Shown: positions 1 to 64,000 of the stretch, piece by piece
How positions within the stretch are numbered: the stretch's first letter is position 1
Layout: each line of letters begins with the position of its first letter
NCBI RefSeq assembly: GCF_021730395.1
Contig: NC_069369.1
Coordinates: 29,933,250-29,997,249, forward strand
Length of the DNA: 64,000 nucleotides
Reading direction: 5' to 3'
DNA from: Mercenaria mercenaria
Lineage: Eukaryota
Position numbers and translations under genes: made by a program
Notes under the pieces: model-generated
What the model saw: the letters and a program-made list of their open reading frames with translations, nothing else
Databases searched by the model: none
What the model was told of the DNA's origin: nothing

Positions 1-269
1 ATTTAATACAGTAATTGTAACCACCTGTAATTGATAACTGGAGGAACAGTATGACACCATTGTAAGTGATTATCTAATGTGCTTGCTTCACTTCATCTAG
101 ATAAAATTCCAAATTAGTTCAATGTATTCAAAAACATTTCAGTTCATTATTATCCCTAAACAATCGAGAGGTATGATCAATGCAGTTTGCCATCTTTATA
201 TAGTCTCAACTTATTTAGGATCAGTAATCCACAGTGTCACCTACATTATGTACAGTGGGTTCAAGTATT

Positions 270-760
270 ATGCACATTTTTTGGAAAATTTTCTGATGTA
301 CAATCAAGTAACCCCTGGGGCGGGGCCAATTTTATCCAGGGGGGTCATGATTTGAACAAATTTTGTAGAGGTTCACTAGGCAATGCCACAGGTCAAATAT
401 CTAAACTCTAGGCCTTCTGTTTTATTTTTAGAAAATTTTTCAAAATTTTCCTATGTAAAATCAACTGACCCTTGGGGTGGGGTTAATTTTGATCCCGGAA
501 GTCATGATTTGAACAAATTTTGTAGAGGTCCAGTAGGCAATGCTACATGTGAAATATCTAAGCCCTAGGCCTTCTGGTTTATTTTTAGAAATTTTTTGAA
601 GATTTTCCTATGTAAAATCAACTGACCCTTGGGGTGGGGTTAATTTTGACCCCGGGGTCATGAGTTGAACAATGTTAGTAGAGGTCCACTAGGCAATGCT
701 ACATGTCAAATATCTAAGCTCTAGGGCTTCTGGTTTTTGAGAAGATGATTTTTAAAGATT
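270..760. repeat. Tandem repeat of about 125 bp, about 3.8 copies
   Basis: Repeated GGGGYGGGG...CATGATTTGAACAAATTTTGTAGAGG.CCACTAGGCAATGCTACATG..AAATATCTAAGC.CTAGG units. A longer-unit variant of the same family is at 3590-4440, with a partial copy at 9370-9470. Confidence 0.8.
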
Positions 761-829
761 TTCCTAGGTGAGCTAAAAAGTTACAATATGAGCTATTTAT
801 AGTAACAACGAAGAGAAGTAATTCTAGGT

Positions 830-1215
830 TCTTGCACATGACACTCCGTCTCATGATGGTGAACAACTGTGCCATGTTACATCAAAATCCCTCCATGCAT
901 GAAAAAGAAATGCTCCAGACAAAGTCATTCTTGTATCTGACCTTTGCCCTCTAAGTGTGACCTTGACCTTAGACCTAGGGTCCTGGTTTTTGTGTATGAC
1001 ATTCCGTCACATAGTTGTGAACATGTGCCAAGTAACATCAAAATCCTTCCATGCATGAAGAAGAAATGCTCCGGTCAGTCATTATTGAATTTAACCTTTG
1101 ACTTCCCAAGTGTGACCTTGACCTATGAGATAGGCACCTGCGATTTGCGCATGACACTCCGTCTCACTGAGGTTAACATTTATGCCAAATATAAACGAGA
1201 TTGCTCCATGCATGT
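830..1215. repeat. Tandem repeat of about 150 bp, about 2.6 copies, followed by a GGACG..ACA/GCTAAAAAA tail at 1215-1340
   Basis: Repeated ...CATGACACTCCGTCTCA...GTGACCTTGACCT... units. The tail matches the 3' module seen on the other composite elements. Confidence 0.7.
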
Positions 1216-1646
1216 CAGTTATAGTCCGGACGAACAAATCTGGACGTACACACACACCCACATACACCGAACAGCCATTTGGACAACTATGTCTTCGCTT
1301 CTGCAAGCCGGCTTGCTAAAAAAGTTAGCTCGAGTTCTAATTCTTATTTCTTAACTTATTTTACACTTGTGAAATTATTTAATTTCCATTTCCTTTATAT
1401 ATAGATATCAAAAATAAATCAACAGGTTTCACTCTCATAAAAAAGAGCCAAGCAAATGACACATCACTGCTGTTGCAGTTTAACTCAGAAATACCAAGTA
1501 TAAAGGATTTGATGCATAATTAACAGTACCGTAACTTAAAACTCAATGGCGCCATTTTGTAAATAACAAAAAGCAATCCAAACTCTCCTCTTATTTTAAC
1601 TACCAACTTACAATGATTTTTACAATACATGATGCTGTTGCTAGTT

Positions 1647-2403
1647 TTATTCTAGACACAATGCCAAAAGCCTAATGTATAAGTCAATACCATCAGTAGA
1701 ATTGGCTAAAGGATTTACTGATCTCCTTGCCTGCTCTAGCTTTTCAGCAGTCAAGGGACAGTCAACACTAGTAACATTAACTGTCTCTCCATCTTCAACT
1801 GCAACTGGACCATCCCAGTCGACACCAAAATCATCAGGTAAGGCTTCCTGCGTGACAACAGGTTCGAAGAAGAGGTCATCGACTCCTGTCTGCCCAGTGC
1901 CCCTGTGTTCCAATATGCCTTTGACATACAGCTGGTGTGGAGTTCTGCCATGCTCTGTTCTTAGGCGGTGATTATTCCATCCAGCCTGAAACTTTTTCAA
2001 ATCTCTGTTGAGGCGAGGTAAGAAAATGAACTGGAGACACCACATATGCAGCTCATTTTCAAGATTGAGTGCACCTTCCCTCTCTAAGTGTGAAAAGAGT
2101 TCTCGGTAAAAACACGTACAGCCTTGGTACAAGTCACGCCAGAAACGTTCAATGCGCTGGTTGTGTACAGATCTGCCAGTGATGCAACTTCCACGACTGG
2201 GGCCACGGTATGTGTTCATAAACATAGCAACCTCAATATTTTCTCCCCCATGGTCACAGCGTACCCGAGATGGCACTCCATATTTATTAGTTGCTTCAAC
2301 AAAATCTTGAAATACTGTTGTTGCCCTGTTATTTGTGGCTGCATCTAGGAACACCACTGTACGGCTAAAACCATCAATGCCACCGTGTATGACAAAACCC
2401 CAT
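1647..2403 (-). CDS. Integrase-like gene terminal exon (DDE/rve catalytic core, stop at 1647)
   Basis: ORF track 1647..2357, extended to the acceptor ttttttcag|A at 2404. Encodes WGFVIHGGIDGFSRTVVFLDAATNN...RCDHGGENIEVA...NQRIERFWRDL. D, D and E spacing is typical of retroviral-type integrase cores. Confidence 0.65.
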
Positions 2404-2548
2404 CTGAAAAAATATAATTAATACTTCTACAAATCAAGCAACAAGAGCTATAACAAGATTTATATCAAACATTTCGTAATCGCCCTTGAGTTTTAAGATT
2501 GGTATGAAAAATTGTACATGTCATCCAAATTTCAAGGCTGTATCTTAA

Positions 2549-4630
2549 ACAAGAGCTGTCCGTAAGACAGCGCACTCCACTATTCGGGGTTTGATAGTAA
2601 AAATGAATATATGTCTGAATAACTTAAGAGACCTCTACTTTAAAAGGAAGATACACCAAGGGGCATAATTCCATCAAATACACAAACTTGAGTTATTAGG
2701 ATTATTACAACACATGCAGATGTTGATGATACAGATTTATTTTGAGTTTCAAGTCATTATCTTATATAGTACCAAAGTTATGTCCAGAAAACGAAGTTTG
2801 TAAAAAATTTAAGTATAAAAGGGGCATAATTCGGTCAAAAATACAAACCAGAGTTATGAGGATTGTTACCATACATGCAGATGATGTTGATAAAGATATA
2901 TTTTAAGTTTCAAGTCTTTATCTTATATTGCATTAAAGTAGTATCCATAAAGCAAGATTGCAAAAAAGTTTAAGTACAAAAGGGGCATAATTCTGTCAAA
3001 AACATAATTAGAGTTATGGGGTATGTAGCCACACATGCAGATGATTATAAACAAATACTTTTAATTTCATTATCTAAGTACCAAAGATATGTCTATAAAC
3101 GAAGCTTTCGAAAAAAATTAACATGAAAATAATTCAAAGTATAACTCCCTGGTGACCTTGACCTTGGGTATAATGGGCCCAGCCCCTACACATGCTTTGT
3201 ATGTATGCTGGACAATGTTTATGTGAACTTACAGTATGATATAAGCAAAAGTAACAGACATGACAGAAAAACAAAGATTGCCGAAAAACTTTAACCTTAA
3301 AAATAACCTTTAAAGAAGTATAACAGCTTGGTGACCTTGGCCTTGGGTATAATGGGCTCAGCCCCTACACATACATTGTTTGTATAATGGACAATGTGTA
3401 TGTGAAGTTACAGTAAGATATGACAAAAAAACAAAGGTTGCCGAAAAACTTTAACCAAGAAGGGTCATACCAACGCCGACAAGGTCACAGTCAAGTGATC
3501 CCTAATCACTTCAGGTCATCAGGTAATTATGATTAAGCACTCTAGGAAATATGATTTGATAATTTTTGAAGTATTTATTCCTATATAACTCATATAACAA
3601 GTGACACCCAGGGCGGGGCCTCTTTTCACCCCAGGGGCATAATTTGAACAATTCTGTATGAGATCCGCTAAGCAATGCTACATACCCAATATCAAAGGCC
3701 TAGGCTTTGAACTTTCAGACAAGAAGATTTTTTCCCCTATGGATATGTCTATGTTAAATTTGGACACCCTAGGGCTGGGCCTCTTTTCAACCCAGGGGCA
3801 TAATTTTGGTAGAGGAACACTAGGCAATGCAATATACCAAATATCAAAAGCCTATGCCATGCAGTTTCAGGCAAGAAGATTTTTAAAGTTTTTTTCTATA
3901 TTAGTCTATGTAAAAGTTGAGATGCTCCGAGGCAGGGCCTCTTTTCACCCCAGGGACATAATTTGAACAATTTTGGTAGAGGACCACAAGGTAATGCAAC
4001 ATACCAAATATCAAAAGCCTAGGACTTGCAGTTTCAGACCAGAAGATTAAAAAAAAAAATTTCCTATATAAGTCTATGTAAAACTTGAAACCTCCCAGGG
4101 TAGGGCCTCTTTTCACCCCAGGGATATAATTTGAACAAATTTGGGAGAGGACCATAAGGCAATGCTACATACAAAATATCAAAGGCCTAGGTCTTGTGGT
4201 TTTAGACAAGAAGATTTTTAAAGTTTTTTTCCTATATAAGACTATGTAAAACTTGTGACCCCGGGGGTGGGGCCTCTTTACACCCTAGGGGCACAATTTG
4301 AACAATCTTAGTAGAGGACCATTAGATGATGTTACACGTCAAATATCAAGGCTCTATGCCTCTGGGTTTTGGACAAGAAGATTTTTAAAGTTTTTCCTTT
4401 TGGTTGCCATGCCAACCAGAGTTCTCCATGGAATTCAATTCTTTGAACAATTTTGAAAGGGGGCCACCCAAGGATCATTTCTGTGAAGTTAAGTTTAATT
4501 CTGCCAAGTGGTTTTCAAGAAGAAGATTTTTTTAGAAAATGTTGACGGACTGACTACGCACGACTGACGACGGACACTGATCAGTCACAAAAGCTCACCA
4601 TGAGCCTTTGGCTCAGGTGAGCTAAAAAAA
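2549..4630. mobile_element. Composite satellite-bearing elements (Helentron/HINE-like) inside an integrase intron
   Basis: 5' module AAACAAGAGCTGTCCGTAAGACAGC (hairpin) at 2549. Tandem arrays at 2620-3160 (about 165 bp, 3x), 3120-3460 (about 180 bp, 2x) and 3590-4440 (about 155 bp, 5x). 3' module ...GACGGACACTGATC...AGCTCACCATGAG...GGTGAGCTAAAAA ends at 4630. Confidence 0.55.
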
Positions 4631-4950
4631 AACAGGTGCATATACAGTTATGGTTATTAGTTACTGCACTCTGCCTCAATGTGTTCTTTATGAATTTAAA
4701 ATTTAAAGAAAGCCTCTCTTATAGTTAACGAGACATGCTCTGGATAAAGTTTTAACATATTAATTAAAATCAGCAATAGGCCAGCTAGAGTTATGGTTCT
4801 TAGTTACTGCACTTCCTCTCACTGACCTTTAGAATTGTGTGAAGCACTGAGTGAATCAGTTACATACTTTTCAAGTTATACACTCATCTGGAAATGCTTT
4901 CATACACACAAACACATATGATATATGAAAGCTATTCATTGCTAACATAC

Positions 4951-5158
4951 CTTATAAGCTTGTGATTGCCATCTATATGCCAAAGTGCATTTGGACCTGG
5001 TACAGAATATGTTCTTCTGCAGATAGTCTGACTCCATCTCATTGCCACAGCTGCAGGGTCAACCCTCAATAATGCTTCTGCCACCCTGTCTCTTTGAACA
5101 TGTATACCATCTGCTAAAAGCTGGCCCATCACATTTCTCTGACCAAGCATGGGGTTTC
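4951..5158 (-). CDS. Integrase-like gene exon (linker and first catalytic D)
   Basis: ORF track 4932..5171. Acceptor ttattgcag|GA, donor ATAAG|GTATGT. Encodes GNPMLGQRNVMGQLLADGIHVQRDRVAEALLRVDPAAVAMRWSQTICRRTYSVPGPNALWHIDGNHKLI(R). Confidence 0.6.
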
Positions 5159-5455
5159 CTGCAATAATCATTTAGAATCTTTACTGGTAGAAATGGGAAC
5201 CAAATGTCTACTTTCATTATTCTCATTGTTTTGATTGTCTATGTCTAGTTTTTGGTTGGGATTCCAATTGCCTGGGATTGGAAAACATGACCTCTTGATT
5301 GACGGTCAAGCTTGTTACCTATAGCCTGCAATGTCACTTATTCATACACATTATAAAGAAACACATTTCCTTGTCATTGACAGAATGCATTCTTCAAAGT
5401 CACCGTGAAAAGGAAAAATTTTTGTTAAAAAGCTTAAAATGCTATGATCTTATAC

Positions 5456-5538
5456 CTTCTGTAATATTTTTTACTCTCTCATCGAGCTCGTCATTAGATA
5501 TATTGCAAAATCTGTCCTTCCTACTCAAATTGTATTGT
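5456..5538 (-). CDS. Integrase-like gene, small internal exon
   Basis: Acceptor tttatatttcag|A, donor GAAG|GTATAAG. Encodes (R)QYNLSRKDRFCNISNDELDERVKNITE(G). Its phase is the only one that joins the flanking exons in frame. Confidence 0.5.
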
Positions 5539-5694
5539 CTGAAATATAAAGCAGAGGTATCAGTAAAGATGAATGTGCACATGCTTTTTTAAGTAAATGA
5601 TAAACTGTATCATGTATTGATATTGGGTAAAAGACTTATTTAAAATTGGCATATTCTTTTAAAAGTTCGAAGCCAAAAAAATTGATTATTTCTA

Positions 5695-7035
5695 AAACAA
5701 GAGCTGTCCGTAAGACAGCCAAGCTCGACTATTCGAAATATTGTCACAGAAGCAGAGAATTATTACCCAAAATGTTAAATATCAAAAGAGTTTTAAGTTC
5801 GAAACGGGACATAATTTGACCAAAATGCATATCAAGAGTTATGGGACTTGATGCTATCAACTAGTTTAATAACCCCGAAGAAACATGTTAAGTTTCAATT
5901 CCATATCTGCATTAGTTTTGGAGATAGCAACTTGCATGTAAAACTTTAACCAGAATTTTCTAAGTCCAAAAGGGGGCATAATTTGCTCAAAATACATGTT
6001 AAGAGTTATGGAACTTGACCCAGTGAGGTTGGTAACTGACCTAGAAAAAGAATAAATAAGTTTCAAAGCTATATGCCTTTTGGTAATAGCTGTATGTACT
6101 TGCACGCAAAACTTTAACCAGGATTTTCTAAGTCCAAAAGGGGGCATAATTTGCCCAAAATACACGTCAAAGTTATGTGACTTGATTCTATCAACTAGTT
6201 TTATAACCCCGAAGACACATGTGAAGTTTCAATTTAATATCTGCATTAGTTTTGGAGATAGTAACTTGCATGTAAAACTTAAACCAGGATTTTCTAAGTC
6301 CAAAAGGGGGCATAATTTGCTCAAAATACATGTCAGAGTTATGGGACTTGGCCCAGTGAGGTAGGTAATTGATCTAGAAAAAGAAAAAATAAGTTTCAAA
6401 TCAATATGCCTTTTAGTAATAGCTGTATGTACTTGCACGCAAAACTTTAACCAGAATTTTCTAAGTCCAAAAGGGGGCATAATTTGGCCAAAATACATGT
6501 CAGAGTTATGGGACTTGACCCAGTGAGGTAGGTAATTGATCTAGAAAAAGAAAAAATAAGTTTAAAATCTATATGCCTTTTAGTAATAGCTGTATGTACT
6601 TGCACGCAAAACTTTAACCAAAATTTTCTAAGTACAAAAGGGGGCATAATTTGGCCAAAATGAAGGTCAGAGTTATGGGACTTGGTGCTATCAACTAGTT
6701 TTATAACCCCGAAGACACATGTGAAGTTTCAATTCAATATCTGCATTAGTTTTGGAGACAGTAACTTGCATGTAAAACTTTAACCAGAATTTTCTAAGTC
6801 CAAAAGGGGGCATAATTTGCTCAAAATACATGTTAGAGTTATGGAACTTGACCCAGTGAAGTTGGTAATTGACCTAGAAAAAGAATAAATAACTTTCAAA
6901 GCTATATGCCTTTAAATGATAGCTGTATGTACTTGCATGCAAAAACTTAACCAAGGTATGACGCCGACGCCGACACCGTTGCCAGGGTGAGTAGAATAGC
7001 TAGACTATTCTTCGAAAAGTCGAGCTAAAAAATCA
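5695..7035. mobile_element. Composite element with 16-bp terminal inverted repeats and an internal higher-order satellite of about 340 bp (5760-6950)
   Basis: 5' end AAACAAGAGCTGTCCGTAAGACAGCCAAGCTCGACTATTCGAA, 3' end TTCGAAAAGTCGAGCTAAAAAA. Internal 170+170 bp alternating units with GGGGGCATAATTTG motifs, about 3.5 copies. Confidence 0.6.
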
Positions 7036-7249
7036 TTCTATAGCAAATACATTTTAAATTTTAGATAATTGTAACTATAATTGTTCGTCTTGATAAAATA
7101 ATTACCAGTAATTGCAAGTATTTCGGGATGTAAATTAATAAGGTAAGATTTTAAGACGAAAGTTGTTTACAAATTAACTGACATCTTGTTACCAATAAAA
7201 AGTTGCAATAAATGCTCATAGATTCTTCGGAAAACAAATGATCTTTTTC

Positions 7250-8225
7250 ATATTTAAACAAGAGGGTCATGATGACCTTGAATCGCTCACCTTGGTATAT
7301 TGAACCACATGTTTCAAATGGCCAACTGATGCTAAAATATTAGAAAGTAGATCAGTAGGTCATATTTATGGTCACTGAAAGACAGCTTAAAGTCTGGTGT
7401 ACAAAACTGTACTTGACATCCAAATTTAAAGGCTGGATCTTAAACTAGAGTGGTCACAAGCAAATGTTTATGCACGGACACACAGGCGATGTAGACCTAC
7501 TGACCTAGTTTTTGACCACAAGAACCCAGTTTCGAATTGGACCTAGACAGCATCAAGATGAATAATCAGACCAACTTTCATACAGATCCCATGAAAAATA
7601 TCGCCTCTAGAGAGGTCACAAGGTTTTCCTATTATTTGAAATACTGACCTAGTTTTTGATGGCATGTGACCCAGTTTCGAACTTGAACTAGAGTAGATAT
7701 CATCAAAGTGAACATTCTGACCAATTTTCATGAAGATCCTTGAAAAGTATGGATTCTAGAGAGGTCAAAAGGTTTTTCTATTTTTAGACCTACTGACCTA
7801 GTTTTTGATTGCATGTGACCCAGTTTTTAACTTGACCTAGACATCACCGAGGTGAACATTCTGACCAATTTTCATGAAGATCCATTGAAAAGTATTGACT
7901 CTAGAGAGGTCACAAAGTTTTTCTATTTTTAGACCTACTGACCTAGTTTTTGACCGCAGCTGACCCAGTTTCAAACTCGACCTAGATATCATCAAGATGA
8001 ATATTCAGACCAACTTTCATACAGATCCCATGATAAATATCGCCTCTATAGAGGTCACAAGGTTTTTTCTATTTTTAGACCTACTGACCCAGTTTCAAAC
8101 TTAACCTAGATATCAGCAAGATGATCATTCTGACCAAATTTCATAAAGATCCCGTGAAAAATGTGACTTCTAGAGTGGTCACAAGCAAAAGTTTACGGAC
8201 GCATGCACGACAAGTGAGCTAAAAA
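7250..8225. mobile_element. Composite element carrying a tandem array of about 185 bp (7490-8180, about 3.7 copies)
   Basis: 5' AAACAAGAGGGTCATGATGACC...CGCTCACC. 3' ...GTTTACGGACGCATGCACGACAAGTGAGCTAAAAA. The array family reappears at 20090-21480. Confidence 0.55.
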
Positions 8226-8671
8226 CCAACTTCTTGGTTTAAAGTCTATATAAATGTGACATTTTATATCTGTACCTACTAGCATTACTTTAACTAATAT
8301 TTTTCTCATATTCTAAATGAAGTTATTCTTAAGTTAATGATAATGAATGAGTAAATGTCTTGTACAGTATGTTTTTGTGCATGATGCATGAACCAGGATT
8401 TTCCAAGTCCAAAAGAGGGCATAATTTGGTAAAAATGCTGGTCAGAGTTATGGGACTTGATGCTATCAACTAGTTTTATAACTCCAAAGACAAGTGAAGT
8501 TTCAATTCAATAACTGCATTACTTTTGGAGATGGTAACTTGCATGTAAAACTTAAACCAGGATTTTCTAAGTCCAAAAGGGGCCACAATTTTCTCAAAAT
8601 ACGTGTCAAGAGTTATGGGACTTGACCAAGTTAGGTAAGTAATTGATGTAAAAACAAGAAGCTGCGTTCAA

Positions 8672-9108
8672 TAAACGCTTGATGCCCCCGGTAGCATCCT
8701 TGTCGATAAAAAAGCAACCTAAGTCCAAAACGAGGTCAAGTTCAAGGTCAAACTGAGGTCAGGTGATGTGTGAAGATGAATGGTCACAGATTACATCTGT
8801 ATTAGTATCTAGTCATTCTAGTAAGGGGTATTGATGCTAGAGGAAACGGTCCCATTTGGTTAACCAAGAGATGGCCCATATAAAGCAACCTAAGTCCAAA
8901 ATGAGGTCAAGGTCAAACTGAGGTCAGGTGATGTGTGAAGATGAGGAACGGTCACAGATTACACCTGCATCAGTATCAAGTCATTCTAGTAAGGGGCACT
9001 GATGCTAGATGAAACGGTCCCATTTGGTTAACCTCGTACGGCCGGATGAACAGACAGGACAATTACTATATGCCTCCCGCATCAATAGATGCCGGGGGCA
9101 TAAAAATT
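8672..9108. mobile_element. MITE-like element nested in the satellite array, with roughly 20-bp terminal inverted repeats
   Basis: The 5' arm GCTTGATGCCCCCGGTAGCATCC and the 3' arm GCATCAATAGATGCCGGGGGCAT are inverted complements. An internal tandem duplication of about 190 bp lies at 8700-9040. The satellite unit resumes on either side. Confidence 0.5.
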
Positions 9109-9741
9109 AAGTTTCAAGCTATATGCCTTTAAATGATAGCAACATGTACTTGCATGCAAAACTTTAACCAAGGTGTGACGCTGGGGTGAGTAGAATAGCT
9201 ACATTATTCTTTGAATAATAGTTGAGCTAAAAACAGTTAAGTAGGTCAGTAGGTCAAGGTCATAGTCAGGTGACACTTAATCACTTAGGGTCATCAGGTA
9301 ATTATAATTAAACAGTCTAGAATATATGATCTGATAATTCTTGAAGTATTTTCTCCTATATAACTGGTATAAAAAGTGACCCTCCAGGGCTGGGCCTTTT
9401 TCACGCTAGAGACATAATTTGAGCAATCTTGTCAGAGGTCCACTAAGTATATTGGCATTCTGAACCATCAGCTGTGGCCGTACACCCACAAACCCTTTTA
9501 ACATTTTTCTTTCGTTAGCCACGAGTTCTGTGTGAAGTGTAATTTTTTTAACAATCATCCATGGATCATTCCTGTGCAGTTTCATCAAAACTATACTTGT
9601 ATTTTAGCAGGAGATGTTGTTTAAAGGAAAGTATGGATGGCCGGACAGCGAGCGATCATAATAGCTCACCCTGAACCTTTGGCTCCTGTGAGCTAAAAAC
9701 AACATACAGACAGGTTAATATATTATCAGTAAAACATTTAC

Positions 9742-9915
9742 CTCAGTCTTCTTTTCACACTGGACACACTGATATTGACAAGGTCTGCTATCTCTTTGTT
9801 TGTAAAATGTAGATCAAGAAGTAGCTCAAGCTGATCCCTTGAGACAACATATCGTGGCCTTCCAGTTTCACCATGCTGAACCTCGGGTCTGGTCTGACTG
9901 TCATCCTCAGCAGAT
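9742..9915 (-). CDS. Integrase-like gene, 5'-most identified coding exon (HTH region)
   Basis: Minus-strand frame reads ...FRSAEDDSQTRPEVQHGETGRPRYVVSRDQLELLLDLHFTNKEIADLVNISVSSVKRRL. Acceptor is ttatttcag|A and donor is CTGAG|GTAAAT, phase 2. There is no in-frame ATG, so an upstream exon is expected. Confidence 0.5.
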
Positions 9916-10689
9916 CTGAAATAATTGCCCTTTACTGCTAGACTTTTAACTTATACAATCTATGTGCAGGAAACCTAGCCTGTCCTTGATGGGTTTAATT
10001 GGAATAATAAAAGATATTATCTAATTCATCATATTGTTTGCTACAGACAATCTGTCGGAATCAACCTATAATTAGGAAATAATAAGTTCCCAAACGTGAT
10101 TTATCATAGACTAACCACAGTTTTGAGTTCTTATGCAAAAGAATATATCACTAAGGCCAAGAGCCCAGAAAATATTGATAATTCCTGAGCAATACTGGGA
10201 AATATGATTCAACAGGAGAAATCCCTGTGACGTCACATATTAACATCTGTTTATCTGGTTTTAGGCAAAACAAATGTTTGTACATTGTTTATGTATGTGA
10301 TTGAAATTCTTCATTTCTAATAACTTTTTTTTCGCTCAATTTAAAAAAGTTTTGAAATACTTATAATTTTTATATTTAAATATCTTTTAAAACTGAATAA
10401 CCATTTTAAATGACATATAATTTTAAAAGCTGCGTAGTGATACTCAATACCTCTAATAAAGCACTGTAAGTGAAGCATATATTATTAATCTATTTCATTT
10501 CAACATAATAATTAAATGTAACGAATAAATTGCTTGTTTTATAACCTACCATTGATTATGATAAAAAAAAATATTGATAATTTTAGTATTTAAGTTAGTG
10601 GTGTAACAATACCCTAGTCTAACGATATAATACATATCGTGATACAGATGCAATGATACAGTAATGTTATATTACTTAATGCTGAATAA

Positions 10690-10960
10690 ATTTTGTTGTT
10701 GTTGTTGTTGTTGATTGGCTATACGCGGCTATCGGTGACAAGCGAGTAACTCCGCCCACATATTTTGCTCTCGAGTCAAACCTTGCATGCGTATTCGCAG
10801 GTTTACGTAAGCAATTAATTTTCATTGCGTCTCACTGCAGAAACGTGCGTCCGGGGACTCCCAAGCTGCAATAAACACGCGTATACCGGGACCAATTATG
10901 CGTACAGGGACGCCGATTTCGGCGTTTCCGAGAACCCTGATGAGTAAAAATCAACTTTCT
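10690..10960. promoter_or_regulatory. CpG-rich island with CCAAT (ttgattggct) and GC box (ccgcccac), a candidate promoter
   Basis: A local cluster of CpG dinucleotides in an otherwise AT-rich, CpG-poor window. It lies about 0.8 kb upstream (minus-strand sense) of the first identified integrase exon. Confidence 0.35.
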
Positions 10961-11644
10961 TAAACTCCACTATCAATATGATATTTGGGTAAGATTCTTT
11001 GGTCTAATTGCAAAAAAAAAAAAAACAGTTAAATTGAAATGTTTTTGATATTTGTCGGATGATTATCAAGGACAGTAAAAATCAGTAAAATGCCTGCACA
11101 TGGAAAATTATATCAAATATCTTCAGACAAAGGTATCGCCATGAATCATTACACCCTTAGTAGTTAGGCCGTTAGAAAATCTCTAAAAAAGCTTTGTCTT
11201 TCCCACCCTAAATCTTCATTTTTTCTACCAAAAAGTACTTTGCTCGGAAAATGAAGTTGATAAGTTGACAAACTGTCAGATTGGATCATGTCTAAACTCT
11301 AACCTTAGCCATATGACAAAATACACTTGTATAGTGTATTACAAAATACATATATAATAAGTAGTCAAGTATTACAAACAAGAGCTGTTAGAGCATTCAA
11401 CTATTTGTAATCCTAGGCTTGAATTTAGTAGAAATTGGATCAACCCAACAGGATTAATTAGTCAAAATAATTCCACGTTCAGAATCAGATTGTGTTATAA
11501 TCGTGACGAGCAATCTTAACGTCAAATCACTGAAAAACCAAAAGAATGGACGAAGAATCATACTACACAGTCATGTAAAGTTATTGGTTTAATTGCTTGC
11601 GCATATTTCGTGTAGACATTGTAAAGGTTAATCGTGTACAGTTC

Positions 11645-12615
11645 ATGTATAGGTTTAGAGTGGTGGAACCTATGCTCGCGGTATTTTGTACATATATAAT
11701 CTTTTTAAGAAGCAAGAAAAAATTATTATTTCGATTTGCCTATGCAAAAACATAAAGTTATCCTCCTTTTATCGAAACATATTGTTGATGTGCGTCATCA
11801 CGTGACTTAGTCGTCTCGTGAGCTATCGACACGGCATACGTGAAAAGGTGAAAATTCGCCCTGAAGGGAACCTATGCTGGCGGTATGTAATATCGATTAA
11901 ACTAAGGACGAAAAAAAAAATCAGCAGGCTAAAAATGAACAACCAAGCATATGCGAATATAATACTTAGAACATTACTCATTTATTATGTGAAAAACAAA
12001 ATAAATGGGGATAAAATTTAGTATGTGCCTCTATGTGTATATTTCCCTTTCCGAAATGGAGTCACTATTAGAACAAAGCTTAAAAACGTTTAATAATGTT
12101 GTTTAAAAACAGAATTAAAGATTCAAACAACGACAGTGATTAACTCGCTAATGTTTTCTACACTTCTTTTGTGTGTAGGAAATTTACTCCTCCCTACATC
12201 TCAGAAAGAACCATTTGGACTTTGTCAAAATACTAAGATCAACATCGATCTTTTCATGGTTCGAAAGGCACTCGTAGTGTAGCCAGGCGTCACATTCATC
12301 ACATCTTGCTCTTAAATGTATCTTATATCTGAATGTAATGCATGATTTCTAAAAAACTAACTTTAGTTTAGTGATTTTGACATATTTGTGTGAGATTTGT
12401 GCGACGGATACAGATTGCGTAAAATGTATCGGCTGCTGTATACGTCACGTGAGCGGCACGCGCGGCTATCGCTACGTTTGTTGTAAAGGCATTTCACCAC
12501 TGGTCGGTGTTGAACATAGCATGATGAAATATTTTTATCAGTGCTTCTGCAGAGAGCATATTTATCGAAATACCGCGAGCATAGGAATACCGCGAGCATA
12601 GGTTCCACCACTCTA
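11645..12615. mobile_element. Non-autonomous DNA transposon of about 0.97 kb with about 29-bp terminal inverted repeats
   Basis: TAGAGTGGTGGAACCTATGCTCGCGGTAT at 11645-11673 is inverted at 12587-12615. Possible TA target duplication. No transposase ORF. Interior carries two CACGTG E-box palindromes. Confidence 0.5.
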
Positions 12616-12897
12616 AATCGATCACCAGAAAAATAGAGCATATAGTGCCGGCAGCAATGAAAATTTCATCATTATTCCATTATTTTGGTCTTTCAAGTTT
12701 TTAGACATAAGATGGGAGATTGCCTATATAAAAATTATCTCAATATTTCTTAGGCTGTGTCAAATTAGTTGGACTTTGTATACTGTGCCAGCCACTGGCT
12801 TGAAGCTTAGGGATATAGGGATGGGCATTTTTGAGGTGCTTTATTAATGATCACAATATATTCAGTTTGACAGAAAAATAAATTATAATCTACAAAC

Positions 12898-13115
12898 CTT
12901 TTTAACTCTTGAACTACTTCCAAGGCTTCTGACAAGTCGGTCAAAATATTTGCACATCCGGGATAAGCTACAGTCATTCTGTTGACGTTTCTAATCAACG
13001 CGTCCAACCGGACAATGGCGCTGTCTAATGCATCTTGTGTCTGTGACACTTCTAGTGATCTATTAATCGATCCCATTACAACTCGAACTCGCTCAAGGAA
13101 GTTTCCGATGTCCAT
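12898..13115 (-). CDS. Candidate first coding exon of an unidentified gene
   Basis: True ATG at 13115. The 73-codon non-repetitive ORF reads MDIGNFLERVRVVMGSINRSLEVSQTQDALDSAIVRLDALIRNVNRMTVAYPGCANILTDLSEALEVVQELK(R) and ends at donor AAAAG|GTTTGT. An inverted CCAAT box (caaccaatg) lies about 70 bp upstream on the minus strand. Product not recognised. Confidence 0.35.
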
Positions 13116-13247
13116 AATTTTAAACTACCATTTATTATGTTTTTGTTGTTGTTTCGCAAATCGCGCTCAAATGAATAACGAGCTTTCTCATTGGTTGATG
13201 GAAAAACAATACCCTACCGTACTATACTGCATCCGGTTAAAGCCGGG

Positions 13248-13432
13248 TAAAACCGCATGATGCGGTTTAGTATTTCACGCACAAACGGTTCAAAACTGTT
13301 CCAGCGCATCTTGCGGTTTAGAAACCGCATCTTGCGCTTTATAAACCGCAAGATGCGTTTTATAAACCGCAAGATGCGCTTTAAAAACCGCAAGATGCGG
13401 TTTTATAAACCGCAAGATGCGGTTTCTTAGAG
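13248..13432. repeat. Minisatellite of about 22-bp palindromic units AAACCGCAAGATGCGGTTT(TAT), about 8 copies
   Basis: Each unit is its own reverse complement. Some units read GCGCTTT or GCGTTTT. Confidence 0.85.
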
Positions 13433-13439
13433 TTTTGGA

Positions 13440-13600
13440 CCAGTTCGTATCCCATATTACAACAGCTTGATCTGGGATGCTGTATTCGGCTCTCATGGAA
13501 TTTGTCAGGACGGATCACACTCGGCGCTTGCGCGCCTCGTGAGACCCGATCTGGCAAAAATCCACTCGAACCGAATACAACATTCCAGATCGAGCTACTA
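13440..13600. mobile_element. Foldback MITE (24-bp inverted repeats GATCTGGGATGCTGTATTCGGCTC plus an internal GC-rich palindrome) at the left edge of duplication copy A
   Basis: Near-identical copy at 48556-48700, which is the left edge of copy B. A shorter copy lacking the internal palindrome is at 48070-48160. Confidence 0.6.
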
Positions 13601-13941
13601 TTATAATAACCCTGTCATCTAGTTCCAGTTTTCCGAATAAACATCTTTTTAAAAGATACAAAAATATAATACAAGATGAAATCAATATAACAACATACGA
13701 CAAAAATATTGAAGTAGACACAAAACAAACGCTGTTTTAGGGCAAATATGTGAAATTATAGAATAAAATTCATTGAATTATGCAATACAAATTAATCAAC
13801 ACACAACATAAAGATTACTATTGAATTTGAACATATGACATGCCATAAATATGGAGTCCTAGTAATTGTTAAGTAAAGCAATCGTAGAAAATAAATAAGG
13901 AGTCTTCAAACTGAACGTTGAAAAAGCAAGACTTGTGTTCA

Positions 13942-14103
13942 CTAGAGACGTTTTATTTTTAACGCAACAACAGCACGACTTTCTCTGCCCGCTCCGCCCT
14001 CACCATGGCACGTGTAGTTGCCTTCGTCATCTATCGTCGCTTTAATTATTTGGAGCTGTATAAAGCGTACTGGAAAATACTCGCTCTCCTTTTCGTCGTC
14101 GAC
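13942..14103 (-). CDS. IgSF gene copy A terminal exon (stop at 13942)
   Basis: Acceptor ttttag|GTCGAC. Encodes VDDEKESEYFPVRFIQLQIIKATIDDEGNYTCHGEGGAGRESRAVVALKIKRL*. AATAAA is embedded in the last codons. Confidence 0.55.
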   Translation of the reverse strand, partial: VDDEKESEYFPVRFIQLQIIKATIDDEGNYTCHGEGGAGRESRAVVALKIKRL

Positions 14104-14361
14104 CTAAAAAGGTATTAGATCGATTTACTTAACCTAAAAAGACATACATACGGACGTTTTGCTTAAAGTGTTAGAATCTAAAATGGAAAATACATTTTAC
14201 AAAATCATTGTCGCATGGTATTATCGTTTTTTTTCTAAACGTTTATACTTACTGTTGATTTACAGGGGACTTAATGTAGTAAATGAAAAAAAATCCTTCA
14301 ATTCAAAGTTTGTAAATTGTAAATACTCCACAACTATCATGATACATGAGAATTAACATAC

Positions 14362-14516
14362 CTCATATCTCCAGTTGTCCCATTCAATCTTTTCGCCTTT
14401 ATGGTCAGTCCAGAATGCTTTTTGTAGCGGATAAGCTTGAACAGCACAGCCCAATATCACCTTTTCACCTCCGGTAAAATAAACCACAGGTGCCATCACC
14501 GCAACTTCAGGTGCAA
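14362..14516 (-). CDS. IgSF gene copy A exon 5
   Basis: Encodes APEVAVMAPVVYFTGGEKVILGCAVQAYPLQKAFWTDHKGEKIEWDNWRYE. Donor GAG|GTATG. Confidence 0.55.
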
Positions 14517-16368
14517 CTACAACAAAACAACAGAGTCTGCTTTTTAAGGTATATAAATATTATGGTTTGGAGAGAATAACTTTAGAATTACATGATAACC
14601 ACATTTTGAAACTGCCCTATAAAATTATTTTAGCCAGAGAATTATATTGTGAATATATTTTACACGTTTCCTATCGATTTTATTTCTTTTGCTTATTATG
14701 GTGTTTTGCAACCTCCAATCGAGTGAATATTCTCGAATTCTTTACTTCATGGACCATTGTTTTCCAAAGTATCTTATATCAAAAAGTTCAAAAGAACTAT
14801 GAGTCTAACATGTACCCTTAACAACTACTCCAATGCAACACTTGTATTTCTTGGCAATATCTTAAATTAATAAGCAGTTGAATTTGTTCACATTTCAAGA
14901 ATAATATTCTGCATTTATCAAATTCAACGTTGAAGAACATTCAGTAATGGAAGGACATGTTCATTTTCAGTCGATTTTTAATAACGGACACACACACACG
15001 CATGCATGCACGCACGTACGCAGATTCTGTGTTTGTTTTTTTATATAAATAAAAGAAGCAAATACCATTTATAAGAAAATTAAACAGTACCTTTACTTTT
15101 CACTAGATATGCTTAAAGTAAAGACGAAAATATAATTTGTTCTAATGATCTAATGCGTTGGAGCACGAAAACTATATTTTTTGTATCTTTTCTAGATATA
15201 TATGTGCATTTTCGTGTCTTTCAAAAATGGGTTCAATGAAATTAAATGATGGCATAAATTTTGTTGATAAATTACAATAAGTTTACCAACATATTTAGTT
15301 CTAAAAATGCGTGAAAGTTCTAGAGAGTTTTTTTTGGTCAGTTATTAATATACTGGTAAAATAGAAAAGGTTTCGTTAAGACGTTCTGAAGTGTATAACA
15401 AACAAATTAAGTGCATTTAAATTCCCCGACAAATAGGTTGTTTTGTGAATGAGGGAAATATATTTTGGAAGATATTTATTTTTCAGATATATTTATGAAG
15501 TTTAAAACATTTAACATCAATAACTCTGCCGTTACTGAAGAGATCCTGGTGAAATATGAGCATGCACTACCGCCATATAGTGACGCATATTTGGGTTAAG
15601 TTTCATGAAGATCCATCAATGGAATACATTTATGAATAATTATTATAAAACAATTAAAAAGCAATAATTCTGAAGTTACTTAAGTGATCCTAACGAAAGT
15701 TGTGCGCGCACCATCTAATATAGTGATCTGCATTTATGTAAATTTTCATGTTCATTTTATGTATTCAGTTATACTTTTTAGTACAGGCTAGAGAATTTAA
15801 CACGGGCTTGGCTAACAACTTTATTTTAGCCGATGTTTTCGCACTGTTCCGTTGTACTGCTACCTGGGACTTGCAGCAAAAGGGCCCTCGTTTTCTGATA
15901 GATATTTCATGAATGGGAAGAGCTAGAGACTTGAGGTCGACCTCATTTTGTAACTAAATGAATATACATGAAATAGAAATACAAGTTTATGAAATTGTTT
16001 GGAGAATTGGTTTCACAACGGCGTGGGAAGCGAAGCCTTTTCTCGGAGACTCGAACATCGGTTTCTAGCATTCTTGTATGATATATATCATTTAAAAGGG
16101 GTTTATTTTCCACTACATATTTTCCTTCCTTCTTGCTTGATTTAGGATGAAAACAGGGGGTTTTATCTGGTCATATTTTTTTTATTCAAGTTCCGACACT
16201 CGTGCCTGTGATTACTAAAAAGACTTTTTGAATTATGAACATTTTCACTTTCGGACGGACGCGCACCGACGGAAGAACAGCCGGATGGACAACGCCAAAT
16301 TTGTACTCCGCCATCTTCGGCGGGAGATAACAAGTACCATATAACCAAAACCGCAAAATTCGACTTAC

Positions 16369-16497
16369 AGTCCACGAACACCTGCATATGACTCTCGGAA
16401 GTTCCGTGTCTGTTTTTGGCAATGCAAGTGTACTCGTCACTTGCGTACCTTGTGATATTTCTGATGATCAGCTTGTGTCCCTTTATACCTTCAATAC
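16369..16497 (-). CDS. IgSF gene copy A exon 4
   Basis: Encodes IEGIKGHKLIIRNITRYASDEYTCIAKNRHGTSESHMQVFVD. Donor GGACT|GTAAGT, anchored by track ORF 16163..16387. Confidence 0.6.
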
Positions 16498-17291
16498 CTT
16501 TAATTAAGAAGTTGTTTTACTGAGTGAGAACATACTTTAAAATATCGCCCAAAAGCATTTTTTTCCATTCGGTGCATGTCATTTTTATTTACTCAAATCA
16601 TGCATATGACGACTTTGGACTAAGAAATCAAATATATAGATGATATTGCACGAGTGTCTTTTCATACTGAATCTACTAAACGAGTTGAATAAAATTAAGA
16701 ATAAAAAAGTGCCAGGCTCTGTCGAGTCCTTTATCAGTTCTGTTCAAAGAGTTTAATAAATTCAATGTGGAAAGACCCAAATGTACAGTCAAACTTGTGT
16801 TAAAGACCATCTCTGAACAGAGACCATCTGGCTCTAAAAACCACATGTGTTGTTTCCCATTCTAACATTTACAGTGTGTTTTAACCTGCAAATAAAGACC
16901 ACCTCCCAATAAAGACAACATTTTGGCTCTCCTAAGGGTGGTCTTTGTAGACGTAATATTCTTTTTAGCACATGTCAGCTTCTCCTGCTGAATTAAAAAA
17001 ATCTTCTTCCTTTACCTAAAATAGACCAAGTAAATTCGTCCAATGTACATACAGTCTGCTGAAATTAATCGATTTGAAACTTGTAATTCCCAACATTTGT
17101 AGAAATTCTTCATGAAATTTTTATGGTCATAACTCCTCAAAACTAACCAAAACGGACGAGTCTAGTGAATTGTGTTTCTCTAAAAACAAGTTTTCGCAAA
17201 TACTTTGAAATTAACTTATACATGTATACAATATTGGTCTACCAGGTGCTTCTACTTGAAAGCCTGTCCATCTCGAAATCACTTTATCAGT

Positions 17292-17577
17292 AGGTCTTTA
17301 GGTCTTCAGAGGGTGAAAAACAAGGAAAAATATCCAACAGGGAAAGCCAAGTTCAAACAACGCAACCTCCCCAAAGACACACACGAACAACTCTCGCACA
17401 CCACACACAAAAATGAATACAAAATGACAAAACAAACAAATACAGGAACACAGTGGGGCACCGCCTTGGAACGGCCAGTGGCAAAAGCACACCTGGGGAG
17501 TTTAAACCGGTTTATGGTGCACCTAACCTCACTCTTACCCCCACCATGTTCCAAAGTCACAAGACAGTGTTAATATG
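17292..17577. mobile_element. SINE-like insertion present only in copy A
   Basis: Absent from the collinear copy B site near 52760. Related copies at 29590-29760 and 63880-63960, sharing CAGTGG...TTGGAACGG.CAGT...GTTTAAACC.GTTTATGGTGCAC. Confidence 0.45.
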
Positions 17578-17621
17578 AAATTTGATTATAATGAAATAGT
17601 GGAATAAAGCCTTGTTCATAC

Positions 17622-17759
17622 GTTCCTTTGACGGTCCACGGCACCACGTTATTTCCGGTTCCGGTATGCCGGTGAATTCACAATTCAGTTGCGCCAGTGA
17701 ATTTTCAAGGATTTCGGTACGAGTAGAAGAAGATGAATTCTTGTTTAATCTTGGCTCAT
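17622..17759 (-). CDS. IgSF gene copy A exon 3
   Basis: Encodes EPRLNKNSSSSTRTEILENSLAQLNCEFTGIPEPEITWCRGPSKE. Acceptor taatttcag, donor GAAC|GTATGA. Confidence 0.55.
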
Positions 17760-18394
17760 CTGAAATTAAATAATGATCAAACTACTACAATGTTTCTCAA
17801 GCAATATACTTTCTGTTTAAAAGTATAGGAAGTCATTGTAACATGTCTCAGTAGCATTATTTATCATCTATTAGAAATGTTATTTATTTGGGTACTTAAT
17901 GATGTTATAGGATAGGTTTGATAATCTAATGACAAACACAAATATGTTCAGACACCATAATATTTTTATTCAATTAAAACCTAACAATATTTTAAGTGAT
18001 TCTACTACTGAGCTGGCTATTCAAAGACTAACCAAGCACGCATCACTCAACCTGTACTTTAAACGTAATCACGTGTTTCATTTGCTGCAATTGATATTTT
18101 ACGTTTTCCCATTTCATATAGAAGACTACTTCGGCCGGTGCTAGGGATAGAGAGGGTTCTTGCGCATTGCATTACCTTAATCAAACCGAGTTTGCTATTC
18201 TATTTGTTTGCGTCATATGCTTCCAAAGGACTTTCTAGCAGACCTAGGATATGTTACATAGATGACTTACATTGTAAGAGGACTGATCCAAAAGAAATGT
18301 CATCAGAACAATAAAAAGTTTAGAATGAAAAGAAAACGACAACAATTCATACGCAAGTACTTTAATCTATTTGCAATACTTTTTGAAAATATGC

Positions 18395-19215
18395 TTAAGC
18401 TAGCATCACATTGCACCGGATGGACTTGTGGATGAGTTCCGGATTCCCAATCCCGGATGGCTCCGGATGTGTAAGAAAAAAAAGGAGTTTGCGAATTCGT
18501 TACGTTATAAATCTCTATAACACAACCTTAATTAACATTTTTAGAACTGGAATAAAATATCTCGTATTTTTGACCACAGTGATAGTCTTCCAGACTGGAT
18601 GACTTACGAATGAGTTTGGAGTTCTACGGAAGCGTTACCGACATCGTTGACTTGTACGAGCATGGTACGGAATTTTTGAATTTGTAGAGGACTCAGGAAC
18701 TCATGTTTCACCGATTTCCCGAGTTCTCTTTGAGCTCGTAGAGATTTTCGAAGTTGGGAATTTGGAGCAGCTCGCAAGAGCCACGAACGGAAATCGCATA
18801 GGCCCCGGAAGAGTTTGTAAGGGCATCGCACGATGTCCGTACGGGTTTGCAAAAACTGCGAGGCTTGCGGAGAGCGTGCGATGTCAGCACGGGGCTCGCA
18901 TGGCGTTACGATCGCTATACGGGCTCCGTACGACTTCTTTGGTAATTCAAGGTGGTATAAAAACAAGTACGTACGAGTGCCGTGCGAGTGCCTTACGAAC
19001 CCACGAGCACCGTACGAGGTACGGCCTGGCTCCTTGCGAGCTCCGCACGACTTGTCTGCGATGTCCGTACTGATATCCTACGATTGCATCCTCTAAAGAT
19101 CGTACGGGGCCCGTAGGTACTGTGACGAGACACAACGATTGTACAGAGACAGTAAAGATTCTAAAATTGGTAGACCCGTATGATTTTTTAAATCCGTACG
19201 AGCATCGTATATTCA
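18395..19215. other. GC-rich insertion of about 0.8 kb full of CCGTACG motifs, copy A only
   Basis: Eight or more CGTACG/GTACG occurrences. Copy B instead carries an unrelated 150 bp at 53490-53640. Track ORFs here (18604..18966 and others) are probably GC-composition artefacts. Confidence 0.4.
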
Positions 19216-19840
19216 GCACTACATAATGAACGTTAAAGGATATCACTATAGTTTACATGGTTGACCATTAAAAGATGTAACTAATATCGTTATAATTTTA
19301 TATGAGTGGGTGGGTGTGTTAATTTGATGTCAATTGGTAATTGTCTGTCTTTTTTACTGTTTATAAAACACCATTATTGCGTGTGGCGAAATGTCGTCAG
19401 AGTGATCTTTGAAGTTTTGTATATTTGAAACGGAACAATAGAAGAAAATATTCATCAAAGGTATCCTTAATGAATTGGTTTTACACTTATATCTAATTTT
19501 TGTAACAATACAACGATGTATAAATGCGACGAGGTGACATTACTTATGGATAAACCCCGTATATCGCGTGACATAAAGGGATACATGCTCGTGATTCGTC
19601 AAGTCCAACTTATATCTTTATCTGACAATTACAAGGCAATGTGTAAACCAGACAGAGCTCATTTGTGGTCTTTTGGACTGCCTCGGCATTAAAAAACGCG
19701 TGACAATCGTAAAAATGAACCACTAATGCACCCTTATACACAAAGAAAATATCAATGTAGTGCACGTGGGAGAAGAATGCAAATGTAGATCTGACAGAAA
19801 TACAAAGTATATGCTATAGAATCACATGCACAATACGTAC

Positions 19841-20042
19841 GTTCAATGACAACTGTTATCTCCGAGAGCGTATGGCCGTCTCGAGTTTTACACCAGTATG
19901 TGTCAGCAAAGCTTAGATCAATCCTCAGTATATGGAGTTCCCACTCATTCCTTGCTGGCTTATTTATCATGAGATTTCTGGTATGCTTATATACTTGCAT
20001 ACCTTGCGTGAGCATCTCATTATTGCCGTTAAACCAACTAAC
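19841..20042 (-). CDS. IgSF gene copy A exon 2
   Basis: Track ORF 19752..20015. Acceptor ttttctttttag, donor GAAC|GTACGT. Encodes VSWFNGNNEMLTQGMQVYKHTRNLMINKPARNEWELHILRIDLSFADTYWCKTRDGHTLSEITVVIE. Confidence 0.65.
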
Positions 20043-20049
20043 CTAAAAA

Positions 20050-21545
20050 GAAAACAAGAGGGCCAAGATGGCCCTAGGTCGCTCACCTAAGAAACACACC
20101 ATAACAGTGTAAACATGTTAGACCTAGTGATTTCATGGAAACAAATATTCTGGCCAATTTTTATTAGGATTGGACCAAAAATGTGGTCTCTTGAGTTTAA
20201 ACAAGTATTTTGTTCGATATGACCTAGTGACCTAGATTTTGACCCTAGATGATCCATATTCAAACTTATCCTAGATTTTATGAAGGCAATCATTCTGACT
20301 AAATTTCATGAAGATCAATTGAAAAATACGGCCTCTATCGCATACACAAGGTTTTTCATTGATTTGACCTAGTGACCTACTTTTTAACCCATATGACCCA
20401 TATTCAAACTCGACCTACACTTCATCAAGACAATCATTCTGAATAAATTTAATGAAGATTAATTAAAAAATACAGCTTATATCGCATACACAATGTTTTT
20501 CTTTGATTTGACCTAGTGACCTAGTTTTTGACCCTAGATAAACCATATTCAAACTCGACCTAGATTTTATCATGGCAGTTATTCTTACCAAATTTCATGT
20601 AGATCAATTGAAAAATACAGCTTCTATCGAATACACAAAGTTTTTCTTTGATTTGACCTAGTGACCTACTTTTTGACTCCAGATAACCCATATTCCAAAT
20701 CCTCCTAAATTTCACCAAGGCAATTATTCTGAATAAATATCATGAAGATCAATTGAAATATACAGCCTCTATTGCATACACAATATTTTTCTTTGATTTG
20801 ACCTAGTGACTTACTTTTTGATCCCAGATAAACCATATTCAAACTCGATCTACAGTCCATTTTAACTGACCTAGCGGGGCGTGGTTTCGCGACGGTCCAC
20901 TGCATTATTGTGAAGTGTATGTAATACATTTGGCAACCTGATTTTTTATTCACTGGTCATCTACCTGACATTGTAACCACTGTAGCTCTACCTATTTTGC
21001 TCGTGTTTTGAGATTACCATTATTTGCATAAGCCAGAGGTTAACTCCACCCCGCCATTTCAAATAAAACGCACTATAGATTTCATCAAGGCCATCATTCC
21101 GACTAAATTTCATGAAGATCGATTTAACAATACAGCCTCTATCGCATACACAAGGTTTTTCTTTGATTTGACCTAGTGACCTACTTTTTCAATCCAGATA
21201 ACCCATATTCAAACTAGGCCTAAAATTTATCAAGGCAACTATTCTGATTAAATTTCATGAAGATCAATTGAAAAATACAGCCTCTATCGCATACACAATG
21301 TTTTTTCTTTTATTTGACCCTGTGACCTACTTTTTGACCCAAGGTATACCATATTCAAACTTGACCTAGAATTCATCAAGGCAACCATTCTGACCAAATT
21401 TCATGAAGATCAATTGAGAAATACAGCCTCTATCGCATACACAATCTAAATGTTGACATAGTATATTACGACAAAACGACAGACAGACAGAGGACAGACG
21501 CCGGACGCCGGACATCGAGCGATCACAATAACAGCAACAACAAAA
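20050..21545. mobile_element. Composite element with a 185-bp satellite array (20090-21480, about 7 copies) inserted in IgSF intron 1 of copy A only
   Basis: 5' AAACAAGAGGGCCAAGATGGCCCTAGGTCGCTCACC. 3' ...GGACAGACGCCGGACGCCGGACATCGAGCGATCACAATAACAGCAACAAC. Copy B runs straight from exon 2 into the shared downstream sequence. Confidence 0.6.
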
Positions 21546-21839
21546 ACAAAATAAAAACAAAACAACAACATACAGAGTTTGCTTTTAAAAACATTCACTT
21601 ACAATAATATAAAACTGGAATATTTTTCCTTGTGTTCGTTGTAATTTTCATCATTCTCTTTCAATCTTATATGTTGACACTAGCACGATACAAATATTCA
21701 TCCATGTGCTATATTTAAAGTAACATAAAAGTAAGGTTTATCAATAAAATTTGTTAAATCCTGTGGAAGAATGCAACTAGATACTCGTTTTGACTGAACC
21801 TTTTCATGACAGGTAATGCAAAAATTATGATATACTTAC

Positions 21840-21946
21840 AGTAACATCCCTAAATGGCTCCAGTCTGCAGGGCAGTTTACATAAATTGTTCAACACACAT
21901 GGTTTTGTCATTTCATAAGCTCCCACAGCCGTTTTCATGTTACTCA
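21840..21946 (-). CDS. IgSF gene copy A exon 1
   Basis: Encodes SNMKTAVGAYEMTKPCVLNNLCKLPCRLEPFRDVT, donor ACT|GTAAGT. Homologous to the plus-gene exon 1. Confidence 0.55.
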
Positions 21947-22093
21947 CTTAATAAATGATTTAAAACTCTGTCAATACATAAACAGGACGGAGAGGTGTCT
22001 TAAAAGTCTTTACAGAAATACGTAAAGAAATTAAAATGTTTAGATATGTAACTGTTAAGACCCGGGTGCAACTCGAAGGAAAAGGCGCGCGCG

Positions 22094-22094
<1 letters not shown>

Positions 22095-22131
<37 letters not shown>

Positions 22132-22135
22132 GAAA
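22095..22135. repeat. (AC)n microsatellite of about 19 units, copy A only
   Basis: Direct read. The track ORF 22000..22227 is produced by it. Confidence 0.9.
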
Positions 22136-22603
22136 AAAAACAACAAAACAGCAACAAAAAATATCTTCATATTCATGATCCTTGTATCTAATATAACGTT
22201 TGGTTCACAAGTACCACTTACATCCAAAAATTGTCAGAATAATACCGCAATGATCCCGACTGAATAATCCTAAATCCAAAATTCTAGTAATTAGAAAGTT
22301 AACATTTATCATGAGAACAAAGATATTCAGTTACTTCAAGTAACTGTTTGGACACAGCATTAACGTCCTAGGGTGTGTCAGCAATTGTTCAATTCAGCAA
22401 TTGTTGTGGCAGAATTTATATGACGTTCATAAAATGCACTTTATTTGAAGCATAGGTGTTTATACTGGAGATGATATTTTTACAATTTGCGCTAAATGGT
22501 CAAGTCACCCGGATGAGCGACTTATTTAATCTACATAGAAATAAATGTTAGTAGAACAACTACGCAATAACATTTGTCAGAGTACAAAAATAAAAATACG
22601 TAC

Positions 22604-22655
22604 CCATGAATGCTACAGTCTGTATCCATAGTAACAGTATGCGTAGTAGTTCCAT
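22604..22655 (-). CDS. IgSF gene copy A, signal-peptide exon
   Basis: ATG GAA CTA CTA CGC... gives MELLRILLLWIQTVAFM. Donor ATGG|GTACGT is phase 1 and matches the phase of exon 1. Conserved in copy B. Confidence 0.5.
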
Positions 22656-23689
22656 TAGTCCAGGAAATATTCTACAAGTTTCCATAAACACCGATAAAGA
22701 ATATATTTGTTAATTTTTACATACTTTCACTCACAATCTATGAATGATGATATATTATGTGTTCATAAGTAGTTACATCCGATAAACTATTACAAAATGA
22801 CGAAAGATAATGTTAAACAAGAGAATCATAATGGCCCTAGACCGCTCACCTGGGTTTCACAGATTAATTTAACGATTTTGATGATGCCACGCATAGAAAA
22901 TATCTATGATATTAATAGGGAAAATGGACCAGTGTTTTCTGAAAACAATCTGGGATCTGTTATATGCATATATGAATTATACACCGACATCAGTCTTTAG
23001 AGTCCATTAGAAATGAATATCTATGCCATAAAATCCTCTTAAACAGCACTTTCTGAAAAGCTTTGATCTCTGACTCTAACGACTAGACAAATGCGACTTG
23101 AACTGGGCAGAATTCTTCCCAGCTAATAATTACCATAAAATCGGAAATCATTGCAACTCTGTTCATGATGTAACAGAAATTTGGTTGACTCCAGTGCCAT
23201 GGATCATAGAATCCTTAATGACCTTCATAGTCTGTATAACGAAGTGCTTGTCAATGGGTACTTTGAAGCATTTGACATAAGGAGATACACGAACAATGTA
23301 TACTTCACCGAATATACAAAATGAACTTAAAGGTATTTGTGGCAAAATAATCTGCGATGATCTTGTGCAGGAATCAGATATTTGGCTTAACATTTCCTGT
23401 TCCCATGTATAAGTATGGTTGCAATATCCGACAGAAGCTGGCCGAGGAATGGCAAGTACCTACTGACTTTCAAAAAAACGCGGTTGCTGTGTCTGCGGGT
23501 GCGTCTGGTCCGTTACGCTGATGACCATGTTTTCTTATCTAAGTACCGCACACACATTGCCATTTGCTCTGTTTTAGAAGACTTTCATCGGCAATAAAAA
23601 TCCGAAAAAAATCCGATTGGTTGCATGCTTTCACTTTCGACGTCGGCGAGAAGCAACTGCTAAGAGAGTATGTGGACGGTTGCGAGTGT

Positions 23690-23960
23690 GATGGACAGAC
23701 GTCAATTTAGTTGCGCCATCGCTGTTGAATCACTTGAGGAGATCTTTGCTTTAACCAGCAGTGTCCTTTATCCAAACAGAAGGAAGTGCTTTACAATTCT
23801 GCAGGTTATGCAAGCGTCGACCGCAATAGAGGAGCACTCCTTCTCAACAATGTGTCGCTTGAAAACCTACTTTAGGAGTACCATGGCAACCGAGCGCCTT
23901 TCAGGCTTATGTCTCATGAACATGTATCATGAGCTTGTGAGTAACTTAAGAGTATGTTGT
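23690..23960 (+). mobile_element. hAT transposase C-terminal dimerisation-domain remnant
   Basis: ...LYPNRRKCFTILQVMQASTAIEEHSFSTMCRLKTYFRSTMATERLSGLCLMNMYHEL matches the hATC consensus (YP.L...A..L.IPASSA..ERVFS....R..L). The copy B homologue at 58450-58640 is truncated by a stop and a roughly 1-kb deletion. Confidence 0.5.
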
Positions 23961-24894
23961 TGACATATTTGACAGAAAGAAAGACATATGCCTTGATTTT
24001 TTATAACTGAAAATCCTAGTCAATGCATTTATCTATCTTGAAATTTGTTTGAAGTTTCTTGGCCTACCAATATTCGAAATTTCTAACTGAGAGCCAAATT
24101 TATGTACATGCCAGTACTAATCCGAGTAAATGAAGCAAATTCTTAAAGTCTTCTTGAGCCTACGTATAGTACTATTTATATATTGATTACCAGCCGCAGA
24201 CTTTGTGTCAGTGTTGAGACTTTATTCACTTCTGGGTAGTTGTAACTCATATTCTTTTGTAAGAGGTTAACTGATTAGCTTGCATTCATGTGTGAGTGCA
24301 AAAACGTATTATGACAAACCACCGACTTCAAATTTCTGAAAACAAGAACAACATCAACATTTATTCGAAAATGTAAAATTTGTGTCAAACGAAATCTAAA
24401 TATTTACAGAACAGAGCACCGCCCGTGGATGCCAATGCTCGCCTGTAAGTGCTTAACAATAGGCAGTATTGAAAAAAAGTTATGGTTGTTGGCCTTCTTT
24501 CTCATCTACTGATGATACGTAAATGTATAAATATGCAAAGCTACAAGTGGACACCAAGGCAAAATATTTAATAAAAAAATACAAGTCTAAGTTAAAACGG
24601 GCCATAATTCTAAAAATATACAAGAGAGAGTTATGTTATTTTTTGCCTAATTACTCATTCATAAACAAAAACATTAACCCCGAAATACCTATTTTACTAT
24701 GTTAATAAGGGCCATAATTATATCAAAATGCTAGAAAGAGCTATAATTCCTGAATTTTGAATTTTGCGGAAATTACTCTTTTTGTTGGGTTTCGTGTCAC
24801 AAGGACACAATTTAGGTCATATTGCAACCTTTTCCAGAAACATTTATGTGAAATAATGATAAAATCAGGCCAGCGGTTTCAAAGAAGATAAAAA

Positions 24895-25470
24895 TAAACT
24901 TTTCCGTGGTCATACAGAAAAAAAACTAACTCTTCCCACTGACAGCCATGTTTTTACACGAATAAAAATGACTGGAAAGAATTGGGTAGTGTGTCCTCAA
25001 GAGATATTTCAGTACAATTGTTTTAAAATCAGGGTTATGGTTTCTGAGAAGGAGACTGTCATAGTTTTGCATATAGCCATATTGGGAAAACTAGCGGCAG
25101 CCTTGAGGCAATTTCATTCAATGGAAAATATAATTTGAAGGAATTTGACAGAGCGCCACCCAAGGAATGTCTGTGAGATTATTTCAAGATTGGCCAGTAG
25201 TTTGTAAGACAAAGACTATTAAAGTTTTTTCCTTTTGGTCGCCATGACAACCAGGTATATGACCAAAAGGTAAAGGGGAACAGTCAATGGACATTCCTGG
25301 GAAGATTGGCTTAAATTGGCTTGGTGGTTTAGGAGATGTTTTTAATGTAATTGTGGAAGGACAGATGAACGACGGACATCCAACAATCATAAAGCTCACT
25401 ATGAGAACTTCCAAACATCTCAAACAAAAACATTTACAGATTTAAAAAATGTCAGATTAGCTAAAAACAA
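24895..25470. mobile_element. 3' module of the composite-element family
   Basis: TTTTCCTTTTGGTCGCCATGACAACCAG...GGACAGATGAACGACGGACATCCAACAATCATAAAGCTCACTATGAG...TTAGCTAAAAA. Same module at 4380-4630. Copy B equivalent at 58690-59320. Confidence 0.5.
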
Positions 25471-27649
25471 AACAATCAAAGTTAAAAGTGAATACATGCA
25501 GAATTATGAACTTTCAAGACAACTTAATAAGTCACTAAAAGTTAAGATAGTAACCTCAACATTGACGGGGTGGGTATGTGAGGGGCGTCCCCTCCCAGCT
25601 TGTGGGATTTATTTTTGCAAAGTGCACCATAAATGACACAATTTCCTTGCATTTTGATATCTTATAACCAGTTATATCAGGACGTTATCTGTGCCAGTTT
25701 CTGTCCTGTTCTCAAGATTGTGTATCAAGTGTCCAGGAACTTCTCATACAACTAATATACAAGGACATAAATAATCAATTCCAGCTGTAAAACAGTCAAT
25801 AATTTTAGTGTAATAAAAACCTTCTTGATTTTTTTATATATCAAACCATTATTTCAAGGTAACATTTCTATTCATCGTGGTGATATCAAAACAAACAGAG
25901 CTATCCATGATTATGTAAGAAGATTTATTGACTAGGAAGCCTTGTTCCAAGTTTGAATCCAGATATGCAGCTGTTATTTTTTATGTATATATGTTAAATG
26001 TGTGTTATGTAATTGTAAAGCGCAATAGAATATTTTATAATTTTTGCGCTATATAAATGCCATGTATTTGTATATGTATTTGTATAACTTAAACCTTATT
26101 CTGCTACATTTCTATGAAAATGAACTTATCTACCTTTCAATTTGGACAGTGCCATTAATCGTTAAAAGAGGTGCATACCAAAAAATACTGACTGAATGGC
26201 GAACAGATGTGCAGAATCAATCGTGTGCAGCATGATAAGGGTTAAACCAATGATCTATTTTCCAAAAAAAAAAACACCGTCATAATATACATTAAATTCA
26301 AGACAAGAGAAATCTAACTTGATTATTTCAGTCGTTATGATGACTAGGGGGTCTTGTCTGAAATTTGAATGCAATATACACAAGTGTTGATTACATATGA
26401 CCTTGCACCTAAAATTGTACCTAGGGTGTGATGCTCACCGTGATACCTGTGAGGGTAGCAATGCTCTAACTATTTTTAATGTCTGTTAGAAATACTAGAA
26501 ATTATGACATTTCTTAAATTAAACTCACTGAAAAGAAATTCGTCCGAAGCTGGTATCAGCGAGGTCCTGCACGTAAACTGTTGTTGAAGTAAGAACCCAG
26601 AAATATCTTTATCTGCTTAAACAGAGCTATTGTATCTGCCACCATATAACATCCTGTTGTGTAAGTGACCAGTCATTTAATATTCTGCATGTGCGTGTGA
26701 GGAGGTGGGTGTTTGTGTGTGGAGAAGGGGGGTGGGGGAGGTTATCTGGGGTTAACATATTGAAAAAACTGACTACCAAATCACTGTAAAAAAATTCAGG
26801 CACCAAGTCAGATTTAGTAAAAAATATTTCCATTACTCTGAAAGCCATACTCTTTGTTTCGAAACTGCTTTTAGTTTTAATATTTTATAATTTATATAAT
26901 AAGTAACAAATAAAATCCCCCCAAAATAAAATAATTCTTAGCTCCAAGTAAAATCCCAGCCCCAACCACCTCCGCCCGGAAAGTAAAACTAGCAAAAATA
27001 TCTGTGAAGTATTTGGTATAAAATTTATTGGAATAAAACATTAAGTTGTGCAATCTATGTTTATATTCTTTGTATGAGGAAATAATTGAGTGCTTAATCA
27101 CATCATCGTCATTTTCCTTTCCTTTCAAAGAAATACTAAATTTATACATGAGAGAACATGATGGAGGCGAGATTACTGCTTTCTCCACGAAACTGGAGGG
27201 CAACTTACCACTGCGAATAACAAGTTACCACTTATTATGCTATAAAAAGGGAGAACATATAATTAATTAATTATTTACCGTACATCTTTATACAGCTATA
27301 TCATGCTATAGATACTTGTATGGTGTATTTATGTATACATTTATGTGTTTTATTGACTCCAAATGGTATATTAGACATTTTACAGGCAAATTTGGACACT
27401 CTTACAAAAGACCAGCTGGTGCATGTGCGACTGCTGGAGATTGTTATAAATTCCTTCTCCAAATATAAATTTCGTATTCAAAGGTATCATATTCAAAAGG
27501 TATCTTTTCACAGTTTTATAGACAACTTGGCGTAAAGACAAATTACAGACTTATGTCCTGGAACGGAATTTTGTAAAACCGGTTAATATATCAGTAGAGT
27601 ATGAGTAAATGAAATCAGAACTTTTTAAAGTATTTTATCATGGTCTTAA

Positions 27650-28620
27650 TATATCAAGAACGGATCCAATGGGTGGTGGACTGCTGGTGCATCCTTACCT
27701 GTAAATATCTTACAACCCTACTTTGGGCATCAGTCAAATTAACCATCAGCCTGCTAAATTTCTAAAATGGACTGGTCCATCTTTCAATTTGGGCAATACC
27801 ATTTATTATTCGAAGGGGTGTTTACTGATAATTTACTAGTGGGTGGTGGACTGCTGGTCTTCCTTACATGTAAATAACTTACAACCCTACTTGGGGTATC
27901 AGTCAATTGAGGCACAATTTTCGGCTCGCTATAGCTTTATATCAGTAGCATTTATAATAAATGCTAAAGTGGATGACACGCACGAAAGTCAAATTAACCA
28001 TCAGCCCGCTAAATTTCTAAAATGGACTGGTCCATCTTTCACTTTGGGCAATACCATTTATTATTCGAAGGGGTGTTTACTGAAAATTTACTAGTGGGTG
28101 GTGGACTGCTGGTGCATCCTTACATGTAAATATCTTACAACCCTACTTGGGGCATCAGTCAATTGAGGCACACTTTTCGGCTCGCTATAGCTTTATATCA
28201 GTAGCATTTATAATAATTGCTAAAGTGGATGACACGCACGAAAGTCAAATTAACCATCAGCCCGCTAAATTTCTAAAATGGACTGGTCCATCTTTCAATT
28301 TGGGCAATACCATTTATTATTCGAAGGGGTGTTTACTGAAAATTTACTAGTGGGTGGTGGACTGCTGGTGCATCCTTACCTCTAAATATCTTACAACCCT
28401 ACTTGGGGCATCAGTCAACTGAGGCACAATTTTCGGCTCGTTATAGCTTTATATCAGTAGCATTTATAATAATTGCTTAAGTGGATGACACGCACGAAAG
28501 TCAAATTAACCATCAGCCCGCTAAATTTCTAAAATGGACTTGTCCATCCTTCAATTTGGGCAATACCATTTATCATCAGGGGTGTTTACTGAAAATTTAC
28601 TGACTGTATGGCGAACAATA
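27650..28620. repeat. Tandem array of about 265 bp x 3.6 built from the 5' half of a piggyBac-like MITE plus its flank, copy A only
   Basis: Copy B has a single unit at 62750-62990. Confidence 0.75.
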
Positions 28621-31600
28621 CAGGCCATGATCAGCCTGCGCGGATGCGCAGGCTGATTTTGGTCTGCACTGGTTGCAATGGCAGAATCACTTGTCGCCAG
28701 CAGAACTATATTCCGTATTGCTTTTATAATCTACAAATTCAAAGATGACTAGTACATGCTCACTCTCAAACATGTTTCTATTATCACAAATAAATGAAAC
28801 AAGAAATATCTTAAAAAAGGATGATCGGCGCAGTGTAGTTGGGAATAGGCTGTATAAATTTGATAAGTTTTCCCATGAAAAATTTGACTTTGAAGGTTTG
28901 TTACTATGAAAGGGTTCCATAAAGAATTGAAAAATCTCTCCATAATTGGACAATGTGGTAAGTGTTCGAAGGTCAATGTCTACAGATAAATGTGAATGAC
29001 TTGATCTACCTGTCCACAATGAAAAAATGACGAAAACGGTTATTTTTAAAGCAAGAAAGCCTTAATCACGTGACTGTCACAGTTCATTCTTCAGTAAATC
29101 AACCAAACACGGGATTCCTACTTTCGTTTTGGTAATACCTTTCAGATCTTCTCCAAGAATATTGTATTTCGGATTAAAATAATCTGAAATGCTTCTTTTC
29201 TATAGCTGAACATCAAACGAGAAAAGAAAATACTTGCATGGAAATGGATGTAGTTTTTACACACAAAAGAACACCAGAAACCCGTCTCAACTAGGTAGAC
29301 TTAAATAGATTGCTCCTGAAAACCACACCTGTTAATGTAACATAAAGTATAATATATACATGTACTAGTTATACGACCGAACATAGCTCTTTACACAAAT
29401 TTATAGAATTAAGTATTTTAACTTAACTGGATCTTTATTGCATTAATTGGACATACAAATGATGATTATTTAGACATATTTAAATATACTTGCTAAACAT
29501 ACTGACCAACACATACCTGTCATTCAGCATTTCATTCAGCATTGAACAAGACACAGAGTGAAACAATCGAACAGTTTCATCCAACTGGCATTTTTCGTAT
29601 AGCTGAATACCTATGACACGTCATCAAACAAATAAAGGATCACAGTGGAACATTGTCTTGGAACGGTCAGTACCTTAAACACCTCTGGGAAGCTGAATCC
29701 AGTTAATGGTGTGCACTGAACATCACTAACTCCCAATTATTACAGGACATTGTAAATAAAATTCATCCCGGCAGATGAATCCCCAACACGCACAATGGTT
29801 CTGAAATTTATAATAAAAAAAAACAATAACCAAACGAAGCATTTAAGTACTAAACGTCTTGCAGAGGCTATAAGACATGTACCAACGTAACTTAGTTTTA
29901 CGACTTTTTTTAAAATAGCATCTCCAGAAAAATCATATTTTGATATACCTTGTTGCAGAATAGTCTTCTAATCACTATTAAGTTCTGAACCCAAACCTGA
30001 ATTACGAAAGTATTATTTAGTAAAATACTAGTACATTCGCAGAGTATGATAACGGTAGTTTTGCTGAAGGAGCTTGCTGACATCGAAGATCTAATCTTAT
30101 TTATGTAGAAACATTATACTCCATAAGATATTTAAAGCTGTATATCTACATCCAGAAGAGGGAAGTTAACAATATTTAAGTTGAAATCATTCTCTTATGT
30201 GTGTTGATAATATTATTATATGTAAGGAGATACAAGTCCAGACAAGATGTAATAAAAATACATTGAATTATTACTATTTCAAACTGGAGCTCCCGAGAAT
30301 AAAGAGTAAATATGGGTTTCCTATTCCGGATACTATCATACCATGAAGCATTGTTAAATGCAGCAATAACATATGCCTGTGTATCTGTAGAAAGGGTCGG
30401 CATAACAATATAGAGGAAAATCTGCAACAAGTGGTTTAAAAGTGTAAGTAATGTCGTCTTTCGGTTGACAAGTCGAGAGCGCCAGCTACATTTATCATTT
30501 AAAAGTGTGTTGACTTGACAGAACATTTTATTCTTTTAGGCAAACAAACTAGAAAAAATACTAGTTGGTATCTTTGATCTTTTGGCATTATATACATTAA
30601 TGGCAACACGGTCCAATGTAATTTCAACTGCAAAAATGACACGGATGCTGATAAAAAAAAAACAACTCGAAATATGGATTCTAACATTTCTTCTAGTACA
30701 TTTTAGTCCAGATGTATTTTCTTGCTAGTTTAGTTATCAGTGAGCAGGTTACATGACTCGTCTTTCCTTCTTATTGAAAACACAGCCCAATGCCAGTTAT
30801 GAAAATGACACGGACGCTGATAAAATAAGTTGAAATATGAAACGTAACATTCCCTCTGGTAAATATTAGGCCACATATATTTTTTCTAGTTTCATTTACA
30901 GAATGTTTAAAATGTATACATTGTCATCAAAGTAAAGGATTCTCAAGAGTAAGTTTAAAAGTAAAAAGCTAGATAGGAACAATTCAGTGAATACTTATAA
31001 AACTGAATGCAACCTTCACTTAAGAATGCTAAACATATATAGTGATAACAGTCAGGGCATTGATAAGTGGTAATTAGAAACAAAAACAAAAACAAACAAG
31101 AAGTATATTTAAAAAAGATACACGGCCGCATAAGTCAATTCACACTTTAAGCTACGAAACGTGCATGCACTCAGCACTTTTACATAAGATCAGAATATTT
31201 ATAAAGCAAAACAAAGTGTAGTTTTAAAGTAAAATTTTCATGTTTTTTATGTAGAACATATTTTACAGAACATATACCTACATTTTTATATTAATCGTGA
31301 TCTAGGAAACTTTGACAAAAGAAAAAGGCTAAAAATGAGGGGCCGAAAAGTGGTGGACTAAATGACCATTTCAATTTAAAACCGTCAAGAGACACTAAAT
31401 GACCAAAATGGGGACGAGTTGGCTGAGGGCCGAGTTGACTGTAAATCGTTTACCGATTCGGGTTTATGACGTTAGCTATTTCCACAGGAGTCTTGCAACG
31501 GATTATACTGTCTAACAATACAGCTCAGAGCACCTGCACACCCCTTAAGAAATAATCAAAATGTATAGTTTTAATTAGCTGTTAAATGACCTTCACCCCA

Positions 31601-32654
31601 GATATTTACAAGTACAGGTGAGATCAATACAGGCCTACGGCCGGAAAAAGATATAAAATGTACACAGAGATGATATTGTCCAAATATAAGTTAATACGGT
31701 TCTTTGAAAAGAACTCACTCATTTACTTTTTTGTAATACTTAAGGAACATACCTTTATTTTGTGGCGCCTCATGATGTTGTTGTTCCAGTTGTACCTAGT
31801 AAATTTGATAAACTCTGAAAAAGTGGTTAATTTATCAATTTGTATGACCTTTTAGAATTAAACCTATTAATTATACAATTAACAACATACGATGTTGTCC
31901 ATAACAAAATTTGTCAAAATGAACAAACATGGATATTTTATAATAACAATTATTGAAAGAAAACTAGAGTTTCAAGCAAGCTTAAATTCCAGGCCTACAC
32001 ATTTAGATAAAGACTGAAATTAAATACCTTGTTGTTTCAGTCAGCACTGTTCCCAGCTGCACTGTAAGTACTGTATGATTACAGGAAGACACCACTTCTC
32101 CTGTATGTAGAATGCGTGCGCGGTGATATTAAATCGTTAAAATTATAATACGCTATTAACAGCTTGTACCATCCTTCATACTGTATGAATACTTATAATA
32201 TTTAACGGAATATTTGTGTCCAAGTGTTACCATTTGAAACAGTTCTTTGTAGTAGGTGTATGTGAAATTAACAACCATATTATTCATGGAGAGATGGGAT
32301 TTAAACAACTAATATCACAAACTGTTCAGATTTTGATGTTTGTGTGTATGTATTCGTATTTATTTATTTACAGTAAATAATACACATATGTAAATATGTT
32401 TAATATAGGACATTAAGTTGAAAGGAAGATATGTTAACATTAAAATCGCTTTCTTCACATGATGCGCTTAGTAGAAAGAATAGGTGCTGAAGAGAGTAAT
32501 ATGATTTTTTCAAGAGGGGCATTAATCTTCGAGAATTCACCTCTCAGTACTTTACAACTACCATGGTGTTTGGACCAGCTTATAAAGCAAGTACTTCCTC
32601 AATCTGATTAAAACCCTAATTTATATTTATAAAGATCGAGTAGTCAGATTGGTT

Positions 32655-32850
32655 CTTTCTTTGAATTAACCTGCTAAATTTCTAAATGGACTGATCCATC
32701 ACTGAATTTGGGTAGTACCATTTATTATTCGAAGGTGTTTTCACTGAAAATTTACTGACTGAACAGAGAACAGTGCAGACCATGATGTGCAGGCTGATCC
32801 TGGTCTGCACTGGTCGCAAAGACAGAATCACTTGCCGCCAGCAGGCTAAT
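32655..32850 (+). mobile_element. piggyBac-like MITE (TTAA-flanked, terminal CC(W)TYAGCCTGCT..., core palindrome CTGCGCATCCGCGCAG)
   Basis: Other copies at 28520-28695, 62890-63085 and 61625-61830. The last is inverted and shows both termini: TTAACCTTTAGCCTGCTG...CAGCAGGCTAAAGGTTAA. Confidence 0.5.
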
Positions 32851-33085
32851 GGTAAATGAAATTGCCGCAGTTGTTGAATTATGACAGTGGTTTGTTAAAG
32901 AGTAGATGTAAATTATTTTGATACTTAAATTTAGGCCAACAAGATAGATTATATACAAGCTTGATTAATAAGATTAATTCGATCAACTGTAGATTACTAC
33001 ATTCATTCATTTATTTATTTGGATTGTTTTTAGTGTTTTGATATTGAATTTTCAATCATTTAGATATTGATTGTTTACTAATGTT

Positions 33086-33155
33086 ATGATTCATTTTCGT
33101 GGTGTACAGATAAGAGTACTGGTATTGCCCCTTTTAAGCTCACAGCTTCATACCT
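33086..33155 (+). CDS. Candidate signal-peptide exon of plus-strand IgSF gene
   Basis: ATG...MIHFRGVQIRVLVLPLLSSQLHT with a hydrophobic core. The phase-1 donor T|GTTAGT would join exon 1 in frame. No homology support. Confidence 0.25.
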
Positions 33156-34072
33156 GTTAGTAAAACCTAATGCTTTCTGTTTAGTACAAGACCTGCGTTT
33201 TAGTGCTTTTGAAAAAGTTGAATTCTATTTATCTAATTGTACGGCTGACAAACAGGCATGGACCCGACCTAGACGGAAATAATAGAAAAATACACTGTTG
33301 TGTCTTATATTTTGAACAATAGCTAAAGGATCTGTAACTCAAAACAGAAAAGGTTCAAATGGTAACAAATTTATGTTTTGTCAAAATACCTATATATAAA
33401 TAAAAAACAATAAAAGAAAAAAAAGCAATAAAAATACCTCACGAAATCAGTAAGGTTCATGAAGATCTTGTAAATTCAGCGACACAGTACTTTATTATTT
33501 CTGACTGGTATTTTAGTGTACTCGTACTAAAATAGATATACTTGCTTTTTCCTTCTATTTTTTTTTCGATGTGAAGGCGGTACAAATCGTACACTAACTA
33601 CAATAATGTATAGTTTTAAGTTTATGACATAGTTTTTTCTTGGGGTAAAAAGGCTTACATATCTATAAAGTTTTAGACATATTCCTATTTCCTTGTTCGT
33701 ATATAACTTGCGTATCTTATCACAACATGATATGTCTTAGTTACGTTACATTTATATAGTTCCAATTAACCGACTACAAGAATCGATATGATCGGGAAAC
33801 TGCATATTATCTTTTTGTGTCATATCATTGGGAACCACAGGTTTCTTGTTTACACGCCTTCTATCTCTAACATTCACGCAGGAAAAATGAAACAAAAGAG
33901 CTAAAGTAAATACCATAACTTGTGTATGTACTTACTAGAACGCAACTTTTATATTATCATCACATTAATGAAACTTCATTGCATCGGCAACACCGACATA
34001 ATCCTTTACTTCATCGGGAACACAGGATAAAGTATACCTCATTATATAATAGATTTTTAAATTATTTTTTAG

Positions 34073-34188
34073 TTTGTATGAAGATGGTTGACGGAGCTTA
34101 CAGAGTCATCAACATAACAAAGTCATGTGTTTTAAACCACGAGTGTAAATTGCCCTGCAGGCTGGAGCCATTTTCGTATACTATTAAT
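34073..34188 (+). CDS. IgSF gene (plus paralogue) exon 1, Ig domain 1 N-half
   Basis: Acceptor ttttttag, donor AAT|GTAAGT. Encodes CMKMVDGAYRVINITKSCVLNHECKLPCRLEPFSYTIN. Homologous to minus-strand exons at 21840-21946 and 54655-54770. Confidence 0.6.
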
Positions 34189-34492
34189 GTAAGTATATTC
34201 GTATACATCTACTGAAATCACTTAAGCGTATGTATCCATATTTGAACATCTTTAAGTAAAACTGCATATAGTTGTAAGACATCCCTCTAATATACCATAT
34301 TCCGCCATCTACATCCGGAAGCGGCATTTTCCTCACTTGAACTTCCGTAGGTGCACGTTTACGTCTGATCCTCTGAATATATGCATCATTGCACTACCTA
34401 CTCTACCAGTGTCTCGCACTGAAAAAGTCATTTTGATCCAACTAAAAATGATGAATTTTATAGAGATTCAAAGTACTTTTTTTACTTTCCAG

Positions 34493-34694
34493 GTCCTTTG
34501 GTTTAACAACAATAATGAGATGCTTACTCGAGGCAACCAAGTACATAAGCATTACAGAAATCTCAGAATCGAAAAGCCAGCTTACAATGAGTGGGTTCTG
34601 TATATACTTCGAGTGAATCAAAATTTTGCTGATAAATACAGGTGCAAAACAAGTGACGGATATACGTTGTCAGAGATAACAGTTGTTGTTGAAA
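34493..34694 (+). CDS. IgSF gene (plus paralogue) exon 2, Ig domain 1 C-half
   Basis: Acceptor tttactttccag, donor GAAA|GTACGC. Encodes VLWFNNNNEML...NEWVLYILRVNQNFADKYRCKTSDGYTLSEITVVVE, with the W...Y.C Ig signature. Confidence 0.65.
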
Positions 34695-35057
34695 GTACGC
34701 AAATCTCGTGCTTGCTAATTAGTTAAGTATTTCTGCGAATTTATTTATCTGTACTTACCCTTTTAGCTCACCACGACCACAGGTTCAGAATGAGCTGTCA
34801 GTATAGGCAGAACTGAGTTTCATACACCTGAATTGGTATTCTCCTTTTTGTAACATCTGACATTTCCAATCAGGTAAAACATGGATATAGAACAGTGGAA
34901 GAATTTCTTTATTCTTCCTATGGCGTCCCACAAATGATGAGATGACTCTTGAATTATGCATGAAATCTTCCGTCTATCAAAAGCCTTATCAATTGTGGTT
35001 GTAGTGCAACAATTTAAAAACTCTTCGGCAGAAATTTTAAAATATTCACAATTTCAG

Positions 35058-35195
35058 ATGAACCCAGGATAGATGAACAAAAATCATCGTCTTTTCATGA
35101 ACATTTCCATGAACATTCCCTGGCACAACTGAATTGTATATTTTATGGCTCACCTAAACCAGAAGTAACATGGCACCGTGGACCATCGAAGGAAC
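35058..35195 (+). CDS. IgSF gene (plus paralogue) exon 3, Ig domain 2 N-half
   Basis: Acceptor atttcag. Encodes EPRIDEQKSSSFHEHFHEHSLAQLNCIFYGSPKPEVTWHRGPSKE. Only the donor GAAC|GTAGGT (not GTACTT 4 bp downstream) keeps exon 4 in frame. Confidence 0.5.
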
Positions 35196-35429
35196 GTAGG
35201 TACTTAGTGTTTACTTGTTAGTGTCTTCATCTTGATAACTCGACTTAAGAGCAATATCCAATATAAACAGCTACGTTCTAAGAGCACAACTTCTCCAAAA
35301 CAAAACCCTACAACTTCATTTTGTTTTTTTAATAAGTTATGCCCCCACCTTTTTGACATAGCCAGGTTTGTTAAGTTAGTATCACAGCAACCACTAATAA
35401 GGATTGACTGAAACTCTTTATATTTGTTC

Positions 35430-38338
35430 ACCACCCTTGTTACCCGGATAATACAAGATGATGTGATAACTCCAACATGCTATAAAATGGCCGATCAACT
35501 ATTTTGAAAATTTCACGTTTTTCGGTAAGTTGCTGTGGCTTGATAAGTGATTTTAACCCCCAGATGTTGCAAAAAGAACGAATGGCGATTTGTTTCCATG
35601 GAACTCAAACTATTTTACTGTATTTTTGTGAATACAATACACAATATGTTAAATAGTTTACAAAAACCATGTAAGTTTAGTTTGAAAAATCATAAACAAT
35701 ATTTAGAATTGTTTTACCCGCTTGTAATTCACTGTATGTATGACTACCATTTCATTATCTGTCATAGTTTACAGTAAGTTGTTTACTTTTGCCGTTTTAA
35801 TGTCAAAACCTTTTATATTGATCTATGTATGAAAAATGGATAATAGCCAAAAATGACCATGGATAACGCCCTATATGTGTTGTCCTTGAAAGTTGATAAT
35901 AGCCAATATTGATTTTTTTCATTGACATCCCATAACAGCTTGACCACTTTTGTGTGCGTGGACATGTTTTGATAAATTACTTGGTAAAAACATGATGATA
36001 TCAGCCTGTTAACATTTTTATGCTGGTAACAAGCACAGTGTGCAACTTGCACCTTCCTTGTTTCAAGTGCACATGTGCATAAGTATTATTTCCCCCGCTG
36101 TCCCTTTTTATCCCACGATCTCTATATTCCATATAAAGTACATACATGTATTTGATTGTCAACTACCTTTTATAATCACTAATAGCACAAACCCTGTTCA
36201 CATTCTGAATATCTAGGTGTACATAGTGGTACACCAAGACCTCTCTGATGAGAGACTGGCTGTGCTTATACGCCTTTCTACAAACCATACATTTATGAGG
36301 GTACTCATCAGTTGTTGAAACTTCAACAAAGGAGCCAACTCTACCTGTTCGTCAATGTTGTCTATTTCATCCATCTCTATTCTGGAATGAATACCTGTAA
36401 TTAAAGATGTGTACAAGTTTCAAGAAGTCTGAACCTTGTTTACTAGTTGACAAGCAATTATTTACAAAGAGCAATTTTAAGCGTGGTAAAAACTGAAACA
36501 AACCAAAATTGTTACATTCTGTTAAAAGTGCGACGACTGATAATGAAATGTTTCAAGAACTTCTGGTACTGACCACCTGTATAATACATTGCATTGAGTG
36601 TGCTACATCAATAAGTTACCACATTTCATACGTATACTTATCTAATATACAAAATTGTACCTTAAGAATAGAATATGCAAATATCAAACTAAACTTACAC
36701 GAAAAATAAACGCAACAATTACATTTCCTCACCATTTTGTTTTAAGAGCATACATCAATACTTACATTCCATATTTCGCTTCCATCTAAATGGCGCTGCA
36801 CAAAATGCTCGTGAACCTCGTGCTATTATACCACGAGGCGAATCAATAAAACTTTGCAGTGTATAATTCAACGCCAATTAGGCGTGACTTAACCGCTATT
36901 TTCGGTGTTTACCGCAGTATTGTTATGACCTTAAAGTGCAGACATGCCTCGATGCATAAAGTTGATCTATACATTGCCTCATTTACAAGGAGTATACTCA
37001 ACACCGATTTAATTCCTTATTCAAATACCAAGGCTAAATATGGCAGAGAGAAATCTAATTTTGGGACTTTTAACCGGTGGAATTTCACAGATACAATGTT
37101 TCAAAATGAAAAATTTCGACGTTAGTTGGACGTGTTAACATTACAGTAACAGCTGGTGACCGTCAACGTTCAGTTGCACCGCGTCTGACAAGCATACGTC
37201 AAGATAATATGATACGTCAACGACATTTACGTGACAGCTTTGTGACGTCGCAATTCACGTCACATGTTGTAATTGGAAATCCCAGACGACCAATTTACCG
37301 TGACGCAGTCATAAATTGTTTGCGTAAACGCGGGATTCATTTTCGTCGTCCAACTCGATGTAAGGCTCTTGTCATCGTCAAGAAAAGCAACGCTGGGCTC
37401 TAAATAACCGACGACGTCTGTGGGGAACTGTTGTATTAAGCGACGAATCAAGATTTAATCTCCATCACGCTGACGGATAGGTCAGAATATACAGACGCCG
37501 CAACGAACGTTTCGCAAATAACTGTGTGCGTGAGGTTTATCCGTACAATGGTGACAGAGTCATAGTATGGACAACAATAAATTCCACCTTCAAGACCACC
37601 CTTGTATAGTCTGTCATACAGAGAAATGGTGGCTATACGCGTTATTGACTGCACTGATGTTGAAGCATGGAAAGAAATATGATCTCAGACGATATTAATT
37701 TTTTGATGATATTTTTTTTCTGTTATGTTTACTTTGATTACACATATAAATTTGTATGGCTAAACATCAGTAGGTTATAAATATTGACTATTACAGTACT
37801 TGTTGCGTTTCTTTTTCGTGTCACTTTACAATGTTGACTATTATCCATATAACATTTTGGGCTTTATCTTCGAAATTTCTGCGAACACTTTGGTCAGTAT
37901 CCATCGACTTACACATATGCTTATATATTTGTAAATTTGGGTTATTTGATCTAAGATAAAAACTTCCTAATATGTTCATATCATTGTTTATATGTTAACT
38001 AAAAATTACAAAATAGCATTCATTACCGAAAGTCCATTAAATAAGGTTGACAACGGTTTAAATCGCCAAACTCGTTCTCAAAAGCAAAATGTAAACATTG
38101 TTAAAGCGTTTCCAAAGTGAAAAATATGTCCGATATGCAAACTGTTTAGTGCAAATGGTACAGCTTGTAAACTATATTGAATCAGTTATAACACTTTAAA
38201 CGATGAGAATGAGTAATTAGAAAATATTGAAATAAACAATGTCCTTACCAAGTTTGACAGTTCATCCAGTTTGTAGCATGTTGGAGTTATCAAATCATCT
38301 TGTATTATCCGGGTAACAAGGGTGTTCAATGTGGTGAT
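35430..38338 (+). mobile_element. Tc1/mariner-like DNA transposon of about 2.9 kb with about 60-bp terminal inverted repeats, in IgSF intron 3
   Basis: Inverted repeats CACCCTTGTTACCCGGATAATACAAGATGAT.TGATAACTCCAACATGCTA at both ends. Encloses the decayed transposase at 37140-37700. Confidence 0.6.
37140..37700 (+). pseudogene. Decayed Tc1-family transposase
   Basis: ...CLRKRGIHFRRPTRCKALVIVKK... then LWGTVVLSDESRFNLHHADG*VRIYRRRNERFANNCVREVYPYNGDRVIVWTTIN. This is the W.VLFSDESKFNL...DGR..V.RR region of the DD34E core. In-frame stop and frameshifts present. Confidence 0.6.
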
Positions 38339-38497
38339 CTGACATATAATACAGGTCCTGCAACTATGTTTCGCCTTTCACAAAGTAATGTAACGTTCAT
38401 TCATTAAACGTCTTTGCTTTCCTTACGTGTTATACTCGCGTGTAAGACTACTAGTATATTTTCACAGGTAAACTATAACCTGTGCTTTAAATTGCAG

Positions 38498-38626
38498 CTA
38501 TTGAAGGTATTAAGGGACCTAAATTAATCATTAGAGATATCGAAAGGTATGCAAGTGACAACTACACCTGCATTGCCACAAACGAACACGGAACTGATGA
38601 GAGAGAAATAAAAGTGACAGTGGACT
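38498..38626 (+). CDS. IgSF gene (plus paralogue) exon 4, Ig domain 2 C-half
   Basis: Acceptor aattgcag, donor GGACT|GTAAGT. Encodes IEGIKGPKLIIRDIERYASDNYTCIATNEHGTDEREIKVTVD, an I-set-like ending. Confidence 0.6.
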
Positions 38627-38868
38627 GTAAGTTAGATCTCTATAAATTACTGAATGTTTCTTGATAAAGCAATACAATCTTCAAGCTTTTCAATTATTTC
38701 TATTCAATGCATATTCTTAATCGAAACTGCTGCTAGGTAGGTAAGAAATGAAGCCGGTTAAGTTTCGGAGCTATATTTGCCTATGATCCCTACCTCATAG
38801 AAATATAAGTTCAGAGCCAAGCAGTGTATATCATCATGTAGACAAAAACATTTTATTATTTATCTAAG

Positions 38869-39020
38869 TTGACCCCGAAGTAACTGTGATGGAGTCAGAG
38901 ATGTATGTTACCGGTGGGGAAATGGTGATAATGGGTTGTTCTGTCCAAGCGTCACCGTTGCAGGATGCTTTCTGGACAAACCATAGAGGTGACAGGGTAA
39001 AAAGCAACTGGAAATATAAG
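38869..39020 (+). CDS. IgSF gene (plus paralogue) exon 5, Ig domain 3 N-half
   Basis: Acceptor tctaag, donor AAG|GTAATG. Encodes DPEVTVMESEMYVTGGEMVIMGCSVQASPLQDAFWTNHRGDRVKSNWKYK. Overlaps track ORF 38886..39155. Confidence 0.6.
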
Positions 39021-40189
39021 GTAATGTTCATTCGAATGTATCACGATATAATACATGTTCCAAGGTTGTCAGTAAGTGTTTTATCCTACCACTATGCATT
39101 TATCAGGCCGATATCTGCCTGCCGTGTAAACTTGAGCTTTATACAGTCAATGTAGGTTTATACTGTCAATACAACTGACGGACTACGTTTTCAAGTATAT
39201 GTGCTATAGGCAATGTAAACTGGGCTGTGTTCGAAGCTCAAACATTTCCACCTCGTCTCCGAAAGGTTTATCCCCCCTCGGCAAGCCTCGGGTGGATAAA
39301 CCTTTCTCCAACTCGGTGGATAAACTTAAGTTAAGAAAGACAGTAACCTAATATTCTCTATATAGCGCGATTCATGGATTTGCAAGAAGTCCCAACGTAG
39401 TTTATATCCGTATAAACGCACAAAAATAGCATTCAATTATTATATTAACATTTTTACAGTAGCTTGCTACAAAAATAAGTGGTATGCTTTCCATGAGTAC
39501 GAGGAAATCAAAACATATATAATGTCAAAAAAGAAGAAAATCTTTTCAACACCCAAATAAAAAGCCGAAAAGCCAACTCACGTTAAATTGTAATTCACCT
39601 TCCGATAAAAATACAGTTCCTGATTTTTACTTGATATATCAATAAATCCAGTGATCTTTAAAGTGAGAAAAGTTAGTTTTAGCTATAATTTACTGTTATT
39701 TTTGAAATTTGATGTCCAATTTTGAAAGAATTTTTCGAACGACGCCATTTTACTCGTGTCTTTTTGATAATGACGTCGTATGGCGCTTCATATCATTACG
39801 CCAATGTTGTTTATACGAAAATAAACAATTTTTTCATTCCATACAAAATATATAGGGAATGTAAATATTTTAAAATGAGCTGTCAATTACGAAGTTCAAA
39901 TTCCAAGGTTTCAGTACAAGATAATTTACATGGGCGGATTGGCAACTGCATTCTTTGAACGTGACTTACCTGATGGACGTTTGATCTTATCTTTTAACAA
40001 GTTAGGTTGTTTTTGCTTTCCCGCATTTTGTCCTTTATGTATCCGTATAAAACATTGTATTATCAGTCTTACGAACCAATTTGTAACAGTTATTTTTATA
40101 CCTACATATTTAATATATATTAAATTCTTGCTGTTTCCATTTCAACCGTCCTAACGTATATTTGTTTTAAATATCTTTAATATATGAGC

Positions 40190-40420
40190 CGTGTCATGAA
40201 AAAACCAACATAGTGGGTTTGCGACCAGCATGTATCCAAACCAACCTGCGCATCCGCGCAGTCTGGTCCGGATCCATGCTGTTCGCTGACAGTGTCTCTA
40301 ATTGCAACAAGCTTTGAAAGCGAACAGCATGGATCCTGACCAGACTGCGCGGATGCGCAGGCTGGTCTGGATCCATGCTGGTCGCAAACCCACTATGTTG
40401 TTTTTCTCATGGCACGGCTC
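40190..40420. mobile_element. Foldback element with about 95-bp near-perfect inverted arms
   Basis: CCGTGTCATGAAAAAACCAACATAGTGGGTTTGCGACCAGCATG.ATCCA.ACCA.CCTGCGCATCCGCGCAG.CTGGTC.GGATCCATGCTGTTCGC, a 30-bp loop, then the reverse complement. Shares its core palindrome with the piggyBac-like MITE family. Ends 25 bp upstream of the last IgSF exon acceptor. Confidence 0.7.
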
Positions 40421-40445
40421 ATATATTTGCCTTATTTTCTTTCAG

Positions 40446-40613
40446 CTGACAGAAGAAAAGGAAACTGATCATTTTCCAGTGCGGTTTCTAGAGCTAATTA
40501 TCAAGAAAAACATAGTCAGTAAACAAGACGAAGGCAACTACACCTGTTATGGTGTGGGACAGAACAGTGAAAGCAAAGATGTTGTTATATTAAAAGTGAA
40601 AGATTTTGGCTGA
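40446..40613 (+). CDS. IgSF gene (plus paralogue) terminal exon, Ig domain 3 C-half plus stop
   Basis: Acceptor ttttctttcag. Encodes LTEEKETDHFPVRFLELIIKKNIVSKQDEGNYTCYGVGQNSESKDVVILKVKDFG*. No transmembrane segment, so the product is predicted secreted. Confidence 0.65.
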   Translation: MTEEKETDHFPVRFLELIIKKNIVSKQDEGNYTCYGVGQNSESKDVVILKVKDFG

Positions 40614-42009
40614 ATAATAATCTTGCTTTGTAGTTTGTGCTGTGTAATGTATAGAGTGCGTTTTTTGGAATAGTTATGGATGAATGTTACAAGATATAGG
40701 CAACATCTTTACTTGGAGTGAGAAAAGAAGATGGTTAAATAATTGTAAAATTAGTAAAATATGTGGAAACTATTGTATGTGCATTCAACATACTTTGTAT
40801 TTGTTAATAATTTCTGTATACTCTTATTTATTTTTGCTGAGTTGTGTTAAACAGAGGAACGCTCGTAAGTATAAACATGGACAATGAAAAGTCTGTGTAT
40901 ATGGTTACAGTTTAGAATGAAAATACACCAAATTGCAGGCGGAAGGATAGTTATTTACATTGTTGTTCGCATTTAATACATACGGAGTGCTGGCAGTTTA
41001 ATGAAAGTCAGTCTACTTGGATAGAAATTAAACACTACAAACCATTCTTACTTTGTTCAATTTACAGACTATAGTAGTTGCAACTTGACCGCGATGGTTG
41101 AACTTAGGCTGATTATTCATATCGATTATTTTATTGTAGAAATAAGGGGTGCTTAGGGTAGCCGTGTCTATTTATATGGAATTAGTTTGTATACAGTGCA
41201 GTATCAAAGTATGTATACTTACATTTGATCAGTTAAAACTTTCCAATACACTAATTTATATTTACACAAATTTATATTTCCATTTTCTCGTGAGCTCGTG
41301 TTTTTTTAACAAAATTTCCTTGACATGTACAATACTGTGTATATAAGTAGATAAGTTGATTCTGATTCGAACTGAATTGTTATTATTATTATGTTTGTAC
41401 ATGTATGATTAAACTAATGTCTTTGAATAAAAAATATGAAAAATAAATAAAATAAAAAAATAAAAACACAAAATATAATAAAAATGAAATAGCAAAAGAC
41501 TAAAAACAGAAAAAAGCTGAAAGAGATGAAATAAATTAAAAAAAAAACCCACAGGGCTCGAATCTATTACTCTATATATAACTTAACAAAAACAAGTACT
41601 TGAATTCAAGCGCTTACACCACTGCAGTAAATCTATATCACGATAAATCTACGTCAATTTTAAATTTATGAATGCAAAGAGATGAAGCGTTTTACGTACA
41701 CTCCTTTTCAATAATAGGTTGTGCCTCATTATGTATTGTAATACAAAGGTCAACCATCGGGGTCAAGTTGCGTCCACTATGTCATCAGCTAAAAGAAACT
41801 GGCACAACCTCTTTCAGTATATAGATTGATAAGCTATAAGTTGTATATTGTGTCCGACTTGAACACAACGTTTAATCTTGCAAATCATGTGATACACATT
41901 TGATGTATTTCAATGACAATGGACACCTATTCTTCAGCATTTTTCGAGGGTAAATGTTCATAAATAACAATTATTGCACAATTATAAAAATAACAAAGGC
42001 CATAACGAA

Positions 42010-42190
42010 TTATTTGTTAATGGCGCGCATGCCAACGCGAAATAGTGTTTCGTTACGTGGCGTTCTATGTTTAGTTATGTTTACACAAAACTTCCAAAAT
42101 TTCGTTTTGGAGCGTTGGCGCGTACGCCAGGATGACTCAACGAAATGTAATATAAAAATCGCGCGCGCGCCAACGCGACAAAACGAATTC
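42010..42190. repeat. Local GC-rich palindrome (GGCGCGCATGCCAACGCG ... CGCGTTGGCGCGCGCGCG)
   Basis: Direct read of inverted-complementary arms. No coding content. Confidence 0.5.
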
Positions 42191-43289
42191 TCATAAATTA
42201 GTCACCACAGATATCTATGTTCTTACGTTAGTTTGTGAAACTTTGGAACTTTTCAAAGTATTTGTTTTATACAATTTATTAGATAATCAATTTATTTTGT
42301 TTTTACGTCGCTCTTAATCACGGAACGCCAATTTCATGATTTTGATAAGAATATTTTGTTCTAAAGGTAACAAGTACTTTTGCAATATATGCATATGTAA
42401 AAAATTATTGAAATTCACCTATAATACCTCTCAGTTTTGGTACATATATATTATCGATAATGTTATATGCAGGTATATTTCAAAACTCTTAAGATTTTAA
42501 AACAAATTGTTGTGCAAAATCAGAAGCGGTTCTAAGATCTTATTTACAAACATAAGATCTGTAAAAAGATTTTGGAAGTATAGAATGCAACCAAGAAAAT
42601 AAATGGTAGATTAGGTTTGAGCAAGTCTGTTTGTGATAGGTTATGAAAAGTGCAATGACTCTCACGCCCCCTAGCACCGGCTTATGCTGAATTCTCTTAC
42701 ACCAATATTATCAAAAAGGACAAAAACTGCATTGCCTGCAATAAAGTGAAATATTTATGACATTGTTGTCATTTTGTTAAAATATCTACTGTTGTAACAG
42801 GATAAATTTACAGCGAGAAATAAAGTGATATTGCTCATGTAGTGTTAAGTCTTGTTATTGCTGATCTGGAAAAAATAATTTCTGACGTCAATAACGTCAG
42901 TGACGTGCGGCGATCTTCGTTACCAGGCTGTCTGTGCATGTTGATATATCGATAACTAAACAATTTTTATGATATTATCAGATATTATTGCAAACAAATT
43001 AAGGTACTTGGATAGGAATTTTGTGTTCTTTTCATTATACTTGTTTTAATGGCGGCAGTGACATTACTTTTGGATCAACTCTCGTATATGCGTCAAAGCA
43101 GGAGACATTTATCTAGAAATTTGAGAAAATCAAAGAAAACAACAACAACAACTGAGAACTGGCAGATGCACGACTGTGCTATCCTGATTTACAAATAACG
43201 TACATTAATTGTAGATGTACATGTTTTACTTTGCACTTAATGGAAATAAGATGGGTAGGGGGATTAAACTTGAGAAACCATTTTTCACT

Positions 43290-44860
43290 TAACAATATAG
43301 TGAGGTGGCAGTAATCTACAGCACTCACTTTAGACAAAGGAAACTGGGCCTTCTACAATCATATAACTCACTTTGAGGTGGCAGTAATCTACAGCGTTCA
43401 CTTTGGACAAAGCAAACTTGGCCTTCTACAAACATATAACTCACTTTGAGGTGGCAGTAATCTACAGCGGTCACTTTGGACAAAGCAAACTGAGCCTTCT
43501 ACAAACATATAACTCACTTTGAGGTGGCAGTAATCTACAGCGGTCACTTTGGACAAAGCAAACTGGGTCTTCTACAAACATATAACTCACTTTGAGGTGA
43601 CAGTAATCTACAGCGGTCACCTTGGACAAAGCAAACTGAGCCTTCTACAAACATATAACTCACTTTGAGGTGGCAGGAATCTACAGCCGTCACTTTGGAC
43701 CAAGTAAACTGGGCCTTCTACAAACATATAACTCACTTTGAGGTGGCAGTAATATACAGCGGTTACTTTGGACAAAGCAAACTCGGCCTTCTACAAACAT
43801 AAAATTAACTTTGAGGTGGCAGTTATCTACAGCCGTAACCTCGGGCAAAGCAAACTGGACGTTCTACAAACATATCACTCACGTTGAGGTGGCAGTAATC
43901 TACAGCCGTCACCTTGGACAAAGCAAACTGGACCTTCTACAAACATATCACTCACGTTGAGGTGGCAGTAATCTACAGCCGTCACTTTGGACAAACCAAA
44001 CTGGGCCTTCTGTATACATATAACTCACTTTGAGGTGGCAGTAATCTACAGCGGTCACTTTAGACAAAACAAACTGGGCCTTCTACAAACATATAACTCA
44101 CTTTGAGGTGGCAGTAATCTACAGCCGTCACTTTGGACAAACCAAACTGGGCCTTCTGTATACATACCACTCACGTTGAGGTGGCAGTAATCTACAACGA
44201 TCACTTTAGACAAAGCAAACTGGACCTTCTACAAACATATAACTCACTTTGAGGTGGCAGTAATCTACAGCCGTCACTTTGGACAAACCAAACTGGGCCT
44301 TCTGTATACATATCACTCACGTTGAGGTGGCAGTAATCTACAACGATCACTTTAGACAAAGCAAACTGGACCTTCTACAAACATATAACTCACTTTGAGG
44401 TGGCAGTAATCTACAGCCGTAACCTTGGACCAAGTAAACTGGGCCTTCTACTAACATATAACTCACTTGAGGTGGAAGTAGTATACAGCGGTCACTTTGG
44501 ACAAAGCAAACTGGACCTTCTACAAGCATATTATTCACTTTGAGGTGGCAGTAATCTACAGCCGTCACCTTGGACCAAGTAAACTGGGCCTTCTACAAAC
44601 ATATAACTCACTATTGAGGTGGCAGTAATCTACAGCCGTCACCTTGGACCAAGTAAACTGGGCCTTCTACAAACATATGACTCACTTTGAGGTGGCAGTA
44701 ATCTACAGCGGTCACTTTGGACAAAGCAAACTGGGCCTTCTACATACATATAACTCACTTTGACGTAGCAGTAATTTACAGCCGTCACCTTGGACCAAAA
44801 GAACTGGACCTTCTTCTAACATATAACTCACTTGAGGTGGCAGTTATCTACAGCGATAAG
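43290..44860. repeat. Minisatellite, 60-bp unit x about 26, with 180-bp higher-order sub-blocks at 44050-44400
   Basis: Unit CTACAGCSGTCACTTTGGACAAAGCAAACTGGGCCTTCTACAAACATATAACTCACTTTGAGGTGGCAGTAAT. The track ORF 44347..44568 is produced by it. Confidence 0.9.
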
Positions 44861-45231
44861 TCCGAACTAAGCAACTGAGCTTTATACAAATCTTTAATAC
44901 TAAGTAATTTACAAGATTCATCTTCGACCAAGCAACATGATATTTATACAAAAGTATATGCTCAAAAAATGAATAAAAAATTTAAAAAGGGAATAGATAA
45001 TCTGAACAAAACAAAACAAATTGAATAAAATAACAAATTTTGAAGAAATCACATTGAATATTAAGCTTCGCCGTTAAACACTTCCGCTGTACTTTACTGC
45101 CTTTAGCTACCCAATAACATCAGTACTGTCTTTAGCTCTAACCTTCACGGAGAATACTTGTGATCAAGTAGCGAAATGAGCAATAATACGGTGGGGAGGT
45201 CGCTATAAACCCGAAAAGTTGAGGTTGCAAA

Positions 45232-45665
45232 TTCAAATTGTAAAGTAATCATGTAGAAAACAAAGTAGTTTTCATTAAATATTATCACCTCTACTCTGTG
45301 TATGAAGTATGAATCAGTGGAAACTTAAAACATTTTATTGGTACAAACCGCTGTCCCGATTCCAAAATAATTTCACACAAATGATCCTTGGTAGACTCCC
45401 TACCAGTAATCATCAAAGCGTTCTGACTTGGCCAAAGCATGGGTTTGGCAAATGGCAAATTCAAATTGTAAAAGAATCATCTAGAAAACAAAGAAGTTTT
45501 CATTAAATATTATCACCTTTTACTCTGTGTATGAAGTGGAAACTTTAAAAACCTTATTGGCCCAAACCGCTGTCCCGATTCCGAAATAATTTCACACAAA
45601 TGATCTTTGGGAGACTCCCTACCAGTAATCTTCAAAGCGTTCTGACTTTGCCAAAGCATGGCTAT
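45232..45665. repeat. Tandem duplication of about 215 bp x 2, with related diverged units of about 370 bp at 45900-46520
   Basis: Repeated ...TGTCCCGATTCCAAAATAATTTCACACAAATGATCCTTGGTAGACTCCCTACCAGTAATCATCAAAGCGTTCTGAC... Confidence 0.7.
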
Positions 45666-46639
45666 GGCAACTGTCTCTTTATATATTTTTTATATATATT
45701 GGAAACTTCAAACATCTTATTGCCATAAATTGTTGGTCCTTTTTAAAACTAATTTTACATGTTACAGTACATACTGGGATGACATGTTCCAGTTTTTGAT
45801 CAGGTCGGCGACCGATAATGCAAATATCGAGGAGGTAAAAGCAGAACCTAGCGACTCGTAGCGATTAAACTAGCATTGTGGGCTATGATATTTAAGAAGA
45901 TGGCCGCTAAGCTTAAGTAACGATATCCAAAAATATCTCCCCCAAAACCGTTTTTTTTTTCGATTTAGATATACATCTATTTTCACTTCATTTTCTTTCT
46001 CGGGTGACCATTTACCAAAGTTGTGCATATTGTTCTTATTTGTTAAAAGTATGCATATGACCAACAGAGTTAAAAGTAAAAATCGTTTGAAAGGCATCTC
46101 CTCCAAAAATCACTGCTCCAATTTGAAATAATTTCATACTGGCATAGAAAAATTCCTTGGGTGATCCTCTACCAAGACTGTTCAAACTATTCAATATATC
46201 AAGGGTTTAACGCAGAAGTGTCGTAATCTTTTCTTTAAATTCAATGAGTTTCGACAATTTTTCAGTTCAGCTCTTAACTTGTCAGAAACTTTCCACCAAA
46301 TTTTGAACATTTAATTTTACACAGATATGTTCCTTGGATGATACTCTTTCAAGATTGCAATGTCCCGATTTTATAATAATTTTATATAAACGAACCTTGG
46401 AAGAGTGTCCAAATTATCTACGAACCATTTTCTTGAACCTGCTAGGAATGTGCATACTATTCTTATTTGATAAAAAAACATGACCAACAGAGTTTAAATA
46501 AGATAAATCTTCAGAACGCAACGTAAATAGTGTACATGAGCTTCTTTGTAATATTATTTCTGTTCTTTAAATGTTGCAACTGCGTATTATAATAATGCTA
46601 AAATATACCAACCGTGACGAGCCGTATGTAAAATAAATG

Positions 46640-46870
46640 ACAACAAGTTCATTGTATCTGGTGGCTAGTGGTTTAGTGGTAACCCGCTTGTCCGAAGCTC
46701 GGCCCAGACACTGGAATTTCTGAGATACGAATGAGTGACTCCCACCAAACTAAGAGACCTGTACAAGTTCTTCCCAGGAAAGACGAATTCGCGTGTATCG
46801 GTGCTTAAGCACCGAGAACGTTAAAGAATCAGGCCGTTTATTTACAAACAGCAAGACCAAGTTAGCCGGA
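46640..46870 (+). mobile_element. Possible tRNA-derived SINE head (A-box-like TGGCTAGTGG / TTTAGTGGTAA)
   Basis: Only box-A resemblance and a 7-bp terminal complementarity. I could not fold a cloverleaf, so this is not called as a tRNA gene. Confidence 0.2.
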
Positions 46871-49024
46871 CATGCCTGTATTTAAAAGGTTTCTTTCTGT
46901 CTGTTCTGGGTACTTTCACTTACTCTATGGCTTCTGGTCAGATCTCTTTGTGTCTGTACTGGTAGAGGATTAATTTGGCGCCCTGAGTGGCTGGCTTTGT
47001 GTGTTAAACGCATGTGAACGTGTTTGTCAATATAAACCTGGTATAATAATAATCAAATTTAGCTGTGTTCAAATAATATGAACTAAGGTGTACACTTAGA
47101 TGAAATTTTCAACAAAAAGTAAACACACGGGTACAAAGAAATGACTAATTTTGGTCAGACTCCAATAATAAACCAAAGTGTTAGAAAGTAGTAATTATCA
47201 GCAGTAATGCTCTCAATGATCATAAATGTATTGTGGATCGTTTATGCCATGTCGTGCTGTCACCTTGGCGCATCCACCAGAACGACAACACGACAGCACG
47301 ATAAACCATTTTCGTCGCGTTGTCTTGTTGGCGCCCTGCCAAGAACGACAGCACGAGGACACGAAAAGCAGGGCGACGGAACAACAAAAACATGCTATTG
47401 TGTTGGCTCCTTAGTTTATTATGGCCCCATAGTTATAGGGCAAGGCAAGTAAGTATCACATTAAACGATATAAAAGTAGTGAGTTAATGTGACTTGTATG
47501 TGAACATATTAGTTTTATATAGAATTTCCGCGAAAAATTAATGGCTTACAGTTAACGTTTTTATTTGGCAAATTGGTATGTATCATAGTTTTGGCCCATT
47601 AAACAATTTTAAGTGAAGGTTATGGCCAAGACATACAACGACATACACAAGATGCATTTAAACATAATCAAATGCAATATTTTGAAAAATACTTTTGTAA
47701 GCACGCGTAGATATATATAGCATTTAATTAAGTAGCCGCTTCCGTTTCAATTGCTAACTGCCTTAGCTGAAAAGTCACACACATACACTTTGCAGTGTTA
47801 TATAACCTAGATGTACATTATGATCACATGATATTTACAAATTTCTGCACACTAGGCCATGCATAGTGGCCATAGCGAAATGTCTACTTATTATTGGTGT
47901 TAATGTATTAACTTTATACATAACTCACCAGGGGGCTCCATATACGCTTCATATGATTCATATTATCGAATAGATACTTTTCAAAGATGCAATAAATACG
48001 TAATGCCATCAAAATAATTCGTTATGCAACATAAATATATCAATATTATTGAGATTATACAAGCGAGTCATTATAATAGTAGCTTGATCTGGGATGCTTT
48101 ATTCGGCTCAACGGTGGATCCGACCTGACAAAATCCACTCGAGCCGAGTACAAAATTCCAGTTCTAGTTACTGTTATGATAATAATGACAATTTTATGAC
48201 TTACCTCTACCTTGTTTTTTGTTTTTTTTTCCTGCCCGTTTGAATCTACTTGCGAAATATGAACCGTATTTTTGATAGAATTTATAGGTATATAATAAAA
48301 CATATTATTGTATACCTATATAAATTCTGTAAAAAATCGGCTTGTATGAACATAGGCAGAAAAAATCCATTTTGTACCTTTTGTATTGTATGTTGCCGGA
48401 CTACTTTCGTTAATATGCATGACCTGACACAGTGCTATAAATAGCGCACATAAAAACTTCACTAAGTTCAATTTCAACATCGATAAACATAAAAGATTTC
48501 GTTCAATAACAAAACAACAAACAAAAAGGTGGAAGTATATGATAAAAGGGTCATTACAACAGTAGATTGATATGGGATGCTGTATTCGGCTCTCATGGAT
48601 TTTCCAGGTCGGATCACACTCGGCGCTTGCGCGCTTCGTGAGACCCGATCAGGCAAAAATCCACTCGAGCCGAATACAGCATCCCAGATCGAGATACTAT
48701 TATAATAACCCTGTTATATAGTTCCAATTATCCGAAAAAACCATCTTTTTAAAAGATACAAAAATAGAATACAACATGAAATCAACATAACATTCAACAT
48801 ATGACAAAAATATTAAAATAGACACAAAATAAACACTGTTTTAGGGCAAATATGTGAAATATTATAGAACAAAAATCATTGAATTACGCAATACAAATAA
48901 ATCAATACACAAAATAAATATTACTTATTGAATATGAACCTATGACATGCCATAAATTAAGAGTCCTAATCATAGAAAATATATAAGGAGTCTTTCAACT
49001 GAACGTTGAATAAGCAAGTGTTCA

Positions 49025-49186
49025 CTAGAAGCGTTTTATTTTTAATGCAACAACAGCACGACTTTCTCTCCCCGCTCTGTCCTCACCATGGCACGTGTAG
49101 TTGCCTTCGTCATCTATCGTCGCTTTATTTATTTCGAGCTGTATAAAGCGTACTGGAAAATACTCGCTCTCCTTTTCGTCGTCGAC
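49025..49186 (-). CDS. IgSF gene copy B terminal exon (stop at 49025)
   Basis: Encodes VDDEKESEYFPVRFIQLEINKATIDDEGNYTCHGEDRAGRESRAVVALKIKRF*. Confidence 0.55.
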   Translation of the reverse strand, partial: VDDEKESEYFPVRFIQLEINKATIDDEGNYTCHGEDRAGRESRAVVALKIKRF

Positions 49187-49414
49187 CTAAAAGGTATTAG
49201 ATCGATTTACTTAACCTAAAAAGACATACATACGGACGTTTTGCTTAAAGTGTTAGAATCTAAAATGGAAAATACATTTTACAAAATCATTGTCGCATGA
49301 CATTATCGTGTACTTACAGGGGACTACATGTAGTAAAATGGAAAAATCCTTCAATTTAAAGTTTGTAAATTGTAACTCCTCCACAACAATCATGATACAT
49401 GAGAATTAACATAC

Positions 49415-49569
49415 CTCATATTGCCAGTTGTTCCTTTCAATCTTAATGCCTTTATGGTTAGTCCAGAATGCTTTTTGCAGCGGAGAAGCTTGAACAGCAC
49501 AGCCCAATATCACCATTTCACCTCCGGTAAAATAAACCACAGGTGCCATCACCGCAACTTCAGGTGCAA
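49415..49569 (-). CDS. IgSF gene copy B exon 5
   Basis: Encodes APEVAVMAPVVYFTGGEMVILGCAVQASPLQKAFWTNHKGIKIERNNWQYE. Confidence 0.55.
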
Positions 49570-51822
49570 CTACAACAAAATAACAGAGTCTGCTTTTTAA
49601 AGTACATAAATACTATGGATTGGAGAGAATAACTTTAGAATTACATGACAACCACATTCTGAAACTGCCCAATCAAATTATTTTAACCAAACTATTATAT
49701 TGTGAATGTTTTTACACGTTTCCTATAGATTTTATTTTTTGGCTTTATTATGGTGTTTTGTGACCTCCAATCAAGTGAATTTTCATGGACCATTGCTTTT
49801 CATAGTATCTTATATCAAAACATTCAAATAAACTTTGAGTCTAACATGTACTCTTAACAACTATTCTAATGCAACACTTTTATTTCTTGGCAATATCGTT
49901 TAAATTAGTAAGTACAATTGAATATGTTCACATTTTAAGAATAATATTCTGCCAATATCAAATTAAACGTTAAAGAACTACCAGTCATGAAAGGACATGT
50001 TTATTTTCAATCGATTTTTAATATTAACAAAAACACACACACACAAATTCTGTTGTTGTTTTTTATATATAAAAGAAGCAAATACCATTTATAAGAATAT
50101 TTACTAGAATATGCTTAAATTCCAGACGAAAAAGAGTTAGAGCACCAAAACGATATATTTTTGTATCTTTTCTAGATATGTATGTGCATTTTTGTGTCTT
50201 TTAAAAATGGAACCAAGTCGTAAAATAAATGAAATTATATGATGGCATAGATTTTGTTGATAATTTAAAGTAAGTCTACGAATGTAAAGTTCTGAAAATG
50301 CGTCAAAGTTCTAGAGAGTTTTTTTTCCATCTGTTATCAATATATTGGTAAAATAGAAAGTGTTTCGTTAAGACATTTTAAAGTGTATAATAAACAAATT
50401 AAGTACATTTAAATTCCCCACTAAATAGGTTGTTTTATGAATGAGGGAAATATATTTTGGAAGATATTTAATTTTCAGATATATTTATGAAATTTAAAAA
50501 AAATAACGACAATTACTCTGTCGTTATTGAAGTGATCCTGATGAAAGATGAGCTTGCCCTACCGCCTAATGATTCTCATAGTTTGAACATATTTTTAACC
50601 AATGACAAGCGAAGGATTTTCAAAAAAGTAACCAACTTATTTTCATATTATTTCATAACGGAAAAAATGAGTCACTTAATCACGAAGTAGTTCAAAATTA
50701 ATGGGATTCGCCTACTTTGAATCAACAACATTCAAGGAGGCGGAGCAACTGGCAAATACAGGGACTGCTAATAGAATTATAAATGACTTTGTAATAAACA
50801 TGTACTCCTCGATCATGAGTGAAGTCAAGACTAGCCAATGAAATCCAAGAGATTGAAGAAGGCAAGGTTTAGTTTATTAATTTACCATAGACGGAGATTT
50901 TTGTTGCTTTAACCTGTCAGTAAAACGAAACGGGACGTTTTAACTATAAGACGGTTATAGATCATTTATTGACATTCCAATGCATTAAGTTTTGCCTTCA
51001 CTACGGTGAGATCAGTTTCGGCAAGCTTAGTTACATTAGAATGTCAATAAATGATCTATAACATATACATATTTGTGTTAAATTTCATGAAGATCCATTA
51101 ATGGATTACTTTGTTATGTTGTAAAACAATTAAAGGACAATAACTCTGAAGTTACTGAAGTGATCCTGATGAAGTTGTGCGTGCACCATCCAATATAATG
51201 ATCTGCATTTGTGTAAAGTTTCATGTTCAGTTTATATATTTAGTGATACTTTTTAATACATGCTAGTAAATTTGACCCGTACTCGGCTGACAACGTTATT
51301 TTAGCCGATGTTTTCGTACTGTTCCTTTGTACTGCTACCTGGGACTTCCAGCACAAGGGCCCTCGTTTACTGATAGATATTTCATGAACGGGAAGAGCTA
51401 GAGACTTGTGGTTGATCTCAGTTTGTAACTAAATGAATTTACATGAAATAGTAATAGATGTTTATGTAATTGTTTGGAGAATTTGTTTCACAACGGCTTG
51501 GGAAGTGAAGCCTTTGCTCGGAGACTCGAACATCGGTATGATATATATCATTTGAAAGGGGCTCATTTCCACTACATATTTTTCCTTCTTGCTTGATTTA
51601 GGATGAAAACAGTGGTTTTTATTTGGTCTTATTTTTTCATTCAAGTTCCTACACTAGTGGCTATGGTTACTAAAAGACTTTTTGAATAATAAACATTTTT
51701 AATTTCGGACGGCCGCGAAAGGACGGACGAACAGCCGGACGGACAACGCCAAATTTATATTCCTCCATCTTCGACGGGGGATAACAAGTACCATATTACC
51801 AAAACTGCAAAATACGACTTAC

Positions 51823-51951
51823 AGTCCACGAATACATGCATATGTCTCTCGGAAGTTCCGTGTCTGTTTTCGGCAATGCAAGCGTACTCGTCACTTGCGT
51901 ACCTTGTGACGTTTCTGATGATCAGCTTATGGTCCTTTAAACCTTCAATAC
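51823..51951 (-). CDS. IgSF gene copy B exon 4
   Basis: Encodes IEGLKDHKLIIRNVTRYASDEYACIAENRHGTSERHMHVFVD. Donor GGACT|GTAAGT. Confidence 0.55.
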
Positions 51952-52822
51952 CTTTAATTAAGAAGTTGTTTTATATGTTGGAATATATGGACCGAGAACA
52001 TACATTAAAAAATCGCCCAAAAGCATTTTTGCCATTCGGGGCAGGCACGTGTACATGCCATTTTTATTTACTCAAATCATGCATATGACGATTTTGGACC
52101 AATAAATCAAATATATAGAGGATATTACATGAGTGTCTTTTCATATTGAATTTATTAAACGAGTTGAATAAAACTATAAACTGCGAGGCTCTGCCGAGCC
52201 CTTTATCAATTCTGTTCAACGAGTTTAATAAATTCAATGTGGAAAGACACAATTGTAATATTCTTTTTATCACATGTAAGCTTTTCCTGCTGAAACTCAA
52301 AATTTCTTCTTTCTTTACCTAAAATAGACTAAGTATATTTGTCCAACGCCCCTATACTTAAAACGACGTCAACGTCAAAGCTAGTGTAATACCAAATTTA
52401 TGTAATGGCTTTATTTAACTCCCACGCCGTCAAACATGTGATAAAAACCAAATCCTCTAGATAGTAATTGTTGGTAGGGTTCTATAGTCTCTGTCATGAA
52501 ATGTAAGACGTTTTATCTGGCATACAGTCTGCTAAAATTAATCGATTTGAAACTTGTAATTCCCAACAATTCTTCACGACATTTTTGTGGTTTTAAAATT
52601 TTAAGAGTCAAACTCCTCAAGACTTACCCAAGCGGATGTGTTTTTCTAAAAAACAAGCCTTCGCAAATACTTTTGAAATGAACATATACATGTACACAAT
52701 ATTGGTCTCCCTAGTTCTCTACTTGAAAGTCTGTCCATCTCGAAAGCGCTTTATTAGTAGTTCTTTGAACAAAGGATTAAGTCAAATTATAATGGTATAG
52801 TGGATTAAAGTCCTGTACATAC

Positions 52823-52957
52823 GTTCCTTTGACGGTCCACGGTACCACGTTACTTTCGGTTCCGGTATGCCGGAAAATTCACAATTCAGTTGCGCCAGTG
52901 AATTTTCAAGGAAATGGGTACGAGTAGAAGAAGACTTATTTTTCAATCTTGGCGCAT
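52823..52957 (-). CDS. IgSF gene copy B exon 3
   Basis: Encodes APRLKNKSSSTRTHFLENSLAQLNCEFSGIPEPKVTWYRGPSKE. Confidence 0.55.
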
Positions 52958-54168
52958 CTGAAATTAAATTATAATCAAACTACTACAATGTTTCTCAAGC
53001 AATATACTTTCTGTTTAAATGTATAGGAAAACATTGTAACATGTCTCAGTAGCATTATCATCTATTAGAAATGTTATTTATTTGGGTACTTAGTGATGTT
53101 ATAGGATAGGTTTGATAATAAAATGACAAACACAAATATGTTCGGACACTATAATATTTTTAATCAATAAAAACCTAACAATATTTTAAGTGATGTTACT
53201 ACTGAGCTGGCTATTCCAAGACTGACCATGCAGGCATCACTAGCAGCTATATTTAGGACTAGAGGCTATGGTCTATTTCAATCAGATACTGCAACAAGAG
53301 GTTCGACCAAGTCCAAAGGCAAACTATGGTAGACCTTTTATATGCGAGAGTGCATCATATGCTTCCAGAGGATTTTCTACCAGACGTAGGACATGTTTCA
53401 TTGTACGATGGTTGATACAAAAGTAATGTCACTGGAGCAATAAAAATTGTACACAACAACAAATTCATACCCAAGTACTTTAATCTACCTGCAATAATTT
53501 TTGAAAAGATCACAAAAGATAGTTATTTACTTATCGAGATTTAGACATGCACAGAAAGCATGGTGACGAAGATTAACGCACGTCACTGACTTTATTAACG
53601 TCAGAAATTGATGTTTGTTGATAAGTAACAACAAACTTTAGCACTACATAATGAACTTTAAAGGATGCGACTGTAGTTTACACTGTTGATCATTAAAAGG
53701 CGTAACTAATATTGTTATAACTTCATATGAATAGGTGTGATATTTTGATGTCAATTGGTAATTGTCTTAGTTTTACTGCTTATGAAAGAAACGCCGTTTT
53801 GCCTACGGCTAAATGTCGCCAGAGATCTTGATTTGATTTCTATAAATTAAATAATTCAACGATGTATAAATGTGCAATGGACGCAGTGACATTACTTATG
53901 GATTAACCCTCACATATCGCGTGACATAAAGGGATATATGCTCGTGATTCGTTAATTATTGACCATTAAAAGGCAATGTATAAAACAGACAGAGCTCATT
54001 TCTGGTCTTTTGGATTGGTTTGAAAGAAGAAAAATCCCAAACAATCGTAAAAAAGACCCACTAGTGCACCATAATACACAAATAAACTATTAATTTAGCA
54101 GAAGAAGAATGCAAATGTACAAACTACAAAGTATATGCTACAGAATCACATGCACAATGTTCACCTAC

Positions 54169-54370
54169 GTTCAATGACAACTGTTATCTCCGAGAGCGTA
54201 AGCCCGTCTCTAGTTTTACACCAGTATGTGTCAGCAAAGCTTAGATCAACCCTCAGTATACGGAGTTCCCACTCATTCCTCGCTGGCTTATTTATCTTGA
54301 GATTTCTGGTATGCTTATATACTTGCATACCTTGCGTTAGCACCTCATGTTTGCCGTCAAACCAAATAAC
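54169..54370 (-). CDS. IgSF gene copy B exon 2
   Basis: Track ORF 54161..54343. Encodes VIWFDGKHEVLTQGMQVYKHTRNLKINKPARNEWELRILRVDLSFADTYWCKTRDGLTLSEITVVIE. Donor GAAC|GTAGGT. Confidence 0.65.
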
Positions 54371-54654
54371 CTACAAAGGAAATAATAATACAACTACAAC
54401 AACATACAGAGTGTGCTTTTAAAAATATTCGCTGTAATTTTCAATATTCTCTTTCAATCTTATATATTGATACTAGCACGATAGAAATATGCATCCATGT
54501 GTTATCTAAAGTAACATGAAATGAAGATTCATCAATAAAATTTGTGAGATCCTTTGGAAGCATCGCATGCAAACAAACAAAGTGATAACTGGAGACTCGT
54601 TTAAACTTAACCTTCTTTTCATGACAGGTAATGCAAAAATTATGATATACTTAC

Positions 54655-54770
54655 AGTAACGTCCCTAAATGGCTCCAGTCTGCAGGGCAATTTACACGAA
54701 TGATTCAACACACATGGTTTTGTCTTTTTTATAGTGTCGTAAGCTCCCTCAGCCGTTTTCATGATACTCA
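54655..54770 (-). CDS. IgSF gene copy B exon 1
   Basis: Encodes SIMKTAEGAYDTIKKTKPCVLNHSCKLPCRLEPFRDVT. Donor ACT|GTAAGT. Confidence 0.55.
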
Positions 54771-55526
54771 CTTAATAAATTATTTGAAACTGTGTTAATA
54801 CATAAACAGGACGGAGAGGAAGAAAGTGTGTTCAAAGTCTTTACAGAAATCACGTAAAGAAATTAAAATGTTTAAATAACTGTTAAGATCCGGCTGCAAC
54901 TCGAAGGAAAAGTCACAAAAAAACCAGTAACGAACAACATTTATTCAAAGATTTTGTGAGAACTGCACTATCAGAATAGAATACCTGACACATATAAGCA
55001 TTGAAAAGAATATCTTCATATTCATGATCCTTGTATCTAATATAACTTTTGGTTCACAAAGTACCACTAACATCCAAAAATTCGAAACAATTCGAAACAT
55101 GATCCCGACTGAATAATTCTAGTAATTCTAGAATTAGAATTTAATATTTATCATGAGAACAAAGATCCTCTGTAACTTCAAGTAACTGTCTGGACACAGC
55201 ATTTTTATCATACGCATAACGTCCCAGGGTGTGTCAGCAGTTGTTAAAAAGGCAGAATTTATATGAAGTTCACAAAATGTACTTTATTTGAAACATTTGC
55301 ACTTGTCTAGTTTTCAGCTTACAAACATGATTTTAGAAGATCTTAGTTTTCAAATGTGACTTTGCTTTAAAGCAAAAATAATTTATACTGGAGATGATAT
55401 TTTTACAATTTGCGCTAAATGGTCAAGTCAACCGGATGACCGACTTACTTACTCTACTTGGAAATAAATGTTAGTAGAACAACTGTGCAATAACATTTGT
55501 TAGAGTACGTTAATAAAAATACGTAC

Positions 55527-55578
55527 CTATGAATACCACAGTCTGTATCCATGGTAACAGTATGCGTAGTAGTTCCAT
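55527..55578 (-). CDS. IgSF gene copy B, signal-peptide exon
   Basis: Encodes MELLRILLPWIQTVVFI. Donor TAG|GTACGT is phase 1. Confidence 0.45.
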
Positions 55579-56112
55579 TAGTCTAGGAAATATTTCAAGT
55601 TTCCATAAACACCGATACAGAATATATTTGCTAATTTACATACTTGCACACACAATCTTTGAATGATAATATATAATGTTTCCATAAGTAGTTTCATCCG
55701 ATATGACGTGTGCTCTGATCAGAAAGATAACAAAGTTAAACAGTAGGGCCATGATGGTCCTAGATCGCTCACCTGAGTTTTCCAGATTACTTGAACAATT
55801 TTGATGATGCCACGCTTGTAAAATATCTGAAATTATTTGGAAAATGGACCAGTGTTTCTGAAAAAAAAATCTGGTCTGTATTATATGCATATATAACAAT
55901 ATCTCTTATCTCTGACCCTAACGACTAGACAAATGCGCCTTGAACTGGGCAGAATTCTGGCCAGCTAATAATTACCATAAAATCTGAAATCATTGCAAAT
56001 TTGCTAGTTCATGATGTAACAGAACCATTGGTTGACTCCAGAGCCATGGATCATAGAATCCTTAATGGCCTTCATAGTCTGTATAACGAAGTGCTTGTCA
56101 ATGGGTACTTTT

Positions 56113-57820
56113 TATTACCAGATGAACAATATAGGTGTTAATCAACTTTACTTTATTAAACTTTCATAAATGTATAATCTTTAAAATGTAAATAAAGTAG
56201 GTATGAGTATTTAAAAATGTGTTATGTTAAATCATGCTTGAGATGAAGTTACAGTAATTTCCTGTAACTATTTAATACTTGATCTGTATGTAGGTTAAAG
56301 GTTGATGATAACAACTATTACTAATGGGAGAAAGCTTATTGATCTTTGACATTTCATTTTTTTCTCATTATTAGTAAAATGATGAAATGTCATAAAAATG
56401 TTTCTTTTGTAGAAGTGAGATGTTTTTGATTTTTAAACATTTCTGGTTTGGTTATTTCGGTATATCAGTGGTGTTGTAGAGTATAGGATGTGGTATTTGT
56501 GGATGGGGAAAGCAGTTTCCGACTTTGCCACGCGCCAAATACCTGTACTAAAAACAAAAGCTATTGTCTCTAGCATGGGACAATGTCCATGCCTTCAATT
56601 TTCCAACCAGGTAAATGTCTAGGCGTTATTGTCTCTAACATGGGACAATGTCCATGCCTTCAACTTTCCAACTAGGTAAGTATAGGCGTTATTGTCTCTA
56701 ACATGGGACAATGTCCATGCCTTCAACTTTCCAACCAGGTAAGTATAGGCGTTATAGTCTCTAACATGGGACAATGTCCATGCCTTCAACTTTCTAACCA
56801 GGTAAGTATAGGTGTTACAAAATCAGGCTCAGTCTTCGGTATTTTGCGGAAGAGACTGTTTGACACTCTTCTGAATTGTTAACATCTTAAATATTCTACC
56901 GATTGTTACATGTAATTAAACGTATGAAAGATCCAAAAAACAAATACTTGTAGAAGTGTTTTCGGTAAGTTTGACGGTCAAAATGACAGCATGTTACTCT
57001 CATATTTTTCTTTGTGTATACTGCAAGAATCAAATATGGATCCGTCTTAGAAATCTATTGCAGTAGAAAGCATTTTTGTCAGTATTATCAATTTTGAAAT
57101 GAAAATGATAACGGACGTCTTTTTACATTGTTACGTGAGTAATGCAACATAAATAACTTGTAGTATAGTTACTTATGGTCTATGAATTTGTTTTTGATTT
57201 AATTGTAGATACATCAGTGGGACAATGCGATTGGCCCAACCTGCTTGGTATATCTTTTTACATTTTTACGTATGTAATGCAACATAAATGATTTGTAGTA
57301 TAGTTACTTATGGTCTATGAATTTGTTTTTGATTTAATTGCAAGAACATCGGTGGGAAAATGCGATTGGCCTAACCTGCTTGGTTTATTTCCCACAAGTG
57401 GTTAAGATATTGAATGAGCAGTGACGACGTGTTTTGTGGGCCATGTAGATTGTTGTGTATGTGTGTTGATGGTAGGGGCGGTAGACCTAATATGTAAGGC
57501 ATTTTTCACATCCGTTGTTTGTAATTGGAATAACGTGGTCAAACTCAGAAACATGAGACGTAAGAGGCCCGTGGCGTCAGAACATTTCATTGCTGTCATG
57601 AATGGTAAACAAAAATACATCAAGAGCAGCATTTCATCTCAATAATAATTATAACACCATCGTTGGATAAACCTGGAAAATTTTCTTTAGTATAGTTGAC
57701 ACTTTAATACTGTGTGGAAAAAAAATGTTGCATGCATTAATTAGAGACCATGGCGAAGTTTCCGGGAATTTATTATGCTCTGCTTCAGTTCCAGGCCAAG
57801 CATAATGCGCTACTGCGGAA
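56113..57820. other. Copy B-specific 1.7-kb segment containing a 63-bp tandem repeat (56555-56820, 4x) and a 125-bp duplication (57095-57400)
   Basis: Copy A joins the same flanks directly near 23255. Confidence 0.6.
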
Positions 57821-60169
57821 GCATTTGACTGAAGGAGATCCGCGAACAATGTATACTTCACCGAATATACAAAATGAACATAAAGGTATTTGTGGCAAAA
57901 TAAACTGCGATGATCTTGAGAAAACATACAATTAATCTGTTTTTTTTTTCGGATTTATTGCCGATGATGCCACAGATTCTGCTACAACAGAGCAAATGGC
58001 AATGTGTGTGCGGTACTTAGCCAAGAAAACATGGTCATCAACGCAACCGACCAAACACACCCGCAGGCACAGCAACCGCGTTTTTTGAAAGTTAATATGT
58101 ACTTGCCATTTCTCGACCATCTTCTGTCGGATATTGCAACCAGACTTATACATGGGAACAGGAGATGTAAAGCCAAATATCTGATTCCTGCGCAAGTTTA
58201 AAATATTAATTAAACTAAATATTCCGTACATTATAAAACAGTGCTTTTTTAAAGCGGTAGGTCAATGAATATCTATCAGATATAGTGCATTATCTAACAT
58301 CTTACACATGCATTATGTTAATGTTTAACAGCATTTGGTGATGTTGTGCAATTTCCTATCATTTTAGGTTCGCAGAGTAAGTTAACCTGATGGTATTTTG
58401 AGAGAACCGTATATTTAGAGCAAATCTCAACGTCGACGAGGAGCAATTCCTAAGAGAGTGTGTGGACGTTGGAGAGTCTGATGGACAGACGTCAATCTAG
58501 GTGGCGCCATCGCTGTTGAATCACTTGAAGAGATCTTTGCTTTAGCCAGCCGTGTCTTTCATCCAAACATAAGGAAGTGCTTTACAATTCTGCTGGTTAT
58601 GCGAGTATCGACCGCAACAGAGGAGCACTCCTTTTCATCAAGTGTCGCTTGAAAATCTACTTGAGTAGTACCAAGAAGATTTAAAAAAACACTTTTCCGT
58701 GGTCATACAGAAAAAAACTAACTCTTCCCGCTGACAGCAATGTTTTACACGAATCAAAATGGCTAGAAAGACTTTGTAGAGTGTCCCCAAGAGATATTTC
58801 AGTACAATTGTTTTAAAATCAAGCTAATGGTTTCTGAGAAGAAGACTGTCATAGTTTTCCATATAGCCATATTGGGAAAACTAGCGACAGTCTTGAGGCA
58901 ATGTTCTTCTATGGAAGAATATAATTTGAAGGAATTTGACAGAGCGTCACCAAGGAAACATTTCTGTGAGATTATTTCAAGATTGGCCAGTAGTTTGTAA
59001 GACAAAGACTTTTAATGTTTTTCCTTTTGGTTGCCATTACAACCAGACAGATGACCAAAAGGTAAAGGGGAACAGTCAATGAACATTCCTGCGTGAAGTT
59101 TGGCTGACATTGGCTTGGTGGTTTAGGAGATATTTTTTAAAGTAATTGTGGATGGACAGATGAGCGACGGACATCAAACAATTATAAAGCTCACCATGAG
59201 AACTTCTAAAATCTCAAACAAAAAATCTTTACAGCCGCCAATACCAAAGTAAATGATCAAGTACAATACCGTGGATATTTGAAATAAAACACAGTCAGAT
59301 GAGCTAAAAACAGAATAATCAAAGTTAAAAGTCAATACATGCAGAATTATGGATTTTGAGAACAACCTAATAGGTCACTTACATTTATGTTACTAACCTC
59401 AACACTGTCAGGTGGGTATGTGAGGAGCGTCCCCTTCCAAGTTGTGAGATATTTTTATTTTGCAAATTGCGCCATAAGTGACACGATTTCCTTGCATTTT
59501 GATACCATATAACCAATTATATCAGGACGTTATTTGTGCCAATTTCTGTCCTGTTCTCAAATGTGTGTATATAGTGTCCAGGAACTTTTCAATTCCAGCT
59601 ATAAAACAGTCAATAGTTTTAATCAGTCTAGTGTAATGAAAAAACTACTTGCTTTTATTTTTATATCAAATCATTATTTCAAGGTAACATTTCTATTTAT
59701 CGTGGTGATATTAAAACAAACAGAGCTATCCATGATTATGTAAGAAGATTTATTGACTAGGAAGGTTTTGTTCCAAGTTTGAATCCAGTTTATGCAGCTG
59801 TTAATGAGATAACTTTAACCAAATTGCCTATGTCGACAACATTAATTTCAGGACAAGAGAAATCTAACTTGATTGAAATTTGAATGCAGAACACATAAGT
59901 GTTAATAAGGGGGCGGAGAGGCTGGGATTTGTTTTTAAAAAATGTCCAGTCTTTGGAGTTGCTTGAAAAACATTATCTGGCTTCAACATATTGAAAAAAA
60001 ATTTTGACTCCCAAATCACTGAAAAAACAAAACAAAACAATTTCCTTGTCAGATTTCAAAAAAAAAAAAAAAAAATAAAAAAATGAACATTACTCAGAAA
60101 GCCATATTCTTTGTTTCGAAACTGCTTTTAGTTTTAATATTTTATAATTATATAATAAGGTTAGTGTAT

Positions 60170-62095
60170 ATATCATAACATAACACTTTTTTCTAAATTA
60201 TTAAGGAAGAGCAGCATTACTATCAACGTTCAAATATTAGTCACTGCTAAAGAAATGTGTCAAATTGGTTTTGTGTAGTGTAATTTTGACTGCAATATGT
60301 TATACTGATAATTTCAGTATATGAACAGTAACATAGGCTTAAGAGAAGGGAGGTGGGGGAGGGGAGCACCATCTTTTGAATATTATATTTTCTTCCTATT
60401 TATAAGACGGTATTGATAATTATATCCTAAAAGCTCCCTAAGATTCAGCATATTCAAAACCATCAGTTCTGCAGTAATACTACAAGGATCTTGCACCCTA
60501 TTAGATTTCTAGTTAAAATGCTCTTTTTTATCAAGTTTTGTTGACATTATATAACTTAAACCTAAAGTAATCGACAACCATAATTATCAGTGTTGAAATC
60601 CCCTTCAGGATTTTGCATACACAAATTGCGGAATTTTATGAGGGAAGGGCCCCCGTATCCCCCTCATACAGAAATAATACAGCACTTTCCCAAAATAAGA
60701 TAACCATTTTATTAAGAATAGCTCTCAAACACATAGAACAGAAGTGTGAATAACAGTGTTTATAATTTTAACACTTTATATAAAAATTCATTTGAAATAC
60801 TTAAGCACTAATCTTGTGAAACTTCAGTTAATGAAAGAAATGACTTCATCTTATAACTCAGCAGAATGCAGGATTTAGTGTTTAAAATACAAAAATATTG
60901 CAGGATTGTGTTTCCCCTCGAGTCGTCTCCCCTACCCTCTTACACCATACTATAGTATACATACACACATATATAATACTGTGCATACACTATCTGAGTA
61001 AGAGGTGCACCCAACGCACCATTGTTCCTAAAACCTGCAAGCATACATTCTTAAAGCCTATAATTCAGATCTCAGAGCATTGAACATAATTTCGCTTGCT
61101 ACGATCGCAGAGCTGTTATCAGAAGTAATATATTAAGCTGAAGTCCAGGAGAGACCCACTGTCTTCTAGTTATACAATATATTTTGCTTTTTCTCCATTT
61201 CTCTACCCAAATTACTCAATACAGGATGTGTATAAGTATAACACATGTAAAAAATATCTTTGGCTTACTGTGAAAAAATATGATGGCTTTCAACTTTTGA
61301 AAAAAGTTCTGGCTTCCATAGAAGGCAAAAAAAAAAAGGTTCAAATGATCAGACCCTAAGTTAGATATGTCTCCTAGAAACAAAATTTAAGGTGAATGTT
61401 GCAAACAACTTCACATTGTCATCAGATAAATACAGCTAAGATCAGTACTGCAGAATTTTGATTTGAGTACTTGTTTTCAAATTTAAATTTACAACACTGT
61501 TCCTTAAATATGTAATACTATTCCTTTTTTCGTCAGCTTCAGTAAAATCACGAGTGCAGACCTGTTATAATATACGCCTATCGCAGCACCTTTATTCAGA
61601 ATTTTGATAATCTCTACTTCTTAACCTTTAGCCTGCTGACAGCAAGTGATTTTGCCTTTTGCGACCAGCGCAAACCAAGTTCAGTCTGCATCGTGTAGGC
61701 TGATCATGGTATGCACTGTTCGCTATTCAGTTAGTTCATTTTCAGCGAACATTCCTTTGATTAATAAATGGTACTATCCAAATTGGAAGATGGACCAGTT
61801 CATTTTAGAAATTTAGCAGGGTAAAGGTTAAATGGAGAATGTCAATTTTCTCAGTTTTGACTTATTCAAAGGCTATACCCCAGATCTCAAACTCGACTTT
61901 TTTTTATAGAGATACACACATTCTGTATAAGTATGATGAAGATCATGGAAAAACGGTATACACATGTTTTAGCAGAAAACTGGCATTATTCAAGATATCT
62001 TAAAAATTTAGAACTCACGAAGACCTTTAGAATGAAATAGTTAATTCTTGAAAATTGAAACTAACAAAAAAGCTCTGTGAAGGACATTAAGAAGT
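60170..62095. other. Copy B-specific segment of about 1.9 kb, including the inverted piggyBac-like MITE at 61625-61830
   Basis: Copy A flanks abut near 26900-27046. Confidence 0.55.
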
Positions 62096-64000
62096 GTATG
62101 TTTATACTCTTTGTATGAGGAAATAATGGACATGCTTAATCACATCAACGTCATTTTCATGAAACATGAGAGAACATGATGGAGGCGAGATAACTAGTTT
62201 CTCCACGAAACTGAATGACAACTTACCACTGCGAATAACAAATTACCACTTATTATGCTATAAAAAATATTAAACTTTCAGGATGACATATAATTCATTA
62301 AATATTTAACGTTCATCTTTATACAGCTATCTCATGCTATAGGTACTTGTATGGTGTCTTTATTGTGCTTTATTGTTTAAATACAAAAATCATACATTTC
62401 TGTGTTTTGTTGACTCCAAATGGTATATTAAACATTTTACAACCAAATTTGGACACTCTTACTAAAGACCAGCTGGTACATGTGCGACTGAAAGTGCTGG
62501 AGATTGTTATAAATTCCTTCTCCAAATAAAAATTTCGTATTCAAAGGTATCATATTCAAAAGGTATCTTTTCACAGATTTAAAGACATCTTGGCGTAAAG
62601 ACAAATTACAGACTTATGTCCTGGAACGGAATTTTGTAAAACCGGTTAATATATCAGTGAAGTATGGGTAAAATTGTAATTCAAAAGGTACACTTAAATT
62701 TGAAATCAGAACTTTTTAAAGTATGTTATCATAGTCTTAATATATCAAGAGCGGATGCATCATCACTTGTAAACATCTTACAGTCCTACTTGGGACATCG
62801 GTCAACAGATGCACAATTTTCGGCTCGCTTTAGCTTTATATCAGTAATATTTAAAACAATTGCTGAAGTGGAAGACACTTATGACCGTCAAATTAACCCT
62901 TAGCCTGCTAAGTTTCTAAAATGGACTGGTCAATCTTTCAGTTGGGGCAATACTATTTATTATTCGAAGGGGTGCCACTGAATGAATAGCGAACCGTGCA
63001 GACCATGATCAGCCTGCACGGCACGGATGTTCAGGCTGATCTTGGCCTGCACTGGTCACAAAGGCAGAATCACTTGCCGCCAGCGGCAAAAAGATAAAAG
63101 ACTATGAATATGGCCATATTGCTGTTATAATCTACAAATTCAAAGATTACTGGTACATGTACATGCTCACTCTCAAACATGTTTCTGTTGTCATTAATAA
63201 ATGAAACAAGAAATATCTTTTAAAAAAGATGCTCGGCGCAGTGTAGTTGGGAATAGGCTGTATAAATTTGAAGAGTTTTCCCATGAAAAACTTGACTCTG
63301 AAGGTTTGTTATTATGAAAGGGGTCCATAAAGAAATGAAAGAAAAAAATATGTCCAAAACTGGAAATGTGGTAAGTGTTTGAAGGTCAAGGTGAAATGTT
63401 TATACATAAATGTGAATGGCTTGATCTACCTGTCCACAATGAAAAAAATGACGAAAACGGTTATTTTTATTGCACGAAAGCCATACTCATGTGATTGCCA
63501 TAGCCCATTCTTCCGTAGCTCAACCAAACACGGGCTACCTACTTTCGTTTTAGCCATACCTTTCAGATCTACTCCAAGAATATCGTATTTCAGATTAAAA
63601 TCATCTGCAATGGTTCTTTTCTACAGCTGAACATCAAACGAGAAAAAAATACTTGCACGAAAATGGATATAGAGAAGTTGGTCACCAGAAACCCGTCTCA
63701 ACCTGGTCGACTTAAATCGATTGCGCATGAAAACCACACCTGTTAATGTAACAAGCAGTATACATGTAATACATACATGTACTAGATATACGGTCGTACA
63801 TAGACATACTTATATATATTTGCTAAATATACTGACCAACACATAACTCAAAAACCGCAAACAATGTCATTCAGCATTTCATTCAGCATTGAACAAGGCA
63901 CAAGTGAAACAATCGAACACTTTCATCCAATTAGCATTTTTCGTGTAGCTAAAAGTACAAATTATCAAGCAATCCGATTTGCCAACTTAGCCGCGTGGTC

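What the first reader, a model, noticed from the sequence alone, without database searches (positions are those of the whole stretch)
13440..64000. Diverged tandem segmental duplication of 16 kb or more, each copy holding an intact 7-exon three-Ig-domain gene
Copy A (13440-29760) and copy B (48556 to window end) are collinear, and all seven coding exons keep the same phases and open frames in both. The exons differ from each other by roughly 10-15% at protein level (E2 ~85% identical). Each gene has a signal-peptide exon followed by three Ig domains split across two exons each. So both copies look functional, not pseudogenised, and the family is expanding locally. Differences between copies concentrate in loop-like stretches such as the tail of exon 5 (...EKIEWDNWRYE vs ...IKIERNNWQYE). 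Diversification of an immune or adhesion receptor would look like this.
Basis: seen in the sequence. Interest (0 to 1): 0.7.

Follow-up and report, generated by a model that had tools for sequence, protein, structure and literature searches.

The report
Duplicated clam three-Ig secreted-protein genes
This stretch of hard-clam (Mercenaria mercenaria) chromosome holds a real, fairly recent direct duplication of at least 16 kb. Each copy carries an intact 7-exon gene for a small secreted three-Ig-domain protein, and an older inverted paralogue lies between them. It is an ordinary, already-annotated, lineage-specific gene-family expansion and shows no sign of unusual diversification.

Summary
Window 13456-29607 and 48553-63953 are collinear direct repeats, about 11% mismatched in aligned blocks and broken by many kb-scale indels. 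The genes lie on the minus strand. Both have seven exons with canonical splice sites, identical phases and open frames (314 and 316 aa, 86% identical).

It has the same exon plan and is about 59% identical. My models for B and C are identical to Mercenaria mercenaria RefSeq proteins, and A matches two RefSeq isoforms. A fourth gene, D (89% identical to C), lies on the same chromosome outside the window. The duplicated unit is therefore probably a 35.1-kb head-to-head pair (A+C giving B+D).

For A-B, dS = 0.12, which equals the non-coding divergence, and omega = 0.57. The two lineages evolved at equal rates and kept all family-invariant residues. Differences are not significantly enriched in loops. 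This points to relaxed purifying selection, not diversifying selection.

The proteins have a signal peptide and three Ig domains, with no transmembrane segment or GPI tail. By sequence profile and by fold they are closest to DIP/IgLON ("Wirin") adhesion proteins. Homologues exist only in heterodont bivalves. Interest is low to moderate.

The parts
13456..29607 (.). Copy A of the duplicated segment. The left boundary is sharp. The right limit is set only by where copy B runs off the window.
   Evidence: Collinear BLASTN chain to 48553-63953. Boundary alignment.
48553..63953 (.). Copy B of the duplicated segment, truncated by the end of the window.
13942..22655 (-). Gene A (RefSeq LOC123546824). 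Seven coding exons: 22604-22655 (signal), 21840-21946 and 19841-20042 (Ig1), 17622-17759 and 16369-16497 (Ig2), 14362-14516 and 13942-14103 (Ig3 plus stop). 314 aa. RefSeq starts 10 codons upstream, at 22685.
   Evidence: Splice-site and phase analysis. Matches XP_053407115/117 isoforms outside the exon-5/intron-5 alternatives. Each of exons 2-7 is hit by orthologues from other bivalves.
49025..55578 (-). Gene B (RefSeq LOC123546823). Exons: 55527-55578, 54655-54770, 54169-54370, 52823-52957, 51823-51951, 49415-49569, 49025-49186. 316 aa.
   Evidence: The translation is identical to XP_053407113.1 / P0001.
32294..40613 (+). Gene C, an older inverted paralogue lying between the two copies. Exons: 32294-32345, 34073-34188, 34493-34694, 35058-35195, 38498-38626, 38869-39020, 40446-40613. 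318 aa.
   Evidence: Ig-motif scan. tblastn/blastn of A against the central region. Model identical to XP_053407110.1 / P0005.
13455..13605 (.). Foldback (MITE-like) element forming the first ~150 bp of the duplicated block. Its counterpart is at 48542-48717, with further related arms at 48045-48109.
   Evidence: Inverted-repeat search and boundary alignment.
20058..21634 (.). A-specific 1.58-kb insertion in intron 2, made of 145-bp tandem repeats. It is one example of the kb-scale indels that separate the copies.
56112..57817 (.). B-specific 1.7-kb insertion upstream of gene B, absent from copy A (junction at 23264/23265).
23362..23632 (.). A ~270-bp segment that is inverted between the copies. 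It matches B 58196-57920 in reverse orientation.
   Evidence: No flanking inverted repeats were found.

Best explanation
**What the window is.** It is a piece of a Mercenaria mercenaria chromosome carrying a lineage-specific cluster of genes for small secreted three-Ig-domain proteins (314-318 aa).

**History.**
1. Shown: an old inverted duplication (dS about 0.87) produced two diverged gene types arranged head to head, the A/B type on the minus strand and the C/D type on the plus strand.
2. The duplication is shown; its unit size is inferred. A much younger direct tandem duplication (neutral divergence about 0.12) copied a block that starts at 13456 and repeats with a 35.1-kb period. It created A and B, and most likely also C and D as one two-gene cassette.
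3. Shown: since then the copies have gained many transposon or satellite indels and one small inversion. Both coding sequences stayed intact. They evolved at equal rates under relaxed but real purifying selection (omega about 0.57).

**How the proteins probably work (inferred).**
- They are secreted. They have a signal peptide and no membrane anchor.
- They form an extended rod of three Ig domains, like DIP/IgLON proteins.
- They probably act through homophilic or heterophilic Ig-Ig binding, as soluble adhesion or recognition ligands.
- Retention of both young copies is best explained by dosage, or by early subfunctionalisation, and not by an arms-race type of diversification.
For: **Duplication and gene models.**
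- Duplication and boundaries.
- Exon models with canonical splice sites and identical phases in A, B and C.
- B and C are identical to RefSeq proteins, A matches its isoforms, and D is on the same 85,987,162-bp contig with consecutive accession numbers.
- There are no other relic exons in the window, and orthologues hit each of exons 2-7.

**Age and selection.**
- A-B: dS 0.124, dN 0.071, omega 0.57. A/B versus C: dS about 0.87, omega about 0.33.
- Non-coding Jukes-Cantor (JC) distance of 0.12 equals dS. Fisher p = 0.037 for dN < dS. Exons are more conserved than non-coding sequence, p = 3e-4.
- Divergence is uniform along the block, so this was a single event with no obvious conversion tracts.
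- Relative-rate test is symmetric: 10 vs 11 aa changes and 31 vs 29 nt changes. All 28 family-invariant residues are kept.
- A-B is 85.6% identical and C-D 88.7%, which fits one shared event.
- The tree is ((A,B),(C,D)), nested within heterodont-bivalve homologues.

**Protein.**
- Pfam I-set/Ig_3/ig hits are above the gathering thresholds.
- No family member has a hydrophobic C-terminal tail.
- The AF2 model has pLDDT 88 and shows three beta-sandwich domains.
- The best full-length matches are DIP-eta/alpha/theta and then the IgLONs, both by sequence profile and by Foldseek (top 11 hits, TM 0.57-0.77).

**Context.** Tandem duplication is pervasive in this genome (PMC7831173, PMC8905726). DIPs and Dprs are reported as expanded in molluscs (PMC6525511).
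Against: - Gene D could not be placed. No tool gave the chromosome sequence beyond the window. The 35-kb two-gene unit is therefore an inference from the period, the untruncated collinearity and the similar A-B and C-D divergence.
- RefSeq lists no full-length isoform for gene A, only an exon-5-skipped form and an intron-5-retained form. My 314-aa product for A is a prediction, although its splice sites are identical to those of B.
- Omega of 0.57 rests on 73 substitutions, and the p-value is only 0.037.
- No expression or binding data were available, so the function is inferred from homology at about 20% identity to DIP/IgLON.
- The absence of a GPI or TM anchor departs from those families.
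Confidence: 0.8

Rival explanations
1. Assembly artefact: copies A and B (and C/D) are two divergent haplotypes of a single locus that the assembler wrongly placed in tandem.
For: - Bivalve genomes are highly heterozygous and rich in presence/absence variation.
- The copies lie side by side with the same orientation and period.
- I could not check read depth or a second assembly.
Against: - Neutral divergence of about 12% is roughly nine times the 1.34% k-mer heterozygosity reported for this species (PMC7831173).
- About 40% of the block cannot be aligned because of kb-scale indels and an inversion.
- The proteins differ at 14% of residues and by two indels (3 codons in exon 2, 1 codon in exon 4).
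- RefSeq annotates separate loci, each with its own isoforms.
Confidence: 0.03
2. Adaptive diversification. The young duplicates are immune-type recognition molecules under positive selection, with changes focused on the binding loops.
For: - There is a local cluster of 5 replacements in 13 residues in Ig3 (B residues 249-261), and exon 6 has omega = 1.23.
- There are N-terminal Ig1 changes, including a 3-residue indel.
- Bivalve immune gene families commonly expand in tandem (PMC8905726).
- Omega rises from 0.33 (old pair) to 0.57 (young pair).
Against: - Overall omega is below 1 (p = 0.037).
- The exon 6 value rests on 2 synonymous and 9 non-synonymous changes and is not significant.
- Loop versus strand enrichment is not significant (odds ratio 1.4, p = 0.32).
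- Both lineages evolved at equal rates.
- The closest relatives by sequence and fold are neuronal adhesion proteins, not known immune IgSF proteins.
Confidence: 0.1
3. One young copy, most likely A, is an incipient pseudogene or mis-spliced gene, and only B makes a full-length protein.
For: - RefSeq lists only an intron-5-retained isoform (287 aa, lacking Ig3) and an exon-5-skipped isoform (281 aa) for A. B has a canonical 316-aa isoform.
- A has an extra unpaired Cys (TWCRG).
Against: - A's ORF is intact through all seven exons.
- Its exon-5 donor and exon-6 acceptor are the same as in B.
- All family-invariant residues are kept, and A has not evolved faster than B.
- Exon-skipped isoforms are also annotated for B and D.
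Confidence: 0.07

Closest known systems
Wirin family: Drosophila DIPs (DIP-eta/alpha/theta) and vertebrate IgLONs (OPCML, NEGR1, neurotrimin, IgLON5)
   Same: - Both have a three-Ig ectodomain of about 300 aa arranged as an extended rod.
- DIPs and IgLONs are the best full-length matches. By profile, DIPs score 132-148 bits and IgLONs 96-117 bits, each as a single stretch covering all three domains.
- By Foldseek, the top 11 PDB hits are DIPs and IgLONs.
- PMC6525511 reports DIP/Dpr expansions in molluscs.
   Different: - Only about 20-22% identical.
- There is no C-terminal hydrophobic GPI or TM signal, whereas DIPs, Dprs and IgLONs are GPI-anchored (PMC10863630, PMC6525511).
- Phylogenetic placement inside the Wirin clade and conservation of the Ig1 dimer interface were not tested.
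- Homologues detectable at full length were found only in heterodont bivalves.
Drosophila Amalgam (secreted three-Ig protein). RefSeq names gene C 'protein amalgam-like'.
   Same: A secreted protein made of three Ig domains with no membrane anchor (own knowledge of Amalgam).
   Different: No direct comparison with Amalgam was run here. The RefSeq names for the four paralogues are inconsistent (NCAM1-like, VEGFR1-like, amalgam-like, hemicentin-2-like, IgSF10-like), which shows they are generic Ig-domain best hits and not orthology calls.
NCAM-type gene organisation (each Ig domain split over two exons)
   Same: Each Ig domain is encoded by two exons with an intron in mid-domain. Domain boundaries fall on phase-1 introns. 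This is the classical layout of NCAM and related I-set adhesion genes (own knowledge).
   Different: The gene is much smaller (three Ig domains only). It has no fibronectin III repeats, transmembrane exon or GPI exon.
Tandemly expanded gene families of bivalves (C1qDC, TNF, IAP in M. mercenaria)
   Same: The process is the same: recent local duplication producing clusters of paralogues in a TE-rich genome (PMC7831173, PMC8905726).
   Different: - A different protein family. Neither genome paper mentions Ig genes.
- The expansion is small (four genes).
- The duplicated unit appears to be a head-to-head pair of old paralogues and not a single gene.
Invertebrate immune IgSF proteins (insect hemolin, molluscan defence molecule)
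   Same: These are soluble multi-Ig proteins of invertebrates. Hemolin appears among the profile hits at 80 bits.
   Different: Hemolin scores much lower than DIP/IgLON and matches only part of the profile. It has four Ig domains in a horseshoe, whereas this model is an extended three-domain rod.

Membership tests
Immunoglobulin superfamily (I-set / Ig_3 domains) | Pfam Ig-domain models matched above the curated gathering score, with the Cys...Trp...Tyr-x-Cys core in each domain. | tested here: met
   - I-set scores 82.8 bits against a cut-off of 23.7, and Ig_3 scores 79.6 bits against 30, in A, B and C.
- The C/W/YxC residues are invariant across 13 family members.
- The AF2 model shows three beta-sandwich domains.
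Tandem segmental duplication | Two collinear copies in direct orientation on the same chromosome, similar well beyond the exons. | tested here: met
   Introns and flanks align at about 89% identity over matched bases, throughout 16 kb.
Tandem segmental duplication | The copies abut, so that the end of unit 1 joins the start of unit 2. | tested here: inconclusive
   - The gene copies are 19 kb apart with gene C between them.
- This is consistent with a 35,097-bp unit (13456-48552) abutting unit 2 at 48553.
- The right part of unit 2 lies outside the window, and D could not be located.
Wirin family (DIP / Dpr / IgLON / Lachesin / Klingon) | An ectodomain of two or three Ig domains only, in an extended arrangement. 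| tested here: met
   - There are three Ig domains and nothing else.
- The whole-chain superposition on DIP and IgLON crystal structures gives TM 0.57-0.77.
Wirin family (DIP / Dpr / IgLON / Lachesin / Klingon) | Membrane attachment by a GPI anchor, signalled by a C-terminal hydrophobic sequence (PMC10863630; IgLONs likewise). | tested here: not met
   - All four clam proteins end 20-21 residues after the last Cys with charged tails (KIKRL, KIKRF, KVKDFG, KVKDVG).
- The homologues from Ruditapes, Mactra, Mya and Dreissena have similar tails.
Wirin family (DIP / Dpr / IgLON / Lachesin / Klingon) | Monophyly with Wirins to the exclusion of other IgSF families (Nectin, Necl, Kirrel, Nephrin and others) in a phylogeny (PMC6525511). 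| not tested
   Only ranking evidence is available. DIPs and IgLONs are the best single-stretch full-length hits. No tree with reference Wirins and outgroups was built.
Wirin family (DIP / Dpr / IgLON / Lachesin / Klingon) | Ig1-Ig1 binding through the GFCC'C'' face, with a conserved hydrophobic core. | not testable with these tools
   This needs a residue-level interface comparison or a binding assay.
Genes under diversifying (positive) selection | dN/dS above 1 overall or in a domain, with replacements concentrated in the binding loops. | tested here: not met
   - Omega is 0.57 overall.
- Per domain it is 0.40, 0.63 and 0.73.
- Only exon 6 exceeds 1 (1.23), which is not significant.
- Loop enrichment gives p = 0.32.

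The most novel reading that the evidence does not exclude
The four genes may be a bivalve-restricted, anchor-less offshoot of the DIP/IgLON (Wirin) adhesion family. In this reading the two old paralogue types (A/B-type and C/D-type) are a heterophilic binding pair, analogous to Dpr-DIP. They would be kept head to head and duplicated together as a ligand-partner cassette, so that new cognate pairs arise in a single step.
Probability: 0.08. Interest if true: 0.55.

Novelty: new member of a known kind. Interest (0 to 1): 0.25.

Why it matters
- It adds one small, cleanly resolved example to the well-known pattern of recent tandem duplication in bivalve genomes. Here the family is a secreted three-Ig family most similar to neuronal wiring proteins (DIP/IgLON). 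The two hard-clam genome papers do not mention Ig genes, and no paper in the searched library mentions these loci.
- Practically, it shows that the RefSeq names for these four loci (NCAM1-like, VEGFR1-like, amalgam-like, hemicentin-2-like, IgSF10-like) are generic and inconsistent for what is one paralogous family.
- If the two-gene cassette model and a heterophilic A-type/C-type interaction were confirmed, the locus would be a tidy system for studying how binding partners co-duplicate. That is speculative.

Tried and rejected
- Getting the chromosome sequence beyond the window, to place gene D and test the 35-kb cassette: exact-product look-ups for P0006, P0001, P0004 and P0005 found nothing on record.
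It was rerun with database proteins only.
- The first AF2 model, built from a 3-sequence alignment, was unusable (pLDDT 42.6). It was replaced by a 13-sequence run (pLDDT 88).
- The raw tblastn comparison of A versus B could not separate exons from introns, because the introns are also about 89% identical. The diverged paralogue C solved this.
- Hydrophobicity-based search for the signal exon gave many false candidates. It was resolved by A/B conservation plus a shared GTACGT donor, and later confirmed by RefSeq proteins.
- Rfam and tRNA scans of the window found nothing.
- Pfam on the other long ORFs found nothing apart from an integrase core and a hAT remnant.
- No inverted repeats flank the small inversion.
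- Literature searches for the locus or accession names returned nothing.
- Considered and rejected:
  - Haplotig artefact, because divergence is about 9 times the heterozygosity.
  - Pseudogenisation of one copy, because rates are symmetric and the ORFs are intact.
  - Recent gene conversion homogenising the exons, because dS equals the non-coding divergence.
Full report

Yes. The window has 35% G+C and is rich in satellite arrays. Self-BLASTN gives a chain of collinear, same-orientation matches from 13456-29607 to 48553-63953.

- After chaining, 9.4 kb of the 16.2 kb in copy A aligns to copy B.
- Mismatch divergence is 5.5-17% per block, about 11% overall. It is fairly uniform, which argues for a single event with no recent conversion tracts.
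- The rest of the block is copy-specific insertion or deletion. Examples are a 1.58-kb array of 145-bp repeats in intron 2 of A (20058-21634), 819 bp in intron 3 of A, 998 bp at 23884-24881, and 1.7 kb in B at 56112-57817.
- One segment of about 270 bp is inverted between the copies (23362-23632 versus 58196-57920).
- The left boundary is sharp at 13456/48553. It opens with a ~150-bp foldback, MITE-like element.
- On the right, homology continues to within a few tens of bases of the window end. The duplication is therefore cut off by the window and has not been seen to end.

**2. Gene models.**

The coding strand is the minus strand. A and B introns are nearly as similar as the exons, so a plain A-versus-B protein comparison could not pick out exons. 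An Ig-motif scan then revealed a third, more diverged copy on the PLUS strand between the two (about 32.3-40.6 kb). Comparing A with this copy lights up only the exons.

Three-way alignments and programmatic assembly give the same 7-exon plan in all three genes:

- Exon 1 is a 52-nt signal-peptide exon ending in phase 1.
- Two exons follow for each of the three Ig domains.
- Every exon has an AG acceptor and a GT donor.
- Exon lengths are near-identical: 52 / 107-116 / 202 / 135-138 / 129 / 152-155 / 162-168 nt.
- A stop codon comes right after Ig3.

The products are 314 aa (A), 316 aa (B) and 318 aa (C). A tblastn search of 14 family proteins against the whole window finds no further relic exons, and each of exons 2-7 is hit by orthologues from other species.

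**3. Independent confirmation and source.**

The word-indexed search of 5.8 billion proteins returned only seven hits, all from Mercenaria mercenaria and all on one 85,987,162-bp contig. From:

| Gene | RefSeq match |
|---|---|
| B | My model is identical to XP_053407113.1 (LOC123546823, 'NCAM1-like X1') |
| C | My model is identical to XP_053407110.1 ('protein amalgam-like X2') |
| A | LOC123546824: XP_053407117 (exon 5 skipped) and XP_053407115 (intron 5 retained); both start 10 codons upstream |
| D | XP_053407111/112, 88.7% identical to C, not in the window |

The accession numbers of the four genes are consecutive. The window therefore comes from the annotated hard-clam reference, and these loci are already annotated, though under inconsistent generic names. 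No paper in the searchable library mentions them.

**4. Ages and selection.**

Nei-Gojobori estimates:

| Comparison | dS | dN | omega |
|---|---|---|---|
| A-B, whole gene | 0.124 | 0.071 | 0.57 |
| A-B, Ig1 | 0.165 | 0.067 | 0.40 |
| A-B, Ig2 | 0.144 | 0.091 | 0.63 |
| A-B, Ig3 | 0.081 | 0.059 | 0.73 |
| A/B versus C | about 0.87 | 0.29 | about 0.33 |

- Exon 6 alone gives omega 1.23, but on only 2 synonymous and 9 non-synonymous changes.
- Non-coding divergence in confidently aligned blocks is 0.12 (Jukes-Cantor), equal to dS. Synonymous sites therefore behave neutrally and conversion has not homogenised the exons.
- Exons are significantly more conserved than non-coding DNA (p = 3e-4), and dN < dS has p = 0.037.
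- With C and D as outgroups, A and B have accumulated equal numbers of changes: 10 vs 11 amino-acid and 31 vs 29 nucleotide. Both retain all 28 residues that are invariant across the 13-member family alignment.
- Using the strand and loop assignment of a confident AF2 model (pLDDT 88), A/B differences are not significantly enriched outside strands: 22/126 versus 22/170, odds ratio 1.4, p = 0.32. It lies in exon 6, not exon 5.
- Conclusion: both young copies are maintained by relaxed purifying selection, and there is no statistical evidence of diversifying selection.

**5. Architecture of the locus.**

The gene order in the window is A(-), C(+), B(-). A and C are head to head, about 9.6 kb apart, and C and B are tail to tail. 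The supporting facts are:

- The period at the left boundary is 35,097 bp.
- Nothing to the left of 13456 resembles the sequence to the left of 48553.
- Collinearity is still running at the window end.
- C-D identity (88.7%) is close to A-B identity (85.6%).
- The family tree is ((A,B),(C,D)).

The simplest history is therefore as follows. An old inverted duplication made a head-to-head pair. A recent tandem duplication then copied a ~35.1-kb unit containing both genes, giving A-C-B-D. The second step is an inference, because I could not retrieve the sequence beyond the window.

A haplotig artefact is very unlikely. The 12% neutral divergence compares with a reported heterozygosity of 1.34% (PMC7831173), and about 40% of the block is unalignable.

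**6. What the proteins are.**

- Pfam finds I-set, Ig_3 and ig domains above the gathering thresholds.
- There is an N-terminal hydrophobic signal.
- There is no transmembrane segment or GPI-type hydrophobic tail. The proteins end 20-21 residues after the last Cys, and so do their homologues. They are predicted to be secreted.
- An exhaustive HMMER profile search of 1.84 billion representatives is dominated by giant multi-Ig proteins. It also finds a set of 304-334-aa proteins that match the whole profile in one stretch.
- These come from Ruditapes philippinarum, Mactra antiquata, Dreissena polymorpha and Mya arenaria, plus four ~1.2-kb contigs from public sequencing runs. One of these, L001, is a 1,241-bp contig with an uninterrupted 327-codon ORF, so it is most likely a spliced transcript.
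- Identities to the clam genes are 29-47%. Ruditapes and Mactra also show locally clustered copies, judged from consecutive accessions and locus tags.
- The family is thus a heterodont-bivalve family. The four Mercenaria genes form one clade that is younger than its split from the sampled Ruditapes and Mactra genes. The species split is dated at about 179 Mya (PMC7831173).

**7. Closest known kind.**

- Against PDB sequences, the single protein and the 13-sequence profile both find Drosophila DIP-eta, DIP-alpha and DIP-theta (132-148 bits) as the best single-stretch, full-length matches. Vertebrate IgLONs follow (96-117 bits).
- Foldseek on the AF2 model puts DIPs and IgLONs in all of the top 11 places, with whole-chain TM scores of 0.57-0.77. 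The predicted rod-like arrangement of the three domains therefore matches as well.
- These proteins form the 'Wirin' family, reported to have expanded in arthropods and molluscs (PMC6525511).
- Membership is not established. The GPI anchor typical of DIPs, Dprs and IgLONs (PMC10863630) is absent (tested, not met). Phylogenetic placement and the Ig1 interface were not tested.
- Functionally I infer Ig-mediated homophilic or heterophilic binding by a soluble three-Ig rod, as in the secreted fly protein Amalgam (own knowledge). An immune-recognition role is a weaker alternative.
- The two-exons-per-Ig-domain layout is the classical NCAM-type organisation (own knowledge).

**8. Verdict.**

The finding is real and the gene models are right in substance. 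The locus is an ordinary, already-annotated example of recent tandem duplication in a genome known for it (PMC7831173, PMC8905726). The useful additions are:

- the overlooked inverted paralogue C;
- the probable two-gene duplication unit;
- the quantitative rejection of diversifying selection;
- the assignment of the family as secreted, DIP/IgLON-like and restricted to heterodont bivalves.

Interest is 0.25. Novelty: a new member of a known kind.

Noticed in passing
window 1647-2357 (-): A 236-aa ORF matches the integrase core domain PF24764 (rva_4) at E = 8e-66. It is a transposon-derived or domesticated integrase fragment, upstream of the duplicated region.
   Followed up: partly
window 23670-23963 (+), counterpart near 58427-58673: Remnant of a hAT transposase C-terminal dimerisation domain (PF05699, E = 4e-5). 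It lies in a block shared by copies A and B, so the hAT insertion is older than the A/B duplication.
   Followed up: partly
window 23362-23632 vs 58196-57920: A ~270-bp segment inside the duplicated block is inverted between the two copies. B has about 230 extra bp next to it. No flanking inverted repeats were found.
   Followed up: partly
window 43301-44855: A 73-bp satellite with about 21 copies (88% matches) lies in the spacer between gene C and copy B.
   Followed up: no
window 27732-28601 (A) vs 62756-62974 (B); related copy at 32670-32844: A 256-bp unit is tandemly amplified to 3.4 copies (96% identical) upstream of gene A. It is present once at the matching place in copy B, so the amplification happened after the duplication. 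A related copy lies upstream of gene C.
   Followed up: partly
window 7492-8185, 20208-20852, 21076-21445: A family of ~145-bp tandem repeats occurs both in the left flank and as an A-specific insertion in intron 2 of gene A. Other arrays with 157-168-bp and 333/500-bp periods lie at 276-736, 2658-3045, 3610-4395 and 5794-6954.
   Followed up: no
window 13248-13427: A palindromic ~21-bp microsatellite (AAACCGCAAGATGCG motif, with many nested inverted repeats) lies immediately left of the duplication boundary in copy A. It is absent at the B boundary.
   Followed up: no
genes A, B (window) and D (RefSeq proteins P0002, P0003, P0004, P0007): - Annotated isoforms skip single symmetric half-Ig exons: exon 5 in A and B, exon 4 in D. 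This leaves half an Ig domain in frame.
- Gene A also has an intron-5-retained isoform.
- Gene A has no annotated full-length isoform, although its splice sites are the same as in B.
   Followed up: partly
gene A exon 1, window 22656-22685 vs gene B 55579-55610: A has an in-frame upstream ATG (METCRIFPGL...), which RefSeq uses as the start. In B a 2-bp deletion puts that ATG out of frame, so the conserved start is MELLRILL.
   Followed up: yes
gene A exon 4 (residue in TWCRG, about window 17640): A carries an extra, presumably unpaired, cysteine where B has Tyr and C/D have His.
   Followed up: no
L001 (Logan contig SRR12737806_52619, 1-1241): A 1,241-bp contig with an uninterrupted 327-codon ORF, 44-47% identical to the clam proteins. 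It is most likely a spliced transcript of a family member from an unidentified species.
   Followed up: partly

What the first reader, a model, noticed from the sequence alone, without database searches (positions are those of the whole stretch)
33086..40613. Third, older IgSF paralogue on the opposite strand between the duplicates, forming a small secreted-Ig gene cluster
Plus-strand exons at 34073-40613 encode the same domain plan: a V-like domain with C...W...Y.C, then two I-set-like domains ending DxGxYTC. Exon phases are identical to the minus-strand genes. Exon 2 is about 65% identical at protein level, but introns are unrelated. There is no transmembrane or fibrinogen-like exon, and the stop follows the third Ig domain, so the product is a short secreted 3xIg protein. 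Intron 3 hosts a Tc1-like transposon and intron 5 a long foldback. Exon 3 needs the donor GAAC|GTAGGT rather than the stronger-looking GTACTT 4 bp downstream, which points to a possible alternative donor that would create a frameshift.
Basis: partly seen in the sequence, partly recalled or inferred. Interest (0 to 1): 0.65.

Follow-up and report, generated by a model that had tools for sequence, protein, structure and literature searches.

The report
Annotated clam secreted three-Ig gene
This is an ordinary gene of the hard clam Mercenaria mercenaria, already in RefSeq, that encodes a short secreted protein of three immunoglobulin domains and is one copy in a tandemly duplicated family found in heterodont bivalves.

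Summary
It is 100% identical to RefSeq XP_053407110.1, 'protein amalgam-like isoform X2', of Mercenaria mercenaria. The protein is a signal peptide plus three Ig domains, with no transmembrane segment, GPI tail or fibrinogen domain. Its closest solved relatives in sequence and predicted fold are the three-Ig DIP and IgLON adhesion proteins. Because it lacks an anchor, it resembles Drosophila Amalgam in layout.

Exon phases (1,0,1,1,1,0) match the two minus-strand paralogues, similarity is confined to exons, and the plus/minus split is older (dS about 0.87 against 0.12).

Corrections:
- The gene has its own 89%-identical twin outside the window. It probably belongs to a ~35-kb tandemly duplicated divergent gene pair.
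- The annotated alternative donor is in exon 2 (+27 nt, in frame), not exon 3.
- The exon-3 donor GTAGGT is the better site and sits at the same position in both paralogues.

The Tc1-like relic in intron 3 and the foldback in intron 5 are confirmed. Overall this is an ordinary, already annotated gene of unknown function.

The parts
32294..32345 (+). Coding exon 0: start codon and most of the signal peptide (MGFKQLISQTVQILMFV plus 1 nt), phase 1.
   Evidence: tblastn of P0001, the sequence itself and exact spliced mapping. It has the same 52-nt size and phase as exon 0 of the minus-strand gene at 55578-55527.
34073..34188 (+). Coding exon 1: end of the signal peptide and first half of Ig1 (Cys36, Cys42, Cys46).
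34493..34694 (+). Coding exon 2: second half of Ig1 (Trp59...Tyr105-x-Cys107). An alternative in-frame donor at 34721 adds STQISCLLI (RefSeq isoform X1, 327 aa).
35058..35195 (+). Coding exon 3: first half of Ig2 (Cys150, Trp162). The donor is GAAC|GTAGGT.
   Evidence: The paralogues use a donor at the same position.
38498..38626 (+). Coding exon 4: second half of Ig2 (SDNYTC, Cys194).
38869..39020 (+). Coding exon 5: first half of Ig3 (Cys236, Trp248).
40446..40613 (+). Coding exon 6: second half of Ig3 (DEGNYTC, Cys297) and the stop codon TGA at 40611-40613.
36690..37828 (+). Decayed, internally deleted Tc1/mariner-type element in intron 3. It has 33-nt terminal inverted repeats and TA at both ends, and its ORF is broken by frameshifts and stops.
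   Evidence: TIRs and frames. Close homologues of the stitched ORF carry PF01498 and PF13358, with DDE_3 at 54.5 bits in P0172. The relic itself gives no Pfam or PDB hit.
35427..38329 (.). Larger element of about 2.9 kb in intron 3, bounded by 64-nt inverted repeats (92% complementary). It encloses the Tc1-like relic.
40179..40427 (.). Foldback (MITE-like) in intron 5 with 109-nt arms and a 31-nt loop. It ends 18 nt before the exon-6 acceptor.
13942..22685 (-). Paralogue A (LOC123546824). It has the same 7-exon plan and is 60% identical in protein to the plus-strand gene.
49025..55578 (-). Paralogue B (LOC123546823, 'neural cell adhesion molecule 1-like'). It has the same 7-exon plan, is 60% identical to the plus-strand gene and 86% identical to A.

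Best explanation
The locus is a seven-coding-exon gene of the hard clam Mercenaria mercenaria (CDS 32294-40613, plus strand). RefSeq already annotates it as XP_053407110.1 and XP_053407109.1 ('protein amalgam-like' / 'hemicentin-2-like').

The product is a cleavable N-terminal signal peptide followed by three Ig domains, each split across two exons, and nothing else. It is therefore exported as a soluble rod of about 33 kDa.

It belongs to a family of proteins of about 300-330 aa with this same layout (signal peptide, three Ig domains, no anchor). Named members come from heterodont bivalves: Mercenaria, Ruditapes, Mactra, Mya and Dreissena. Several paralogues share a chromosome or contig in Mercenaria, Ruditapes and Dreissena.

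In the window the gene lies head-to-head with a diverged paralogue. The pair as a whole appears to have been duplicated in tandem with a period of about 35 kb.

By sequence profile and predicted fold the nearest characterised proteins are the three-Ig DIP/IgLON ('Wirin') adhesion receptors. Those proteins bind partners through their first Ig domain. This protein lacks their membrane tether, so the inferred mechanism is a soluble homophilic or heterophilic binding protein, in the manner of Drosophila Amalgam.

Shown here: the gene model, the domain content, the absence of an anchor, the paralogy and the duplication structure. Inferred: actual secretion, the binding mode, and the biological role (neural/adhesive versus immune). 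The confidence figure applies to the gene model, the architecture and the family assignment. The specific binding mechanism would rate about 0.4.
For: - 100% identity over the full length to the RefSeq protein, with accessions. Exact spliced mapping of both isoforms to the window.
- Pfam Ig_3, I-set, Ig_2 and ig hits.
- Cys-Trp-Cys is invariant in each of the three domains across 12 family members.
- The only hydrophobic segment is residues 9-24. The mean hydropathy of the C-terminal 19 residues is -0.19.
- None of the family members whose C-termini were read ends in a run of about 15-20 hydrophobic residues. The tail of P0069 is only moderately hydrophobic.
- The AlphaFold2 model has pLDDT 88.1, with three beta-sandwich domains after a low-confidence N-terminal helix.
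- The top Foldseek PDB hits are DIP-alpha/eta/theta Ig1-3 (E about 1e-24, TM 0.62-0.70), followed by NEGR1, IgLON5, OPCML and NTM.
- Among full-length, single-stretch matches of the family profile to PDB sequences, the DIPs rank first (E=4e-43) and the IgLONs next.
- dN/dS is 0.33 against the minus-strand paralogues, so the coding sequence is under constraint.
- Collinear duplication: 13455-29607 matches 48553-63953.
- The literature reports that the DIP/Dpr subfamilies expanded independently in molluscs and that Wirins are normally membrane-tethered (10.1101/462036).
Against: - No expression data could be examined here. Transcript support is only implied by the RefSeq (Gnomon) models and by transcript-sized Logan contigs for homologues.
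- SignalP and GPI predictors were not available. Secretion is inferred from hydropathy and a V-x-G|A cleavage motif.
- Membership of the Wirin clade was not tested by phylogeny. Large multi-Ig proteins (titin, DSCAM, MDGA, hemicentin-like) score higher in total because they match many times.
- The position of the twin gene outside the window could not be retrieved.
- Nothing here bears directly on function.
Confidence: 0.88

Rival explanations
1. The same gene, but its product works as a humoral immune recognition protein or opsonin. The models would be insect hemolin or the Lymnaea molluscan defence molecule, rather than a neural or adhesive ligand of the Amalgam/DIP type.
For: The protein is soluble and made only of Ig domains. 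The family has several paralogues on one chromosome or contig in Mercenaria, Ruditapes and Dreissena. Young duplicates show relaxed constraint (dN/dS 0.57 for A against B). Bivalve immune gene families are commonly expanded in this way (general knowledge, not tested here).
Against: The fold and profile matches rank the DIPs and IgLONs clearly above hemolin. The protein has three domains and is predicted to be extended, not the four-domain horseshoe of hemolin. No expression or binding data are available for either reading.
Confidence: 0.3
2. It is really a membrane-anchored IgLON/Lachesin/DIP orthologue, and the exon encoding the GPI signal or C-terminal TM was missed.
For: Wirins are usually tethered (10.1101/462036). 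Automated names given to relatives include 'neurotrimin-like', 'lachesin-like' and 'OPCML-like'.
Against: The stop codon lies inside exon 6, a few residues after the last strand of Ig3. Both RefSeq isoforms end there. None of the homologues read, from five named species and from transcript-sized contigs, ends in a long hydrophobic tail. No ORF of 110 aa or more lies downstream.
Confidence: 0.05
3. It is a decaying or non-functional duplicate (pseudogene) that retains an open frame by chance.
For: The introns carry transposon debris. The neighbouring paralogues have RefSeq isoforms that skip half an Ig domain or read through a donor.
Against: All seven exons are intact with canonical splice sites. 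dN/dS is 0.33 over 311 codons at dS about 0.87. All structural Cys and Trp residues are conserved. The fold prediction is confident.
Confidence: 0.04

Closest known systems
Drosophila Amalgam (Ama)
   Same: Signal peptide plus three Ig domains with no membrane anchor, so it is secreted. It is an IgLON homologue in flies (10.1101/462036). NCBI's automated name for this clam protein is 'amalgam-like'.
   Different: Orthology was not tested, because no Ama sequence was available in the tools. The cited paper could not align Ama reliably even to other Wirins. Ama's known partner (Neurotactin, from general knowledge) was not looked for here.
Drosophila DIPs (Dpr-interacting proteins), for example DIP-alpha, DIP-eta and DIP-theta
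   Same: They are the best full-length matches in both sequence profile (E=4e-43 to 5e-39) and predicted fold (E about 1e-24, TM 0.62-0.70 over about 300 columns). They form a three-Ig extended rod. DIPs are reported to have expanded in molluscs.
   Different: DIPs are membrane-tethered and this protein is not. Sequence identity is only 19-23%. Conservation of the Ig1 binding interface was not tested.
Vertebrate IgLONs (OPCML, NTM, LSAMP, NEGR1, IgLON5) and insect Lachesin
   Same: Three I-set/C2-type Ig domains of similar length, with second-tier fold and profile matches. From memory, the IgLON genes have a similar exon plan: a signal-peptide exon followed by split Ig-domain exons. This was not checked here.
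   Different: IgLONs and Lachesin carry a C-terminal GPI signal. This protein ends 'KVKDFG' with no hydrophobic tail.
Mollusc FREPs (fibrinogen-related proteins)
   Same: They are secreted mollusc proteins that contain IgSF domains.
   Different: FREPs are defined by a C-terminal fibrinogen domain. None is present in the product or in either RefSeq isoform.
Hemolin and the molluscan defence molecule
   Same: They are soluble invertebrate proteins made only of Ig domains.
   Different: They have four or five Ig domains, and hemolin forms a horseshoe. Hemolin ranks far below the DIPs and IgLONs (rank 42; E=5.9e-23 over a single domain pair).

Membership tests
Immunoglobulin superfamily | Significant matches to Ig-domain profile HMMs | tested here: met
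   Ig_3 at 78.5 bits, I-set at 73, Ig_2 at 57.5 and ig at 46.8, all above the curated cut-offs. Domain 1 alone is sub-threshold.
Immunoglobulin superfamily | A Cys...Trp...Cys core in each domain and a beta-sandwich fold | tested here: met
   C46/W59/C107, C150/W162/C194 and C236/W248/C297 are invariant in 12 family members. The AF2 model shows three all-beta domains at pLDDT 88.
Wirin class (DIP / IgLON / Lachesin / Klingon) | An extended ectodomain of three Ig domains whose closest relatives are DIPs and IgLONs | tested here: met
   The best full-length matches to PDB sequences and folds are DIPs, then IgLONs.
Wirin class (DIP / IgLON / Lachesin / Klingon) | A membrane tether, either a GPI signal or a TM helix at the extreme C-terminus | tested here: not met
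   There is no C-terminal hydrophobic segment. The stop follows Ig3. The same is true of the homologues read.
Wirin class (DIP / IgLON / Lachesin / Klingon) | Monophyly with the Wirins in a rooted phylogeny, or reciprocal best hits to the fly or human proteome | not tested
   No reference proteomes were available. Only the ranking against PDB chains was obtained.
Wirin class (DIP / IgLON / Lachesin / Klingon) | Homo- or heterophilic binding through the Ig1 CC'C''FG face | not testable with these tools
   This needs complex prediction or binding assays.
Drosophila Amalgam-type secreted IgLON homologue | Signal peptide, three Ig domains and no anchor | tested here: met
Drosophila Amalgam-type secreted IgLON homologue | Orthology to Ama | not tested
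   The name 'amalgam-like' is an automated NCBI label. Paralogues and other isoforms are labelled hemicentin-, NCAM1-, VEGFR1- or IgSF10-like, so these names carry little weight.
Mollusc FREP | A C-terminal fibrinogen-related domain | tested here: not met
   No FBG hit appears in Pfam. The protein ends after Ig3.
Tc1/mariner transposon (intron-3 relic) | A transposase with a Tc3-type HTH and a DDE_3 catalytic domain | tested here: inconclusive
   The relic itself gives no Pfam or PDB hit. Its close homologues (45-78% identity) carry PF01498 and PF13358, with DDE_3 at 54.5 bits in P0172. The catalytic region is largely deleted in the relic.
Tc1/mariner transposon (intron-3 relic) | Terminal inverted repeats flanked by a TA target duplication | tested here: met
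   The 33-nt arms at 36690-36722 and 37796-37828 are 88% complementary. Each outer end reads TA (sequence).

The most novel reading that the evidence does not exclude
The anchorless DIP/IgLON-like proteins of heterodont bivalves could be a lineage-specific soluble recognition system. In this reading, the divergently transcribed 'plus-type' and 'minus-type' genes, which seem to have been duplicated together as a unit, encode co-regulated binding partners analogous to a Dpr-DIP pair. The exon-skipping isoforms that remove half an Ig domain (seen in RefSeq models of the paralogues) would then modulate that interaction. The role could be immune or in cell-cell recognition.
Probability: 0.08. Interest if true: 0.45.

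Novelty: already known. Interest (0 to 1): 0.12.

Why it matters
It matters little beyond correct annotation. The gene and both of its isoforms are already in RefSeq, and the protein is a conventional IgSF member. Two things have modest value. First, the work clarifies that this family is a set of anchorless, DIP/IgLON-like three-Ig proteins that underwent tandem segmental duplication in heterodont bivalves. Second, it shows that the automated names given to them (amalgam-, hemicentin-, NCAM-, VEGFR-, neurotrimin- and OPCML-like) all describe one family. That may help anyone studying IgSF expansion or soluble recognition molecules in bivalves.

Tried and rejected
- Pfam and PDB-sequence searches on the stitched transposase relic gave nothing. 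The Tc1 assignment needed a database search for intact relatives.
- The look-up of encoding contigs could not locate the genes for P0002, P0009 or P0004. The position of the 89% twin is therefore inferred from collinearity and not shown.
- The afdb50 fold library was unavailable, so Drosophila Amalgam could not be ranked directly against the DIPs and IgLONs.
- Rfam and tRNA scans of 31000-43500 found nothing.
- Literature searches for Mercenaria IgSF and for 'amalgam-like' in bivalves found nothing relevant.
The ATG there opens a frame that ends in a stop after 24 codons, and the nearby GT (gtaaaa) gives the wrong phase. The homologous, RefSeq-supported exon is at 32294.
- FREP, hemolin-like and GPI-anchored IgLON readings were rejected on domain content and the C-terminus.
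- A pseudogene reading was rejected on the intact ORF and dN/dS.


Full report
**What is there.** The window is eukaryotic, with about 35% G+C throughout.

A protein database search returned a 318-aa RefSeq protein of the hard clam Mercenaria mercenaria, XP_053407110.1, 'protein amalgam-like isoform X2'. It is 100% identical over the whole query and has 18 further N-terminal residues.

Exact spliced mapping of that protein onto the window gives seven coding exons: 32294-32345, 34073-34188, 34493-34694, 35058-35195, 38498-38626, 38869-39020 and 40446-40613. The phases after each intron are 1,0,1,1,1,0. The left limit of 33086 lies in intron 0, and the signal-peptide exon is 0.8 kb further upstream.

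A second RefSeq isoform, XP_053407109.1 (327 aa), uses an in-frame donor 27 nt downstream in exon 2, at 34721. This inserts STQISCLLI between Ig1 and Ig2.

**The protein.**
- Pfam matches Ig_3, I-set, Ig_2 and ig well above threshold for domains 2 and 3. Domain 1 alone is sub-threshold. It still has the Cys46...Trp59...Tyr105-x-Cys107 core, which is invariant across the family.
- The only hydrophobic segment is residues 9-24, followed by V-D-G|A. The C-terminus (…KVKDFG) is hydrophilic.
- AlphaFold2, run with an 11-sequence family alignment, gives pLDDT 88.1. The model has a low-confidence N-terminal helix followed by three beta-sandwich domains.
- Foldseek against the PDB ranks DIP-alpha/eta/theta Ig1-3 first (E about 1e-24, TM 0.62-0.70), then NEGR1, IgLON5, OPCML and neurotrimin.
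- A family profile searched against PDB sequences gives the same order among full-length, single-stretch matches.

The product is thus a soluble three-Ig rod of the DIP/IgLON ('Wirin') structural class, without the GPI or TM tether usual in that class (10.1101/462036). This is the layout of Drosophila Amalgam. Secretion and binding mode are inferences. No signal-peptide or GPI predictor and no expression data were available.

**Family and paralogy.** Both minus-strand genes map exactly to RefSeq models with the same seven-exon plan and phases. They are LOC123546824 at 13942-22685 and LOC123546823 at 49025-55578.

Between the plus gene and either minus gene, nucleotide similarity is confined to exons (66-78%). 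The introns give no match.

Divergence estimates:

| Comparison | dS | dN/dS |
|---|---|---|
| plus gene vs either minus gene | 0.86-0.89 | 0.33 |
| minus gene A vs minus gene B | 0.12 | 0.57 |

So 'older paralogue' is right. The plus gene is not a singleton, however. An 89%-identical protein (XP_053407111.1) is encoded on the same chromosome but not in the window. In an NJ tree the four Mercenaria genes form two pairs, with a Ruditapes protein outside them.

The segment 13455-29607 is collinear with 48553-63953 at about 75-94% identity, right up to the window edge. The simplest reading is a tandem duplication, with a period of about 35.1 kb, of a head-to-head 'minus gene + plus gene' unit. 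The twin's first exon would then be expected about 2.7 kb beyond the window. This could not be verified.

An exhaustive HMMER search gave thousands of Ig hits dominated by giant multi-Ig proteins. It also gave a set of proteins of about 300-330 aa that match end to end. Those that carry names come from Ruditapes philippinarum, Mactra antiquata, Mya arenaria and Dreissena polymorpha. Several lie together on one chromosome or contig. None of those whose C-termini were read has a long hydrophobic C-terminal tail. Their automated names vary widely (hemicentin-, neurotrimin-, lachesin-, OPCML-, NCAM1-, VEGFR1-like).

**Side claims.**
- Intron 3 (3302 nt) contains a 1.14-kb relic at 36690-37828 with 33-nt inverted terminal repeats and TA at both ends. 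It is nested in a 2.9-kb element bounded by 64-nt inverted repeats at 35427-38329.
- The relic's broken ORF has no Pfam or PDB match itself. It is 45-78% identical to proteins that carry the Tc3-type HTH (PF01498) and DDE_3 (PF13358) domains. 'Tc1-like' therefore holds, as a dead and internally deleted copy.
- Intron 5 carries a near-perfect foldback at 40179-40427, with dG -198.6 kcal/mol and z -26. It ends 18 nt before the acceptor.
- The exon-3 donor worry is unfounded. GAAC|GTAGGT has the +5 G found in 16 of the 18 donors used in these three genes, and GTACTT lacks it. Both paralogues splice at the homologous ...AGGAAC|GT.
- No fibrinogen or TM coding capacity is evident.

**Verdict.** The gene is already annotated, belongs to a familiar protein class, and has no unusual feature. 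Its function is uncharacterised. The most likely role is a soluble Ig1-mediated binding protein, either adhesive/neural or immune.

Noticed in passing
window 13942-22685 (minus strand), exon 4 at 16497-16369: Paralogue A (LOC123546824) has no full-length three-Ig isoform in RefSeq. Isoform X2 skips exon 4, which removes half of Ig2. Isoform X1 reads through the exon-4 donor into the intron and ends in an unrelated tail. The GTAAGT donor is nevertheless intact, and a full-length frame can be assembled. Paralogue B, and the twin of the plus gene, also have isoforms that skip exon 4 or exon 3 in frame.
   Followed up: partly
window 43301-44855: A 73-bp satellite of 21.3 copies (88% matches) lies in the intergenic space between the plus gene and paralogue B.
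   Followed up: no
window 27732-28601; related copies at 32666-32856 (intron 0 of the plus gene), 61621-61831 and 62756-63084: A 256-bp repeat is present as a 3.4-copy tandem array, with dispersed or partial copies elsewhere in the window, including inside the first intron of the gene under study.
   Followed up: no
window 1647-2357 (minus strand): A 236-aa ORF has a strong match to the Pfam integrase core domain rva_4 (E=7.9e-66). It is presumably part of a mobile element and is unrelated to the Ig genes.
   Followed up: partly
window 32287-32294: An out-of-frame ATG lies 7 nt upstream of the annotated start codon (tcATGgagagATGgga). It opens a short frame that overlaps the start and would form a small overlapping uORF if it is transcribed.
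   Followed up: no
window 40179-40445: The 249-nt foldback ends only 18 nt from the exon-6 acceptor. The usual branch-point zone would therefore lie in, or next to, a very stable hairpin in the pre-mRNA. Whether this affects splicing is unknown.
   Followed up: no
window 39261-39306: A small imperfect palindrome (46 nt, 83% complementary) lies in intron 5.
   Followed up: no
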